From Acidobacteriota bacterium (GTDB lineage Bacteria; Acidobacteriota; Vicinamibacteria; Vicinamibacterales; CAVVIG01): DNA of 49,132 nt. The stretch spans positions 13,170-62,301 of the forward strand of contig JAHFUI010000008.1 of the NCBI GenBank assembly GCA_023265175.1, written 5' to 3'. The position numbers and the translations under genes are program-made. Positions 1 to 49,132 of this stretch are shown here, in pieces; within the stretch, counting starts at the first letter, position 1, and every line of letters begins with the position of its first letter. The notes beneath the pieces are model-generated. The model had not been told where the DNA came from. It did not search any database and saw only the letters and a program-made list of their open reading frames with translations.

Positions 1-1142
<1,142 letters not shown>

Positions 1143-1153
1143 GAGGTTCTCCG

Positions 1154-1212
1154 GGGGTCAGATCTTGATTTTTGCGTGCGCGAGGTTGCCGCAAAAATCA
1201 AGATCTGACCCC
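1154..1212. repeat. Perfect 23-bp inverted repeat (GGGGTCAGATCTTGATTTTTGCG, 13-nt loop), REP/MITE-like
   Basis: Arms 1154-1176 and 1190-1212 are exact reverse complements. Confidence 0.9.
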
Positions 1213-2069
1213 GCTTCAGCAGCTCTACGCTGGCGCGCGACGTCTTCAGCGCGTGGGGGTGGGGCTCCACGCGCAACAAGAGCATGAAATGCTGCCACGA
1301 GGGCCGCAAACTCTCGCGGGCGAGTGATCGATCCAAGGTGTCCGGTTCGTTCGAGGACGCCGTGGCGCGCACCAGCGATCGAATCCATGTACGCCATGGT
1401 GCCGTCGACCGGCACGACATGGTCCAGGCTGCGCTCACCGGTCACGATCAGCGTCGGCGCGACGATCCGGGCGCAATCATCCCGAAGGTTGGTGTTCGCA
1501 ATGAGCGCCGCGCGAGCGGCCATCCGTGCCGGTGAAAGCGGCGCCCGAATGACGGCGGCCAGCTGTCGGCAGACAAAGCGCCAGCGCGCGCCGAGGCGCG
1601 GAAAGGCCGACCGGATCTCGTCGCGAAGCCGGAACGGCGACTCGGCCAGAAACAGCGGCCCAAAAAGCCAGGGCCAACGCGCGTACAGCCGATGGCGGGG
1701 CCGCAGGCGCCAGCCCGGGCCCGGCGCCGACACCAGAATGAGCGCCGCGGTGCGTTCCGGACACCGCGCCGCGAATCGGATCGCCGGAAGCGCGCCGAAG
1801 GAGATGCCGCAAATCACCGCGCGCTGGATGTCTGAGTGGTCGAGGACTGCGGTGACCTGACGGACGTCGTTGTCGATGCCGAGCGCCGGATCGAGCGGCT
1901 GGTCGCACCCCGGCTCACCGCGCAGCGGAAACGTCAGCGTGCGGAACGACGGCGCGAGCGCGTCGATAGCCGGACGCAGGTACTCCCATCGGCCCTGGAT
2001 GCCGGGAATCAGGACGAGCGGAGGACCCGCTCCGAACGCGAGCACGGATCGATCCTCAAATTTGGTCAT
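1158..2069 (-). CDS. Alpha/beta fold hydrolase
   Basis: PLVLIPGIQG oxyanion region, GISFG nucleophile elbow, PTLIVTGE..D and a C-terminal GH. Confidence 0.88.
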   Translation of the reverse strand: MTKFEDRSVLAFGAGPPLVLIPGIQGRWEYLRPAIDALAPSFRTLTFPLRGEPGCDQPLDPALGIDNDVRQVTAVLDHSDIQRAVICGISFGALPAIRFAARCPERTAALILVSAPGPGWRLRPRHRLYARWPWLFGPLFLAESPFRLRDEIRSAFPRLGARWRFVCRQLAAVIRAPLSPARMAARAALIANTNLRDDCARIVAPTLIVTGERSLDHVVPVDGTMAYMDSIAGARHGVLERTGHLGSITRPREFAALVAAFHALVARGAPPPRAEDVARQRRAAEAGSDLDFCGNLAHAKIKI

Positions 2070-2151
2070 CTGGTCATCTGGTAATCGGGTAATTCAATTG
2101 GTCGATTGAACAATCCAATTACCCGATTATCCATTTACTCGATTATCCGAT
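2063..2151. repeat. 8-nt periodic repeat hairpin (TGGTCATC/TGGTAATC units, then inverted GATTATCC-type units)
   Basis: Four units at 2063-2094 and four inverted units at 2117-2148. Core 13-bp perfect IR at 2082-2094/2117-2129. Confidence 0.85.
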
Positions 2152-4461
2152 TCAGTTTCTGAGCGTCTTTCCCGTCTTGAGCGTGTACTGAATGCGATCG
2201 AGCGTCTTCGGCTCGCCGCACAATTTTAAGAACGCTTCGCGCTCGAGGTCCAGCAGGTACGTCTCGCTGACGATGGTCTGATGCGGCAGAGAACCCCCCG
2301 AGAGAATTGAAGCAAGGACGCGGCCGATTGTTGCGTCGTGATCGCTGATGCGTCCCGCGCGCCATGCCAGGTGGACGCCGAGCTTGAGTGCGGCCAGGAC
2401 GCCGCCGCCGCCGACCGGAATCGCGCGCGGCGCAGGCTTGTGGTATCTCTCGCGTACGCGTTCCAGCGCGAGCGCTTTGGCGTCCGCCATCACCCGCTCG
2501 CGGTTCATCGTGGATTGATCGAGGGGCCTGAGATAACCAAGCCGTCTGCCGTCCTCGGCACTTGTCGAGACCTTCGCGAAACCGATCGTCTCGAAGGCAC
2601 GCTGAACGAACGGCAGAAGATTCGCCTGCGCTGGGAGACCGTCGACCATTCTGGCCAGCATCTCCTTGGTGCCCCCGCCCGCCGGGATGAGGCCGACGCC
2701 GACTTCGACCAGCCCGATATATGTTTCCGCCGCCGCCTGCACCCGATCGGCGTGAAGGACGATCTCGCAACCGCCGCCCAGCGTCAGACCGGCCGGACAC
2801 GAGACGACGGGTACATCCCCGTAGCGCAGTGCCTGCGTCGCACCTTGAAACGCGCGCACCATCGCATCGATCTCGTCCCAGTTGCCTTCCTGCGCCTCGA
2901 GCAGCAGCAGCATGAGGTTTGCGCCAGCGGAGAAGTTCGGCGCATCGTTGCCAACGACGAGCGCTTGAAAATTTGCGGCCGCCTCCTTGACGCCCGCGTG
3001 GAGCATCTGGATGGTATCGGCACCGATGGCGTTCATCTTCGAATGAAACTCGAGCGCGAGGACGCCGTCGCCGATGTCGACGAGGCTTGCGCCGGGATTG
3101 CGCCGGACGATCCGCTGGCGGTCTTTCGCGGCTTTCAGAATCTGTAGACCAGGTCCGGCCGTCGGCACGCCGTCCTCGCGGAAGCGATTGGAGCCGGCGC
3201 GCAACACCTGGTCGAGGAGCGACGGAACCTGGGCGTGATCACCCACTGCTTCGAGCACCTCACGGACGCCGATCGCATCCCAAGTCTCGAACGGTCCCAG
3301 CTCCCAACCGAACCCCCACTTCATCGCGCGATCCACATCGTCTATCGAGTGCGCGATGGACAAAGCGATGCGCGCGGTGTAGATCAACGTCGCTCCAAGC
3401 GTGCGGCGGAGGAACGTGCCGACCTTGTCGTGGCCCAGAAACAGCGACCTGATCCTGGCGCCGACATCTTCTATCGGCCGCGCCGCGTCGAGCGGCGGCA
3501 GGCGCGCCGGCAGCTTGGCGCGATAGGTGAGCGTGGCGGGATCGAGGGTGAGGATGTCCGACGGTGCTGTTTCGGCTGCGGCTGTCGCGCGCGGGCGCTC
3601 GCGCTTGTAAAACCCCTGGCCGGCCTTCTCGCCGATCCATCCCCGCTCGATCAGCGCGTCCACCAGCGGAGGCAGTCGAAAGAGGGCACGCGCCTCGTGG
3701 TCCGGCAGGTGCTCTGTGAGATTTCGGGCGACGTGTCCGAGCACGTCGATGCCGGCGATGTCCGCGGTGCGGAAGGTGGCGCTCTTCGGCCGGCCGAGAG
3801 CCGGACCGGTCATGGCATCGATCTCTTCGATCGTGTACTCGCCGGTCTCGAGCGCGCGCAGCACCTGAATCATGCCGAACAGACCGATGTGGTTCGCGAT
3901 GAAGTTCGGCGTGTCTTTCGCGATCACCACGCCTTTGCCGAGATGGACGTCGGCGAACCGCGATACGCGATTGAGGACGGCGGGATCGGTGTCGGCCGTC
4001 GGAATGACTTCGAGGAGCCGGAGGTATCGAGGCGGGTTGAAGAAGTGCGTCCCCAGCCAGTGGCGGCGGAAATCGTCGCTCCGGCCCGCCGATAACGCGG
4101 CGATCGGAATGCCCGAGGTGTTGGACGTGACGATCGTTCCGGGTCGTCGGACCGCATCGACACGCTCGAGCAGCGACTGCTTGACGTCAATCCGCTCGAC
4201 GACCGCTTCGACGATCCAGCCGACGTCGCGCAATCGAGCAAGGTCGCGATCGAAGCCGCCGGTCTCAATCAGCCGCGCGATGTCGGACGTGAAGAACGGA
4301 TCCGGTTTCAGGCCTCGTGCGCGCTCGAGTCCCTCGCGCGCGACTTCGTCCGTCAGATCCAGCAGCAGCGCCGGCACGCCGGCATTCGCGAAGTGCGCCG
4401 CGATCTGCGCGCCCATCGTTCCCGCGCCGAGGACAGCGACCGACCGAATCGATGCCGACAT
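2152..4461 (-). CDS. fadN: 3-hydroxyacyl-CoA dehydrogenase / enoyl-CoA hydratase (FadN type)
   Basis: N-terminal VAVLGAGTMGAQIAAH Rossmann motif, SNTSG, HFFNPPRY, and a C-terminal crotonase domain (FSAGANL, LGGGCE, GLVEVGVGLIPAGGG). Confidence 0.93.
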   Translation of the reverse strand: MSASIRSVAVLGAGTMGAQIAAHFANAGVPALLLDLTDEVAREGLERARGLKPDPFFTSDIARLIETGGFDRDLARLRDVGWIVEAVVERIDVKQSLLERVDAVRRPGTIVTSNTSGIPIAALSAGRSDDFRRHWLGTHFFNPPRYLRLLEVIPTADTDPAVLNRVSRFADVHLGKGVVIAKDTPNFIANHIGLFGMIQVLRALETGEYTIEEIDAMTGPALGRPKSATFRTADIAGIDVLGHVARNLTEHLPDHEARALFRLPPLVDALIERGWIGEKAGQGFYKRERPRATAAAETAPSDILTLDPATLTYRAKLPARLPPLDAARPIEDVGARIRSLFLGHDKVGTFLRRTLGATLIYTARIALSIAHSIDDVDRAMKWGFGWELGPFETWDAIGVREVLEAVGDHAQVPSLLDQVLRAGSNRFREDGVPTAGPGLQILKAAKDRQRIVRRNPGASLVDIGDGVLALEFHSKMNAIGADTIQMLHAGVKEAAANFQALVVGNDAPNFSAGANLMLLLLEAQEGNWDEIDAMVRAFQGATQALRYGDVPVVSCPAGLTLGGGCEIVLHADRVQAAAETYIGLVEVGVGLIPAGGGTKEMLARMVDGLPAQANLLPFVQRAFETIGFAKVSTSAEDGRRLGYLRPLDQSTMNRERVMADAKALALERVRERYHKPAPRAIPVGGGGVLAALKLGVHLAWRAGRISDHDATIGRVLASILSGGSLPHQTIVSETYLLDLEREAFLKLCGEPKTLDRIQYTLKTGKTLRN

Positions 4462-4591
4462 CTCACCTTAAATGTAGTCGAACTGCGGTGGCCTGTGGCT
4501 TACCTGCACTCCGAGCGAACACGTCCAAATGCCGGACTTATGGCAGAAAACGCACGGAATGTTCTCGAGGACGATGGTAGGATTTTGGAAT

Positions 4592-4715
4592 ATGGCGGTC
4601 AAACGCGAAGCCAGCATCGAGGATCTGTATCACGTCGAGGGCAAGGCCCAACGGGCAGGTGGCATGTCCCGTATGCAATCTTTCTAAGTCGAACACCGTC
4701 ACTACTGGTGTCTAG
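4592..4715 (+). pseudogene. Chimeric remnant: Uma2/DUF820-like endonuclease N-terminus joined out of frame to an HNH endonuclease C-terminus
   Basis: ATG 4592 gives MAVKREASIEDLYHVEGKA. The frame starting at 4650 gives NGQVACPVCNLSKSNTVTTGV*. Family assignments are from recalled motif similarity only. Confidence 0.6.
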
Positions 4716-4857
4716 CAAGTCGTGGTTCTTGCGCGCAGCGTCTCCGTGTTTCGCTAGTGTAGGTCTTCTTGAAATGCGCTGACAGCTGTGCCGGCGATCG
4801 CTCATCACGCCTCGTCGTTTGAGGAAATCGTAAATCTGCTGAACGGGCAGGTGTCCA

Positions 4858-5049
4858 ATGCCTGTGCTTGGAGACAAGGAACCGTGTCGCGCCACTCAGC
4901 GTTGCACCGGGACGATGGAATGGAAAAAAGTTGGAGTCAGTGATGCCGTCTTTTGCGGCGAGGACGATTCGGCCCATCCAGAGGCCGTTCCAGACTACGA
5001 AGCCTGGGTCTGTGATACGTGCAAAGCCGAATGGAAATATTCAAGCTGA
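4858..5049 (+). CDS. Small Cys-rich hypothetical protein, possible zinc ribbon
   Basis: 63 aa with C-x5-C and C-x2-C pairs, AGGTG just upstream of the ATG, filling an otherwise empty gap. Confidence 0.5.
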   Translation: MPVLGDKEPCRATQRCTGTMEWKKVGVSDAVFCGEDDSAHPEAVPDYEAWVCDTCKAEWKYSS

Positions 5050-5069
5050 CCCGCTACACCATCCAGCCT

Positions 5070-7271
5070 TTAGTACTTGGCGGTGTCGTGAATCGCCTGC
5101 AGGACGTCGGCGGTTTGCGGCAGGATCGCGTCTTCGAGATCGGGGTTGTAGGCGACGGGCGTGTCGAGGGCGCCGACGCGTCTGACCGGCGCATCGAGAT
5201 ATTCGAAGAGATCGCTGGCGATCCGTGCGGCGATTTCGGCGCCGAAGCCGCACGTCAACTGATCTTCATGCGCGATGACCACGCGGTTGGTGCGCTTCAC
5301 CTGCGCGGCGATGGCCTCCCAGTCGTACGGCGCGATCGTCCGTAGATCCAGCACCGCGACGCTGATGCCGTCCTTCTCCGCCTGATGCGCGGCGACGATG
5401 GTCCGCTGGACCAGCGCGCCCCAGGCGACCACCAGCACGTCGGTGCCTTCCTGCCGCAGGCTGGCTTTTCCAAACGGGATCATGAAGTCTTTGCCGGGAT
5501 ACTCGGCCTTGTTGTACGTCTGCCGATACAGGTGTTTGTGTTCGAGAAACAACACCGGATCGTCGCAGCGGATCGCGGTGCGCAGGAGGCCCGCGGCGTC
5601 CATCGCGTTGGACGGAAACACCACCCGGATGCCGGGGCAGTGCGCGAAGATGCTCTCGCCCGACTGGCTGTGATACGGCCCGCCGCCGCGCAGGTAGCCG
5701 CCGATCGCCGTGCGAATCACCATCGGGCACGAGTAGGTGTTGCCCGATCGGTACCGCATCATCGACATCTCGTCGCGCAGTTGCATCATCGCGGGCCAGA
5801 TGTAATCGAAGAACTGGATCTCGACGACCGGCTTGAGGCCGCGGATCGCCATCCCGACGCCGCGCCCGATGATGTTGGCCTCGGCCAGCGGCGAATTGAA
5901 CACGCGATTCTCGCCGTACAGCCGCTGCAGGCCGTGCGTCAGCTTGAAGACGCCGCCCTTTCCGGTGACGACGGCCAGCGCTTCCTTCCGGCTGGCGTCC
6001 GCCACGTCTTCGCCGAAGACGACAATGCGCGGGTTGTGCGCCATTTCGTCCTTGAGCGTGCGATTGATCGCCGCCACCATCGTGTCCGGCTTGCCGTCGG
6101 GTTGTGCCCGTGTTTCGAACGCGGACGAGGTGGGGTCCACGTCGGGGGAGTAGACCCAGAGCGCCGCGGTGTCTCTGGCCGGCTGCGGCGCGTGAAGCGC
6201 TTCGAGCGCGGCGTCGTTGATTTCGCGCTCGACGTCGGCAAGCATGGCCGCGAGGTCGCGATCGGTCGCCAGCCCGTTGTCCTTCAGAAACTCGGCAGAT
6301 CGGGTGATGGGATCGCGCCGCGCCTCCGCTTCGCGCTCCGCGGGCGTCTTGTACAGGCGCTCATCGTCTGAGAGAGAATGCGAGTACGGGCGGATGCACC
6401 GTGCGTGCACGAACGCCGGCCCGTTGCGGGCGCGCACGTACGCCGCCGCGGTGCGCATCGCGCGCACGCTCGCCAGAAAATCGGTACCGTCGATCGAATC
6501 GACGTGGAGGCTGGGAAACGAACGCACGAGCCGCGAGATGTCGCCGCCCGGCGTCTGGAACTCGACCGGCACTGAAATCGCGTAGCCGTTGTCTTCGATC
6601 AGAAACAAGACCGGCAAGCGTCGCAAGCACGTCGTGCCGAGCGCCTCCCAGAACTCGCCTTCGCTCGTCGCGCCTTCACCAAGCGACGTGAACACGATGT
6701 CGTCCGCGTGAAACCGTGACGCGCGATCCTCGATGTCAGCGACGCGGCTGTAGATAACGCTGGCGTCAGCCGCGCCAACCGCGTGCAGGACCTGCGTGCC
6801 GGTGGGACTCGATCCCGAGACGATGTTGAGCGCCGTGTTGGCCCAGTGCGACGGCATCTGGCGGCCGCCTGAGCTTGGGTCGGCGCTGCTGCCGACGGCA
6901 GCCAGCAGCATCTCGAGCGGCGTCACGCCAAGCTGCAGGCACAAGGCGCGGTCGCGATAGTACGGAAAGAACCAGTCGTATGCCGGCTTCAGCGCCAGGC
7001 CGGCGGCGATCTGGATCGCCTCGTGCCCCGCGCCGCTGATCTGAAAGAAGATTTTGCTTTGGTGCTTGAGCTGGATCTCCTTGTCGTCAAGCTTGCGCGA
7101 CAGGAGCATCGTGCGATGCGCGCGCAGCAAGGCGTCTTGATCCAGGCCGTGGAAGATTACACCGCTCGATTGACTCGCGGCACCGCTCAATTGGTTCGCG
7201 GTGCTCGATTGACTCGCGGCGTCCGATTGCCCGCCCACAGCTTCGCTGCCGTTGACGACAGACGATTTCAT
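5070..7271 (-). CDS. 2-oxoacid (probably branched-chain) dehydrogenase E1, fused alpha/beta subunits
   Basis: GRQMPSH, TPP-binding [14 protein letters not shown]...DNGYAIS, HSLSDD, and beta-part [30 protein letters not shown]. Confidence 0.93.
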
Positions 7272-7279
7272 CGGCGCAA

Positions 7280-7288
7280 ATTATAGCA
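7280..7288 (-). promoter_or_regulatory. Extended -10 promoter TGCTATAAT, 8 nt before the E1 ATG (leaderless transcript likely)
   Basis: Perfect TGn-TATAAT with no Shine-Dalgarno between it and ATG 7271. Confidence 0.7.
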
Positions 7289-7376
7289 TCCGGGCAACGA
7301 AGCTTGGCACACGCGACGTAGCGCCAGTCTGGCCGAAGCTTCGTTGTTAAATTAGATGGTATATTCTCGACCCATC

Positions 7377-7739
7377 ATGAGCGTGCAGACGGTTCGGCTC
7401 CACCGCTGGGATGAAATCGCGCTCGAAAAGGTCACCGAAATGGTGTCGCGCAAGATCGTCACCGGCGAGCGCGAGATGCTCGCGCAAGTGTACTTGAAGC
7501 GCGGCTGCCTGGTCCCCATGCACTCGCATGAAAGCGAGCAGATGACCTACATCCTGCAGGGCGCTCTCAAGTTCATCGTCGGCGGCGAGGAGATTACCGT
7601 CCGCGAAGGGGAAGTGCTGCACATCCCTTCCGCGGTCGAGCACCAGGCCGAAGCGCTCGAAGACACCTTCGAGCTGGACGTGTTCAGCCCGATTCGGCAG
7701 GACTGGCTGGATCACACCGACGACTACTTCGGGCGATGA
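7377..7739 (+). CDS. Cupin domain protein
   Basis: PMHSHESEQMTYILQG and GEVLHIPSAVEH cupin motifs. Start moved to ATG 7377 because TGGTATATT (7357-7365) looks like its promoter. Confidence 0.9.
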   Translation: MSVQTVRLHRWDEIALEKVTEMVSRKIVTGEREMLAQVYLKRGCLVPMHSHESEQMTYILQGALKFIVGGEEITVREGEVLHIPSAVEHQAEALEDTFELDVFSPIRQDWLDHTDDYFGR

Positions 7740-7754
7740 AAGGCGGTGGTTCGT

Positions 7755-8501
7755 TCAGTGCACGCGCCGGTCGTAGTCGTCGGCGCGGCCGCCGGAGTAC
7801 ACGTCGAACTTCCTGCGGACCCGATTGATCTTCCACTTCATATAGCGGTACTTCACTTCCGCCATCGGATGGATGCGGGCGCTTTTCAGGAACAGGTATG
7901 CCACGAGCAGGCCTCCCAAGTGTGTGGCGTGCGCCAGGCCGCCGCCCGTCCCTGACACCGAGGAGAAAAACGAGATCGCGCCCATGATGAGCACGAAGTA
8001 CTTCGCCGGAATGGCGAACACGAAATACATGTAGATCGGACGGTCGGGAAAATACATCGCGTAGGCGAGCAGCAAGCCGTAGATGGCCCCCGACGCTCCG
8101 ATCGTCAACGAGTACATCACCTGCTGCGAGAAGGCGAACGGCAGCACCGCGACGAGCACGGTGATCACGCCGGCGCCGGCGCCGGTGACGAAGTAGAACT
8201 TCAGAAAGTAGCGCGTCCCCCACATTCGCTCGAGCTCCGCCCCGAACATCCACAGCGCCAGCATGTTGAACACGATGTGGAACACACCACCGTGAAGGAA
8301 CATGTAGGTGATGAGCTGCCACAGCCGCAGCTGCGTGAGCACGGCGAGCGGAGACAGCCCCAGCCACCGCGTCAGCGACGGGACGAACGCCGTCGCGAAG
8401 AACATCGCCACGTTGGCGCCGATGAGCGCCTTGAGGGCTGTCGAAATCGGGCCGGGTCCGAAGGAAAACGAGGAAGCGTAAGGCGAAGGATAACGGCGCA
8501 T
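7755..8501 (-). CDS. Rhomboid family intramembrane serine protease
   Basis: WQLITYMFLHGG, HIVFNMLALWMFG, catalytic GASG and AH..HLGG. Start set at ATG 8501. Confidence 0.93.
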   Translation of the reverse strand: MRRYPSPYASSFSFGPGPISTALKALIGANVAMFFATAFVPSLTRWLGLSPLAVLTQLRLWQLITYMFLHGGVFHIVFNMLALWMFGAELERMWGTRYFLKFYFVTGAGAGVITVLVAVLPFAFSQQVMYSLTIGASGAIYGLLLAYAMYFPDRPIYMYFVFAIPAKYFVLIMGAISFFSSVSGTGGGLAHATHLGGLLVAYLFLKSARIHPMAEVKYRYMKWKINRVRRKFDVYSGGRADDYDRRVH

Positions 8502-8541
8502 GGCGCGAGCCCCGAATCGTACCACATCCGGACGCGGCGTC

Positions 8542-10164
8542 TTACATTGATCCGGCGCGCGAGTGACCGAGCCGCGTCCGCAGCAACGCCATGGCTTCGC
8601 CAAATTCGGCGATCGCCAGAAGCTTCGCGGCGACAGCGAGCGCCGCCAGGCCCGACGCGATTTCGAGCGCCAGTCGAATCGATTGCGAGGCCAGGCTCTT
8701 GCCGGCGATGATCGTCTCCGCTCCATGCTCCACACCGAAAACGACCGTGGCCATCACGAGGGAGGCGGCTGTAATTTTCACGAGCGCAACCGCGAGATGT
8801 TTCGCGCCGATGCCGTCCAGGCGCCGCCGCAACAGCAGCATCAGGAGAGCGCCGTTGGCGAGGGCGGCCAGAGACGTGCCCAAGGCGAGACCGCGGAAGC
8901 CCATCGCGCGCACGAGCAGGAAACTCAGAACGATGTTCGCGCCGATGGTGCAGAAGCTCACGGTCACCGGTATGCGGCTCTGTCGCAGGGCATAGAAGGC
9001 AGGCGACGCAATCCGGGCCGTCGAGTAGCCGATCAGGCCGACGGCATAGAGACGCAGCGCGGCCGCCGTCGGTGCGGTGTCGGCCGGTAGAAAGCGTCCG
9101 TGCTCGAACAAGAGCCGCACGATCGGTGTGGCGAGCGTGATGAGGCCGAGCGTCGCCGGGACGTTCAGCATCAACATCAGCGACACCCCGCGCGACAACG
9201 TCTCGCGGACGCCGTCGATGTCGTCAGTAGCGGCGCGCCTCGACACCGCCGGCAGCACCGCCGTCGCAATCGAGACGCCGAACAGTCCGATCGGCAAGTA
9301 CATCAAGCGGAACGCGTAGGTCAGCCACGACACGGCACCGGTGCCCTGACTCGTCGCGAGGAGAGTGTTGACGAAGATGTTGACCTGCGTCGCGGCGAGG
9401 CCGATCGTGCCGGGGCCCATCAGCCACAACACCTGACCCAATCCCGGATCGCGCGGGTCGAAGACCGCGCGATACCGAAATCCTTCCCGTCTGATCGAAC
9501 GCCATTGCGTCGCGATTTGGCCGATGCCGCCCGCGACGGCCGAAATCGCGATGGCCATGATCGGCGGCCATCCAACGAGCGGCATGACGGGCACCAGCGT
9601 CAACGCGCCGACGATCGTCGCGACATTGAACGCTGCGGGCGCGAGCGCCGGCACGAAGTAGTGATGCAGCGAATTGAGCATCCCCATCATCACCGCGGCG
9701 ACCGCGGTCATCATGAGGAAGGGAAGCATCACGCGTGTCAGCTGGACGGTCAGTTCGAGCTTGCCCGGAACCGACGCAAACTGCGCGGCGTACGCGCCGA
9801 CGATCGGGTGCGCGAAGAGGATGCCGATCGTCACGAGCGCGCCGGTGATGATGAGCAACCCGTTCAGGACGTTGTTGCCGAGCCGCCATGCGTCGTGCCG
9901 GCCACGCGCCGTGAGGACACGCGTGAAGGTGGGCACGAATGCCGCGCTCATGGCGCCTTCAGCGAACAGATCGCGCACCAGATTTGGAATCCGGAACGCG
10001 ACGATGAAGGCGTCCATTTCGTTCCCGGCGCCGAACAGCGCCGCGAGCACCTGATCGCGGGCGAGGCCGAGGATGCGGCTGGTGAGTGTCGCCGCGGCAG
10101 TCAGCCCGGCGGATCGTGCGAGCCCGAATGAGGCTGAGTGGGAGGGTGTATCGGTGTCAGCCAC
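8542..10164 (-). CDS. murJ: Lipid II flippase MurJ (MviN)
   Basis: SRILGLARD, DAFIVAFRIPNLVRDLFAEGAMSAAFVP, LTYAFRLMYLPIGLFG. Confidence 0.96.
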   Translation of the reverse strand: MADTDTPSHSASFGLARSAGLTAAATLTSRILGLARDQVLAALFGAGNEMDAFIVAFRIPNLVRDLFAEGAMSAAFVPTFTRVLTARGRHDAWRLGNNVLNGLLIITGALVTIGILFAHPIVGAYAAQFASVPGKLELTVQLTRVMLPFLMMTAVAAVMMGMLNSLHHYFVPALAPAAFNVATIVGALTLVPVMPLVGWPPIMAIAISAVAGGIGQIATQWRSIRREGFRYRAVFDPRDPGLGQVLWLMGPGTIGLAATQVNIFVNTLLATSQGTGAVSWLTYAFRLMYLPIGLFGVSIATAVLPAVSRRAATDDIDGVRETLSRGVSLMLMLNVPATLGLITLATPIVRLLFEHGRFLPADTAPTAAALRLYAVGLIGYSTARIASPAFYALRQSRIPVTVSFCTIGANIVLSFLLVRAMGFRGLALGTSLAALANGALLMLLLRRRLDGIGAKHLAVALVKITAASLVMATVVFGVEHGAETIIAGKSLASQSIRLALEIASGLAALAVAAKLLAIAEFGEAMALLRTRLGHSRAGSM

Positions 10165-10606
10165 TCAGCTTGCCGCGCGCCAGCTCGTTCACCGTCCTTC
10201 CATCGACGTTCTGGCCGGACAGCTTTGCCATGGCGGCTTTCATCACTCGGCCGACGTCTTTGGCGGATGCCGCGCCGGTCTCGGCAATCGCTTCGACGAT
10301 CGCGCGGTCGACCACGGCCGGATCGGCGGCGGGAGGTAGGTACGATTCCAGCACGGCGATTTCAGCGGCTTCCTTGTCCGCAAGATCCTGGCGGCCGCCG
10401 CGCATGAATTGCTCGATGGAATCCTTGCGCTGCTTCACGAGTGCGCTCACAACCTGCCGTGATTCATTGTCGTCGAGCGCACGGCCTTTCTCGACATCGC
10501 GGTTCATGAGCGCGGCCTTGAGCATGCGCAACGCGCTCAAGCGCGCCGGCGCCTGCTTGCGCATCGCATCCGTCATCGCGGCCTGGACCTCGTCCACTAA
10601 GGCCAA
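10157..10606 (-). CDS. yqeY: GatB/YqeY domain protein
   Basis: AMRK...LSALRMLKAAL, KQRKDSIEQF..GGRQDLADKE..EIAVLESYLP, KDVGRVM. Confidence 0.93.
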   Translation of the reverse strand: MALVDEVQAAMTDAMRKQAPARLSALRMLKAALMNRDVEKGRALDDNESRQVVSALVKQRKDSIEQFMRGGRQDLADKEAAEIAVLESYLPPAADPAVVDRAIVEAIAETGAASAKDVGRVMKAAMAKLSGQNVDGRTVNELARGKLSG

Positions 10607-10607
10607 T

Positions 10608-11366
10608 TTATTGATTCTGGGGTCGAGGCGGCGGAGGAAATCCCGGCGGAAGAAATCCCGGCTGCCCGGGCTGCGGTGCCGGTGCGGGTACCACCATGCC
10701 GGGAACAGACACGCCTACCGGAGTAGAAGTCCGCGGGCCCGGATATGAAACCCCAGTGGGCAGCGCAGCAGGCGCTCCCTGTGGCGGGAAAAGCGGCTGC
10801 TGTGGCTGACTGCTCACGGCGCCGGACACCGCCCCCTGCTGCGGATTCGTGACTTGAGGCGGTGGGAACGCGAACACCGCGCCGCCTGGGTTCTGAAGCG
10901 TCACCCCTTGCCCACGGTCATCTTCACCAGGAAACGGCGGCGCCTGCTGTGGGAACGGGGCCGGCTGTGCGAATACCGGCGGCGGCGCCGCGGTCGTCGA
11001 TGACGCCGGAGCGATACTGGCCGGGATCACGACGATGCGCTCGAAGGCGGACACGTTGCCATCAGACGTTGTACGCGGCGCCAGGATGACGCCACTGATT
11101 GATCGCAGGACGATGTCGAGCGCCTGCCGTTCCGGAACGTCCGTCAGTTGCAAGGTCAGTGGTCCGCCAGCGACGCGTTCAGCGTTGATCACCTTGGTCT
11201 GACCGACTCGTTCCCATTCGGCAAGAATCTGCCGGACCGTCGCGTTCTTGGCGACGAGCGTGACGTGGCCGCCTTGCAGCGTGAGCTGCACGTCGGCCGA
11301 CGCGGTCGACACCACGCCCACCACTGCGAGCACATTGACCGCTGCCGCCACCGAAAAGTTGGGCAT
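10608..11366 (-). CDS. Exported hypothetical protein with a secretin/TonB N-terminal (STN)-like segment and a Pro/Gln-rich tail
   Basis: Signal-peptide-like N-terminus ending TASA-D, then VTLVAKNATVRQILAEW...LTLQLTDVPERQALDIVL, then low-complexity P/Q/G sequence. Confidence 0.7.
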   Translation of the reverse strand: MPNFSVAAAVNVLAVVGVVSTASADVQLTLQGGHVTLVAKNATVRQILAEWERVGQTKVINAERVAGGPLTLQLTDVPERQALDIVLRSISGVILAPRTTSDGNVSAFERIVVIPASIAPASSTTAAPPPVFAQPAPFPQQAPPFPGEDDRGQGVTLQNPGGAVFAFPPPQVTNPQQGAVSGAVSSQPQQPLFPPQGAPAALPTGVSYPGPRTSTPVGVSVPGMVVPAPAPQPGQPGFLPPGFPPPPRPQNQ

Positions 11367-11378
11367 TGAGCTATGACC

Positions 11379-11407
11379 AGTATACGCACGCCTCGCGGTA
11401 TTTCCAA
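11379..11407 (-). promoter_or_regulatory. Sigma70-type promoter TTGGAA-17-TATACT
   Basis: -35 at 11407-11402 and -10 at 11384-11379, 12 nt before ATG 11366. Confidence 0.6.
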
Positions 11408-11609
11408 GCGGGGCGTTTGGCCCCCAATCCGTCGATGAAGCGGCCGGCAGTCCTCGCATGCTGTCTCGGCGTTCGTGGTCGCCGGTTCGCGCGAGCTGGT
11501 GACGCACACGCGTGAGCATCGAGGCGCGGACCTCAGCGCGCGGGCCTGTCACACTCGACCGGTCGTCTTACATCGGACGCCTCCGGCGACACCTGGATGA
11601 TCCAGGGTC

Positions 11610-12210
11610 GTCTAATCCGTCGATACGCCAAGCAGACGCGCCGGCCGATCCCGTTACACGGGCACCGGCAGCAGCCGCAACGCCTCGATCCACTCCGCAA
11701 TCTGGGCCGCCGTGGCCGCCCGCCGCAGCACCAGCTGCCGCGCATGCTGCACCACGCGGCCCGGCGTCTGCAGCATTAAAAACCGCAACCGCTTCGGCCG
11801 CGCCGTCAGCAGCTCCGCGGGCAAGGCTCATCGCGTTCACGCCGTCAGCACGTTGTGTGTCAGCACCGCTAGTCATACCCCCGCTGCCGGACTTTGGTCT
11901 GCACCTCCCGCTGCACCCGCCCAGGCAGCCCGAGCGACCGGAACGTCTGCCCCACGAGCGGCGCGCCGCCAAAGGCCGTGAGCGTTTCGGACAACGGGGT
12001 CGGGTCGATCGCGAAGGGGAGCGGCGATTCGGTCGGGGAAGGGTTCCGCGGTTTCAGCCAGCGGTATTCTATCCGCGGCCGCACCCGCGCGGTGCCGCTC
12101 GCTTGCGCTGGCACGCGATCACGTGCCGCCCCCACACCATCACATCGGCCCTCAAACGCCTCTCCTCGCGCGTCGTCGAGCCGGCCGCTTTGCTTATCGA
12201 CGGATCAGGG
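11610..12210 (-). mobile_element. Internally deleted IS1380-family element (about 600 bp) with both terminal inverted repeats
   Basis: Imperfect 24-bp TIRs at 11610-11633 and 12187-12210 (19/24). Transposase-like N-terminal fragment LPFAIDPTPLSETLTAFGGAPLV...RQRGYD abuts a C-terminal fragment LAVLTHNVLTA*TR*ALPAELLTARPKRLRFL...PGRVVQHARQLVLR. Confidence 0.8.
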
Positions 12211-12223
12211 TTGGCCCGCACGG

Positions 12224-13180
12224 CTAGCGGAAATAGTCGATGACTTGAACCAGGATATCGTCGAGATTGTGCTGCGTTTTGTACCCGATAAGTGCCGTCA
12301 CCTTGCTCAGGTCCGGCAACCGCCGGGGCATGTCCTCGAATCCCGATTCATACGCATCGTCGTAGGGGGTGTATGTGATAAGGGACTGAGAGCCGGCAAG
12401 AGCTCGCACGCGCTCAGCGAGCGCCTGGATCGCCACTTCCTCCGTGTTCCCGATGTTGATGACCTGACCGATGGCCTTGGGCTCGCCGACGAGCGCGAGC
12501 AGTGCGCCAACAACGTCGGCGACGTGCGTGAAAGCGCGCGACTGTGTCCCGTCGCCGAAGACGGTGATCGGCTCCCCCGCCAGCGCCTGCCGCACGAAAG
12601 TTGGGATGACCATGCCGTATCGACCGGTCTGCCGTGGCCCCACGGTGTTGAAGAAGCGGACGATGATGACCGGCAGCTTGCGCTCTTTCCAGTACGCGAG
12701 CGCCAGGAACTCGTCGATGGCTTTGCTGCACGCGTACGCCCAGCGATGCTTGGTCGACGCGCCCAGCACGAGGTCGGAATCCTCGCGAAACGGCACGTCG
12801 TCGCTCTTGCCGTACACCTCGGAGGTCGACGCGATGACCACGAGCTTCTTTTTCTTGCTGGCGTGCTTCAGCACGACCTCGGTGCCGTGCACGTTGGTTT
12901 CGATGGTGTGCACCGGCTGTTCGACGATCAACTTCACGCCGACGGCCGCGGCGAGATGAAAGACGACGTCGCTGCGATCGATGAGCTCGGCGAGCAGCGG
13001 CTCGTTGTTCACCGAGTCGATGAAGTATTCGAACCCGGACCGCCCCTTGAGGTGCGCGATGTTATCGATCGACCCGGTCGACAGATTGTCCAGGATCAGC
13101 ACCCCATGTCCGTGTGCGAGCAGGGCTTCGGACAGATGCGAGCCGATGAATCCCGCTCCACCGGTGATCAGCGCTCGCAC
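12224..13180 (-). CDS. NAD-dependent nucleotide-sugar epimerase/dehydratase (extended SDR)
   Basis: [40 protein letters not shown] start at 13180. Confidence 0.93.
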
Positions 13181-14274
13181 GAGACGTGTCCTTTCAGAAT
13201 GACTGCCGCCACCTCGGCGACGTTCTCGTTCTCCATCCGCGGATGGAGCGGCAGCGAGACGATCTCGTCGCAGATGCGCGCGGCGATCGGGCACTCGGCG
13301 GGAGCGAACTGCGCGAACGCCGGTTGCCGGGGAATCGGAAACGGGTAGTGAACGAGCGTCTCGATGCCCGCGGCGCCTAGGCGACGTTGCAGCGCGTCCC
13401 GTTCGGCTGTCCGGACGACGAACAAGTGGTACACGTGCCCGTCATCGCACCCGGTGGGAAGGGCGATCGGTCCGCCGGCCAGCGCAAAGCGGTAGCGGTC
13501 GGCGAGGTCGCGCCGCCGATCCGTCCAGCCGCGCAGGCGCGGGAGGCGCGCCGAGAGAATCGCCGCCTGGATCTCGTCGAGCCGTGAATTGCAGCCAGGC
13601 TCCTGGTGGCGGTAGCGATCCGTTTGGCCGCCGTTTCGCAGCCGCTTGATGCGATCCGCCAATAATCGATCGTTGGTCACCACGGCGCCGCCGTCACCCA
13701 GCGCGCCGAGATTCTTGGTGGGATAAAAACTGAACGCGCCCGCCACGCCGATCGTTCCGACCGGCCGTCCTCCGGCGGTCGCCAGGTGCGCCTGGCAGCA
13801 GTCTTCGACGATGGGCAGGTTGTGCGCCGTCGCGATGCGGTCGATCGCCGCCATGTCGGCCGCCTGCCCGTACAGGTGAACCGGAAGAATGGCTCGCGTC
13901 CGCGGTCCAATCGCTTCAGCGATCCGCTCGGGGTCGATCGTGTAGCGAACGGGATCGATGTCGGCGAAGACCGGCCGGGCTCCGACCATCGTCACGGCGA
14001 GCGCTGTGTACGCCGCGGACAACGGCGTGGTGATGACTTCGTCGCCCGGTCCAATCTCCAGCGCCCGGAGGATCAGCATGAGCGCATCGGTGCCGCTGCC
14101 GACGCCAACCGCATACGACGCGCCAGCCGCCGTTGCGAATTGCTGTTCGAATTGTTCGACCTCGGGGCCGAGGACGAACCAGCCGCGAGCGACGACGCGA
14201 TCGATCGCGCGCCGAATCTCCGGGGCGTCCTCGCCGGGCGTCAACGACACGAATGGGATGCGCGGGACGGTCAC
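13168..14274 (-). CDS. DegT/DnrJ/EryC1/StrS family PLP-dependent sugar aminotransferase
   Basis: [42 protein letters not shown]. Confidence 0.96.
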
Positions 14275-15302
14275 GGGCTGCTCGGCTCCGGCGTGTCTGT
14301 GGCGTCGACGTACTGACGGTAGTGCTGCCGGTAGAAGGCCACGGTTCGATGAAGTCCATCACGCAGCGAGATGGACGGCGCCCAGCCGGTGGTGCCAGCG
14401 AACTTCGACGAGTCGGCATAGAAGCTGCCGATGTCGATGGCCTTTTTCTCGGCGGGCCACTCGACGTACTGAACTCGTCCCGACTGCGCCACATCGACTA
14501 GGAGATCCGTCACCTCGCGGAGGCTGTGCGGCGCCTCGCCGCCGACGTTGAACGCTTCGCCGTTGCACGCATCGTCGGCGCCCGCCCGCAGAAACGCATC
14601 GGCCGCATCGTCGACGTAGACGAAGTCGCGGAGCTGCGAGCCGTCGCCGTAGATGTGGATCACGCCGTTCTCGATGGCGACCCGGATAAACCACCCGATG
14701 AAGCCCTGGCGGTTGTGCCTGATCAACTGGCGTGGGCCGTACACGTTGGTGAGACGCAGCGAGCAGGCGCGCACCCCGAACACGTTGTTGTAGACGAGGT
14801 GGTAGTACTCGCCGGCCGCCTTGTTGATGCCGTTCACGTCGGTGGGGCGCACCAGGTGCGATTCCCTCACCGGCAGCGAATCCGGCCGTCCATACACCTG
14901 ACGCGTGCCGGCGAAGACGACCTTCACGCCTGGATTGTAGGTACGGCAGGCCTCGAGGACAGTGAGCTGGCTGCGGCAGTTGATCTCGAGGTCGCTGTAG
15001 GGATCGCGCATGCTGTCGATGTGACTCACCTGGCCCGCGAGATTGAAGATCACGTCGCGATCGCGCACGAGGTAGTTCATCGTGCTCTGCTGACGGACGT
15101 CGGCGATGTTGACCTGCAGCCGATCGGCCATGCCATCGATGTTGAACAGGTTGCCGCCGTAATCAGGGATCAGCGAGTCGACGAGCAGGACCCGGGCGCC
15201 GAGGTCGACGAGTTGGCGGGCGAGATTACTGCCGATGAAACCGAGGCCTCCAGTGATCATGACCTTGCGGCTGCGGTAGAACTCGCGGTAGCTCACGGTC
15301 AC
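14271..15302 (-). CDS. NAD-dependent epimerase/dehydratase family protein
   Basis: [30 protein letters not shown] in place of Yxxx[11 protein letters not shown]. Confidence 0.92.
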
Positions 15303-16105
15303 GGGCGCGGCGGACCGGGATACACGCGGTTGGCCGGGTCGGCGGCCCGCTGGGCGAGCGGCGTCACGCCGGCGCGCAGGTGCTCACGGCGAATGACGAG
15401 CGCGTACCACAACACCAGCAGGTCCCGGCCCGTTCTGAAGAGACGTCGAACGTTGAAGAACTCTGATTTGCCGAACGCGCGATGGTAATGATGCACCGGC
15501 ACTTCGACGATGCGGAATCCGCCGTCCTGGATCTTCTTCATCATCTCGACGCAGATGATCCCGCTGGTCTTCGCGAGATTGATGCGGTCGAAGATCGCGC
15601 GGCGCATCAGCCTGAAGTCGCAATCGACGTCGCGCAGCTTCAGGCCGAACAGGATGCTGACGATGTAGTGATAGAGGCGTCCGATCACGATGCGATGAAA
15701 CGGATCGGCGCGGCTGATTTTGAAGCCGTTCACGAGATCGGCGTCTGGCGTCATCCTGGCCCACAGCACCGACAGTTCCGCGGGATCGTACTGCGCGTCG
15801 CCGTCCGTGTAGAAGATCAGCTCCTTGGTCGCCGACCGGAAGCCGGTTTGCAGTGCGGCGCCGTAGTCGCGGTTCTTCGGATGATGCACGGCGCGGACTT
15901 GCGGATAGGTCCGCGCGAGCTCGTCGGCGATTTCGGCCGTGCCGTCGGCGCTGCCGTCGTCGACGACGATGACCTCGAAGTCCGGCGTCAGTTCCGATGC
16001 GGCTTTCACGGTGCGAATCACCATGCTGGCGATGGTGCCGCTGTCGTTGTACGCCGGGAAGAAGACGCTCAGACCCGCTGGCTTGTGCGCGGGAGAGCCT
16101 GACAT
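15299..16105 (-). CDS. GT2 glycosyltransferase, DPM1/ArnC-like
   Basis: LSVFFPAYND, VDDGSADGT, YTDGDAQYDP, DVDCDFRL. ATG 16105 preferred because TGCTATGGT overlaps the upstream ATG. Confidence 0.9.
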   Translation of the reverse strand: MSGSPAHKPAGLSVFFPAYNDSGTIASMVIRTVKAASELTPDFEVIVVDDGSADGTAEIADELARTYPQVRAVHHPKNRDYGAALQTGFRSATKELIFYTDGDAQYDPAELSVLWARMTPDADLVNGFKISRADPFHRIVIGRLYHYIVSILFGLKLRDVDCDFRLMRRAIFDRINLAKTSGIICVEMMKKIQDGGFRIVEVPVHHYHRAFGKSEFFNVRRLFRTGRDLLVLWYALVIRREHLRAGVTPLAQRAADPANRVYPGPPRP

Positions 16106-16178
16106 GTGCGGAGCATCCACCATAGCATGAAACCAGGTCGCGCAGCCCGGCCGCCGCCGTCATCATTCGTCATCGTCT

Positions 16179-16895
16179 TCAGGGCCGCGAGTTTCTGGCG
16201 ACGAGGCGCCAGGGAGTCACGAGCGATTCCACGAAGACGGCACCGGAGAGCTTCGATTCGCCCCGACGCCGTTCGACGAAAGCGATCGGCACCTCCGTCA
16301 CACGACAGCCACGCCGGGCGGCGAGGTACAGCGTTTCAATCAGAAACGAGTAGCCGTCGGAGAAGATCCGATCGAGCGGTAACGAGGCGAGCGTCGCGCG
16401 GCGCCAGCACCGGTACCCGCTCGTGCAGTCGCGCACGTGCAAGCGCGTGACCCGACGGACGTAAATGTTGGCGAAACGGCTGAGCACCACGCGGAACAGC
16501 GGCCAGTTGACGACGGTCCCATCGGGAACGTATCGAGAGCCGATGGCGAGGTCCGCATTCGCGACCGCCGCGATCAATGCCGGCAGCCGCGCGGGATCGT
16601 GTGACAGGTCGGCGTCCATCTGGCAGATCACATCGACCGATGCGCCGAGGGCTTTCTTGAAGCCGTCGAGATAGGCGAGACCCAGGCCGCGGGGTCCCGT
16701 CCTGTGCAACACCTCGAGGCGGCCGGCGTATTGGCGCGCCAGGCCGTCCGCGATCTCACCGGTTCCATCAGGAGACTGGTCATCAACAATCAGCAGCCGG
16801 ACGTTTTCGTGCTGCATCACGCCCGCCGCGAGCAGGGTCACGTTGTCGCGTTCGTTGTAGGTCGGCACGATGACGAGTGCCGTCGGCGTGCTCAC
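16179..16895 (-). CDS. Polyprenol-monophosphomannose synthase-like GT2
   Basis: IVPTYNERDN, VDDQSPDGTG, GLGLAY, QMDADLSHDP, IGSRY, DCTSGYR. GTG start overlaps the upstream stop. Confidence 0.92.
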   Translation of the reverse strand: MSTPTALVIVPTYNERDNVTLLAAGVMQHENVRLLIVDDQSPDGTGEIADGLARQYAGRLEVLHRTGPRGLGLAYLDGFKKALGASVDVICQMDADLSHDPARLPALIAAVANADLAIGSRYVPDGTVVNWPLFRVVLSRFANIYVRRVTRLHVRDCTSGYRCWRRATLASLPLDRIFSDGYSFLIETLYLAARRGCRVTEVPIAFVERRRGESKLSGAVFVESLVTPWRLVARNSRP

Positions 16896-17752
16896 GATCG
16901 CCGACCCTCGAAGCGAAGCGATGAGATCTGCTCGGACACGAGGCCGACGAGGAAAATAACGAGGCTCACAAGGATGAGGAGCACCGACGAATTGGTCACG
17001 TGCGACTGGGTGACGATGGTCCACACCGCGTAGCCCGCGCCGAGAAGAAAGGCGGCGGCGCTGATCGGCAGAAAGATTCGCAACGGACTGAAGATCGTCA
17101 TCACCTTGAGCAGGATCAGGACGAAGCGGACACCGTCGGGGCCCAGATTGATCTTGGAGCTGCCCCGTCGCTCGGCCGCTTCGACCGGCTCGAAGCGGAC
17201 GCTGTATCCCGCCTTCATGAACGCCAGAGTCGTCGTCGTCGGCGTCGAGAAACCGTTTGGGAGAAGGTGGAGGAATTCCAGCAGACACTCCTTCTTGGCC
17301 GCGCGAAATCCCGATGTGAGATCCGGAATCGGTCTCTCAGCCAGATAGCCCGCGACGCGGTTCAACGCGTCGTTGCCGACACGACGAGCGAGGTTGGCGT
17401 GTGAGTGACGTGCGCGCGCGCCAATGACGAGATCGTACGCGTCGAGATGGGAGACCAGACGCGCCGCGTCGCTCGGGCGATGTTGGCCGTCGCCGTCCAT
17501 GATCAGAATGAATGCGCCCGTGGCGTGGCGGATGCCCGTTTTGACCGCGGCGCCGTTGCCTTTGTTGTAGGGATGGCGAATCACGCGTGCGCCCGCGGCG
17601 GCGGCCTCTACGGCCGTCGCGTCGGTCGAGGCATCGTCGATCACCAGGATCTCGTGCCACGTCGAGGCGCCGCGCAACGCCGTGACGAGCGGGCCGATGG
17701 ACGCCGCTTCATTGAACGCCGGGATCACGATCGACGTGTGGATCGTCAACAT
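16892..17752 (-). CDS. GT2 glycosyltransferase with two C-terminal membrane helices
   Basis: SIVIPAFNE, IDDASTD, NKGNGAA, MDGDGQH, DLTSGFRA, hydrophobic C-terminus. Confidence 0.92.
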   Translation of the reverse strand: MLTIHTSIVIPAFNEAASIGPLVTALRGASTWHEILVIDDASTDATAVEAAAAGARVIRHPYNKGNGAAVKTGIRHATGAFILIMDGDGQHRPSDAARLVSHLDAYDLVIGARARHSHANLARRVGNDALNRVAGYLAERPIPDLTSGFRAAKKECLLEFLHLLPNGFSTPTTTTLAFMKAGYSVRFEPVEAAERRGSSKINLGPDGVRFVLILLKVMTIFSPLRIFLPISAAAFLLGAGYAVWTIVTQSHVTNSSVLLILVSLVIFLVGLVSEQISSLRFEGRRS

Positions 17753-17771
17753 CCGGTAATCCGCGGTTCGC

Positions 17772-18881
17772 TTACGTTGCAAACCGGAAGTTGATGATGT
17801 CGCCGTCCTGCACGATGTACTCCTTGCCTTCGAGCCGCACTTCACCGTGGTCGCGGCAAGCGGCCATCGTCCCGCGCGCGATGAGCGCGTCGTAGCCGAC
17901 CACTTCGGCGCGAATGAAGCCGCGCGCAATGTCACTGTGGATCTCGCCGGCGGCCAGCTGCGCCGCTGTGCCGCGGGGGATCGACCAGGCCCGGCACTCG
18001 TCTTCACCGACGGTGAAGAAGGAAATGTAGCCGAGCAGATCGTAGCTGGCGCGGATGACGCGGTCGAGGCCGGACTCGGCCAGACCCAGGTCGGCCAGGA
18101 ACGCGGCCGCGTCCCCCGGATCGAGTTGGGCGATCTCGAGCTCGATCTTGGCGCACACCGCGGCGGCCGCCGTACCGGCCCGCGCGAGAAATACCGTGAG
18201 ACCGGTGCGCTCGGCGGCGGTCGACAGGCGTGCCGCGCCCTGACCATTGCCCGTGAGCTGATGTTCATCGAGGTTGATGACGATCAGCAGAGGCTTTGCG
18301 GAGAGGAACTGAAAACCGCGCAGCCGTTTCAGATCATCGCCTTTCAAGTCGAGCGCCCGGAGCGGACGTCCTTCTTCGAGCGCGGCCCGACAGAGAGTGA
18401 CGACGTCGCGTTCGCGTTCGAGCTCGGCGGATCGGTTCTTCCTGAGATCTTTTTCGATTCGATCGAGACGCCGCTCCGCGACGCCGAGGTCGGCGAGGAT
18501 CAGCTCATCTTCCATCGCCTGGGCATCACGCGCGGGATCGATGGATCCGGCCGGATGCGTCACCGCCGGATCGTCAAAGGCGCGGATGACGTGGACCAGC
18601 GCGTCCGCGTTCTTGTAAGCAGCCACGTCGACGAGGGTCTTCACGCCGCCGGTGCTGCCGGGCGCGGCGAGATCCGAGAACTCGACGGTGGCGGGCACGC
18701 GCTTTTTCGGGTTGTACATCGCGGTCAGCCGGTCGAGGCGTAGGTCGGGCACCTTCGACATGCCGATCGACGCCTCGGTCCGGCCGTGCGGCGCGCGCGC
18801 GGAGTCCTTCGCGCTCGTCATCAGCTGAAAGAGCGTGGTTTTGCCGGTCGATCCGAATCCGATGAGTGCGGCTCTGAGCAT
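17772..18881 (-). CDS. ychF: Redox-regulated ribosome-binding ATPase YchF
   Basis: GKTTLF, VPDLRLDRL, FFTVGEDECRAW, AGEIHSDIARGFIRAE, RLEGKEYIVQDGDI. Confidence 0.95.
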   Translation of the reverse strand: MLRAALIGFGSTGKTTLFQLMTSAKDSARAPHGRTEASIGMSKVPDLRLDRLTAMYNPKKRVPATVEFSDLAAPGSTGGVKTLVDVAAYKNADALVHVIRAFDDPAVTHPAGSIDPARDAQAMEDELILADLGVAERRLDRIEKDLRKNRSAELERERDVVTLCRAALEEGRPLRALDLKGDDLKRLRGFQFLSAKPLLIVINLDEHQLTGNGQGAARLSTAAERTGLTVFLARAGTAAAAVCAKIELEIAQLDPGDAAAFLADLGLAESGLDRVIRASYDLLGYISFFTVGEDECRAWSIPRGTAAQLAAGEIHSDIARGFIRAEVVGYDALIARGTMAACRDHGEVRLEGKEYIVQDGDIINFRFAT

Positions 18882-19021
18882 CGATAGTCTCGAACACCAA
18901 ATCTCGCATGCTAGTCGAAGGGGCTAGTTTCGCACGGAATTTCAGCGCGACGTCTGCTCCTTCGACGAGGCGAGCAAAAGGCGAAAATTTTGCGTAACTT
19001 ACTGATGGGATAGATATTGCG

Positions 19022-19050
19022 TTGACTTCCTGCCGAGCCTCCTCTACTAT
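19022..19050 (+). promoter_or_regulatory. dcw operon promoter TTGACT-17-TACTAT
   Basis: Near-consensus -35 (19022-19027) and -10 (19045-19050) with 17-bp spacing upstream of mraZ. Confidence 0.85.
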
Positions 19051-19054
19051 CGGC

Positions 19055-19079
19055 GTGGACTTTTATGGAAGAAAGTGGT
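19055..19079 (+). promoter_or_regulatory. Probable MraZ operator: GTGGA/ATGGA/GTGGT at exact 10-nt period
   Basis: Repeats start at 19055, 19065 and 19075, matching the known GTGG-type 10-bp periodic MraZ boxes. Confidence 0.75.
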
Positions 19080-19099
19080 CTGTAAGAACCGGTATCGCC

Positions 19100-19540
19100 G
19101 TGCTTAGAGGCAACGCACCGGCCCGAATAGATGACAAGGGGCGGCTCAAGGTGCCGAACGTGTTTCGCGCGCTGATGGAAACCAAGTACGGCCGCAATCT
19201 GTTCGTGACCAGCGTCACCGGCGAATACGTACGCATCTATCCCATGCCTGTCTGGCTCGACATCGAGCAGAAGCTCGGCGCGATGCCGTCCACGCACCCG
19301 GCGAGACTGCGCTTTCTCGATCGCGTGAATTATTTCGGGCAGGCCGGCGACCTCGACGCGCAGGGGCGCGTGTTGATCCCGGTGCGGCTGCGCGAAGCCG
19401 CCACCATGGCCGGCGACGTCGACGTGTTGGGCCAATTCAACTATCTCGACGTCTGGAATCACGAACGCTTCCTGACCAAGATGCAGCGCGAACCGTACAG
19501 CGACGACGATGCGCGCGCGCTATCGGAGTTCGGCATTTGA
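19100..19540 (+). CDS. mraZ: Division/cell wall cluster repressor MraZ
   Basis: IDDKGRLKVP and LDAQGRVLIP duplicated motifs. GTG start at 19100. Confidence 0.96.
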   Translation: MLRGNAPARIDDKGRLKVPNVFRALMETKYGRNLFVTSVTGEYVRIYPMPVWLDIEQKLGAMPSTHPARLRFLDRVNYFGQAGDLDAQGRVLIPVRLREAATMAGDVDVLGQFNYLDVWNHERFLTKMQREPYSDDDARALSEFGI

Positions 19541-20424
19541 CGGGACACGTACCGGTCCTGACGGCGGAGGTGCTCCACCAGTTGCGCCCCGAGTTTGGCG
19601 GCGTGTTCGTCGACTGCACCGTCGGCCTCGGCGGCCATTCACGCGTGCTGCTGGCGGCGGGCGCCGCGCGCATCATCGGGTTGGATCGCGATGCCGAAGC
19701 GCTGGACCGGGCGCGCGAGGCGCTGGCGCCGTGGCTCGAAAGGGTCGAGCTCGTGCATGCCGATTACCGGTCGATCGAGGCCGTGCTCGACCGTCTCGGC
19801 GTGGCGGTCGTCGACGGCGCGCTGGCCGATCTCGGCGTGTCGTCGATGCAGCTTGACGAACCCGGCCGCGGTTTCAGCTTCCAGCGCGACGAGCCGCTCG
19901 ACATGCGCATGGACAGAAGCGCGGGGGAGACGGCCGCCGATCTGGTGGCGCGCTCGAGCGAGCGCGATCTGGCCGATGCGATTTTTCAATACGGCGAAGA
20001 GCGCCACTCGCGGCGCATTGCGCGGGCCATCGTCGACGCGCGGCGCCAGTCACCGATTGACACGACAGGACGGCTCGCCGCGATCGTCCGGCGGGCCATG
20101 CCACACCGTGGATGGATGCGCATCGACCCGGCGACCCGCACGTTTCAGGCGCTCAGGATCTGGGTCAACCGGGAGCTCGAGGGACTCGACCGTTTTCTCG
20201 AAGCCGCCGCTCGCCGCTTGCGGCTCGGCGCGCGGCTGGTCGTCATCACGTTTCACTCGCTCGAGGATCGGATCGTGAAGCACACGCTCCGGGCGCTCGA
20301 GCGGAGTGACGTGGCGGCGATGAAAGTTCTGACCAAGAAGCCGATCGTGCCGACCGACGAAGAAGTGCAGCGCAACCCGCGCGCGCGCAGCGCAAAGTTG
20401 AGAGCTGCGGAACGTATTATCTGA
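19537..20424 (+). CDS. rsmH: 16S rRNA m4C1402 methyltransferase RsmH
   Basis: HVPVL, DCTVGLGGHS, DLGVSSMQLD, PLDMRMD, FHSLEDRIVK, NPRARSAKLR. Confidence 0.97.
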   Translation: MTGHVPVLTAEVLHQLRPEFGGVFVDCTVGLGGHSRVLLAAGAARIIGLDRDAEALDRAREALAPWLERVELVHADYRSIEAVLDRLGVAVVDGALADLGVSSMQLDEPGRGFSFQRDEPLDMRMDRSAGETAADLVARSSERDLADAIFQYGEERHSRRIARAIVDARRQSPIDTTGRLAAIVRRAMPHRGWMRIDPATRTFQALRIWVNRELEGLDRFLEAAARRLRLGARLVVITFHSLEDRIVKHTLRALERSDVAAMKVLTKKPIVPTDEEVQRNPRARSAKLRAAERII

Positions 20425-20485
20425 ACCACGAAGCACACAAAGGCCACAAAGATTTCTTTGTGGGCTTTGTGACCTTGGTGGTTCA
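20422..20485. repeat. 9-nt periodic repeat hairpin (ACCACGAAG CACACAAAG GCCACAAAG and inverse)
   Basis: 30-bp arms (26/30 matches) around an ATTT loop. Begins with the rsmH TGA stop. Confidence 0.9.
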
Positions 20486-20503
20486 AGACGGGGACCGGAC
20501 GAC

Positions 20504-20890
20504 ATGGAAGCCTTCGAGTACGCCATCAAGAAAGACGTTCGCAACAACCCGATCGTCCGCGAGGTCGACGAAGCGCGGCAGCGCGAGTTGTGGAAATCGG
20601 TCGGCATAGCCGGATTGCTGGTCCTCGTGCTGCTCTTCTCGGCGTGGCAGCACTTCGAGTTCCTGCGCCACGGCTACAAAGTCGAGGAGATGCAGCGCGA
20701 GCGCGCCGCGCAGGATGAACTGAGTCGCCAATATCGGCTGGAAATCGAGACGCTGCGGTCGCCGAAGCGCATTGAAGCATTGGCGATGGAGCAACTGCAC
20801 CTCGTCGCGCCGTCGCAGAGCGACGCGATCATCATCGAACGGGTGCTGGCGGCCGATCCTCCGGCCATGTCCGTGGTCGCACGCCGGTGA
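20504..20890 (+). CDS. ftsL: Cell division protein FtsL
   Basis: Single membrane helix, coiled coil, LRSPKRIE..A...L motif, located between rsmH and ftsI. Confidence 0.9.
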   Translation: MEAFEYAIKKDVRNNPIVREVDEARQRELWKSVGIAGLLVLVLLFSAWQHFEFLRHGYKVEEMQRERAAQDELSRQYRLEIETLRSPKRIEALAMEQLHLVAPSQSDAIIIERVLAADPPAMSVVARR

Positions 20891-23001
20891 GACTCTGGCG
20901 CTTCCCGCGCCGGGAAGATTCCGGCGCCGCGAGATTCGAGCGCATCGGCGGCGTTCTGGGCGGAGACGCACGCAGCGCGGGGCCGCCCGACCTGGCTCCC
21001 GACTGGCGCGTCACCCTGAAGCGCCGCACGATCGTCATCGCCGTGGCGATCGCGTGCTGGGTCGCAGGGATCGAAGCGCGCCTGGTGTACCTGCAGATCG
21101 TTCGACACGCCGACCTCGTCACGCGCGCCGAGAAACAGTACACGCGCACCATCGAACCGCCGGCCAAACGCGGCGACATTGTCGATCGGAAAGGCCGCGT
21201 CCTGGCCACGAGCGTCGACACCGACACGATCTACGCCGTCCCCTCCGACATGAGCGAGCCCGACGCCGCCGTGGCGACGCTGTGCGGCGCGCTCGGGGAT
21301 TGCACCACCAAGGAACGACAGACGCTGACCGATCGTTTCCATCGTGGAACGTTCACTTACGTGCGCCGGCAGGTGTCGCCCGATCAGAAACGCCGCGTCG
21401 AAGCGCTCGGCCTCGACGGCATCTTCTTCGTCAAGGAGAGCCGGCGGTTCTATCCGAACCGCGAGCTCGCCGCGCATGTGCTCGGGTATGTCGGTGTCGA
21501 CAACACCGGGCTGAACGGGCTCGAAGTGGCGTACGACTCGAAGATCCGCGGCAAGAGCGGCAAAGTGCTGGTGCAGACCGACGCGCGACGACATGCCTTC
21601 AGCCGGATCGAGCGGCCGCCGACCTCAGGCGCGACGATCGAGGTGACGATCGACGAGTACTTGCAGCACGTCGCCGAGCGCGAGCTGCACGCGGGTGTCG
21701 TCGCCAATCGCGCCGCCGGGGGCAGCGCCATCATCATGAACCCGCATACCGGCGAAATTCTCGCGATGGCAAACGAGCCGACGTTCAACCCGAACGCCTA
21801 TCGTGATTTCGACGAGATCGATCGCCGGAATCGCGCGGTTCAGGATCTGTTCGAACCGGGATCCACCTTCAAGGTCGTGACCGCCTCGGCGGCGATCGAA
21901 GAGAAGGTCATGCCGGTCGACGCGTTGATCGACACGAATCCCGGCGTGCTCTATATCGCCGGACGGGCCAAGCCGGTGACCGAGGCGAGCCATCACAACT
22001 ACCACGTGCTGTCGTTCGCCGACGTCATCATCAGGTCGAGCAATATCGGCGCGATCAAGATCGGGTTGCGGGTCGGGACCGAGCGGCTGAGCCGCTACGT
22101 GTCGTTGTTTGGATTCGGGCATCCGGTGTCGCCGGACTTTCCCGGCGAGAGCCCGGGCATCGTCTGGAATCCGACGAAGTGGACCGAGAGCGCGCTCGCG
22201 TCGGTGTCGATGGGCTATCAGGTCGGCGTGACGCCGCTGCAGATGATCACGGCGGTCAGTTCCGTGGCCAACGGTGGCGAGCTGATCGAGCCGCGAGTGG
22301 TCCGGGCGATCTACCGCGACAACCGCCGCTGGGCGGTGCTGCCGAAGATCGTGCGCCGGACGATCAGCGCCGATACTGCCGCCACGCTCACGACGATCAT
22401 GGAAGGCGTCGTCGAGAACCCGCACGGGACGGCGACCCGCGCGCAGATTCCCGGCTACACCATCGCCGGCAAGACTGGCACCGCGGCCAAGCTCGTCAAC
22501 GGCCATTATTCGACGTCCGATTACAACGCGTCGTTTGTCGGATTCGTGCCGTCGCGCAACCCAGTCGTGGCCATCATCGTCGTGACAGACTCGCCGCGCA
22601 CCTATCCGAACACCGGCGGTTTCGTCTCGGCGCCGGTCTTCAAGCGTATCGCCGAAGCGACGCTTCGCTATCTCAGCGTTCCTCGGAGCGTCGACCCCGA
22701 GCCGCCGATTCTCGTTGCACGCAACGACGGCAACGTGCCGGTGGCCCTTCCGACGACGACGGCGCCAGTCGTCAGCTTCGTGTCAGATGGTCCGCCGGGA
22801 ACCGTGCCGGATCTGAGCGGGATGAGCGCCCGGGAGGCGACCCACCGCCTTGTCAGGTCGGGGTTGACGGCGCGCATGTCAGGTGACGGGTTCGTCATTG
22901 CGCAGGATCCGCCGCCGGGGGCCCCGATCGATGCGGCGGGGATCTGTCGCCTCACGCTTCAACGGGCGCCGACACATCTTTTCACGAGCGCGCGCCGATG
23001 A
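20887..23001 (+). CDS. ftsI: Class B penicillin-binding protein FtsI with C-terminal PASTA domain
   Basis: RGDIVDRKG, RFYP, EPGSTFK (SxxK), SSN, KTGT, and VPDLSGMS PASTA. Confidence 0.94.
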   Translation: MRLWRFPRREDSGAARFERIGGVLGGDARSAGPPDLAPDWRVTLKRRTIVIAVAIACWVAGIEARLVYLQIVRHADLVTRAEKQYTRTIEPPAKRGDIVDRKGRVLATSVDTDTIYAVPSDMSEPDAAVATLCGALGDCTTKERQTLTDRFHRGTFTYVRRQVSPDQKRRVEALGLDGIFFVKESRRFYPNRELAAHVLGYVGVDNTGLNGLEVAYDSKIRGKSGKVLVQTDARRHAFSRIERPPTSGATIEVTIDEYLQHVAERELHAGVVANRAAGGSAIIMNPHTGEILAMANEPTFNPNAYRDFDEIDRRNRAVQDLFEPGSTFKVVTASAAIEEKVMPVDALIDTNPGVLYIAGRAKPVTEASHHNYHVLSFADVIIRSSNIGAIKIGLRVGTERLSRYVSLFGFGHPVSPDFPGESPGIVWNPTKWTESALASVSMGYQVGVTPLQMITAVSSVANGGELIEPRVVRAIYRDNRRWAVLPKIVRRTISADTAATLTTIMEGVVENPHGTATRAQIPGYTIAGKTGTAAKLVNGHYSTSDYNASFVGFVPSRNPVVAIIVVTDSPRTYPNTGGFVSAPVFKRIAEATLRYLSVPRSVDPEPPILVARNDGNVPVALPTTTAPVVSFVSDGPPGTVPDLSGMSAREATHRLVRSGLTARMSGDGFVIAQDPPPGAPIDAAGICRLTLQRAPTHLFTSARR

Positions 23002-24503
23002 CGTGGGACGAGCTGTCCGCCGTGCTGCGCGCACGCGGGCTCACCCGCACGGACGACCAGGCGCGGACCGATCATCCGTTCGTGACCGGCATCGCCTTCG
23101 ACTCACGGGCGGTCCGGCCCGGGAACGTGTTCGTGGCGCTCAAAGGGCTGCATGCCGACGGAGCGTTCTTCGCGCATCAGGCGATCGAACGCGGCGCCGT
23201 GGCGGTCGTGTCGGAACAACCGCCGGCATCGCCGGCCGGCGTGCCTTGGGCCATCGTCGAAGACGCGCGTCTCGCGCTCGCGCTCCTTGCCTGCGCCTTC
23301 TACGGCCATCCGAGCGCCGCCATGCAGGTCGTGGGCATCACCGGCACGAATGGCAAGACGACGACCGCGTATCTCGTGGCGGCCGTGTTCGAAGCTGCCG
23401 GGATCCCCTGCGGCATTCTCGGCACCGTCGTATGCAAGGTCGGCGGCGATCTGCGTGATGCGACGCGGACCACTCCGGAAGCTCCCCAGGTTCAGGCGAT
23501 GCTGCGCGAGATGGTTGCCGCCGGCTGCGGCGCGTGTGCGATGGAGGTGTCGTCGCATGCGTTGTCGCTGCGACGCGTCGATGGCACGACGTTCGCCGCC
23601 GGCGTGTTCACGAACCTCACGCGCGATCACCTCGATTTTCATGCGGACATGGAGGAGTACTTTCAGGCCAAACGGCGGCTGTTCAAGATGCTGCCGCGCG
23701 ACGCGCCGAGCCTCATCAATCTTGACGATCCGCGCGGCGCGGCGCTGGCCGAGACGGTGGGCCGTCCGGTGACCTACGCCGTGAGCCGCCCGGCCGACAT
23801 CAGGCCTGGACCGCTGTCGTTCTCCCTCGAAGGGTTGACATTCGACGTGCGCACGCCGCACGGATTGATTCAGGTCCGCTCCTCGCTCGTCGGCCGGCCG
23901 AATGTCTACAACATCCTCGCGGCGGTTTCTACCGCGACGGCGCTCGGCGTGTCCGTTGACGCGATCGAGCGCGGCATTCGGTCGCTGCAAGGCGTGCCCG
24001 GCCGATTTCAGGTCGTGTCGAACGCCATGGACGAACTGACGGTGGTGGTCGATTACGCGCACACCGACGATGCGCTGCGGAACCTTCTCGAGACGGCGCG
24101 ACCGCTCGCGCGCGGCCGGCTCATCACTGTATTCGGCTGCGGCGGGGATCGCGATCGGTCGAAGCGTCCGCTGATGGGCGCGGTCGCCGATCGATTGAGC
24201 GACGTCATCGTCGTGACGTCGGACAATCCGCGCACCGAGGATCCGGGCCGCATCATCGAGGAGATTCAGCGCGGTCTGACGGCCGATCGGCGGACCGACA
24301 GCGGACAGCGGCTGCTGACGATCGCCGATCGCGGCGCGGCGATTGCCACGGCGATCGAACTGGCACGTCCGGGCGATCTCGTGCTCATCGCCGGCAAGGG
24401 TCACGAGAAGTACCAGGCAATCGGTGACCGCATTCTGCCGTTCGACGATGTGGAGGTGGCGCGCGAAGCGCTGGCGCGCCGGACCAACTCCGGCGTGGTG
24501 TAA
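22998..24503 (+). CDS. murE: UDP-MurNAc-tripeptide synthetase (meso-DAP type)
   Basis: GITGTNGKTT, MEVSSH, DHLDFH, DYAHT, DNPR (DAP specificity), AGKGHE. Confidence 0.97.
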   Translation: MTWDELSAVLRARGLTRTDDQARTDHPFVTGIAFDSRAVRPGNVFVALKGLHADGAFFAHQAIERGAVAVVSEQPPASPAGVPWAIVEDARLALALLACAFYGHPSAAMQVVGITGTNGKTTTAYLVAAVFEAAGIPCGILGTVVCKVGGDLRDATRTTPEAPQVQAMLREMVAAGCGACAMEVSSHALSLRRVDGTTFAAGVFTNLTRDHLDFHADMEEYFQAKRRLFKMLPRDAPSLINLDDPRGAALAETVGRPVTYAVSRPADIRPGPLSFSLEGLTFDVRTPHGLIQVRSSLVGRPNVYNILAAVSTATALGVSVDAIERGIRSLQGVPGRFQVVSNAMDELTVVVDYAHTDDALRNLLETARPLARGRLITVFGCGGDRDRSKRPLMGAVADRLSDVIVVTSDNPRTEDPGRIIEEIQRGLTADRRTDSGQRLLTIADRGAAIATAIELARPGDLVLIAGKGHEKYQAIGDRILPFDDVEVAREALARRTNSGVV

Positions 24504-24520
24504 GGAGCGGGTGGGAGCCC

Positions 24521-25924
24521 GTGCGTTGGATGAGCGAGATTCGCCTGACCGCGCAATGGGTGGCCGAGGCGATGGCCGGCGATCTCGTGTCGGGCGACCC
24601 GGCGCGCGAGTTCACCGGCGTCTCGATCGACACGCGGACGCTCACTACGGGCGAGCTGTACGTCGGCATCCGTGGCGAGCGGTTTGACGGCGCCGACTTC
24701 ACCCCCGCGGCGCTCGCCGCCGGCGCGGGCGGTGTCGTGCTGCCTCGCGGCCGGGCGCGCGTTGGCTCCGCGATTGTCATTGAGGTCGACGACACGACGT
24801 TGGCGCTGCAGGCGCTGGCGCATCGGGTACGACGCGAGTCGGGCGCGAAGGTCGTGGCGATCACGGGAAGCGCGGGGAAGACCACGACGAAGGAAATCAC
24901 GGCGGAGTTTCTCGCGGCGCGGTATCGCGTGATCCGCAACCGCGGAAACTTCAACAACCACATCGGGCTGCCGCTGTCGCTCATCGATCTGAGGCAGCGG
25001 CCGGAGATCGCCGTCGTCGAGCTGGGGATGAGTCACGCTGGAGAGATCAGCACGCTGGTACGCATCGCCGAACCGGACGTCCGCGTGTGGACGAACGTCG
25101 GAGAGGCGCATCTGGGCTTCTTCCGGTCGCTCGACGAGATCTGCGACGCCAAGGCGGAGATCCTCGAGCGGGCGACCGCGGCCACGCTGCTCGTCGCCAA
25201 CGCCGACGACGAGCGGATCATGGGGAAGACGCCGGCGTTTGACGGGCGGGTGGTCACGTTCGGCATCGAGCGGCCGGCGGCCGTCCGGGCATCCGCGATC
25301 GTCGATCGCGGCATCGATGGCATCACGGCCCGGCTCGACACGCCGCGCGGCGCGTTCGAGATCACAACGCCGCTGGTAGGCCGGGGGAACCTCGCGAACG
25401 TGCTGGCGGCGACGGCGGTGGCGGTCGAATTCGAGGTATCGCTCGATGCGATCGCCGAACGGGCGCGGAATCTGCAGCCGGCGGCTCATCGTGGACAAGT
25501 CGTTCGACTGCCGAGCGGGGTGACGATTATCGATGACAGCTACAACGCCAATCCCACGGCGACGCGACAGGCGCTCGATGTCCTTGCGCGTGAGCGGACG
25601 GCGTTGCGGCGCGTGGCGGTGCTTGGCGAGATGCTGGAGCTCGGCGATCGCGCGATCGCCCTTCACGAGGCGGTGGGCCGCTCTGCCGCGCGCGGTGGGA
25701 TCGATGTGCTGCTGACTGTCGGCGGCGGGCCTGCGGCGGCGCTCGCCATGGCGGCCATCGATGCGGGCATGCCGGCGAACGCCGTCCGGCATTTCGCGGC
25801 CAGCGACGAGGCGGCCGGCGCGGCGGCGGACATTGTCCGTCCTGGCGATCTGGTGCTCGTGAAGGGATCGCGCGGCGTTGGGACCGATCGCGTGGTGGAG
25901 CGGCTCGAGGCGGAGTTCGCCTGA
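24521..25924 (+). CDS. murF: UDP-MurNAc-tripeptide--D-Ala-D-Ala ligase
   Basis: ITGSAGKTTTKE, NFNNHIGLPLS, DDSYNANP, LGEMLELG, LVKGSRG. The start may be ATG 24530. Confidence 0.96.
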   Translation: MRWMSEIRLTAQWVAEAMAGDLVSGDPAREFTGVSIDTRTLTTGELYVGIRGERFDGADFTPAALAAGAGGVVLPRGRARVGSAIVIEVDDTTLALQALAHRVRRESGAKVVAITGSAGKTTTKEITAEFLAARYRVIRNRGNFNNHIGLPLSLIDLRQRPEIAVVELGMSHAGEISTLVRIAEPDVRVWTNVGEAHLGFFRSLDEICDAKAEILERATAATLLVANADDERIMGKTPAFDGRVVTFGIERPAAVRASAIVDRGIDGITARLDTPRGAFEITTPLVGRGNLANVLAATAVAVEFEVSLDAIAERARNLQPAAHRGQVVRLPSGVTIIDDSYNANPTATRQALDVLARERTALRRVAVLGEMLELGDRAIALHEAVGRSAARGGIDVLLTVGGGPAAALAMAAIDAGMPANAVRHFAASDEAAGAAADIVRPGDLVLVKGSRGVGTDRVVERLEAEFA

Positions 25925-27027
25925 TGCTGTACCACCTGTTGTATCAGGGGCTGTATCCCCTGGATTCCCACACGCTGTCGGTCCTGAACGTGACGCGTTA
26001 CATCACGTTCCGAACCGCCGCGGCCAGTCTGTCCGCGCTGGCGATCAGCCTTGCGCTTGGGCCGTGGATGATCCACAAGCTGCGCGAATTTCAGATCGGC
26101 CAGGTGATCCGGCAGGAAGGCCCGACGACGCACCGTCCGAAGGCAGGCACGCCGACGATGGGCGGGTTGCTCATCCTGACGGCGTCGTTGGTGCCGACGC
26201 TGCTGTGGGCGGACTTGACGAATGCGTACGTGTGGATCGCCGTGGTCACGACGGCGGCATTCGGCGGCATCGGATTTCTCGATGACTACCTGAAGATCGT
26301 CCGGCGATCGCATCATGGGCTCAGGCCACGCTACAAGCTCGCGTGCCAAGTGCTCGCCGCGACCGCGGTCGGCGTCGTGCTCCTGATCCTCGCGCACGAG
26401 GGCGCGTACAGCACGCGCCTCGTGTTTCCGTTTTTCAAACGGCTCATTCCGGATCTCGGCTGGTGGTACCTGCCGTTTGCGATCTTCGTGCTCACGGCCG
26501 AGTCGAACGCCGTGAATCTGACCGACGGTCTGGATGGCCTGGCGATCAGCATCTTCGCGATTGCCGCGGCCGCGTACACCGCGCTGGCCTACGTCACCGG
26601 ACACCGGGTCTTCGCCGAATACCTCCTGCTCGTGCGGTTCCCGCAGGCGGCGGAGCTGACGATCTTCTGCGGCTCGCTCGTCGGCGCCTCGCTCGGGTTC
26701 CTCTGGTACAACTCGTACCCCGCGGAAATCTTCATGGGCGACGTCGGATCGCTGGCGCTCGGCGCCGCGCTCGGCACGGTTGCGATTCTCATCAAGCAGG
26801 AGCTGCTGCTCGGCCTCGTCGGCGGGGTCTTCGTCCTCGAAGCGCTCTCCGTCGTGCTGCAGGTCGGCTATTTCAAGATGACCGGCGGCCAGCGGCTGTT
26901 TCGCATGGCGCCACTGCACCATCACTTCGAGCTGATGGGATGGAGTGAGCCCAAGGTGATCACGCGCTTCGTGATCGTCGCGATCATTTTCGCGTTGTTC
27001 GCGCTGGCGACACTGAAACTGCGATGA
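25924..27027 (+). CDS. mraY: Phospho-MurNAc-pentapeptide transferase
   Basis: KAGTPTMGG, GFLDDYLK, NAVNLTDGLDGL, FMGDVGSL, MAPLHHHFE. Confidence 0.98.
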   Translation: MLYHLLYQGLYPLDSHTLSVLNVTRYITFRTAAASLSALAISLALGPWMIHKLREFQIGQVIRQEGPTTHRPKAGTPTMGGLLILTASLVPTLLWADLTNAYVWIAVVTTAAFGGIGFLDDYLKIVRRSHHGLRPRYKLACQVLAATAVGVVLLILAHEGAYSTRLVFPFFKRLIPDLGWWYLPFAIFVLTAESNAVNLTDGLDGLAISIFAIAAAAYTALAYVTGHRVFAEYLLLVRFPQAAELTIFCGSLVGASLGFLWYNSYPAEIFMGDVGSLALGAALGTVAILIKQELLLGLVGGVFVLEALSVVLQVGYFKMTGGQRLFRMAPLHHHFELMGWSEPKVITRFVIVAIIFALFALATLKLR

Positions 27028-28397
27028 CGTTCTCGGTGGAGGGAAAACATGTCACGGTCGCCGGGGCGGCACGCAGCGGCCTGGCCGCAGCCGAGCTGCT
27101 CGCGCGGCGGGGTGCGCAGGTGACGCTGTCGGACACGCGGACCCAGGTGCCGGAAAGTGCCCGCTTGCGCGCGCTCGACATTCGAGTCGAGCTCGGCGGA
27201 CATCGGACGGACACGTTCACGACGGCCGACCTGATCGTGCTGAGTCCCGGCGTGGCGATCGAACAGCCGGCGATCGCCGCCGCCCGCCGCCGCGGCGTGC
27301 CCGTCATCGCGGAAATCGAGCTCGCCTCGCGCTGGTTGCAGGGCCGCGTGATTGCGATCACCGGCACCAAAGGGAAATCGACGACGACAGCACTGACCGG
27401 ACGGATGCTCGCGGCTGCCGGATTCAAGGTCGCCGTTGGCGGCAATATCGGTGCGCCGCTCTGCGCGCAGGTCGTCGACTCGACGCCCGACACGTTGCAC
27501 GTAGTAGAGACGAGCAGCTTCCAGCTCGAGACGATCGACACGTTCCATCCGTGGATTGCGGTGATGTTGAACTTTTCTCCGGATCACCTCGATCGCCATC
27601 CGACAATCGACGCATACGGACGCGCGAAGGCGAGGATTTTCGAAAATCAAGACGAAACCGATTGGGCGGTGATCAACGCGGACGACCCGTCGGTGCTGGA
27701 GCTCGCGAGGCGCGGCCGCGCGGCCAAACGCTACTTTGCCAGGCGCGCGGCGATTGACGAAGGCGTCGTGATCGAGAACGAGTGGATTGTCGAGCGACGA
27801 GGGGGCGCCGCCCAGCCGCTCGTCCCGCTCGACGCCGTGCACCTGATCGGACCGCACCTGGTCAACGACGTCATGGCGGCGGCGGCGGTTGGCGCCATTG
27901 CCGGCGCGGCGCCGGCGGCGATGGCCTCGGCCGTCGACACGTTTCAGGGCCTCGAGCATGTGATGGAGCTGGTCGCCGAGGTCGCCGGCGTGCGGTTCGT
28001 CAACGATTCGAAGGCGACCAACGTGGAGTCGGCGCTGCGGTCGATCGAAAGCTTCGAACAGCGTCTCGTGCCGATCATCGGCGGCCGGTTCAAAGGGGGC
28101 GATTTGACGCTGCTCCGCCAGCCGCTCAGCAGCCGGGCGCGGGCCGTGGTGGCGATTGGCGAAGCCAGGGCCAAAGTGCGCGAGGCGCTCGAGGGCGCGG
28201 TGGAGGTGCACGAAGCGGCATCCTTCGAGGAAGCGATCGCGACGGCGCACGCGCTCGCCCAGCCGGACGGTGTGGTGCTGCTCGCGCCAGCCTGCGCGAG
28301 CTTCGACATGTTTCAGGACTACGCGGAACGCGGCAGGCGCTTCAAGGAGGAGGTCGCGCGGATCGCGCGTACGCAGGAAGAAATCGACCGCAGGTAG
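27024..28397 (+). CDS. murD: UDP-MurNAc-L-Ala--D-Glu ligase
   Basis: ITGTKGKSTT, GGNIG, ETSSFQL, DHLDRH, NDSKATN, PACASFDMF. Confidence 0.97.
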   Translation: MTFSVEGKHVTVAGAARSGLAAAELLARRGAQVTLSDTRTQVPESARLRALDIRVELGGHRTDTFTTADLIVLSPGVAIEQPAIAAARRRGVPVIAEIELASRWLQGRVIAITGTKGKSTTTALTGRMLAAAGFKVAVGGNIGAPLCAQVVDSTPDTLHVVETSSFQLETIDTFHPWIAVMLNFSPDHLDRHPTIDAYGRAKARIFENQDETDWAVINADDPSVLELARRGRAAKRYFARRAAIDEGVVIENEWIVERRGGAAQPLVPLDAVHLIGPHLVNDVMAAAAVGAIAGAAPAAMASAVDTFQGLEHVMELVAEVAGVRFVNDSKATNVESALRSIESFEQRLVPIIGGRFKGGDLTLLRQPLSSRARAVVAIGEARAKVREALEGAVEVHEAASFEEAIATAHALAQPDGVVLLAPACASFDMFQDYAERGRRFKEEVARIARTQEEIDRR

Positions 28398-28417
28398 TGT
28401 CCGGCTTCAGCCGGACC
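28394..28417 (+). repeat. GTAG-family REP-like palindrome GTAGTGTCCGGCTTCAGCCGGACC
   Basis: GTAG foot followed by an 8-bp-arm palindrome. The foot overlaps the murD TAG stop. Confidence 0.85.
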
Positions 28418-28421
28418 AGAC

Positions 28422-28547
28422 GTGAGCGGTGAGCAGTCGTCAGTCGGTTTATCGCGGTGAAGGACTGGCTGCTGGGAACGCAGGCTGCCCCGGTCTGCGA
28501 AGCTGGTGCCCTTGCCCGAGGCCGACTGATGACTGCTGGCCGCTCAC
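28422..28547. repeat. 26-bp imperfect inverted repeat built from 7-nt units around a 74-nt spacer
   Basis: Arms 28422-28447 and 28522-28547, 23/26 matches. Confidence 0.8.
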
Positions 28548-28815
28548 GGCGATCCTACCGCGCGCGCGATGTGAGGGCGCACGGACGTGTGACCGGCGCC
28601 GGCCGTTGTTTCGGGTGGAGCGCGGTTCAGCTATAGGCACGGCCCGAAGGCCGCGCGCGACACACGAAACGTCGTCGAAACGTTGGGCCGGGCCTTTACG
28701 CCCGGCCGCCCTAGCCGTCTTGAGTCCCAAGAACTTGCACCGAATGAGTCAAGTTTTTCGGTCAAGACGGCTAGCCCCCGCGCAGCGGGGCTGTGATGAA
28801 GGCGGACTAGGAGAT

Positions 28816-29916
28816 ATGGCTCGCAAGCTGAAGTCCGACCCCGCGCTGTTCATCGCGACCATCCTGTTGGTCGCGCTGAGCATCGTCATGGTCTACAGCG
28901 CCTCGGCTGTCGTGGCGATGGAGCGGACCGGACGCCCCTACTTCTTCTTGACGAAACAGGGGCTCTGGGCCGCGCTCGGCATCGCCGTGCTCGGCGTGGC
29001 CATGCGGATTGATTATCGGACCTACAAAGAGCCGGCATTCATCTGGTCGTCGCTCGCGTTCGTCACGCTCGGCCTGGTTGCGGTGTTGTTCAGCCCTCCA
29101 GTGAACAACGCGCGGCGGTGGTTCTCCATCGGCGGACTGGGGATTCAGCCGTCCGAGCTGGCGAAGCTGAGCGCGATCTTCTTCACGGCCGCCGTGCTCG
29201 AGCGCCGCATGAATCGGATCAACGAGCTGGGATACTCGCTCATTCCGATAGGTGCCGTCGTGGTGTGTCTCGTTGGACTGATTCTGCTCGAGCCCGATTT
29301 CGGCACCTCGATGTCGCTGGTGGCGATCGCCACCGTGATGGTGTTCGCCGCTGGCCTCAACTACACCTACATCCTCGGCGCCGCGCTCTGCGCGTTGCCG
29401 GCCATCGCGTTTCTCGTCATGGGCACCGCATACCGCCGCCAGCGCGTGCTGACGTTTCTCGATCCGTGGAACGATCCGCTCGGCGCCGGCTTCCAGATCA
29501 TTCAGTCGCTGATCGCCGTCGGCACTGGCGGGGTGTGGGGCAAGGGAGTGATGAACGGCGTGCAGAAGCTGTTCTTTCTCCCGGAGCCGCACACCGATTT
29601 CATTTATTCCGTCATCGCGGAAGAGCTCGGCCTCGTTGGCGCGACCGCGGTGGTCGTCTGCTTTTGCGTCATCGCATGGCGGGGCATGCGCGTGTCGCTC
29701 CGTGCGCCGGATCGCTTCGGTGCCTTTCTGGCGCTGGGGCTGACGACGATGGTGGCGGTCCAGGCGTTGGTCAACATCAGCGTGGTGCTCGGGCTGATGC
29801 CGACCAAGGGGATCCCGCTGCCGTTTGTCAGCGCGGGCGGGTCGTCGCTGCTGATCAACCTGCTCGGGATGGGGATTCTGTTGAACGTGTCGCAGCACGC
29901 TTCGTCGGAAGCATGA
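28816..29916 (+). CDS. ftsW: Peptidoglycan polymerase FtsW
   Basis: MVYSAS, NARRW, IQPSELAK, LEPDFGT, LPEPHTDFI, LMPTKGIPLPFVSAGGSS. AGGAGA precedes ATG 28816. Confidence 0.97.
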   Translation: MARKLKSDPALFIATILLVALSIVMVYSASAVVAMERTGRPYFFLTKQGLWAALGIAVLGVAMRIDYRTYKEPAFIWSSLAFVTLGLVAVLFSPPVNNARRWFSIGGLGIQPSELAKLSAIFFTAAVLERRMNRINELGYSLIPIGAVVVCLVGLILLEPDFGTSMSLVAIATVMVFAAGLNYTYILGAALCALPAIAFLVMGTAYRRQRVLTFLDPWNDPLGAGFQIIQSLIAVGTGGVWGKGVMNGVQKLFFLPEPHTDFIYSVIAEELGLVGATAVVVCFCVIAWRGMRVSLRAPDRFGAFLALGLTTMVAVQALVNISVVLGLMPTKGIPLPFVSAGGSSLLINLLGMGILLNVSQHASSEA

Positions 29917-29939
29917 GTACCAGACGAGACGGAGATGAC

Positions 29940-29963
29940 GGTCCGGCCAAGGCTGGACACGAC
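29940..29963 (-). repeat. Second copy of the GTCCGGC REP-like palindrome, reverse orientation
   Basis: Reverse complement GTCGTGTCCAGCCTTGGCCGGACC compared with GTAGTGTCCGGCTTCAGCCGGACC at 28394. Confidence 0.75.
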
Positions 29964-29967
29964 GTAC

Positions 29968-31089
29968 ATGGCAGAGCAATCACGGCGGCTGCGCATCGTG
30001 ATAGCCGGCGGGGGAACCGGCGGCCACTTGTTTCCGGGGATTGCGGTCGCACGCGAGATCGAGTCGCGACGGCCCGATGCGATCATTTCGTTCGTGGGGA
30101 CGTGGCGCGGGATCGAGTCGCGCGTCGTGCCGCTCGAAGGCTTCGAGCTGGATCTGATTCGCAGCGGGGGCCTCAAGGGCAAGTCGCTCGCGGCGCGCGT
30201 GCGCGGATCGATCCTGCTGCCGCTCGGTCTGGCCGATGCCTGGCGGGTCGTGTCCAACCGCCGTCCGCACCTCGTGTTCGGAGTCGGCGGCTACAGTTCG
30301 GGGCCGGTGGTCCTGGTTGCCGCGCTCCGCGGGATTCCGACGCTGCTGCTCGAGCAGAACGCGGTGCCTGGGCTGACCAACCGACTGCTCGCGCCGTTCG
30401 CGCGGGCCGCAGCGGTGACGTTCGAATCGACGACGACGTTTTTTGGCGCGAAGGCGTTCGTCAGCGGTAATCCGGTTCGGCCGGAGTTCCTGAAGGCGGT
30501 CGAATCCGTCGAGGCTCGGAAGGAGTTGGAACCAGATGCAGAAGCGTCGAGCGCGAGGGTTTTAGTCTTTGGCGGCTCTCAGGGCGCGCACGCGATCAAC
30601 GTGGCCATGGTGGAGGCAGCGGAGGAGTTGGCGGCCCACGCGCCCCGTCTTCATCTCACGCACCAGACGGGAGACCGAGATGTGGCGATGGTCGGCGCCG
30701 CCTACCGGAAAGCGGGGTTGGCGGCCGACGTTGCGCCGTTCTTCGACGACATGGGACGGCGAGTCGGACGCGCCGATCTGATTGTCTGCCGGGCCGGCGC
30801 CACAACGCTCGCCGAGATCACGGCGGCTGGCAAGGCGGCGATTCTGATCCCGCTGCCGACGGCGACCGACGACCATCAGCGCAAGAACGCCGAGGCGCTG
30901 GCGGCGGCCGGCGCCGCGGAGGTGCTGATCCAGTCGGACCTGACGGGCCATACGCTCGCCCGCCGGATCCTGACGCTCGCGACCGACCGCGAGACCCGGA
31001 TGCGGATGTCGGCCGCCGCGCGGAAGATGGCGCGCCCCGACGCGGCGCAAATGATCGTCGATCGGGCGCTCGAGCTGGTGAAGATGTGA
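29968..31089 (+). CDS. murG: Lipid II GlcNAc transferase MurG
   Basis: AGGGTGGHLFPG, GGYSSGP, EQNAVPGLTN, GNPVR, FGGSQGA, RAGATT, HQRKNA. Confidence 0.97.
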   Translation: MAEQSRRLRIVIAGGGTGGHLFPGIAVAREIESRRPDAIISFVGTWRGIESRVVPLEGFELDLIRSGGLKGKSLAARVRGSILLPLGLADAWRVVSNRRPHLVFGVGGYSSGPVVLVAALRGIPTLLLEQNAVPGLTNRLLAPFARAAAVTFESTTTFFGAKAFVSGNPVRPEFLKAVESVEARKELEPDAEASSARVLVFGGSQGAHAINVAMVEAAEELAAHAPRLHLTHQTGDRDVAMVGAAYRKAGLAADVAPFFDDMGRRVGRADLIVCRAGATTLAEITAAGKAAILIPLPTATDDHQRKNAEALAAAGAAEVLIQSDLTGHTLARRILTLATDRETRMRMSAAARKMARPDAAQMIVDRALELVKM

Positions 31090-31093
31090 GGAA

Positions 31094-31156
31094 TTCAGCG
31101 TTCAGCGTTCAGGGTTCTGGGTTCGGCTCCGGGTTGCGGGTTTGGGGTGCGGAGTG
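31094..31156. repeat. Degenerate 7-nt tandem repeat (TTCAGCG TTCAGCG TTCAGGG TTCTGGG ...) between murG and murC
   Basis: Visible 7-nt periodicity that decays into the murC GTG start. Confidence 0.7.
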
Positions 31157-32581
31157 CTAGGCAAAACGCGCCGCGTGCATTTCATCGGCATCGGCGGCAG
31201 CGGCATGAGCGGCATCGCGGAGCTGCTCGCCAATCTGGGGTTCGTCGTCAGCGGGTCGGACGAATGGCGCTCGGCGGTCACCGATCGTCTCGCGTCGCTG
31301 GGCATTCCCGTCGCGCACGGACACGATGCTCGGTCGATCGGAGACGCCGATGTCGTGGTGGTGTCGTCGGCCGTCAGGGCGACGAATCCTGAAGTACGCG
31401 AAGCGGTGCGGCGCCAGATTCCGGTGATCCCGCGCGCGGAGATGCTGGCGGAGCTGATGCGCCTGCGGTTCAGCATCGCCGTCGCCGGCGCGCACGGGAA
31501 GACGACGACGTCGTCGATGATTGCGCTGGTGCTCGAACGGGCCGGCCTCGATCCGACAGCCGTCATCGGCGGCCGCCTGAGCGCATTCGGCAGCAACGCG
31601 CGGCTCGGCCGCGGGGAGCTCATGGTCGCCGAGGCCGACGAAAGCGATCGCTCGTTCTTGAAGCTGTTCCCGACGATTGCAGTGGTGACGAACATCGATC
31701 ACGAGCATCTGGAAAACTACGGCGGCTTCGACGACCTCCAGCAGGCGTTCGTCGACTTCGCCAACAAGGTCCCGTTTTACGGAAGCGTGATCGCCTGCGC
31801 CGACGATCCGAACCTCGCCGCGATCATGCCTCGCATGACGCGCCGCGTGACGACGTACGGCCTCGACGCGCCAGGATGTGATGTGACCGCAACCGATGTG
31901 GTCCTGCAACCACTGGGAATCGAGGCGATCGTGAAGCGTGGCGGCCGCCGCGCCGGCGAGCCGCCGGAGCCGGCGGCGCTGGGACGGCTCTCACTTCAAG
32001 TACCGGGCCGTCACAATCTGCAGAACGCGCTGGCGGCCGTCGCCGTCGGCCTCGAGCTCGGGCTGTCGTTCGATCGCATTCGGGCGGGCCTTCAGGAATT
32101 TCGTGGCGTGGAACGTCGCTTCGAGGTGCGTGGCGAGCCCAACCGGGTCCTCGTCGTCGACGACTATGCCCACCATCCGACGGAGATCGCCGCGGCGCTG
32201 GCCGCAGCGCGCGCCCTCAATCGACGGCTGATTGTCGCCTTTCAGGCGCATCGGTTCACACGGACCGCGGCGTTGATGGAAGGGTTCGGTCCCTCACTCG
32301 CCGCTGCCGATCACGTCGTGCTGGCCGACATCTACGCGGCCGGCGAGGATCCGATCGCCGGCGTCACCCTCGACGCGCTCGCGGCGGCCATTCGACGGGG
32401 CACGCGCGCGCCGGTCGACGTCGTGCTGGCGCTGGACGATCTCGTTCCCGCGCTGGTCCGCATCGCCCGCCCGGGCGACGTGGTGATGACGCTCGGCGCC
32501 GGTTCGATCGGAAGCGTGGTGGAACGGCTGATTGACGCGCTGGCGGCGAACGCCGACAGCGCGACCGGGAGCGGCACGTGA
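31154..32581 (+). CDS. murC: UDP-MurNAc--L-alanine ligase
   Basis: HFIGIGGSGMSGIA, AGAHGKTTT, EADESDRSF, DHEHLE, DDYAHHPTEI. Confidence 0.97.
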   Translation: MLGKTRRVHFIGIGGSGMSGIAELLANLGFVVSGSDEWRSAVTDRLASLGIPVAHGHDARSIGDADVVVVSSAVRATNPEVREAVRRQIPVIPRAEMLAELMRLRFSIAVAGAHGKTTTSSMIALVLERAGLDPTAVIGGRLSAFGSNARLGRGELMVAEADESDRSFLKLFPTIAVVTNIDHEHLENYGGFDDLQQAFVDFANKVPFYGSVIACADDPNLAAIMPRMTRRVTTYGLDAPGCDVTATDVVLQPLGIEAIVKRGGRRAGEPPEPAALGRLSLQVPGRHNLQNALAAVAVGLELGLSFDRIRAGLQEFRGVERRFEVRGEPNRVLVVDDYAHHPTEIAAALAAARALNRRLIVAFQAHRFTRTAALMEGFGPSLAAADHVVLADIYAAGEDPIAGVTLDALAAAIRRGTRAPVDVVLALDDLVPALVRIARPGDVVMTLGAGSIGSVVERLIDALAANADSATGSGT

Positions 32582-33426
32582 GTCGGGTTGCCGTCGCCGC
32601 CGACAAACGGTTTCGCCGCGCCCACGTGAAACCGGCGCGGCAGCGCCGAAACTGGCGCGTGTGGATGGAACGAACCGTTGGTTATGGGCTGATTGCGGCC
32701 GTCGTGCTGGTCGGGGCGTACCACAGCGCGGGAATCGTGGGGCAGGCCCACATGCTTCAAATCGAACGAATCGTCGTGCATGGCAACGAGCAGTTGTCGA
32801 GCGGCGAGGTCCTCGCCGTGCTCAGTGGCCTGCGCGGCCAGAGCCTCGTCTGGACCGATCTGAATGCGTGGCGGCGTCGCCTGTTGTCGTCGCCCTGGAT
32901 CCGCGACGCGGATCTCCGACGATCGCTGCCCTCGACGGTCGAAGTGGTCGTCTCCGAGCGGCGGCCGATTGGGGTCGGACGCATCGATGGCCTCATGTAT
33001 CTGGTCGACGACCGCGGCGTGCTCATCGACGAATACGGACCGCAGTACGCGGAATTCGATTTGCCGATCATCGACGGCCTATCCGCGCGGGCCGACGCCG
33101 GCACGATGACCGACGGCGCGCGGGTGGAGCTGGCCGCGCGTGTGATTGGGGCGCTGCGGTCCAATCCGGAGGTCGCCCGGCGGCTCTCACAAGTGGACGT
33201 GCGGGATGTGCACAACGCGGCCGTGATCCTGACCGGCGACCCGGCGGTGATCGGGCTTGGCGATCAGCAGTTCTTGCAGCGGCTGCAGTCGTATCTGGAG
33301 CTCGCGCCGGCCCTTCGTGAGCGCGTCGCCGATATCGATTACGTCGACCTGCGGTTCGACGGCCGTATTTACGTGCGGCCCGCCGGCAACATGGCGCCGG
33401 CCGGAGCTCCCAAAACGAGGCGATAA
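32578..33426 (+). CDS. ftsQ: Cell division protein FtsQ/DivIB
   Basis: One membrane helix, POTRA region (PWIRDADLRRSLPSTVEVVVSER), C-terminal YVDLRF. Confidence 0.92.
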   Translation: MSRVAVAADKRFRRAHVKPARQRRNWRVWMERTVGYGLIAAVVLVGAYHSAGIVGQAHMLQIERIVVHGNEQLSSGEVLAVLSGLRGQSLVWTDLNAWRRRLLSSPWIRDADLRRSLPSTVEVVVSERRPIGVGRIDGLMYLVDDRGVLIDEYGPQYAEFDLPIIDGLSARADAGTMTDGARVELAARVIGALRSNPEVARRLSQVDVRDVHNAAVILTGDPAVIGLGDQQFLQRLQSYLELAPALRERVADIDYVDLRFDGRIYVRPAGNMAPAGAPKTRR

Positions 33427-33449
33427 GCCTCAACGATCCCGGAGGCAGC

Positions 33450-34688
33450 GTGGCACGAAAAGAGCGGTATCTGGTCGGGCTCGACGTCGGAACCTCGAAA
33501 GTGACCGTCGTCGTCGGCGAGATGCTCGACGGTGAAGGGCTCGATATCGTCGGACTTGGCGTCGCCGAATCGCGAGGCATCCGCCGCGGCGTCGTCGTCA
33601 ACCTGGAGGCCGCCGTCGACTCGATCAAGAAGTCGATCGAGGAAGCCGAACTGATGGCCGGCGTCGAGATCGATTCCGTGCATCTGGCGCTGTCGGGTCC
33701 GCACATCAAGGGATTCAACAGCCGCGGCGTGATTGCGGTCGCAGGGAGGACGCGCGAGATCACGCGCGAAGATGTCCGGCGGGCGATCGACGCGGCCAAG
33801 GCCGTCTCGCTGCCGACGGGGCGGGAGATTCTACACGTGCTGCCGCAGGATTTCGTCGTCGACGAACAGGACGGCATCGGGGCGCCCGTCGGCATGACCG
33901 GCGCCCGGCTCGAGGTCAACGTGCACATCGTCACCGGCAGCCAGAACTCGACCCAGAACATCGTCGCGTGCGTGAACCGGGCCGGCGTCGCCGTCGCCGA
34001 AACCGTCGTCGAGCAGCTGGCGGCGAGTGAGGCGGTGCTGACCGAGGACGAAAAGGAGCTCGGCGTGGCGCTCGTCGACATCGGCGGCGGCACGACCGAC
34101 ATCGCGATTTACGAACGGGGGAGCCTGTGGCACACGGCGGTCATCGGCCTGGGCGGCGATCACTTCAGCAACGACATCGCGGTCGGTCTTCGCACGCCGG
34201 TTCCAGACGCCGAAAAGATCAAGCGTAAGTGTGGCTGCGCGTTGTCCGGCATGGTCGACGAGGACGAAACGATGGAAGTGGCGAGCGTCGGTGGCCGCAA
34301 GCCGCGGGTGATGGCGCGCCGTATCCTCTCGGAGATCCTTCAACCGCGCGCCGAGGAGATCTTCCATCTCGTGTGGGACGAAATCAGGCGCGCGGGTTAC
34401 GAGAAGAGCCTCAATTCCGGCATCGCGCTGACCGGCGGCGGATCCATCCTCGACGGCATGCCGGAAATCGCCGAACAGATCTTCGACTTGCCTATCCGGC
34501 GTGGATGTCCGGCCGGCGTCGGCGGACTCGCCGATCACGTGAACAGTCCCAGGTTCGCCACCGGTGTCGGGCTGGTGCTCTACGCGTACCGCAACTCCAT
34601 TGGCGGCGCTGTGCGCGTGCCGGTGGGTGCCGGTGCGTTCGGCCGCGTCGCCGGACGCCTACGCGGCCTGTTCAAGGAATTCTTTTAA
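33450..34688 (+). CDS. ftsA: Cell division protein FtsA
   Basis: [25 protein letters not shown], amphipathic C-terminus LRGLFKEFF. Confidence 0.98.
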
Positions 34689-34701
34689 AAAGGAGCGACG
34701 A

Positions 34702-36048
34702 ATGGCCGAACTGCACAACACGCCGAACATTGATGACGGCGGCGATGAGCGCCGCCTGCGCCTTCGCCTCGACGATGAGCAAGACATGGCAGCGCGAATC
34801 AAGGTCATCGGGGTTGGCGGCGGCGGCAGCAACGCGGTCAACCGGATGGTCGGCGCGCGACTCGATGGCGTCGAGCTCATCGTCGTCAACACGGACTTGC
34901 AGGCGCTTCGCACCAGCAAGGCGCCGATCAAGCTGCAGATCGGCAGCCGGCTGACCAAGGGACTCGGCGCGGGCGCCGATCCGAACGTGGGTCGGTCGGC
35001 CGCGCTCGAAGACACTGAAAAAATCATTCAGGCGCTGGACGGCGCCGACATGGTCTTCGTCACGACCGGTCTCGGGGGCGGCACGGGTACGGGCGCCGCG
35101 CCGGTCATCGCCAGTCTGGCCAGTGAGCTCGGCGTGCTGACCATCGCGGTCGTCACCAAACCCTTCAAGTTCGAGGGCAAGAAGCGGCAGGTGCAGGCCG
35201 AACGAGGGCTCGACGCGCTTCGTGAGTGCGTCGACACGATCATTACGATTCCCAACGAACGGCTCCTCACGATCATCGATCGGACGACGCCGCTGACCGA
35301 GGCATTCGCGATGGCGGACGATGTGCTGCGCCAGGCGATTCAAGGGATTTCGGATCTGATTCTGGTGCCAGGGCTGATCAACCTCGACTTCGCGGATGTG
35401 AAGACCATCATGGCCGGCATGGGATTGGCGATGATGGGGACCGGCATTGCGGACGGTCAGGACCGTGCGGTCGAAGCGGCGCGTCGCGCGATTTCGAGTC
35501 CGCTGCTCGAAGGCGCGTCGGTGAACGGCGCGCGAGCCGTCATCATCAACGTGACCGGCGGCCCCGATCTGTCGCTCGTCGAGGTCAGCGAGGCCTCGTC
35601 CATCGTGCAGGAAGCCGCCGACGAAGACGCGAACATCATCTTCGGCGCCGTGGTCGATCCGGCGTTGACGGGAACGGTCAAGATTACGGTCATCGCCACC
35701 GGCTTCGGTCCGCGGGCAGCCGTGAGCACTGCGGGAGCCGCCGCTCAGACGCCGGTCGATATGACCCGGTACGGAGACCCTGCGCGCCTGCGCGCCGCCG
35801 CGGCCGTATCCGTCGTGCCAGCAGCGGTTACCGAACGGCTGACATTGCGGCGCCTCTCGGCGGGACGCAGGCCGGCGATCGAGATTTCGCTGCCGATGGG
35901 CGAGGGCGGCGCAGACGCGCCGCAGGCGCCCGCGACGACACTGCCGCTTCCGAACCTGGTTGGCGCAGACTCTTTGCGTCACCCATTGGAGGAAGACGTG
36001 AATGGCCCCTTCGACGTCCCCGCATTTCTACGCCGGCAGGAAGGCTGA
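34702..36048 (+). CDS. ftsZ: Cell division protein FtsZ
   Basis: [31 protein letters not shown]-terminal [14 protein letters not shown] precedes ATG 34702. Confidence 0.98.
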
Positions 36049-36263
36049 GATCGGGCACCGGATCGGCGATGCTTTCGTCCATGTCCAGGTCAGGTCATCC
36101 TCACGGGGGCAGACGAGCGTCCTGGTGGTAAAGTAAATAGATCCACGGCACACGGGAGCGTCGGCGTCGGAGCAGCAAGCGCCGGACGGCCCGACATCGA
36201 TCAGGACAGGCGGTTCTATCGCCGCCAGCTTCCTCGCGCGTCCTGGCGTGATTATTTCCAATC

Positions 36264-38009
36264 ATGAAGTCCTGGGCCCAACGCGAACGCGCACTCGAAA
36301 TTCTGTCGAAAGAAGTCGGCTACGTTCGCAAGCCGCACGGCGGTCGTGTGCGCATCGCCCTCGCGTTTCCGAACACGTACTGGGTCGCGATGTCGAATCT
36401 TGGGTTCCAGACGGTCTATGGTCTGTTGAACGCGCAGGACAACATCGTGTGCGAGCGCGTCTTCCTGCCGCCCAAGCAGGAGCTCGCGGAGCTTCTCACC
36501 GCGAAAGCGCCTCTCGTCACCCTCGAATCGCAGACGCCCGTGGCAGAGTTCGACGTGTTCGCGTTTTCCGTCTCCTTCGAATGGGATTACGTGAACGTCC
36601 TCACGCTGCTGCGCCTTGCCGGCATTCCGGGACGCGCAGCCGAGCGCGACACGCGACATCCGCTGATCGTGATCGGCGGGGCGGTGACCTTCGTCAATCC
36701 CGAACCGCTAGCGCCGTTCGCCGACGTCATCGCCGTCGGCGAAGGCGAATCCTTGATTCCCGCGTTCGATCGCGCGCTGTCGGCGGCGACCGGTCGCGAC
36801 GATCTCTTGCGCCGCCTCGCGACCGAGCGCGGCTTCTACATTCCGCGCTTCTACGAGCCGCAGTACGCGCCGGACGGCACGCTCGCCGGCTACGCCACGT
36901 CCCCCGGCGTGGACGCGCCGGTCCCCGTCCGCAAAGCGGCGCTGAAAACCACGGAGGCGGTTGATCCGCCCGCGACCAGCGTCTTCACGCCTGACACTGA
37001 ATTCGGATCCCGGTTCCTGATCGAGGTCGTCCGAGGTTGTGCCAACTTGTGCCGCTTCTGCTGGGCCGGCTACAACTACCTGCCGGTTCGCGCGTTTCCG
37101 ACCGAACGCATCCTCGATCTGGCTGCTGCGGCGCGACCTCACGCCAGCCGCGTCGGGTTGGTGTCCATCGCCCTGTGCGATCACCCCGACATCGAAGGAA
37201 TTCTGGCGCGGCTCAACGAGATGGGCTATTCAATCAGTCCGGCGTCGCTCCGCCTCGACGATCTCACCGAGTCGATCGTCCGGGTGTTGCGCGAGAGCGG
37301 GGAGCGGACGATCACGATTGCGCCCGAAACCGGGTCCGATCGCCTCCGTCGCGTCGTCAACAAAACCGTCACGAACGACGAAATCCTCGATCGCGCGGAG
37401 CTGATTTTCGCCAGCGGGATCGAGAACCTGAAGCTGTACTACATGATCGGCCTTCCAACCGAGACGGACGAGGACCTCGTCGCGATTCGCGATCTGACGA
37501 TCCAGCTGCGCGAGTGCATGATGAAGCACGCGCGCGGGCGGGGCACGATCGGCCGAATCATCGGCAGCGTGAATCCGCTCGTGCCAAAGCCGGGGACGGC
37601 CTACCAGTGGCTGCCCATGGAAGATCCGACTGTCGTCGACAAGAAGATCAAGCGGCTGCGCGGCCTGACTGCGGACCTCGACAACGTGTACTTCAACATC
37701 AAGTCAGAACGGCATTCGTACCATCAAGCGCTGCTGTCCCTCGGCGACCGCCGGGTTGCGGCCGCGATCGAGGCGGCCGAGCGCAACGGCCAGCAATGGA
37801 GCGCTGCCGTGGCCGAAGCGGGCGTCGACGCGGACTCTTACATCTTTCGCGACCGCTCGCATGACGCCGTCCTGCCCTGGGACATCATCGACGGCGGCAT
37901 GAACGCGTCCTTTCTCCAGGCCGAGTTCGCCAAGGGCCTGCGCGAGGAATGGACGCTCCCCCTGAAACGACAGCAGGAAAACGCGCGCGTGCTGCCGGTC
38001 ATAGGGTGA
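36264..38009 (+). CDS. Radical SAM protein with an N-terminal B12-binding-like domain
   Basis: EVVRGCANLCRFC (CxxxCxxC), FPNTYWVAMSNLGFQ, APETGSDRLR, KLYYMIGLPTE. Confidence 0.9.
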   Translation: MKSWAQRERALEILSKEVGYVRKPHGGRVRIALAFPNTYWVAMSNLGFQTVYGLLNAQDNIVCERVFLPPKQELAELLTAKAPLVTLESQTPVAEFDVFAFSVSFEWDYVNVLTLLRLAGIPGRAAERDTRHPLIVIGGAVTFVNPEPLAPFADVIAVGEGESLIPAFDRALSAATGRDDLLRRLATERGFYIPRFYEPQYAPDGTLAGYATSPGVDAPVPVRKAALKTTEAVDPPATSVFTPDTEFGSRFLIEVVRGCANLCRFCWAGYNYLPVRAFPTERILDLAAAARPHASRVGLVSIALCDHPDIEGILARLNEMGYSISPASLRLDDLTESIVRVLRESGERTITIAPETGSDRLRRVVNKTVTNDEILDRAELIFASGIENLKLYYMIGLPTETDEDLVAIRDLTIQLRECMMKHARGRGTIGRIIGSVNPLVPKPGTAYQWLPMEDPTVVDKKIKRLRGLTADLDNVYFNIKSERHSYHQALLSLGDRRVAAAIEAAERNGQQWSAAVAEAGVDADSYIFRDRSHDAVLPWDIIDGGMNASFLQAEFAKGLREEWTLPLKRQQENARVLPVIG

Positions 38010-38010
38010 C

Positions 38011-38071
38011 ATCGGAATCTGGTAATTGAGTAATTTGGTAATTGCAATTGCCCGGTTACCAGATCCGATTA
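38011..38071. repeat. 8-nt periodic repeat hairpin, same family as 2063-2151
   Basis: TGGTAATT GAGTAATT TGGTAATT units and inverse AATTGCCC GGTTACCA, between convergent genes. Confidence 0.85.
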
Positions 38072-38374
38072 CGTCGCGATGGCGGCCCGCTCCTCGTACT
38101 CCTGATACGCCTGCAGAATGAGCTCACGCACGGTGTTTTGCGCCGTCGTGTCGACAATCGGCCGGAGCAGCGCGAAGCTGCGACGGTCGCCGTTGATCGT
38201 GTACGAGCGCGCCGGGAACGTGACGTTGTAACCACCCGCGCCACCGCGGCGTTCCCAGATGGAAAAGCCGATCAGCTTCAGGCCGTCGAGCGGCCCTTCC
38301 GTGAAATGCAATTCAGCCTCGGCGACTTTTCCAGGAGGGTTGCCCTTGTCGTTTGGCGTAATCTTGACGATCAT
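38069..38374 (-). CDS. Small SpoVG-like nucleic-acid-binding protein
   Basis: 101 aa with AAGGAG RBS. Pattern GKVAEAELHF...LKLIGFSIWE...NVTFPARSY...RELILQAY parallels SpoVG (A.V.F...I.GI.V......V.MPS....IL.AY). Confidence 0.7.
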   Translation of the reverse strand: MIVKITPNDKGNPPGKVAEAELHFTEGPLDGLKLIGFSIWERRGGAGGYNVTFPARSYTINGDRRSFALLRPIVDTTAQNTVRELILQAYQEYEERAAIAT

Positions 38375-38426
38375 AACAGTCTCCTTCGTAGTGACGCTGC
38401 GCAACCAGCCGCGCCGGACGACTCGC

Positions 38427-38505
38427 TAGGAGTCCGAGTAATGACCGAAACAGGCTCCTAAATTTAGCTAGGAGCGTGTTCCGGTTTCTCAGACACGCTC
38501 CTAGC
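38427..38505. repeat. Two tandem TAGGAG...CTCCTA inverted-repeat units
   Basis: 38427-38460 and 38467-38505. The second has perfect 13-bp arms GCTAGGAGCGTGT/ACACGCTCCTAGC. Confidence 0.75.
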
Positions 38506-38672
38506 GTCATCAAGACGAATGCCTGCGCGCGATTGCGGACGCGTCGACGTAACCGGTGGTGGAATTTGGGTTTTGGCGTGGTGCGATCTGAGCGGCCGAT
38601 CCGGAGGAGCTGAGGCCGGTGGTAAACGCCAACTGGCGTTGCGAACGCTGCGGAAGGGAGCTAACCGAGGAG

Positions 38673-39056
38673 CTAACCGCCGAGAATCAGGACCTGCGCC
38701 ATTGCCAATTCATCGGAATGCGTGATGGTCAGGAGCGACGATTGGCCGCCGATGGCGGTCAGCCGATGTCCGGCACCCCCGTGAAAACGCAGGTGCGGCG
38801 GGCCACCGTGGCGGACGACCTCGATATCGCACCACAGCACGCCCTGCGAGTGACCGGTCCCGAGCGCTTTCATGGCCGCCTCTTTCGCCGCGAAGCGGCC
38901 CGCGAAATGAATCGCGGGTACGCGCCGATGCGTGCAGTACGCAATCTCGCCGGCCGTGAAGATCCGCTGCAGAAAGCGGTCGCCATACCGTGCGATCGTC
39001 GCCTCGATGCGGTCGATATCGGTCGCATCGAACCCGAGCCCGATGATATTTGGCAT
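38673..39056 (-). CDS. acpS: Holo-[acyl-carrier-protein] synthase
   Basis: IIGLGFD, RFLQRIFT..E, AGRFAAKEAAMKALGTG, LTITHS. Confidence 0.96.
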   Translation of the reverse strand: MPNIIGLGFDATDIDRIEATIARYGDRFLQRIFTAGEIAYCTHRRVPAIHFAGRFAAKEAAMKALGTGHSQGVLWCDIEVVRHGGPPHLRFHGGAGHRLTAIGGQSSLLTITHSDELAMAQVLILGG

Positions 39057-39092
39057 AGTCTCTGCTCAAAGGGAAAACGCTCCACCACAGAA

Positions 39093-39926
39093 ATGATACT
39101 GCCTCAACCGAGCAGTGCGTTCGAATGGAGACAGTTGGACGCGGGAACGGCGCTCGTGTGCCGGCCGCTCGAAGCCATCGCCCGCCACCTGTTCACCACG
39201 CGGTCGTGGCCTCTGGGCTCATCCGGATCTACAGCCGGTGACGCCGCGAGCTGGAGCGATATCGCCAGATCGATGGACGTCGGGTCGGACCATTTGCTGC
39301 GAGTCCACCAAGTGCACGGCGCGAGCGTGGTCGTCCAGCGCACGGGACAGGCGAGGGCCGAGCACGCCGAGGCGGATGTGATCCTCAGCGACGATCCGTC
39401 GGTCGTGCCGAGCATCCAAACGGCGGACTGCGTGCCGCTGCTGATCGCCGATTCGCGGACCGGCTCGGTCGCGGCGGCGCATGCGGGCTGGCGGGGCGTC
39501 TCCCTTCGCGTGCCAGCGGTCACGGTGCGGGCGCTGGCGGAGGCATTCGGCAGCCGTCCGTCGGATCTTGTCGTCGCCATCGGGCCGGCGATAGGGTCGT
39601 GCTGCTATGAGGTCGGCACCGACGTACGGAGTCAGTTCGAAGCAGCCGGCTTTCCGGCCCCCGACCTGTCGCGCTGGTTCCACAGCGAGCCTGATCAATC
39701 ACCGACGAACCCACCGCTCAATGGATTGAGAAATCGCACAGGCCATTGGTTCCTGGATTTCTGGACCGCGGCGCGCGACCAGCTCATCGAAGCCGGCGTT
39801 CCAGCCGGTCAGGTGTTCGCGGCGGAGCTCTGCACCGCGAGCCATCCGGATGCGTTTTGCTCGTACCGACGCGATGGGTCGCGATCCGGCTGCCTGGCTG
39901 CAGCCATCAGGAAGTTTAAAGCCTAA
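39093..39926 (+). CDS. pgeF: Peptidoglycan editing factor PgeF (YfiH family)
   Basis: FTTR, QVHG, TADCVPLL, AAHAGWRG, IGPAIGSCCYEVG, CT, SYRRDG. Confidence 0.94.
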   Translation: MILPQPSSAFEWRQLDAGTALVCRPLEAIARHLFTTRSWPLGSSGSTAGDAASWSDIARSMDVGSDHLLRVHQVHGASVVVQRTGQARAEHAEADVILSDDPSVVPSIQTADCVPLLIADSRTGSVAAAHAGWRGVSLRVPAVTVRALAEAFGSRPSDLVVAIGPAIGSCCYEVGTDVRSQFEAAGFPAPDLSRWFHSEPDQSPTNPPLNGLRNRTGHWFLDFWTAARDQLIEAGVPAGQVFAAELCTASHPDAFCSYRRDGSRSGCLAAAIRKFKA

Positions 39927-40005
39927 AGTTCAAAGTGGAAAGCAAGTGGAAGTGGGAAGTACTTTGGACTTACTTCTAACTTTCGCCTTTGAACTTTGAA
40001 CTTCC
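39910..40005. repeat. 7-nt periodic repeat hairpin (AAGTTCA-type units and inverse TTGAACT)
   Basis: AAGTTTA AAGCCTA AAGTTCA AAGTGGA ... TTCGCCT TTGAACT TTGAACT. Contains both convergent stop codons. Confidence 0.85.
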
Positions 40006-40419
40006 ACGAAGCGGCGCGTCCATCGCGGCGTTCGCGAGCCGATCGGCGTGCGCGTTGAGCGCGCGGCCGACGTGTTCGAACGTCACGCGACCGATGTCGT
40101 GCGCGAGCAGGCGCGCGGCGGCGTACAGCGGCTTGAGGCCGGGGTGCTTCACCTTGTAGTTGCCGCGCATCTGCTGGACGAGGAGGAGCGAATCCGATCG
40201 CACGTGCACGGCGCGATGGCCGTGAGCCCGCGCCCATTCCAGCGCCGCAAGCAGCGCGCGATACTCGGCGACGTTGTTGGTCGCCACGCCAATCGATTCG
40301 CAGAACTCCTCGACGAGCGTGCCGTCGGCCTGCTCGATGCGGACGCCGTAGCCGGCCGGGCCGGGATTGCCGCGAGCGCCGCCGTCGATAGAGGCGACGA
40401 TTCCGGGTTCAGGGCTCAA
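39976..40419 (-). CDS. rnhA: Ribonuclease HI family protein
   Basis: IDGGARGNPGPAG, TNNVAEY, SDSLL, N.HADRLAN (D-E-D-D catalytic set). Start uncertain; TTG 40419 proposed. Confidence 0.9.
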   Translation of the reverse strand: MSPEPGIVASIDGGARGNPGPAGYGVRIEQADGTLVEEFCESIGVATNNVAEYRALLAALEWARAHGHRAVHVRSDSLLLVQQMRGNYKVKHPGLKPLYAAARLLAHDIGRVTFEHVGRALNAHADRLANAAMDAPLRGSSKFKGES

Positions 40420-40429
40420 GGTTCCGAAT

Positions 40430-41182
40430 TCAAGGTGCTGGCTGATCAACGTCGTCCGGCGTGGCGGCCGCCGCGGGGGTGGGCACAAAGTACAGGATGC
40501 GGTTGCAGCTGTCGCACTGTGTGATCGCGTCGTTGCGGCGCACCGTGTTGAACACCTGAGGGCGCAGGCGGACGTGGCAGATGGTGCAGATGCCATTGCG
40601 TGCCTCCGCGACGGCGATACCGTTGCGCTTGCGCGCCACCGACTCGAACACCGCGAGCACCTGTTTGTTCAGCGCCGCGACGATCTCGGCACGTTCGCCT
40701 TCGATGCGTTCGAGTAACGTCTGCAACTCGCCGTGTTCGGCGGTCATGCTCCGGCGGTCCGCGTCCACTGCTTTCTGTTCGGCCGCGAGCTCGGCCTCCG
40801 CGCGCTTGACCACGGCCGCGAGTTCGTCGGCTTCGAGCATCCGTTCGAGCACCTTGTCCTCGATCGTCTTCACCCCGCCCTGGGCAAACGCCATCTCCTT
40901 CTGCACCGCCTGGTATTCGACGTTCGTCTTCACCGCCATCAACTGATCGCGGAATTTGGACAACCGCCCTTGATGGAGCGCCACGTCTTTCTCGAGGGCG
41001 CGGCGCGCGTTCTGGTTCGTGGCGAGTTGCTCTTTGGAGGTGGCGACGCGGGTCCGCACCGCTTCGAGACGCGCCCGGAGCGCTTTTTCGCGCTCGGGTT
41101 CATCGGCAAGGCGGCGGCCGGCGGAGTCTGCGGCGGTGTCCAGCCGCTGGAGCGCGATCAGCCGTTCGAGGTCAGCATTCAT
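40430..41182 (-). CDS. Coiled-coil protein with C4-type zinc ribbon (DUF164 type)
   Basis: LIALQRLD N-terminus, long coiled coil, CTICHV...CDSCNRILY. Confidence 0.92.
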   Translation of the reverse strand: MNADLERLIALQRLDTAADSAGRRLADEPEREKALRARLEAVRTRVATSKEQLATNQNARRALEKDVALHQGRLSKFRDQLMAVKTNVEYQAVQKEMAFAQGGVKTIEDKVLERMLEADELAAVVKRAEAELAAEQKAVDADRRSMTAEHGELQTLLERIEGERAEIVAALNKQVLAVFESVARKRNGIAVAEARNGICTICHVRLRPQVFNTVRRNDAITQCDSCNRILYFVPTPAAAATPDDVDQPAP

Positions 41183-41192
41183 TCAGTCGGGC

Positions 41193-41221
41193 AAAAAAAA
41201 GGCCCCGCCGGGGCGGAGCCT
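41193..41221 (-). terminator. Intrinsic terminator after rpoD-tRNA
   Basis: Minus strand GGCTCCGC-CCCG-GCGGGGCC followed by T8. Confidence 0.85.
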
Positions 41222-41279
41222 GGATTCTCGCAATCAATCTGCAATCTGCGATCTTCAATTTGCCATTCCTTGGTCATGT

Positions 41280-41355
41280 TGGTGGGCCCACCAGGATTCG
41301 AACCTGGAACAGGCCGGTTATGAGCCGGCGGCTCTCACCGTTGAGCTATGGGCCC
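41280..41355 (-). tRNA. tRNA with CAT anticodon, most likely tRNA-Ile2 (lysidine)
   Basis: 76 nt GGGCCCA-TAGCTCAACGGT...CTCATAA...GGTTCGAATCC-TGGGCCC-ACCA. Paired G1-C72 and no GGG/CCC anticodon stem argue against initiator tRNA. Position after rpoD fits Ile2. Confidence 0.93.
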
Positions 41356-41360
41356 GAACC

Positions 41361-41500
41361 AGTCTACAGTCGACAGTCTTCAGTCGCCAGTCGGAATCGC
41401 ACGGTGACTGCCGACTGCCGACTGCCGACTGCCGACTGCCGACTGCCGACTGCCGACTGCCGACTGCCGACTGTCGACTGTCGACTGTCGACTGTCGACT
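41361..41500. repeat. Heptamer array (GACTGCC)9(GACTGTC)4 with a 5-unit inverted arm
   Basis: Array at 41406-41496. Inverse degenerate units AGTCTAC AGTCGAC AGTCTTC AGTCGCC AGTCGG at 41361-41394. Confidence 0.95.
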
Positions 41501-41503
41501 TGA

Positions 41504-43222
41504 CTACGTCGTTCGTCCTTCCAAAAACGCCCGGAGCTTCCGGCTCCGTGACGGATGACGGAGCTTACGCAGCGCCTTGGCTTCAATCTGACGGATCCGC
41601 TCGCGGGTCACGGCGAAGCTCTGGCCGACTTCTTCAAGCGTGTGCTCGCTGCCGTCCCCGACGCCGAAGCGCATCTTGATGACCCTTTCTTCACGCGGCG
41701 TGAGCGTCTTGAGGACCGACTCCGTCTGCTCCCTGAGATTCAGGTTGATCACCGCTTCGGCCGGCGAGACGACCTGACGGTCTTCGATGAAGTCGCCCAG
41801 ATGCGAATCTTCTTCTTCGCCGATCGGGGTCTCGAGCGAGATCGGCTCCTGCGCGATTTTGAGGACCTTGCGCACCTTCGACACCGGAATGTCCATGCGC
41901 TTGGCGATTTCCTCCGACGTCGGCTCGCGTCCGAGCTCCTGCACCAGCGCGCGCGAGGTGCGAATCAGCTTGTTGATCGTCTCGATCATGTGGACCGGGA
42001 TCCGGATCGTTCGCGCCTGATCCGCGATCGCGCGCGTGATGGCCTGTCGAATCCACCACGTCGCGTAGGTGGAGAACTTGTACCCGCGGCGGTACTCGAA
42101 TTTGTCGACCGCCTTCATCAACCCGATGTTGCCTTCCTGAATCAGGTCGAGGAACTGCAGCCCGCGGTTGGTGTACTTTTTCGCGATCGAGACGACGAGG
42201 CGAAGGTTGGCTTCGACGAGCTCTTTCTTGGCCTGCTCGGCCTGCCATTCACCGCGGATGATCGTCTCGAGCGTGGCCCTCAGTTCGTCGGGCGCCTGCC
42301 CGAGCTCGTCGGTCATCGTCTTGAGCGTGAGGCGCAGCTCCTTGATCTGGCGGACGGCGTTCTTCTTGTCCTCTTCCCTGAGCCGCTGCTTCTTGTTCTT
42401 GGGGTTCAGCTGGCGGATGACCGATTCGATCTCGCGCTGCACCTTCTGAACGGTATCGACCGCATCTTTCATGTCGTCGATCAGCCGGCGCTTCACCGAT
42501 TCGGTGAACTCGATCTTGCGGATGTAGGTCGACAGTTCGATGCGCGCGCGCATGGCCGCCCACCGCGCGCGTCGGTACTTGCGCTTGTCGCGGGTCGTCG
42601 CGCCTCGCGGCGTGTTGCGGAGCTTCTCCTCGAGCTTTTCCGACGCGGCGCGGGCCCTGCGGACCGCGTCGATCTGCTTCTGGACCTGCCTGGAGCGTTC
42701 CTGAATCCGTTCGTCCGTGATCTCTTCGTCGTTGAAGATGACGAGCTCGCGGATCGTTCGATCGCCGGCATACAGCTTGTCGCCGAGCTCGATCACTCGC
42801 CTGGCGATGAGCGGCGTCCGCGAGATCGATTTGATGACCGCCAGCTTCCCGCGCTCGATCCGGCGGGCGATCTCGACCTCGCCCTCGCGCGTGAGCAAGG
42901 GCACGGTGCCCATCTCGCGGAGATACATCCGGACCGGATCGTTCGTTTTGTCGAGCGCGCCCGGCGTGAGATCCAGCTCGAGCTCCTCCGCGCCCTCACC
43001 GGTCCGGTCGATCGGCTTGACATCGTCGCGCAGGTACTTCTGGTCCGAGTCGATGACCTCGATCCCCGCGCTGCCGAACGTGTTGAACAGGTCGTCGAGC
43101 TCATCGGAGGACGTGATTTCCGACGGCAGCAGCTCGTTGACTTCGTCGTAGAGCAGGTAGCCCTTTTCCTTGCCGATGGTGATGAGCTGCCGGACTTCGT
43201 CGTATTTTTCTTCGATCGACAA
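41504..43222 (-). CDS. rpoD: Primary sigma factor RpoD
   Basis: Region 1.1, [61 protein letters not shown] start at 43222 with GGAGG 8 nt upstream. Confidence 0.97.
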
Positions 43223-43305
43223 GTGCGTATCCTCCAATGCCCGCGAGCCCGGACTCCGGGCGGTCCCGCGCGCGCCGTCGCGTTCCTGCGCACCCCGCTC
43301 CGGGG

Positions 43306-45075
43306 TTACGTGAGCTCTTCGATCCGATGAATGAGGTTTATCTTTCGTTGCCACAGTGCGTCTATCTCATGTCCATACTGACCGGCTCCCAGCCCTTGGA
43401 GCCGGTCGATTTCCCGTTGAATAGCAGCGCGCTCACGCTCCCACCTCAACCGCTTGATGGCCCGGGCGCAGTCGGCGGCCGGGGCGGGCGGCGTGGGGTT
43501 GGCGGCGATGCTGGTGACCAGCTGATTGTTCACCGTACTTAGACGCTGCAAAAGGGCCGACGGTGAGAACGTGCCCGACTGATCGTGCAGGTTCCGGGCC
43601 ATTTCGAAGACTTCGCGGCCAGCCAAGGCGTCCAAATCCTCCCCATCGAGCCCGACCATCGCGTCGAATGCTTCTCGAGGATTATGGATCAGCGCCCAAA
43701 TAAGCCCCTTTTCCGCGTATTTCATCTGTCCGAACGACGGCAGCTCGCGGTCGGTCAGGGTGGCTCGGCGGCTGACCGCCGCCTTGCGAATCTCGGCGCG
43801 GACCACCTCTTCTGTAATGCGCGCCTTGTGCGCAATCCGATCGCCAAATTGGTCCCGCGCGGCGGGGTCTGGAATCCTGGCCGCCACCGCGAGCATCTTT
43901 GCGAGGAACTGGCGCCGGTCGTCGTCCTGGCCGAAGTCGAGCCCGGCGGCCGCCTGGTCGAGCAGATATTCCAAGTATGGCCGAGAATTGCGCAGCCTCT
44001 CACGGTATTGATCCGGGCCGTTGCGTCGAACGTACGTATCGGGATCTTGCCCCGGATCCAGCACCGCGACGTTGACGTCGAAGCCTTCGGCGACGAGCAG
44101 CTCGCACGACCGGACGGCCGCACCCTGACCGGCCGCGTCGGGGTCATAGCTGAGGACGACCTTGGTCGTGAACCGCCGAAGCAATTGCGCCTGCTGCGGC
44201 GTGAGCGCCGTGCCGCACGAGGCGACGACTGGCGCCGCGTTGGACTGGAACACCTGCGCGAAATCGAAATAGCCTTCCACGAGCACGGCGTACCCGAGCT
44301 GGCGAATCGCCGCTTTCGACAGGTTCAGCCCGTAAAGCGTGCGCCCTTTCGAGTAGATCGGCGTCTCGGGCGAGTTGAGATATTTCGGCACCTGGTCGGC
44401 GTCCATGGCGCGGCCGCCGAAGGCAATCACCGATCCCGAATCGCGGCAGATCGGGACCATCAGCCGGTTGCGAAAGCGATCGACGATATCCCCGTTGTCG
44501 CGTTGGACGATCAATCCACTCTGCACCAGAAGACCTTGCGCGAATCCGTGCGCGAGCAGCGCGTTCTTCAAGGCCGTCGACGCAGTCGGGGCGAAGCCGA
44601 GCCCCAGCGACTCGATCGCCTTCGCGTCGACGCCACGATCGGCGAGCTGACGTCGTGCGCGAGCGCCGGCGGGGCTGGCGAGCTGCTCGCGGAAGAATGC
44701 CGCCGCAATCTCGTGGACTTTGAGGAGCGACTCACGCACGCTGGCATCCCGCCTGGCATCGTCAGAGGAGCCTTCGGTCTCCTCGGGCACCGCGACCCCG
44801 AACTTCTGCGCCAGCATGCGCACGGCGTCCTGGAAGCCAATCTTTTCGTGAAGCTCGAGAAACTTGAAGACATCGCCGCCGACGTTGCAGCCAAAGCAAT
44901 GAAAGAATCCTTTATCAGGATTGACCGAGAACGACGGCGTCTTCTCCGAATGAAACGGACAGAGTCCCTTGAACGTCGTGCCCGCCCGCTTCAGCGGCAC
45001 GTACTCCTGGATGACCTGCACGATGTTCGCCTGCAGACGCAGATCGTCGATAAACCGTTGTGGAAACAGGCCCAT
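43306..45075 (-). CDS. dnaG: DNA primase
   Basis: [11 protein letters not shown]...CFGC zinc finger, [34 protein letters not shown]. Confidence 0.97.
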
Positions 45076-45076
45076 G

Positions 45077-45154
45077 AAATGCAAAATGCAAAACGCATGA
45101 TGCAAAACGCGCGATGCGAGGTTGGTCACATTGCGCATTCTGCATTGTGCATTA
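45077..45154. repeat. 7-nt periodic repeat hairpin (AAATGCA units and inverse TGCATT)
   Basis: Six units at 45077-45118 and four inverted units at 45127-45154, filling the mutS2-dnaG gap. Confidence 0.88.
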
Positions 45155-45159
45155 CATCG

Positions 45160-47652
45160 TCAGTCCTTCAACTCCACGACTGTCACCCCGCCTCCGCCCT
45201 GTTCGGGAGGAGCCGTCGCAAACCGAGCGACCAACGGGTGTTGCTGAAGAAAGCCGGCGAGCGCGCGCTTGAGCTGGCCGGTTCCGTACCCATGAATGAA
45301 CCGCACGATGCGCTGGTCGGTCAGGAGCGACTCGTCGAGAAACCGTTCAGCGCGCGCGATGGCCTCGTCGACGCTGCATCCGATGACGTTCAGATCGGCG
45401 AGCGCGCCGTCGCGTGGCTGCAACTGCACGTTCACGCGCGCCGGCGCAGTCACGGCGGCGCCGACGAAGCGAAGGTCGCGTATGCTCACGCGTATCCGCT
45501 TGCCGCGCACGTCGAGATCGGCGGTGCCGTCATGAATCGACGTCACGACGCCCTCGAGGCCTAAACCACCCACCACGACGCGGTCGCCGACGACCGGAGC
45601 GTGCCCGGCCGGCACGTCGGGTCGCGGTTCCTCGAGCGGCTCGAGGTACCGCTTCACGACGGTATCGATCGCGGCGCGCGCATCGGCGCGAACGGATCCG
45701 GTCTCGCCGGTCGACACGCCGCGGCTTCCCTCCTGCGCGATTGCGGCGGTCTTCGTCTTCAACTGCGAGATCACATCGTCGATTTCGCGCCGCGCCTGGC
45801 GTGCCTGCGTTTCGATCTCTTCGTTCAAGTGCAGCCGGGACGTCTCCTCGCGCTGGCGGAGGGCCTCTTCACGGTGCCGCACCCGGACCTCGGCCTCCTC
45901 CAGCGCCTGGCGCTCGCGTGTCGCGAGGCGATGCTCGTGCTCGAGCGCGCGCATGTCGCGATCGATCTTCGCGAGGTGTTCGGACAACTGCGCTTCGCGC
46001 GCGCTGAGGTTCTGACGCGCCGCGGCGACCAGCGACGGGTTCAGACCGAGGCGCGCGGCAATTTCCAGCGCGAGGCTTCGGCCCGCGGATCCGTACACGA
46101 GCTGATAAGTCGGCGCGAACGTGTCGGCGTCGAAGCCGAACGCGGCGCCGGCCACGCCCTGGGTCGTCGAGGCGTATGTCTTGAGCGCGTCGTAGTGGCT
46201 CGTCGCGATGACCGTGGCGCCGCGCCGCCGGAAGTGATCGACGATGGCGACCCCGAGCGCGCCGCCTTCGATTGGATCGGTCCCCGAACCCACTTCGTCG
46301 AGCAGCACGAGCGCCGGCACGGCCAGGCCGCGATCCATCGCCGCGATATTCGCGATGCGCGCTGAAAACGTGCTCAGGCTCGCATCAATCGACTGCTCAT
46401 CGCCGATGTCGGCGAAAAGCGATCGGAACACCGGCAGCCGCGAACCGTCCGCGGCGGGCACGTGCAGGCCGGCCTGCGCCATCATGGCAAGCAGGCCCGC
46501 CGTTTTGAGCGCCACCGTTTTCCCGCCCGTGTTCGGGCCCGTGACGAGCAGGCACGTTGCGGGCGGAATGACCTTGATGGTGACGGGAACGGGCGCGTTC
46601 GACTGTTTGTCCGCGCGTCCTGCTGCGGATCGATCTGAAGCGTGCGTCTCGCCAACTCTTGCGCCGCTCGCCGTCTCGTCGTGCACGACGTCGGACTCAA
46701 TCCGTTCGAGCACCTCCCGCATCAAGAGCGGATGCCGGGCCGCCTGCAGCTCGAACGCGCCGTCGGTCGAGAGTGCCGGCTGGACGCCGCCGACGAGCGT
46801 CGAGAAACGCGCGCGCGCCTGCAGGACGTCCAGCGCCGTCGCGGCTTCGATCGTGCGCTGCAGATCCGAAGCGCGGCTGCGAAGCGAATCGGTGAGCGCC
46901 AGCAGGATGCGCCGGATCTCTTCGAACTCCTGTTCCTCGAGCGCGACGATGTCGTTGTTGATCTCGACGGTGCTGAGCGGCTCGAGAAACAGGCTCGCCC
47001 CGCTGGTCGACGTGCCGTGCACGACCCCCGGAATCGAGCTCCGGTGTTCGGCTTTGATGACGAGCACGTACCGGCCGTTCCGCTCGGTGACGACCTGCTC
47101 CTGCAGGTACTTCGCGGTGTCCTTGCCGCGCAGGTACGACTCCAGCGTGCCGCGCAGACGCGTGCGCTGTTTGCGGAGCCGCTCCCGAATCAGCCGCAGC
47201 TCCGTACTGGCCGTGTCGACAATGTCTCCCGAGGATTCGATCGTCTCGCGGATGCGCGCGGTTTCGCGTTTGAACGACGCCGCCTCGCCGGTGACCGCCT
47301 CGAGCGAAGGAAACGATCCGCTGGCGCGACGAATGCCGGCGCGCGCATCGTCGATGGAATCGAGAAAGTCGGCGAGCGCGATGAGTCGCAGCGGTTCGAG
47401 AGGCCGCCCTTCGACCGTGAGCGCGCCGAGGAGCTGCGACAAATCGCTCGACGCACGCAACGGAAAGAGCGCATTGAGCTCCAGGTAGCGCGTCGTTTCT
47501 GTGGTTGCGGCCAGCTGCTCAGAGACCTTTTGCGGATCAGTGGACGGTTCCAGGCGGCCCAGGCGCTCCGCGCCCATCGGCGTCAGCGCGAAGCTTCGGA
47601 CGGCCTCGACGATCCGATCGAATTCGAGAGCCCGGAGCGCTCCAAGTTGCAT
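45160..47652 (-). CDS. mutS2: Endonuclease MutS2 with C-terminal Smr domain
   Basis: LEFDRI N-terminus, TGPNTGGKT, DIGDEQSI..SLSTFS, LLDEVGSGTDP, IHGYGTG, GGGGVT. Confidence 0.96.
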   Translation of the reverse strand: MQLGALRALEFDRIVEAVRSFALTPMGAERLGRLEPSTDPQKVSEQLAATTETTRYLELNALFPLRASSDLSQLLGALTVEGRPLEPLRLIALADFLDSIDDARAGIRRASGSFPSLEAVTGEAASFKRETARIRETIESSGDIVDTASTELRLIRERLRKQRTRLRGTLESYLRGKDTAKYLQEQVVTERNGRYVLVIKAEHRSSIPGVVHGTSTSGASLFLEPLSTVEINNDIVALEEQEFEEIRRILLALTDSLRSRASDLQRTIEAATALDVLQARARFSTLVGGVQPALSTDGAFELQAARHPLLMREVLERIESDVVHDETASGARVGETHASDRSAAGRADKQSNAPVPVTIKVIPPATCLLVTGPNTGGKTVALKTAGLLAMMAQAGLHVPAADGSRLPVFRSLFADIGDEQSIDASLSTFSARIANIAAMDRGLAVPALVLLDEVGSGTDPIEGGALGVAIVDHFRRRGATVIATSHYDALKTYASTTQGVAGAAFGFDADTFAPTYQLVYGSAGRSLALEIAARLGLNPSLVAAARQNLSAREAQLSEHLAKIDRDMRALEHEHRLATRERQALEEAEVRVRHREEALRQREETSRLHLNEEIETQARQARREIDDVISQLKTKTAAIAQEGSRGVSTGETGSVRADARAAIDTVVKRYLEPLEEPRPDVPAGHAPVVGDRVVVGGLGLEGVVTSIHDGTADLDVRGKRIRVSIRDLRFVGAAVTAPARVNVQLQPRDGALADLNVIGCSVDEAIARAERFLDESLLTDQRIVRFIHGYGTGQLKRALAGFLQQHPLVARFATAPPEQGGGGVTVVELKD

Positions 47653-47692
47653 AGGTGAAAGCTAGAAAGCTGAACCGCCGCTGGGAGACAAG

Positions 47693-49006
47693 TCAACCTC
47701 TTATTATACCGCGTGGCCGGGCGCCAGCGGCCAGCACTGCGTCGAGCTGCACATGCAGCTCCTCCTCGGGCTTCATCAAAAACGCCAGGACCGACCCGCA
47801 CAGCAGCAAGCCGATGCCGGCGACGAACGTCAACTCCCAGTTACCGGTCTTGTCGACGATGTATCCGCCCACCAGCGGGGAAACAATCGCCGCCAGCGCG
47901 GACCCTGTATTCATGAAGCCGCTCGCGAAGCCCGAGAAGCGGGGCGCGATGTCCATGGGAATGGCCCACATCGGCCCGACCGTCAGTTCCGCGAAGAAAA
48001 AGGCCAAGCTCAGACACAGCGCGACGACGCCGACGTTGTGCAGCAGCAGGACCGGCAGCGTCAACACGATCGAGCACAGAAATCCGAAGATCACCAGATT
48101 GCGACGCGCCTTCTTCCGGTCGCCGGTTCGCTCGAAAATCCGATCGCTCACGAGTCCGCCGAGCAGATCGCCCAGCACGCCGCCGAGGAAGACGCCGGAT
48201 GCAAACAACGCGGAATTACTCAGCTTCAGTTGATAGCTGTGCAAGAAATACGATGGGATCCAGGCCAGGAAAAACCAGAGCGTCCACCCGTAACAGAAAT
48301 ACACGATGGTGACCGGCAGCATGCGACGCGCCAAGCGTAATACCGGCACCGGCTGCTTGTTTCGCTCGCCTTGGGAAACATGTGCCGGCAGCCGGTCCAA
48401 TTCCGCGGACGTGATGCCCGGATGATCGGAGGGGTTGTCCCGGAAGTACAGCCCCCATGCGATGGCCCAGCCGAAGCTCACGATGCCAACGACGACGAAC
48501 GATCCCCGCCACGTCACGACCAGGATCAACCAGGCGATGAGAGGCGGCGTCAGTGCGTTCCCCAGCCGCGCGCACGAATGCGTGATGCCTTGCGCGAACC
48601 CGCGTTTCGCCGCGGGCATCCAACTCGACATCGCCCGGGTAGCGGTCGGCAACGCAGATACGCCGAGTCCGAGCATGACGCGGCTGACGATCATCCCCGT
48701 CAGCGTGCTCGTCAGTCCCATATACACGGTGGCGGCCGACCAGATCACCGCGAAGATCGTCAGTGCCCGCCGCGCGCCGAACCGATCGCTGACCCAGCCC
48801 CCGATGATTTGGAACAACAGGTACGGATACGCGAACGCGGAAAACACCAGTCCGACCTGCGTGTTGGTGAGATGCAACTCGGGCTGAAAGACCGCGGCGG
48901 CCGTGCTCACGTTGACCCTGACGATGTAGTTGATGAAGTACATCAGGCAGAGCAGAATGAGCACCCGCGTCGTTGTCGCCGGGGCGGGGATGCCTGTCGG
49001 GCGCAT
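47693..49006 (-). CDS. MFS transporter, anion:cation symporter (sugar-acid) type
   Basis: INYIVRVNVS, GWVSDRFGARR motif A, W.P..KRG.AQG, SGFMNTG, about 12 hydrophobic segments. Start uncertain. Confidence 0.9.
   Translation of the reverse strand: MRPTGIPAPATTTRVLILLCLMYFINYIVRVNVSTAAAVFQPELHLTNTQVGLVFSAFAYPYLLFQIIGGWVSDRFGARRALTIFAVIWSAATVYMGLTSTLTGMIVSRVMLGLGVSALPTATRAMSSWMPAAKRGFAQGITHSCARLGNALTPPLIAWLILVVTWRGSFVVVGIVSFGWAIAWGLYFRDNPSDHPGITSAELDRLPAHVSQGERNKQPVPVLRLARRMLPVTIVYFCYGWTLWFFLAWIPSYFLHSYQLKLSNSALFASGVFLGGVLGDLLGGLVSDRIFERTGDRKKARRNLVIFGFLCSIVLTLPVLLLHNVGVVALCLSLAFFFAELTVGPMWAIPMDIAPRFSGFASGFMNTGSALAAIVSPLVGGYIVDKTGNWELTFVAGIGLLLCGSVLAFLMKPEEELHVQLDAVLAAGARPRGIIRG
47703..47708 (-). 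promoter_or_regulatory. TATAAT -10 box upstream of mutS2, inside the last codons of the MFS gene
   Basis: Perfect TATAAT about 50 nt before the mutS2 ATG in very GC-rich DNA. No clear -35. Confidence 0.5.
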
Positions 49007-49132
49007 GCTCGCGCTAGAAGCCTTGACCACGTGAAATCTGAGTACTTGAGTCAAGTTTTGTCGATGACGCGCACAACACCCCCTTGCCCCCGGACGTGGA
49101 GCATCTGGGGTGGCATGGGAGAGCGCGTGGTC

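Follow-up and report, generated by a model that had tools for sequence, protein, structure and literature searches.

Hairpins whose arms are built of short tandem repeats, present at gene junctions of an Acidobacteriota genome, are best explained overall as miniature gene cassettes in an "empty" state, without their gene. We consider this explanation probable, and it is very likely that the empty copies and the gene-bearing ("filled") copies belong to one element family. The window, i.e. the whole stretch of 49,132 nt that was analysed, comes from a genome (G000) of 96.8% completeness, which was compared with a genome of the same genus (G001), with further relatives, and with loci from other phyla and metagenomes.

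Repeat-armed hairpins in the window

The letters of each window locus were inspected directly, each locus was folded against 200 shuffles to give a z score, and tandem arrays were identified with TRF. The earlier note had listed ten junctions with repeat arms, usually inverted. Six of these are hairpins in which both arms consist of degenerate tandem 7-9 nt units (z from -3.9 to -11.1; listed without strand), but three are single-arm arrays and one is an unrelated structure.

The empty hairpin at 2063-2151 (-33.9 kcal/mol, z -5.29; also found by TRF) has 8-mer arms of the TGGTCATC/TGGTAATC type, whose unit is related to TGGTTATC, the largest family in the genome. It occupies the gap between two genes assigned with Pfam, a FadB-like gene whose stop is at 2152 and an abhydrolase gene whose start is at 2069. 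Between rsmH and ftsL lies an empty hairpin of the GxxExxY type with the 9-mer core CACAAAG (20422-20485; z -7.83), the opening three bases of which are the rsmH stop codon. Its arms (20422-20452 and 20455-20485) are 87% complementary and hold three CACRRAG units each; it is the sole CRCVRAG hairpin found on the contig of the window. Two further empty hairpins separate convergent genes: one with 8-mer TGGTAATT arms (38011-38071; z -5.74) stands between a radical-SAM gene and a 111-aa ORF, and one with heptamer arms of the AAGTTCA type (39910-40005; z -3.94) between pgeF and rnhA. The hairpin at 41361-41500 (z -11.14), placed between tRNA-Met and the rpoD stop, has unequal GACTGYC heptamer arms of about 5 and 13 units (TRF: 13.6 copies, 98% match), and an empty hairpin with AAATGCA heptamer arms (45077-45154; z -4.99) forms an insert that separates the stop of mutS2 from the start of dnaG. 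Pfam assignments bear out the core-operon settings (beta-oxidation, dcw, rpoD-dnaG-mutS2) that had been claimed for these repeats.

The three loci without a second arm fold no better than shuffles. A degenerate TTCAGCG/TTCAGGG heptamer array (31094-31156, plus strand; z +0.84, TRF 4.4 copies) lies between murG and murC, where the G001 sequence is unrelated. The weak heptamer-like run at 40401-40435 (no strand; z +0.74), at the rnhA/CT398-like junction, was not picked up by TRF; a similar GGGTTCAGGG run occurs in G001, and its membership of the repeat family is doubtful. Just downstream of tRNA-Met there is an AATCTGC heptamer array (41233-41267, minus strand; z +0.33, TRF 4.1 copies), and its unit recurs at this junction in three other genera (G005, G009, G014), in CAATCTG, CAATCAG or TCTGCAA arrays. 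Being kept in place in four genera, this array seems to reflect retention rather than turnover.

The unrelated structure, listed in the earlier note as 28422-28547, is a conserved long stem-loop between murD and ftsW (28420-28552, plus strand; -87.7 kcal/mol, z -8.65). BLAST against the genome gave one hit, and no Rfam match was found, even at E<=1. The stem-loop is identical in G001 over the shared stretch and near-identical in G002, the flanking genes being about 85% identical; as a single-copy, conserved element it was rejected as a repeat hairpin of this kind. The window also contains a terminator-like site, a G+C stem beside an A/T run (41194-41222), which does not resemble the repeat hairpins.

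Abundance, unit families and placement

Arrays were defined genome-wide by a period of 7-9 and at least 3 copies, and inverted pairs by a spacing of up to 60 nt. By this definition G000 contains 181 inverted array pairs, as against 0 direct pairs. The intergenic DNA alone holds 128 inverted pairs and 893 arrays, compared with 0, 0 and 0 pairs and 78, 56 and 91 arrays in three 3rd-order Markov simulations, so the density lies far above that of simulated sequence. The units (G+C mostly 29-57%) fall into a few dozen recurring families with tens of copies each. The view that every locus has a separate unit is therefore correct inside the window but not genome-wide. A CRISPR array was rejected as an identification, the 7-9 nt units standing head to tail without spacers.

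The hairpins begin a median of 2 nt past a stop codon and end 9 nt ahead of the next start, according to crude, home-made gene calls in which some start codons were possibly assigned inside hairpins. At 75% of hairpin junctions no more than 30 nt of other spacer is left, compared with 2.6% expected from random insertion per intergenic base. Co-directional junctions account for 136 of 169 hairpins, the mix of junction types being near background. Sense and antisense RNA folds did not differ (74 vs 62, Wilcoxon p = 0.21), which gives no sign of selection on RNA.

Gene-bearing cassettes

Filled copies, sought genome-wide, do exist, and the ORFs that they enclose are of the GxxExxY or the PF05635/TIGR02436 type. 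Profile searches of G000 gave two PF05635 and two TIGR04256 hits, and all four genes are bracketed by arrays. The connection with four-helix-bundle and GxxExxY genes that the earlier note had mentioned for other genomes holds in G000, and it extends to 30 relatives, other phyla and metagenomes. The arm families of the four filled cassettes (TGGTTATC, GACTGAC, CACAAAGGA and CACGAAGA) are each represented by a further 12-40 or more empty hairpins with outer repeats in common. Among the window arms, a filled match was found for the CACAAAGGA-type hairpin at 20422-20485, whose arm family is that of cassette C89:59987-60450, and for the GACTGNC hairpin at 41361-41500, whose unit family also flanks the four-helix-bundle gene at C20:58507-59066; the related TGGTTATC family has one too. 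No filled copy with AAATGCA, AAGTTCA or AATCTGC units was found in G000. A fifth cassette of this genome has AATTAGG arms and an ORF interrupted by an N run; over 51 residues this ORF shares 65% identity with a four-helix-bundle gene of G002 that likewise has AATTAGG arms. In two cassettes (C20 and L087) the arms are direct instead of inverted.

A full cassette consists of an ORF of approximately 300-350 nt between two inverted short-unit arrays, to which an outer inverted repeat, specific to the family, is often added. In the GxxExxY class the arms are 8-10-mers with the common core CRCRRAG, and in the four-helix-bundle class (TIGR02436/PF05635, "23S rRNA intervening-sequence protein") they are mostly heptamers, specific for each cassette lineage. 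In place of the single mechanism suggested in the earlier note, we find at least two classes of cassette that differ in their unit rules. In an empty copy the arms and outer repeats of a cassette are joined by a loop of 0-40 nt, and it is the retention of both arms across this loop that lets it fold into a hairpin.

To our knowledge, neither cassette protein family is a known transposase. The GxxExxY family (TIGR04256) corresponds to Pfam PDDEXK_3, with PF13366 hits at 2e-39 and 2e-36. In an alignment of 12 sequences, G, E and Y are invariant, as are the residues of the D...ExK motif (D62, E72, K74). The structural model (pLDDT 86.7) gave fold matches that were weak (best E 8e-3) and all to PD-(D/E)XK nucleases. 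The protein agrees with this superfamily in both motif and modelled fold, and is a predicted nuclease.

Cassettes and arrays in other genomes

Among the GxxExxY loci of relatives, 15 of 30 are flanked by inverted arms of the same unit; for their PF05635 loci the figure is 17 of 31, and for ordinary genes of G000 it is 19 of 3897 (0.49%). It should be borne in mind that inverted same-unit arms are the only discriminating measure, the low TRF threshold giving some flank array for 56% of ordinary genes. Among 80 GxxExxY loci from other phyla and metagenomes, at least two CRCVRAG motifs were present upstream in 51, at least two in reverse downstream in 62, and both in 45; the opposite arrangement was seen at 13-23 of the 80, often as an entire hairpin beside the gene. 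The best flank arrays at GxxExxY loci outside the relatives had a period of 9 (62 arrays), 8 (24) or 10 (17). Frameshifted or truncated GxxExxY remnants still adjoin arms. For the PF05635 loci of metagenomes with full flanks (n=56), arrays were found on both sides in 44, on one side in 12 and on neither in 0; the arms were inverted and of the same unit in 30, and 115 of the 135 flank arrays had period 7.

CRCRRAG arrays are confined to genomes with a GxxExxY gene: the CRCVRAG triple arrays number 11-190 per genome where GxxExxY gave a match (17 genomes) and 0-6 in the 14 others. These 31 genomes are kin, and the co-occurrence of gene and array therefore overstates independence. A reversed CRCVRAG pattern, used as control, gave 0-12 per genome. 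The AGTCNNC array was absent from all seven genomes lacking PF05635; its matches number 608 in G000, 21 in G001 and 0 in G002. In 200-kb samples, two genomes lacking both genes contained 0 inverted pairs, and twelve samples of G000 contained 0-16. The number of hairpins is not proportional to the number of genes: in G000, 55 CRCVRAG hairpins stand beside 2 genes, and G028, with 6 PF05635 matches, yielded 0 inverted pairs in its 200-kb sample.

Gain and loss at orthologous junctions

The presence or absence of copies at orthologous junctions varies, including repeated gain with different units. The spacer between dnaG and mutS2 is 0-20 nt long in 14 of 19 genomes (in G001 the two genes overlap). 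The remaining five (G000, G003, G004, G005 and G007) contain inserts of 65-113 nt with differing units, four of which are clear hairpins (that of G000 and, as judged by eye, those of G003, G005 and G007). At the junction of the radical-SAM gene and the 111-aa ORF, an array occurs only in G000 and G014 among 17 genomes, the spacer being 29 nt in G001 and 21 nt in G002, and arrays are present between pgeF and rnhA in 2 of 16 genomes (G000 and G010). The rsmH-ftsL and tRNA-rpoD junctions both measure 16 nt in G001. Of the six hairpin junctions, four could be aligned with this genome (rsmH-ftsL, radical SAM-111-aa ORF, tRNA-rpoD and dnaG-mutS2), and in all four it lacks a repeat hairpin; its pgeF-rnhA flank was not found. 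No transposition event, target duplication or excision footprint was seen, and the element boundaries are indistinct in the junction alignments with G001. Copies are gained and lost at orthologous junctions, also between members of one genus, and one tight junction was hit independently by different families. Neither outcome that the earlier note had named as refuting, a lack of filled copies and of polymorphism or a density no higher than in shuffles, was observed.

Alternative explanations

The hairpins could instead arise in situ, by replication slippage together with strand-switch copying of an arm, small genes then homing into pre-existing loops. This would fit the great excess of empty hairpins over genes (55 CRCVRAG hairpins, 2 genes), the position of some GxxExxY genes beside, not inside, a complete hairpin, and the unequal, variable arm lengths; heptamer number likewise varies by strain in Coxiella (PMC4990558), and two other reports had already proposed polymerase slippage for heptamer excess (PMC4679880, PMC4692102). 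We nevertheless regard such an origin as unlikely, since slippage alone leaves unexplained the recurrence of the CRCRRAG core across phyla beside one protein family, the lack of arrays (0-6) in the 14 relatives without the gene, the non-periodic, family-specific outer repeats with their sharp ends, and the 65-113-nt inserts with differing units in a 0-20 nt spacer of five genomes. Selected host regulatory elements (stems that process or stabilise RNA, translational couplers or protein-binding sites), to which the cassette genes would be incidental, are suggested by the exact placement after stops and about 9 nt before starts, by the 136 of 169 co-directional junctions, by the conserved AATCTGC array after tRNA-Met in four genera, and by one RNA-library contig that spans the 38011-38071 hairpin and reaches both neighbours. 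Regulatory roles were also proposed for such repeats in Geobacter and Beggiatoaceae (PMC2700814, PMC4679880). Against this, the same-genus genome lacks a repeat hairpin at four aligned core-operon junctions, the junctions are bare in most genomes of the family, unrelated units occupy one junction in different genomes, junction types are near background and folding shows no strand asymmetry; we find host regulation quite improbable.

Templated repeat addition, put forward in the earlier note, is unsupported, and we judge it very improbable that a reverse transcriptase or telomerase-like enzyme writes the arms. The units are strictly periodic, and the accessory protein of diversity-generating retroelements is one of the four-helix-bundle proteins of the PF05635 family. 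However, the sole RVT_1 match in this 96.8%-complete genome is a fragment scoring 24.8 bits (cut-off 29.6) with an internal stop, none of the inspected cassettes has a reverse transcriptase next to it, and the GxxExxY cassettes share the architecture without a four-helix-bundle protein. The chance that the hairpins are ordinary intrinsic terminators is negligible: their stems are stable and follow stop codons, but most belong to operons in which the next start follows within a few bases, and the terminator-like site of the window looks different. The absence of terminator U-tracts that had been reported for the window extends to the genome, with TTTT within 14 nt downstream of only 4 of the 136 hairpins at co-directional junctions.

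Comparison with known systems

The 23S rRNA intervening sequences (IVS) with a PF05635 ("S23p") ORF, known in Coxiella and Leptospira, likewise carry a small four-helix-bundle ORF inside long-stem inverted repeats. In the Coxiella IVS, the 28-bp stem contains 2-3 tandem heptamers, their number differing by strain, and it is the site of RNase III cleavage (PMC4990558); IVS have been described as selfish elements, some of them lacking the ORF (bioRxiv 2024.02.27.582315). Identification as a 23S rRNA IVS was rejected, since all window copies are flanked by protein-coding or tRNA genes and do not lie in rRNA helices. The elements described here also differ in being mostly gene-less, with arms of up to 30 or more units, and in including a second, unrelated ORF class (GxxExxY) with the same architecture.

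Intergenic heptamer repeats (STRR of cyanobacteria, GGGAATC of Xanthomonas, TAACTGA of Beggiatoaceae and the Geobacter sets) resemble our arms in their tandem 7-nt units and in their copy number, which ranges from tens to hundreds in a genome. The Xanthomonas report gives 70-75 convergent, stem-loop-capable pairs whose lengths vary between close relatives, cites a Calothrix repeat report, and describes heptamer repeats as generally not associated with mobile elements (PMC4692102), and the Beggiatoaceae report notes that many repeats end 1 nt ahead of start codons (PMC4679880). The portions of this literature cited here draw no link to PF05635 or GxxExxY genes; the cassette link is shown in the present work.

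It is also instructive to compare mobile systems. Integron cassettes carry a small promoterless ORF linked to an imperfect palindrome (attC) that folds as a hairpin; the cassettes described here are single and scattered at gene junctions rather than on a platform, and their palindrome brackets the ORF. REP/REPIN-RAYT systems comprise extragenic palindromes, often in inverted hairpin pairs, that are mobilised by RAYT transposases; a genome may contain hundreds of copies from several families, and repeats of the same kind flank a single-copy protein gene. Such a system was rejected, as the 96.8%-complete genome gave 0 matches to the Y1 (IS200/IS605-like) transposase PF01797, for which control genomes were positive; moreover, our arms are tandem short-unit arrays, not a single palindrome, and the proteins belong to other families. 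MITEs, too, are short non-coding derivatives that keep the ends of a gene-bearing parent transposon and outnumber it, and the hairpins share with them inverted ends and gene-bearing relatives. In contrast to MITEs, they have no recognised transposase, no target-site duplication was visible in the four alignable junctions, and their ends are tandemly periodic and placed tight against stop and start codons.

Proposed origin and implications

The reading as empty small mobile cassettes, raised in the earlier note, is favoured by the data, while for mobility itself we infer from sequence that the empty copies probably move. At slightly less than even chances, they could be non-autonomous derivatives that the cassette proteins move or copy in trans, much as MITEs relate to their parent transposons, the repeated units providing multiple binding sites. 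The arms may grow or shrink afterwards via slippage, which would explain their unequal lengths. By analogy with Coxiella, long stems in transcripts might serve as RNase III substrates, whereby operon mRNA would be cut or the cassette ORF freed.

A broader reading, which we offer only tentatively, is that the excess of intergenic 7-10-nt repeats in bacteria is largely the footprint of two mini-cassette families and their gene-less offspring, with unit-specific proteins and insertion as a hairpin. If this is true, the footprint would extend to the STRR of cyanobacteria, the GGGAATC pairs of Xanthomonas and comparable sets, and each of the encoded proteins, a PD-(D/E)XK nuclease of about 115 residues and a four-helix-bundle protein, would recognise a repeated unit of its own. 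Insertion as a hairpin would then take place at structured or boundary sites (operon stop/start junctions, helix tips of rRNA and RNase P), a mode of movement unlike that of any described transposase. The cassette reading may thereby account for the commonness of seven-to-nine-base tandem repeats between bacterial genes.

Repeat hairpins at the gene junctions of the window

Gene contexts in the window were assigned with Pfam on ORFs picked for this analysis. The operon contexts named in the earlier note were confirmed: the window contains beta-oxidation genes (thiolase, hydrolase, FadB-like), the dcw cluster from mraZ to ftsZ, and genes for a radical-SAM protein, pgeF, rnhA, a CT398-like gene, tRNA-Met, rpoD, dnaG and mutS2. 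In the source genome (G000) the window is C144:13170-62301; the assembly comprises 4.92 Mb in 308 contigs with 64.5% G+C. Ten junctions had been proposed to carry hairpins with tandem-repeat arms; all were read, and each was folded against 200 shuffles. The proposal stood for six of them (2063-2151, 20422-20485, 38011-38071, 39910-40005, 41361-41500 and 45077-45154), where degenerate arms of tandem units form hairpins with z scores of -3.9 to -11.1. Three others (31094-31156, 40401-40435 and 41233-41267) turned out to be single-arm arrays, which fold no better than the 200 shuffles (z +0.3 to +0.8). The last of these, an AATCTGC array directly after tRNA-Met, recurs at the equivalent site in three genomes of different genera (G005, G009 and G014), and looks like retention rather than recent gain.

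The tenth locus, 28422-28547, was rejected as a family member, being single-copy in the genome and conserved in G001, a genome of the same genus. It lies in a 133-nt stem-loop at the murD-ftsW junction (28420-28552; -87.7 kcal/mol), also single-copy, whose shared stretch is identical in G001 and near-identical in G002 (same genus), with neighbouring genes about 85% identical. The region 28380-28830 gave no Rfam matches even at E<=1, and the stem-loop could be a novel structured RNA. A faint heptamer rhythm was seen in its outer stem. In the murD-ftsW spacer of G001 (L118, contig C113), a GAACTTA-type heptamer hairpin, absent at the G000 site, directly follows the conserved stem-loop.

Several other elements were noticed in the window. 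A second repeat family, not periodic, is represented by a short REP-like palindrome at 28395-28425, in which roughly 8 bp of stem enclose a loop of 4 nt; BLAST matches it about 40 times across G000 and many times in G001 and G002. Another non-periodic palindrome (1154-1212), with perfect 23-nt arms, lies at the thiolase/abhydrolase junction, overlaps the end of the abhydrolase ORF and has related copies on at least six other contigs. A 21-nt unit repeated three times at 7160-7220, single-locus in the genome and unrelated to the short-unit hairpins, is located inside the 5' end of an E1 dehydrogenase ORF (5070-7271, minus strand), about 50 nt within the called start. A search of the window with Rfam returned tRNA alone above gathering; the 86-nt tRNA-Gly(ccc) called by ARAGORN within the ftsI coding region (21670-21755, minus strand) was unconfirmed by Rfam at that threshold and is probably a false call.

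Genome-wide census of arrays

Arrays with a period of 7-9 and at least three copies were recorded throughout G000, and those no more than 60 nt apart were treated as pairs. This census revealed 181 inverted pairs and no direct pairs; 163 of the inverted pairs are mostly outside gene calls, although coding calls take up 87.5% of the genome. Intergenic DNA held 128 inverted pairs versus none in each of three 3rd-order Markov simulations, and 893 arrays versus 56-91.

The earlier view that the loci mostly have different units was not borne out on the scale of the genome, where units recur as families. Counted by canonical unit, these comprise 96 + 37 arrays of the TGGTTATC type, 65 + 29 of the GACTGNC type, 35 of CACGAAAA, 34 of CACAAAGGA, 30 of AGCCTCC, 26 of AAAATGC, 24 each of AATTAGG and AAGTGAGG, and 15 of AAAGTTC. 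Elements of one family end sharply and share an outer inverted repeat that is non-periodic and specific to the family; some also have a conserved palindrome inside. Adjacent junctions often carry the same family, which hints at local spread. Hairpins of the CTGGAGG/AGCCTCC family were seen on either side of the ribosomal protein S10 gene (C188:11315-11809), and likewise of several other ordinary genes. N runs, which may be assembly gaps, occur in or beside arrays (C55:56721-56947, C66:10213-10451, C154:13321-13496 and C52:19623-19722), and the counts of hairpins and cassettes are therefore lower bounds.

Cassettes that carry a gene

A profile search of G000 identified two four-helix-bundle genes (PF05635/TIGR02436) and two GxxExxY genes (TIGR04256), both of the latter also matching PF13366 (PDDEXK_3). 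All four are bracketed by arrays whose families also have many empty copies, i.e. hairpins without a gene. The GxxExxY genes have arms of CACAAAGGA and CACGAAGA, and the four-helix-bundle genes arms of TGGTTATC and GACTGAC, with outer repeats common to the empty copies; the arms of the GACTGAC cassette are direct, not inverted. In a fifth cassette, on C52, with AATTAGG arms, an N run interrupts the ORF. A fragment of 58 residues gave no Pfam matches and was assigned solely via a relative in G002, a four-helix-bundle gene with the identical arm type (65% identity over 51 residues). Several wider inverted pairs, spaced 600-950 nt apart, were rejected as filled cassettes, since they are separate hairpins flanking ordinary genes (rpsJ, trpF-like, grpE-like and others), as was C20:79109-79580, which has no recognisable ORF.

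Six residues (G19, E22, Y25, D62, E72 and K74) are invariant in 12 GxxExxY sequences. The structure model of this protein (pLDDT 86.7) resembles, weakly, PD-(D/E)XK nucleases alone (among them Cas4, Hjc and the AddAB nuclease domain): Foldseek gave no matches at E<=0.001, and the GxxExxY profile found none at E<=1 among the sequences of solved structures. Neither a Y1 transposase nor an intact reverse transcriptase was found in G000.

The same architecture in relatives, other phyla and metagenomes

TIGR04256 matches were obtained in 17, and PF05635 matches in 24, of 31 genomes from the same order. Arrays of a single unit, in inverted orientation, were present on both sides of 15 of the 30 GxxExxY loci and 17 of the 31 PF05635 loci returned, against a background of 19 of 3897 G000 genes (0.49%). 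These inverted one-unit pairs are the sole flank evidence used, because the looser measure of any flank array had a background of 56% at a low TRF threshold and was dropped. In these relatives the arm units of GxxExxY loci are 8-9-mers of the CRCRRAGRA type, and those of four-helix-bundle loci are for the most part heptamers, with many sequences represented.

The 80 best GxxExxY loci of a species collection belong, by record title, to Bacteroidota, Acidobacteriota, Chloroflexota, Planctomycetota, Verrucomicrobiota, Proteobacteria and others. At least two CRCVRAG motifs lie upstream of 51 of these best loci and at least two reverse motifs downstream of 62, with both present at 45. Their best arrays have periods of 9 (62), 8 (24) and 10 (17), and the flanks contain 3.95 arrays per kb, against 0.89 per kb further out. 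For PF05635, the scan used an alignment of a closer subset of four-helix-bundle proteins, the first alignment being too diverse. The metagenome sample comprised 80 loci with a PF05635 relative (31-67% G+C), 56 of them with full flanks; among these 56, arrays occur on both sides at 44, on one side at 12 and on neither at 0. One-unit arrays were inverted at 30 of the 56 and direct at one, and the period was 7 in 115 of 135 best arrays.

The abundance of arrays follows the presence of the gene. Runs of three CRCVRAG units number 11-190 per genome in the 17 relatives with a GxxExxY match versus 0-6 in the 14 without, in a comparison of genomes that are kin, not independent, with a pattern patchy across families; the reversed pattern, used as a control, gave 0-12 per genome. 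Overlapping matches to an AGTCNNC array numbered 608 in G000, 21 in G001, 0 in G002 and 80 in G010, and there were none in any of the seven genomes without PF05635. In 200-kb samples, inverted pairs were absent from two genomes with neither gene; counts were 0 in G008 and G028, 2 in G015, 3 in G013 and 0-16 in twelve G000 samples, so the number of pairs does not track gene count. Truncated or frameshifted remnants of GxxExxY genes still adjoin arms.

Turnover and placement

Gene order from the radical-SAM gene to mutS2 is kept in 19 relatives. The dnaG-mutS2 spacer measures 0-20 nt in 14 of 19 genomes, and inserts of 65-113 nt with differing units occur in G000, G003, G004, G005 and G007; four of these are clear hairpins, and that of G004 is counted as an insert. 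Arrays are present at the radSAM-hyp111 junction in 2 of 17 genomes, at pgeF-rnhA in 2 of 16, in the CT398-tRNA-rpoD spacer in 11 of 18 and at rpoD-dnaG in none of 19. At the four hairpin junctions alignable in G001 (the pgeF-rnhA flank was not found and 2063-2151 lay outside the comparison) that genome has no repeat hairpin; spacers in G000 versus G001 are 64 versus 16 nt at rsmH-ftsL and 148 versus 16 nt at tRNA-rpoD.

Placement was analysed for 169 of the 181 pairs, after removal of G+C-rich units, N-containing copies and contig-edge cases. They occupy 136 co-directional, 18 convergent and 15 divergent junctions (background 2897, 589 and 597). The hairpin starts a median of 2 nt after the stop codon and ends a median of 9 nt before the next called start, leaving no more than 30 nt of other spacer in three quarters of junctions; random insertion per intergenic base would give 2.6%. 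TTTT follows 4 of the 136 co-directional hairpins, and sense and antisense RNA folds are alike, with no strand asymmetry. In 58 of the 136, the upstream stop codon is part of the array or of its perfect extension. The idea that elements generally carry their own TGA was dropped, since upstream stops (66 TGA, 43 TAG and 27 TAA) match whole-genome usage. Three metatranscriptome runs covered small shares (0.04-0.09) of 37900-45300, with patchy contig cover and a depth over 41358-41604 inflated by multi-copy repeats. One 313-nt contig spans 37982-38293, across the 38011-38071 hairpin; such contigs show neither ends nor strand, and DNA carry-over is possible.

Discussion

Individual parts of this picture have been described before. 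In the Coxiella intervening sequence, which encodes a PF05635 protein, the 28-bp terminal stem includes two to three tandem heptamers, variable among strains, and is cut by RNase III (PMC4990558). PF05635 genes have also been reported lodged among cas genes (PMC3936711) and within the rRNA insertions of CPR bacteria, where ORF-less forms exist as well (bioRxiv 2024.02.27.582315). Intergenic heptamer repeats were reported in Xanthomonas and Nostoc (PMC4692102), Beggiatoaceae (PMC4679880) and Geobacter (PMC2700814), some, across these papers, as convergent pairs. In the available portions of these three papers there is no agreement on function, and no link to PF05635 or GxxExxY genes is drawn. 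Such heptamers have been known for decades, with no agreed origin, and polymerase slippage is the sole proposal in the available portions of two of the papers (PMC4692102, PMC4679880). The general link between repeats and cassettes was not stated in the full-text literature searched, and may be in print in subscription journals, family descriptions or supplements, which lay outside that search.

Our data support well the view that the gene-bearing cassettes and the empty hairpins belong to one and the same family of elements. That these elements move is suggested by turnover at junctions, by the multiple hits on a single tiny spacer, by bursts confined to particular lineages and by remnants in decay. 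The main rival holds that hairpins arise in place and then act as landing sites for cassette genes; it is consistent with the numbers observed, and does not fit the dependence of arrays on the gene or the conserved core of the unit. The encoded proteins may move the elements, and RNase III may cut the hairpin stems in operon transcripts.

To conclude, this account offers an annotation rule, namely to read inverted arrays built on a single short unit as an empty cassette; it points to likely RNase III sites within essential operons, and it would explain many assembly gaps, as N runs of G000 fall inside such arrays. Heptamer repeats, PF05635 and GxxExxY, the latter two widespread small proteins, are tied into one testable account, in which both proteins are put forward as candidates for recognising the cassette ends. 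The repeats would then be the ends of tiny selfish cassettes, and the hairpins in core operons the litter of that end-recognising activity.
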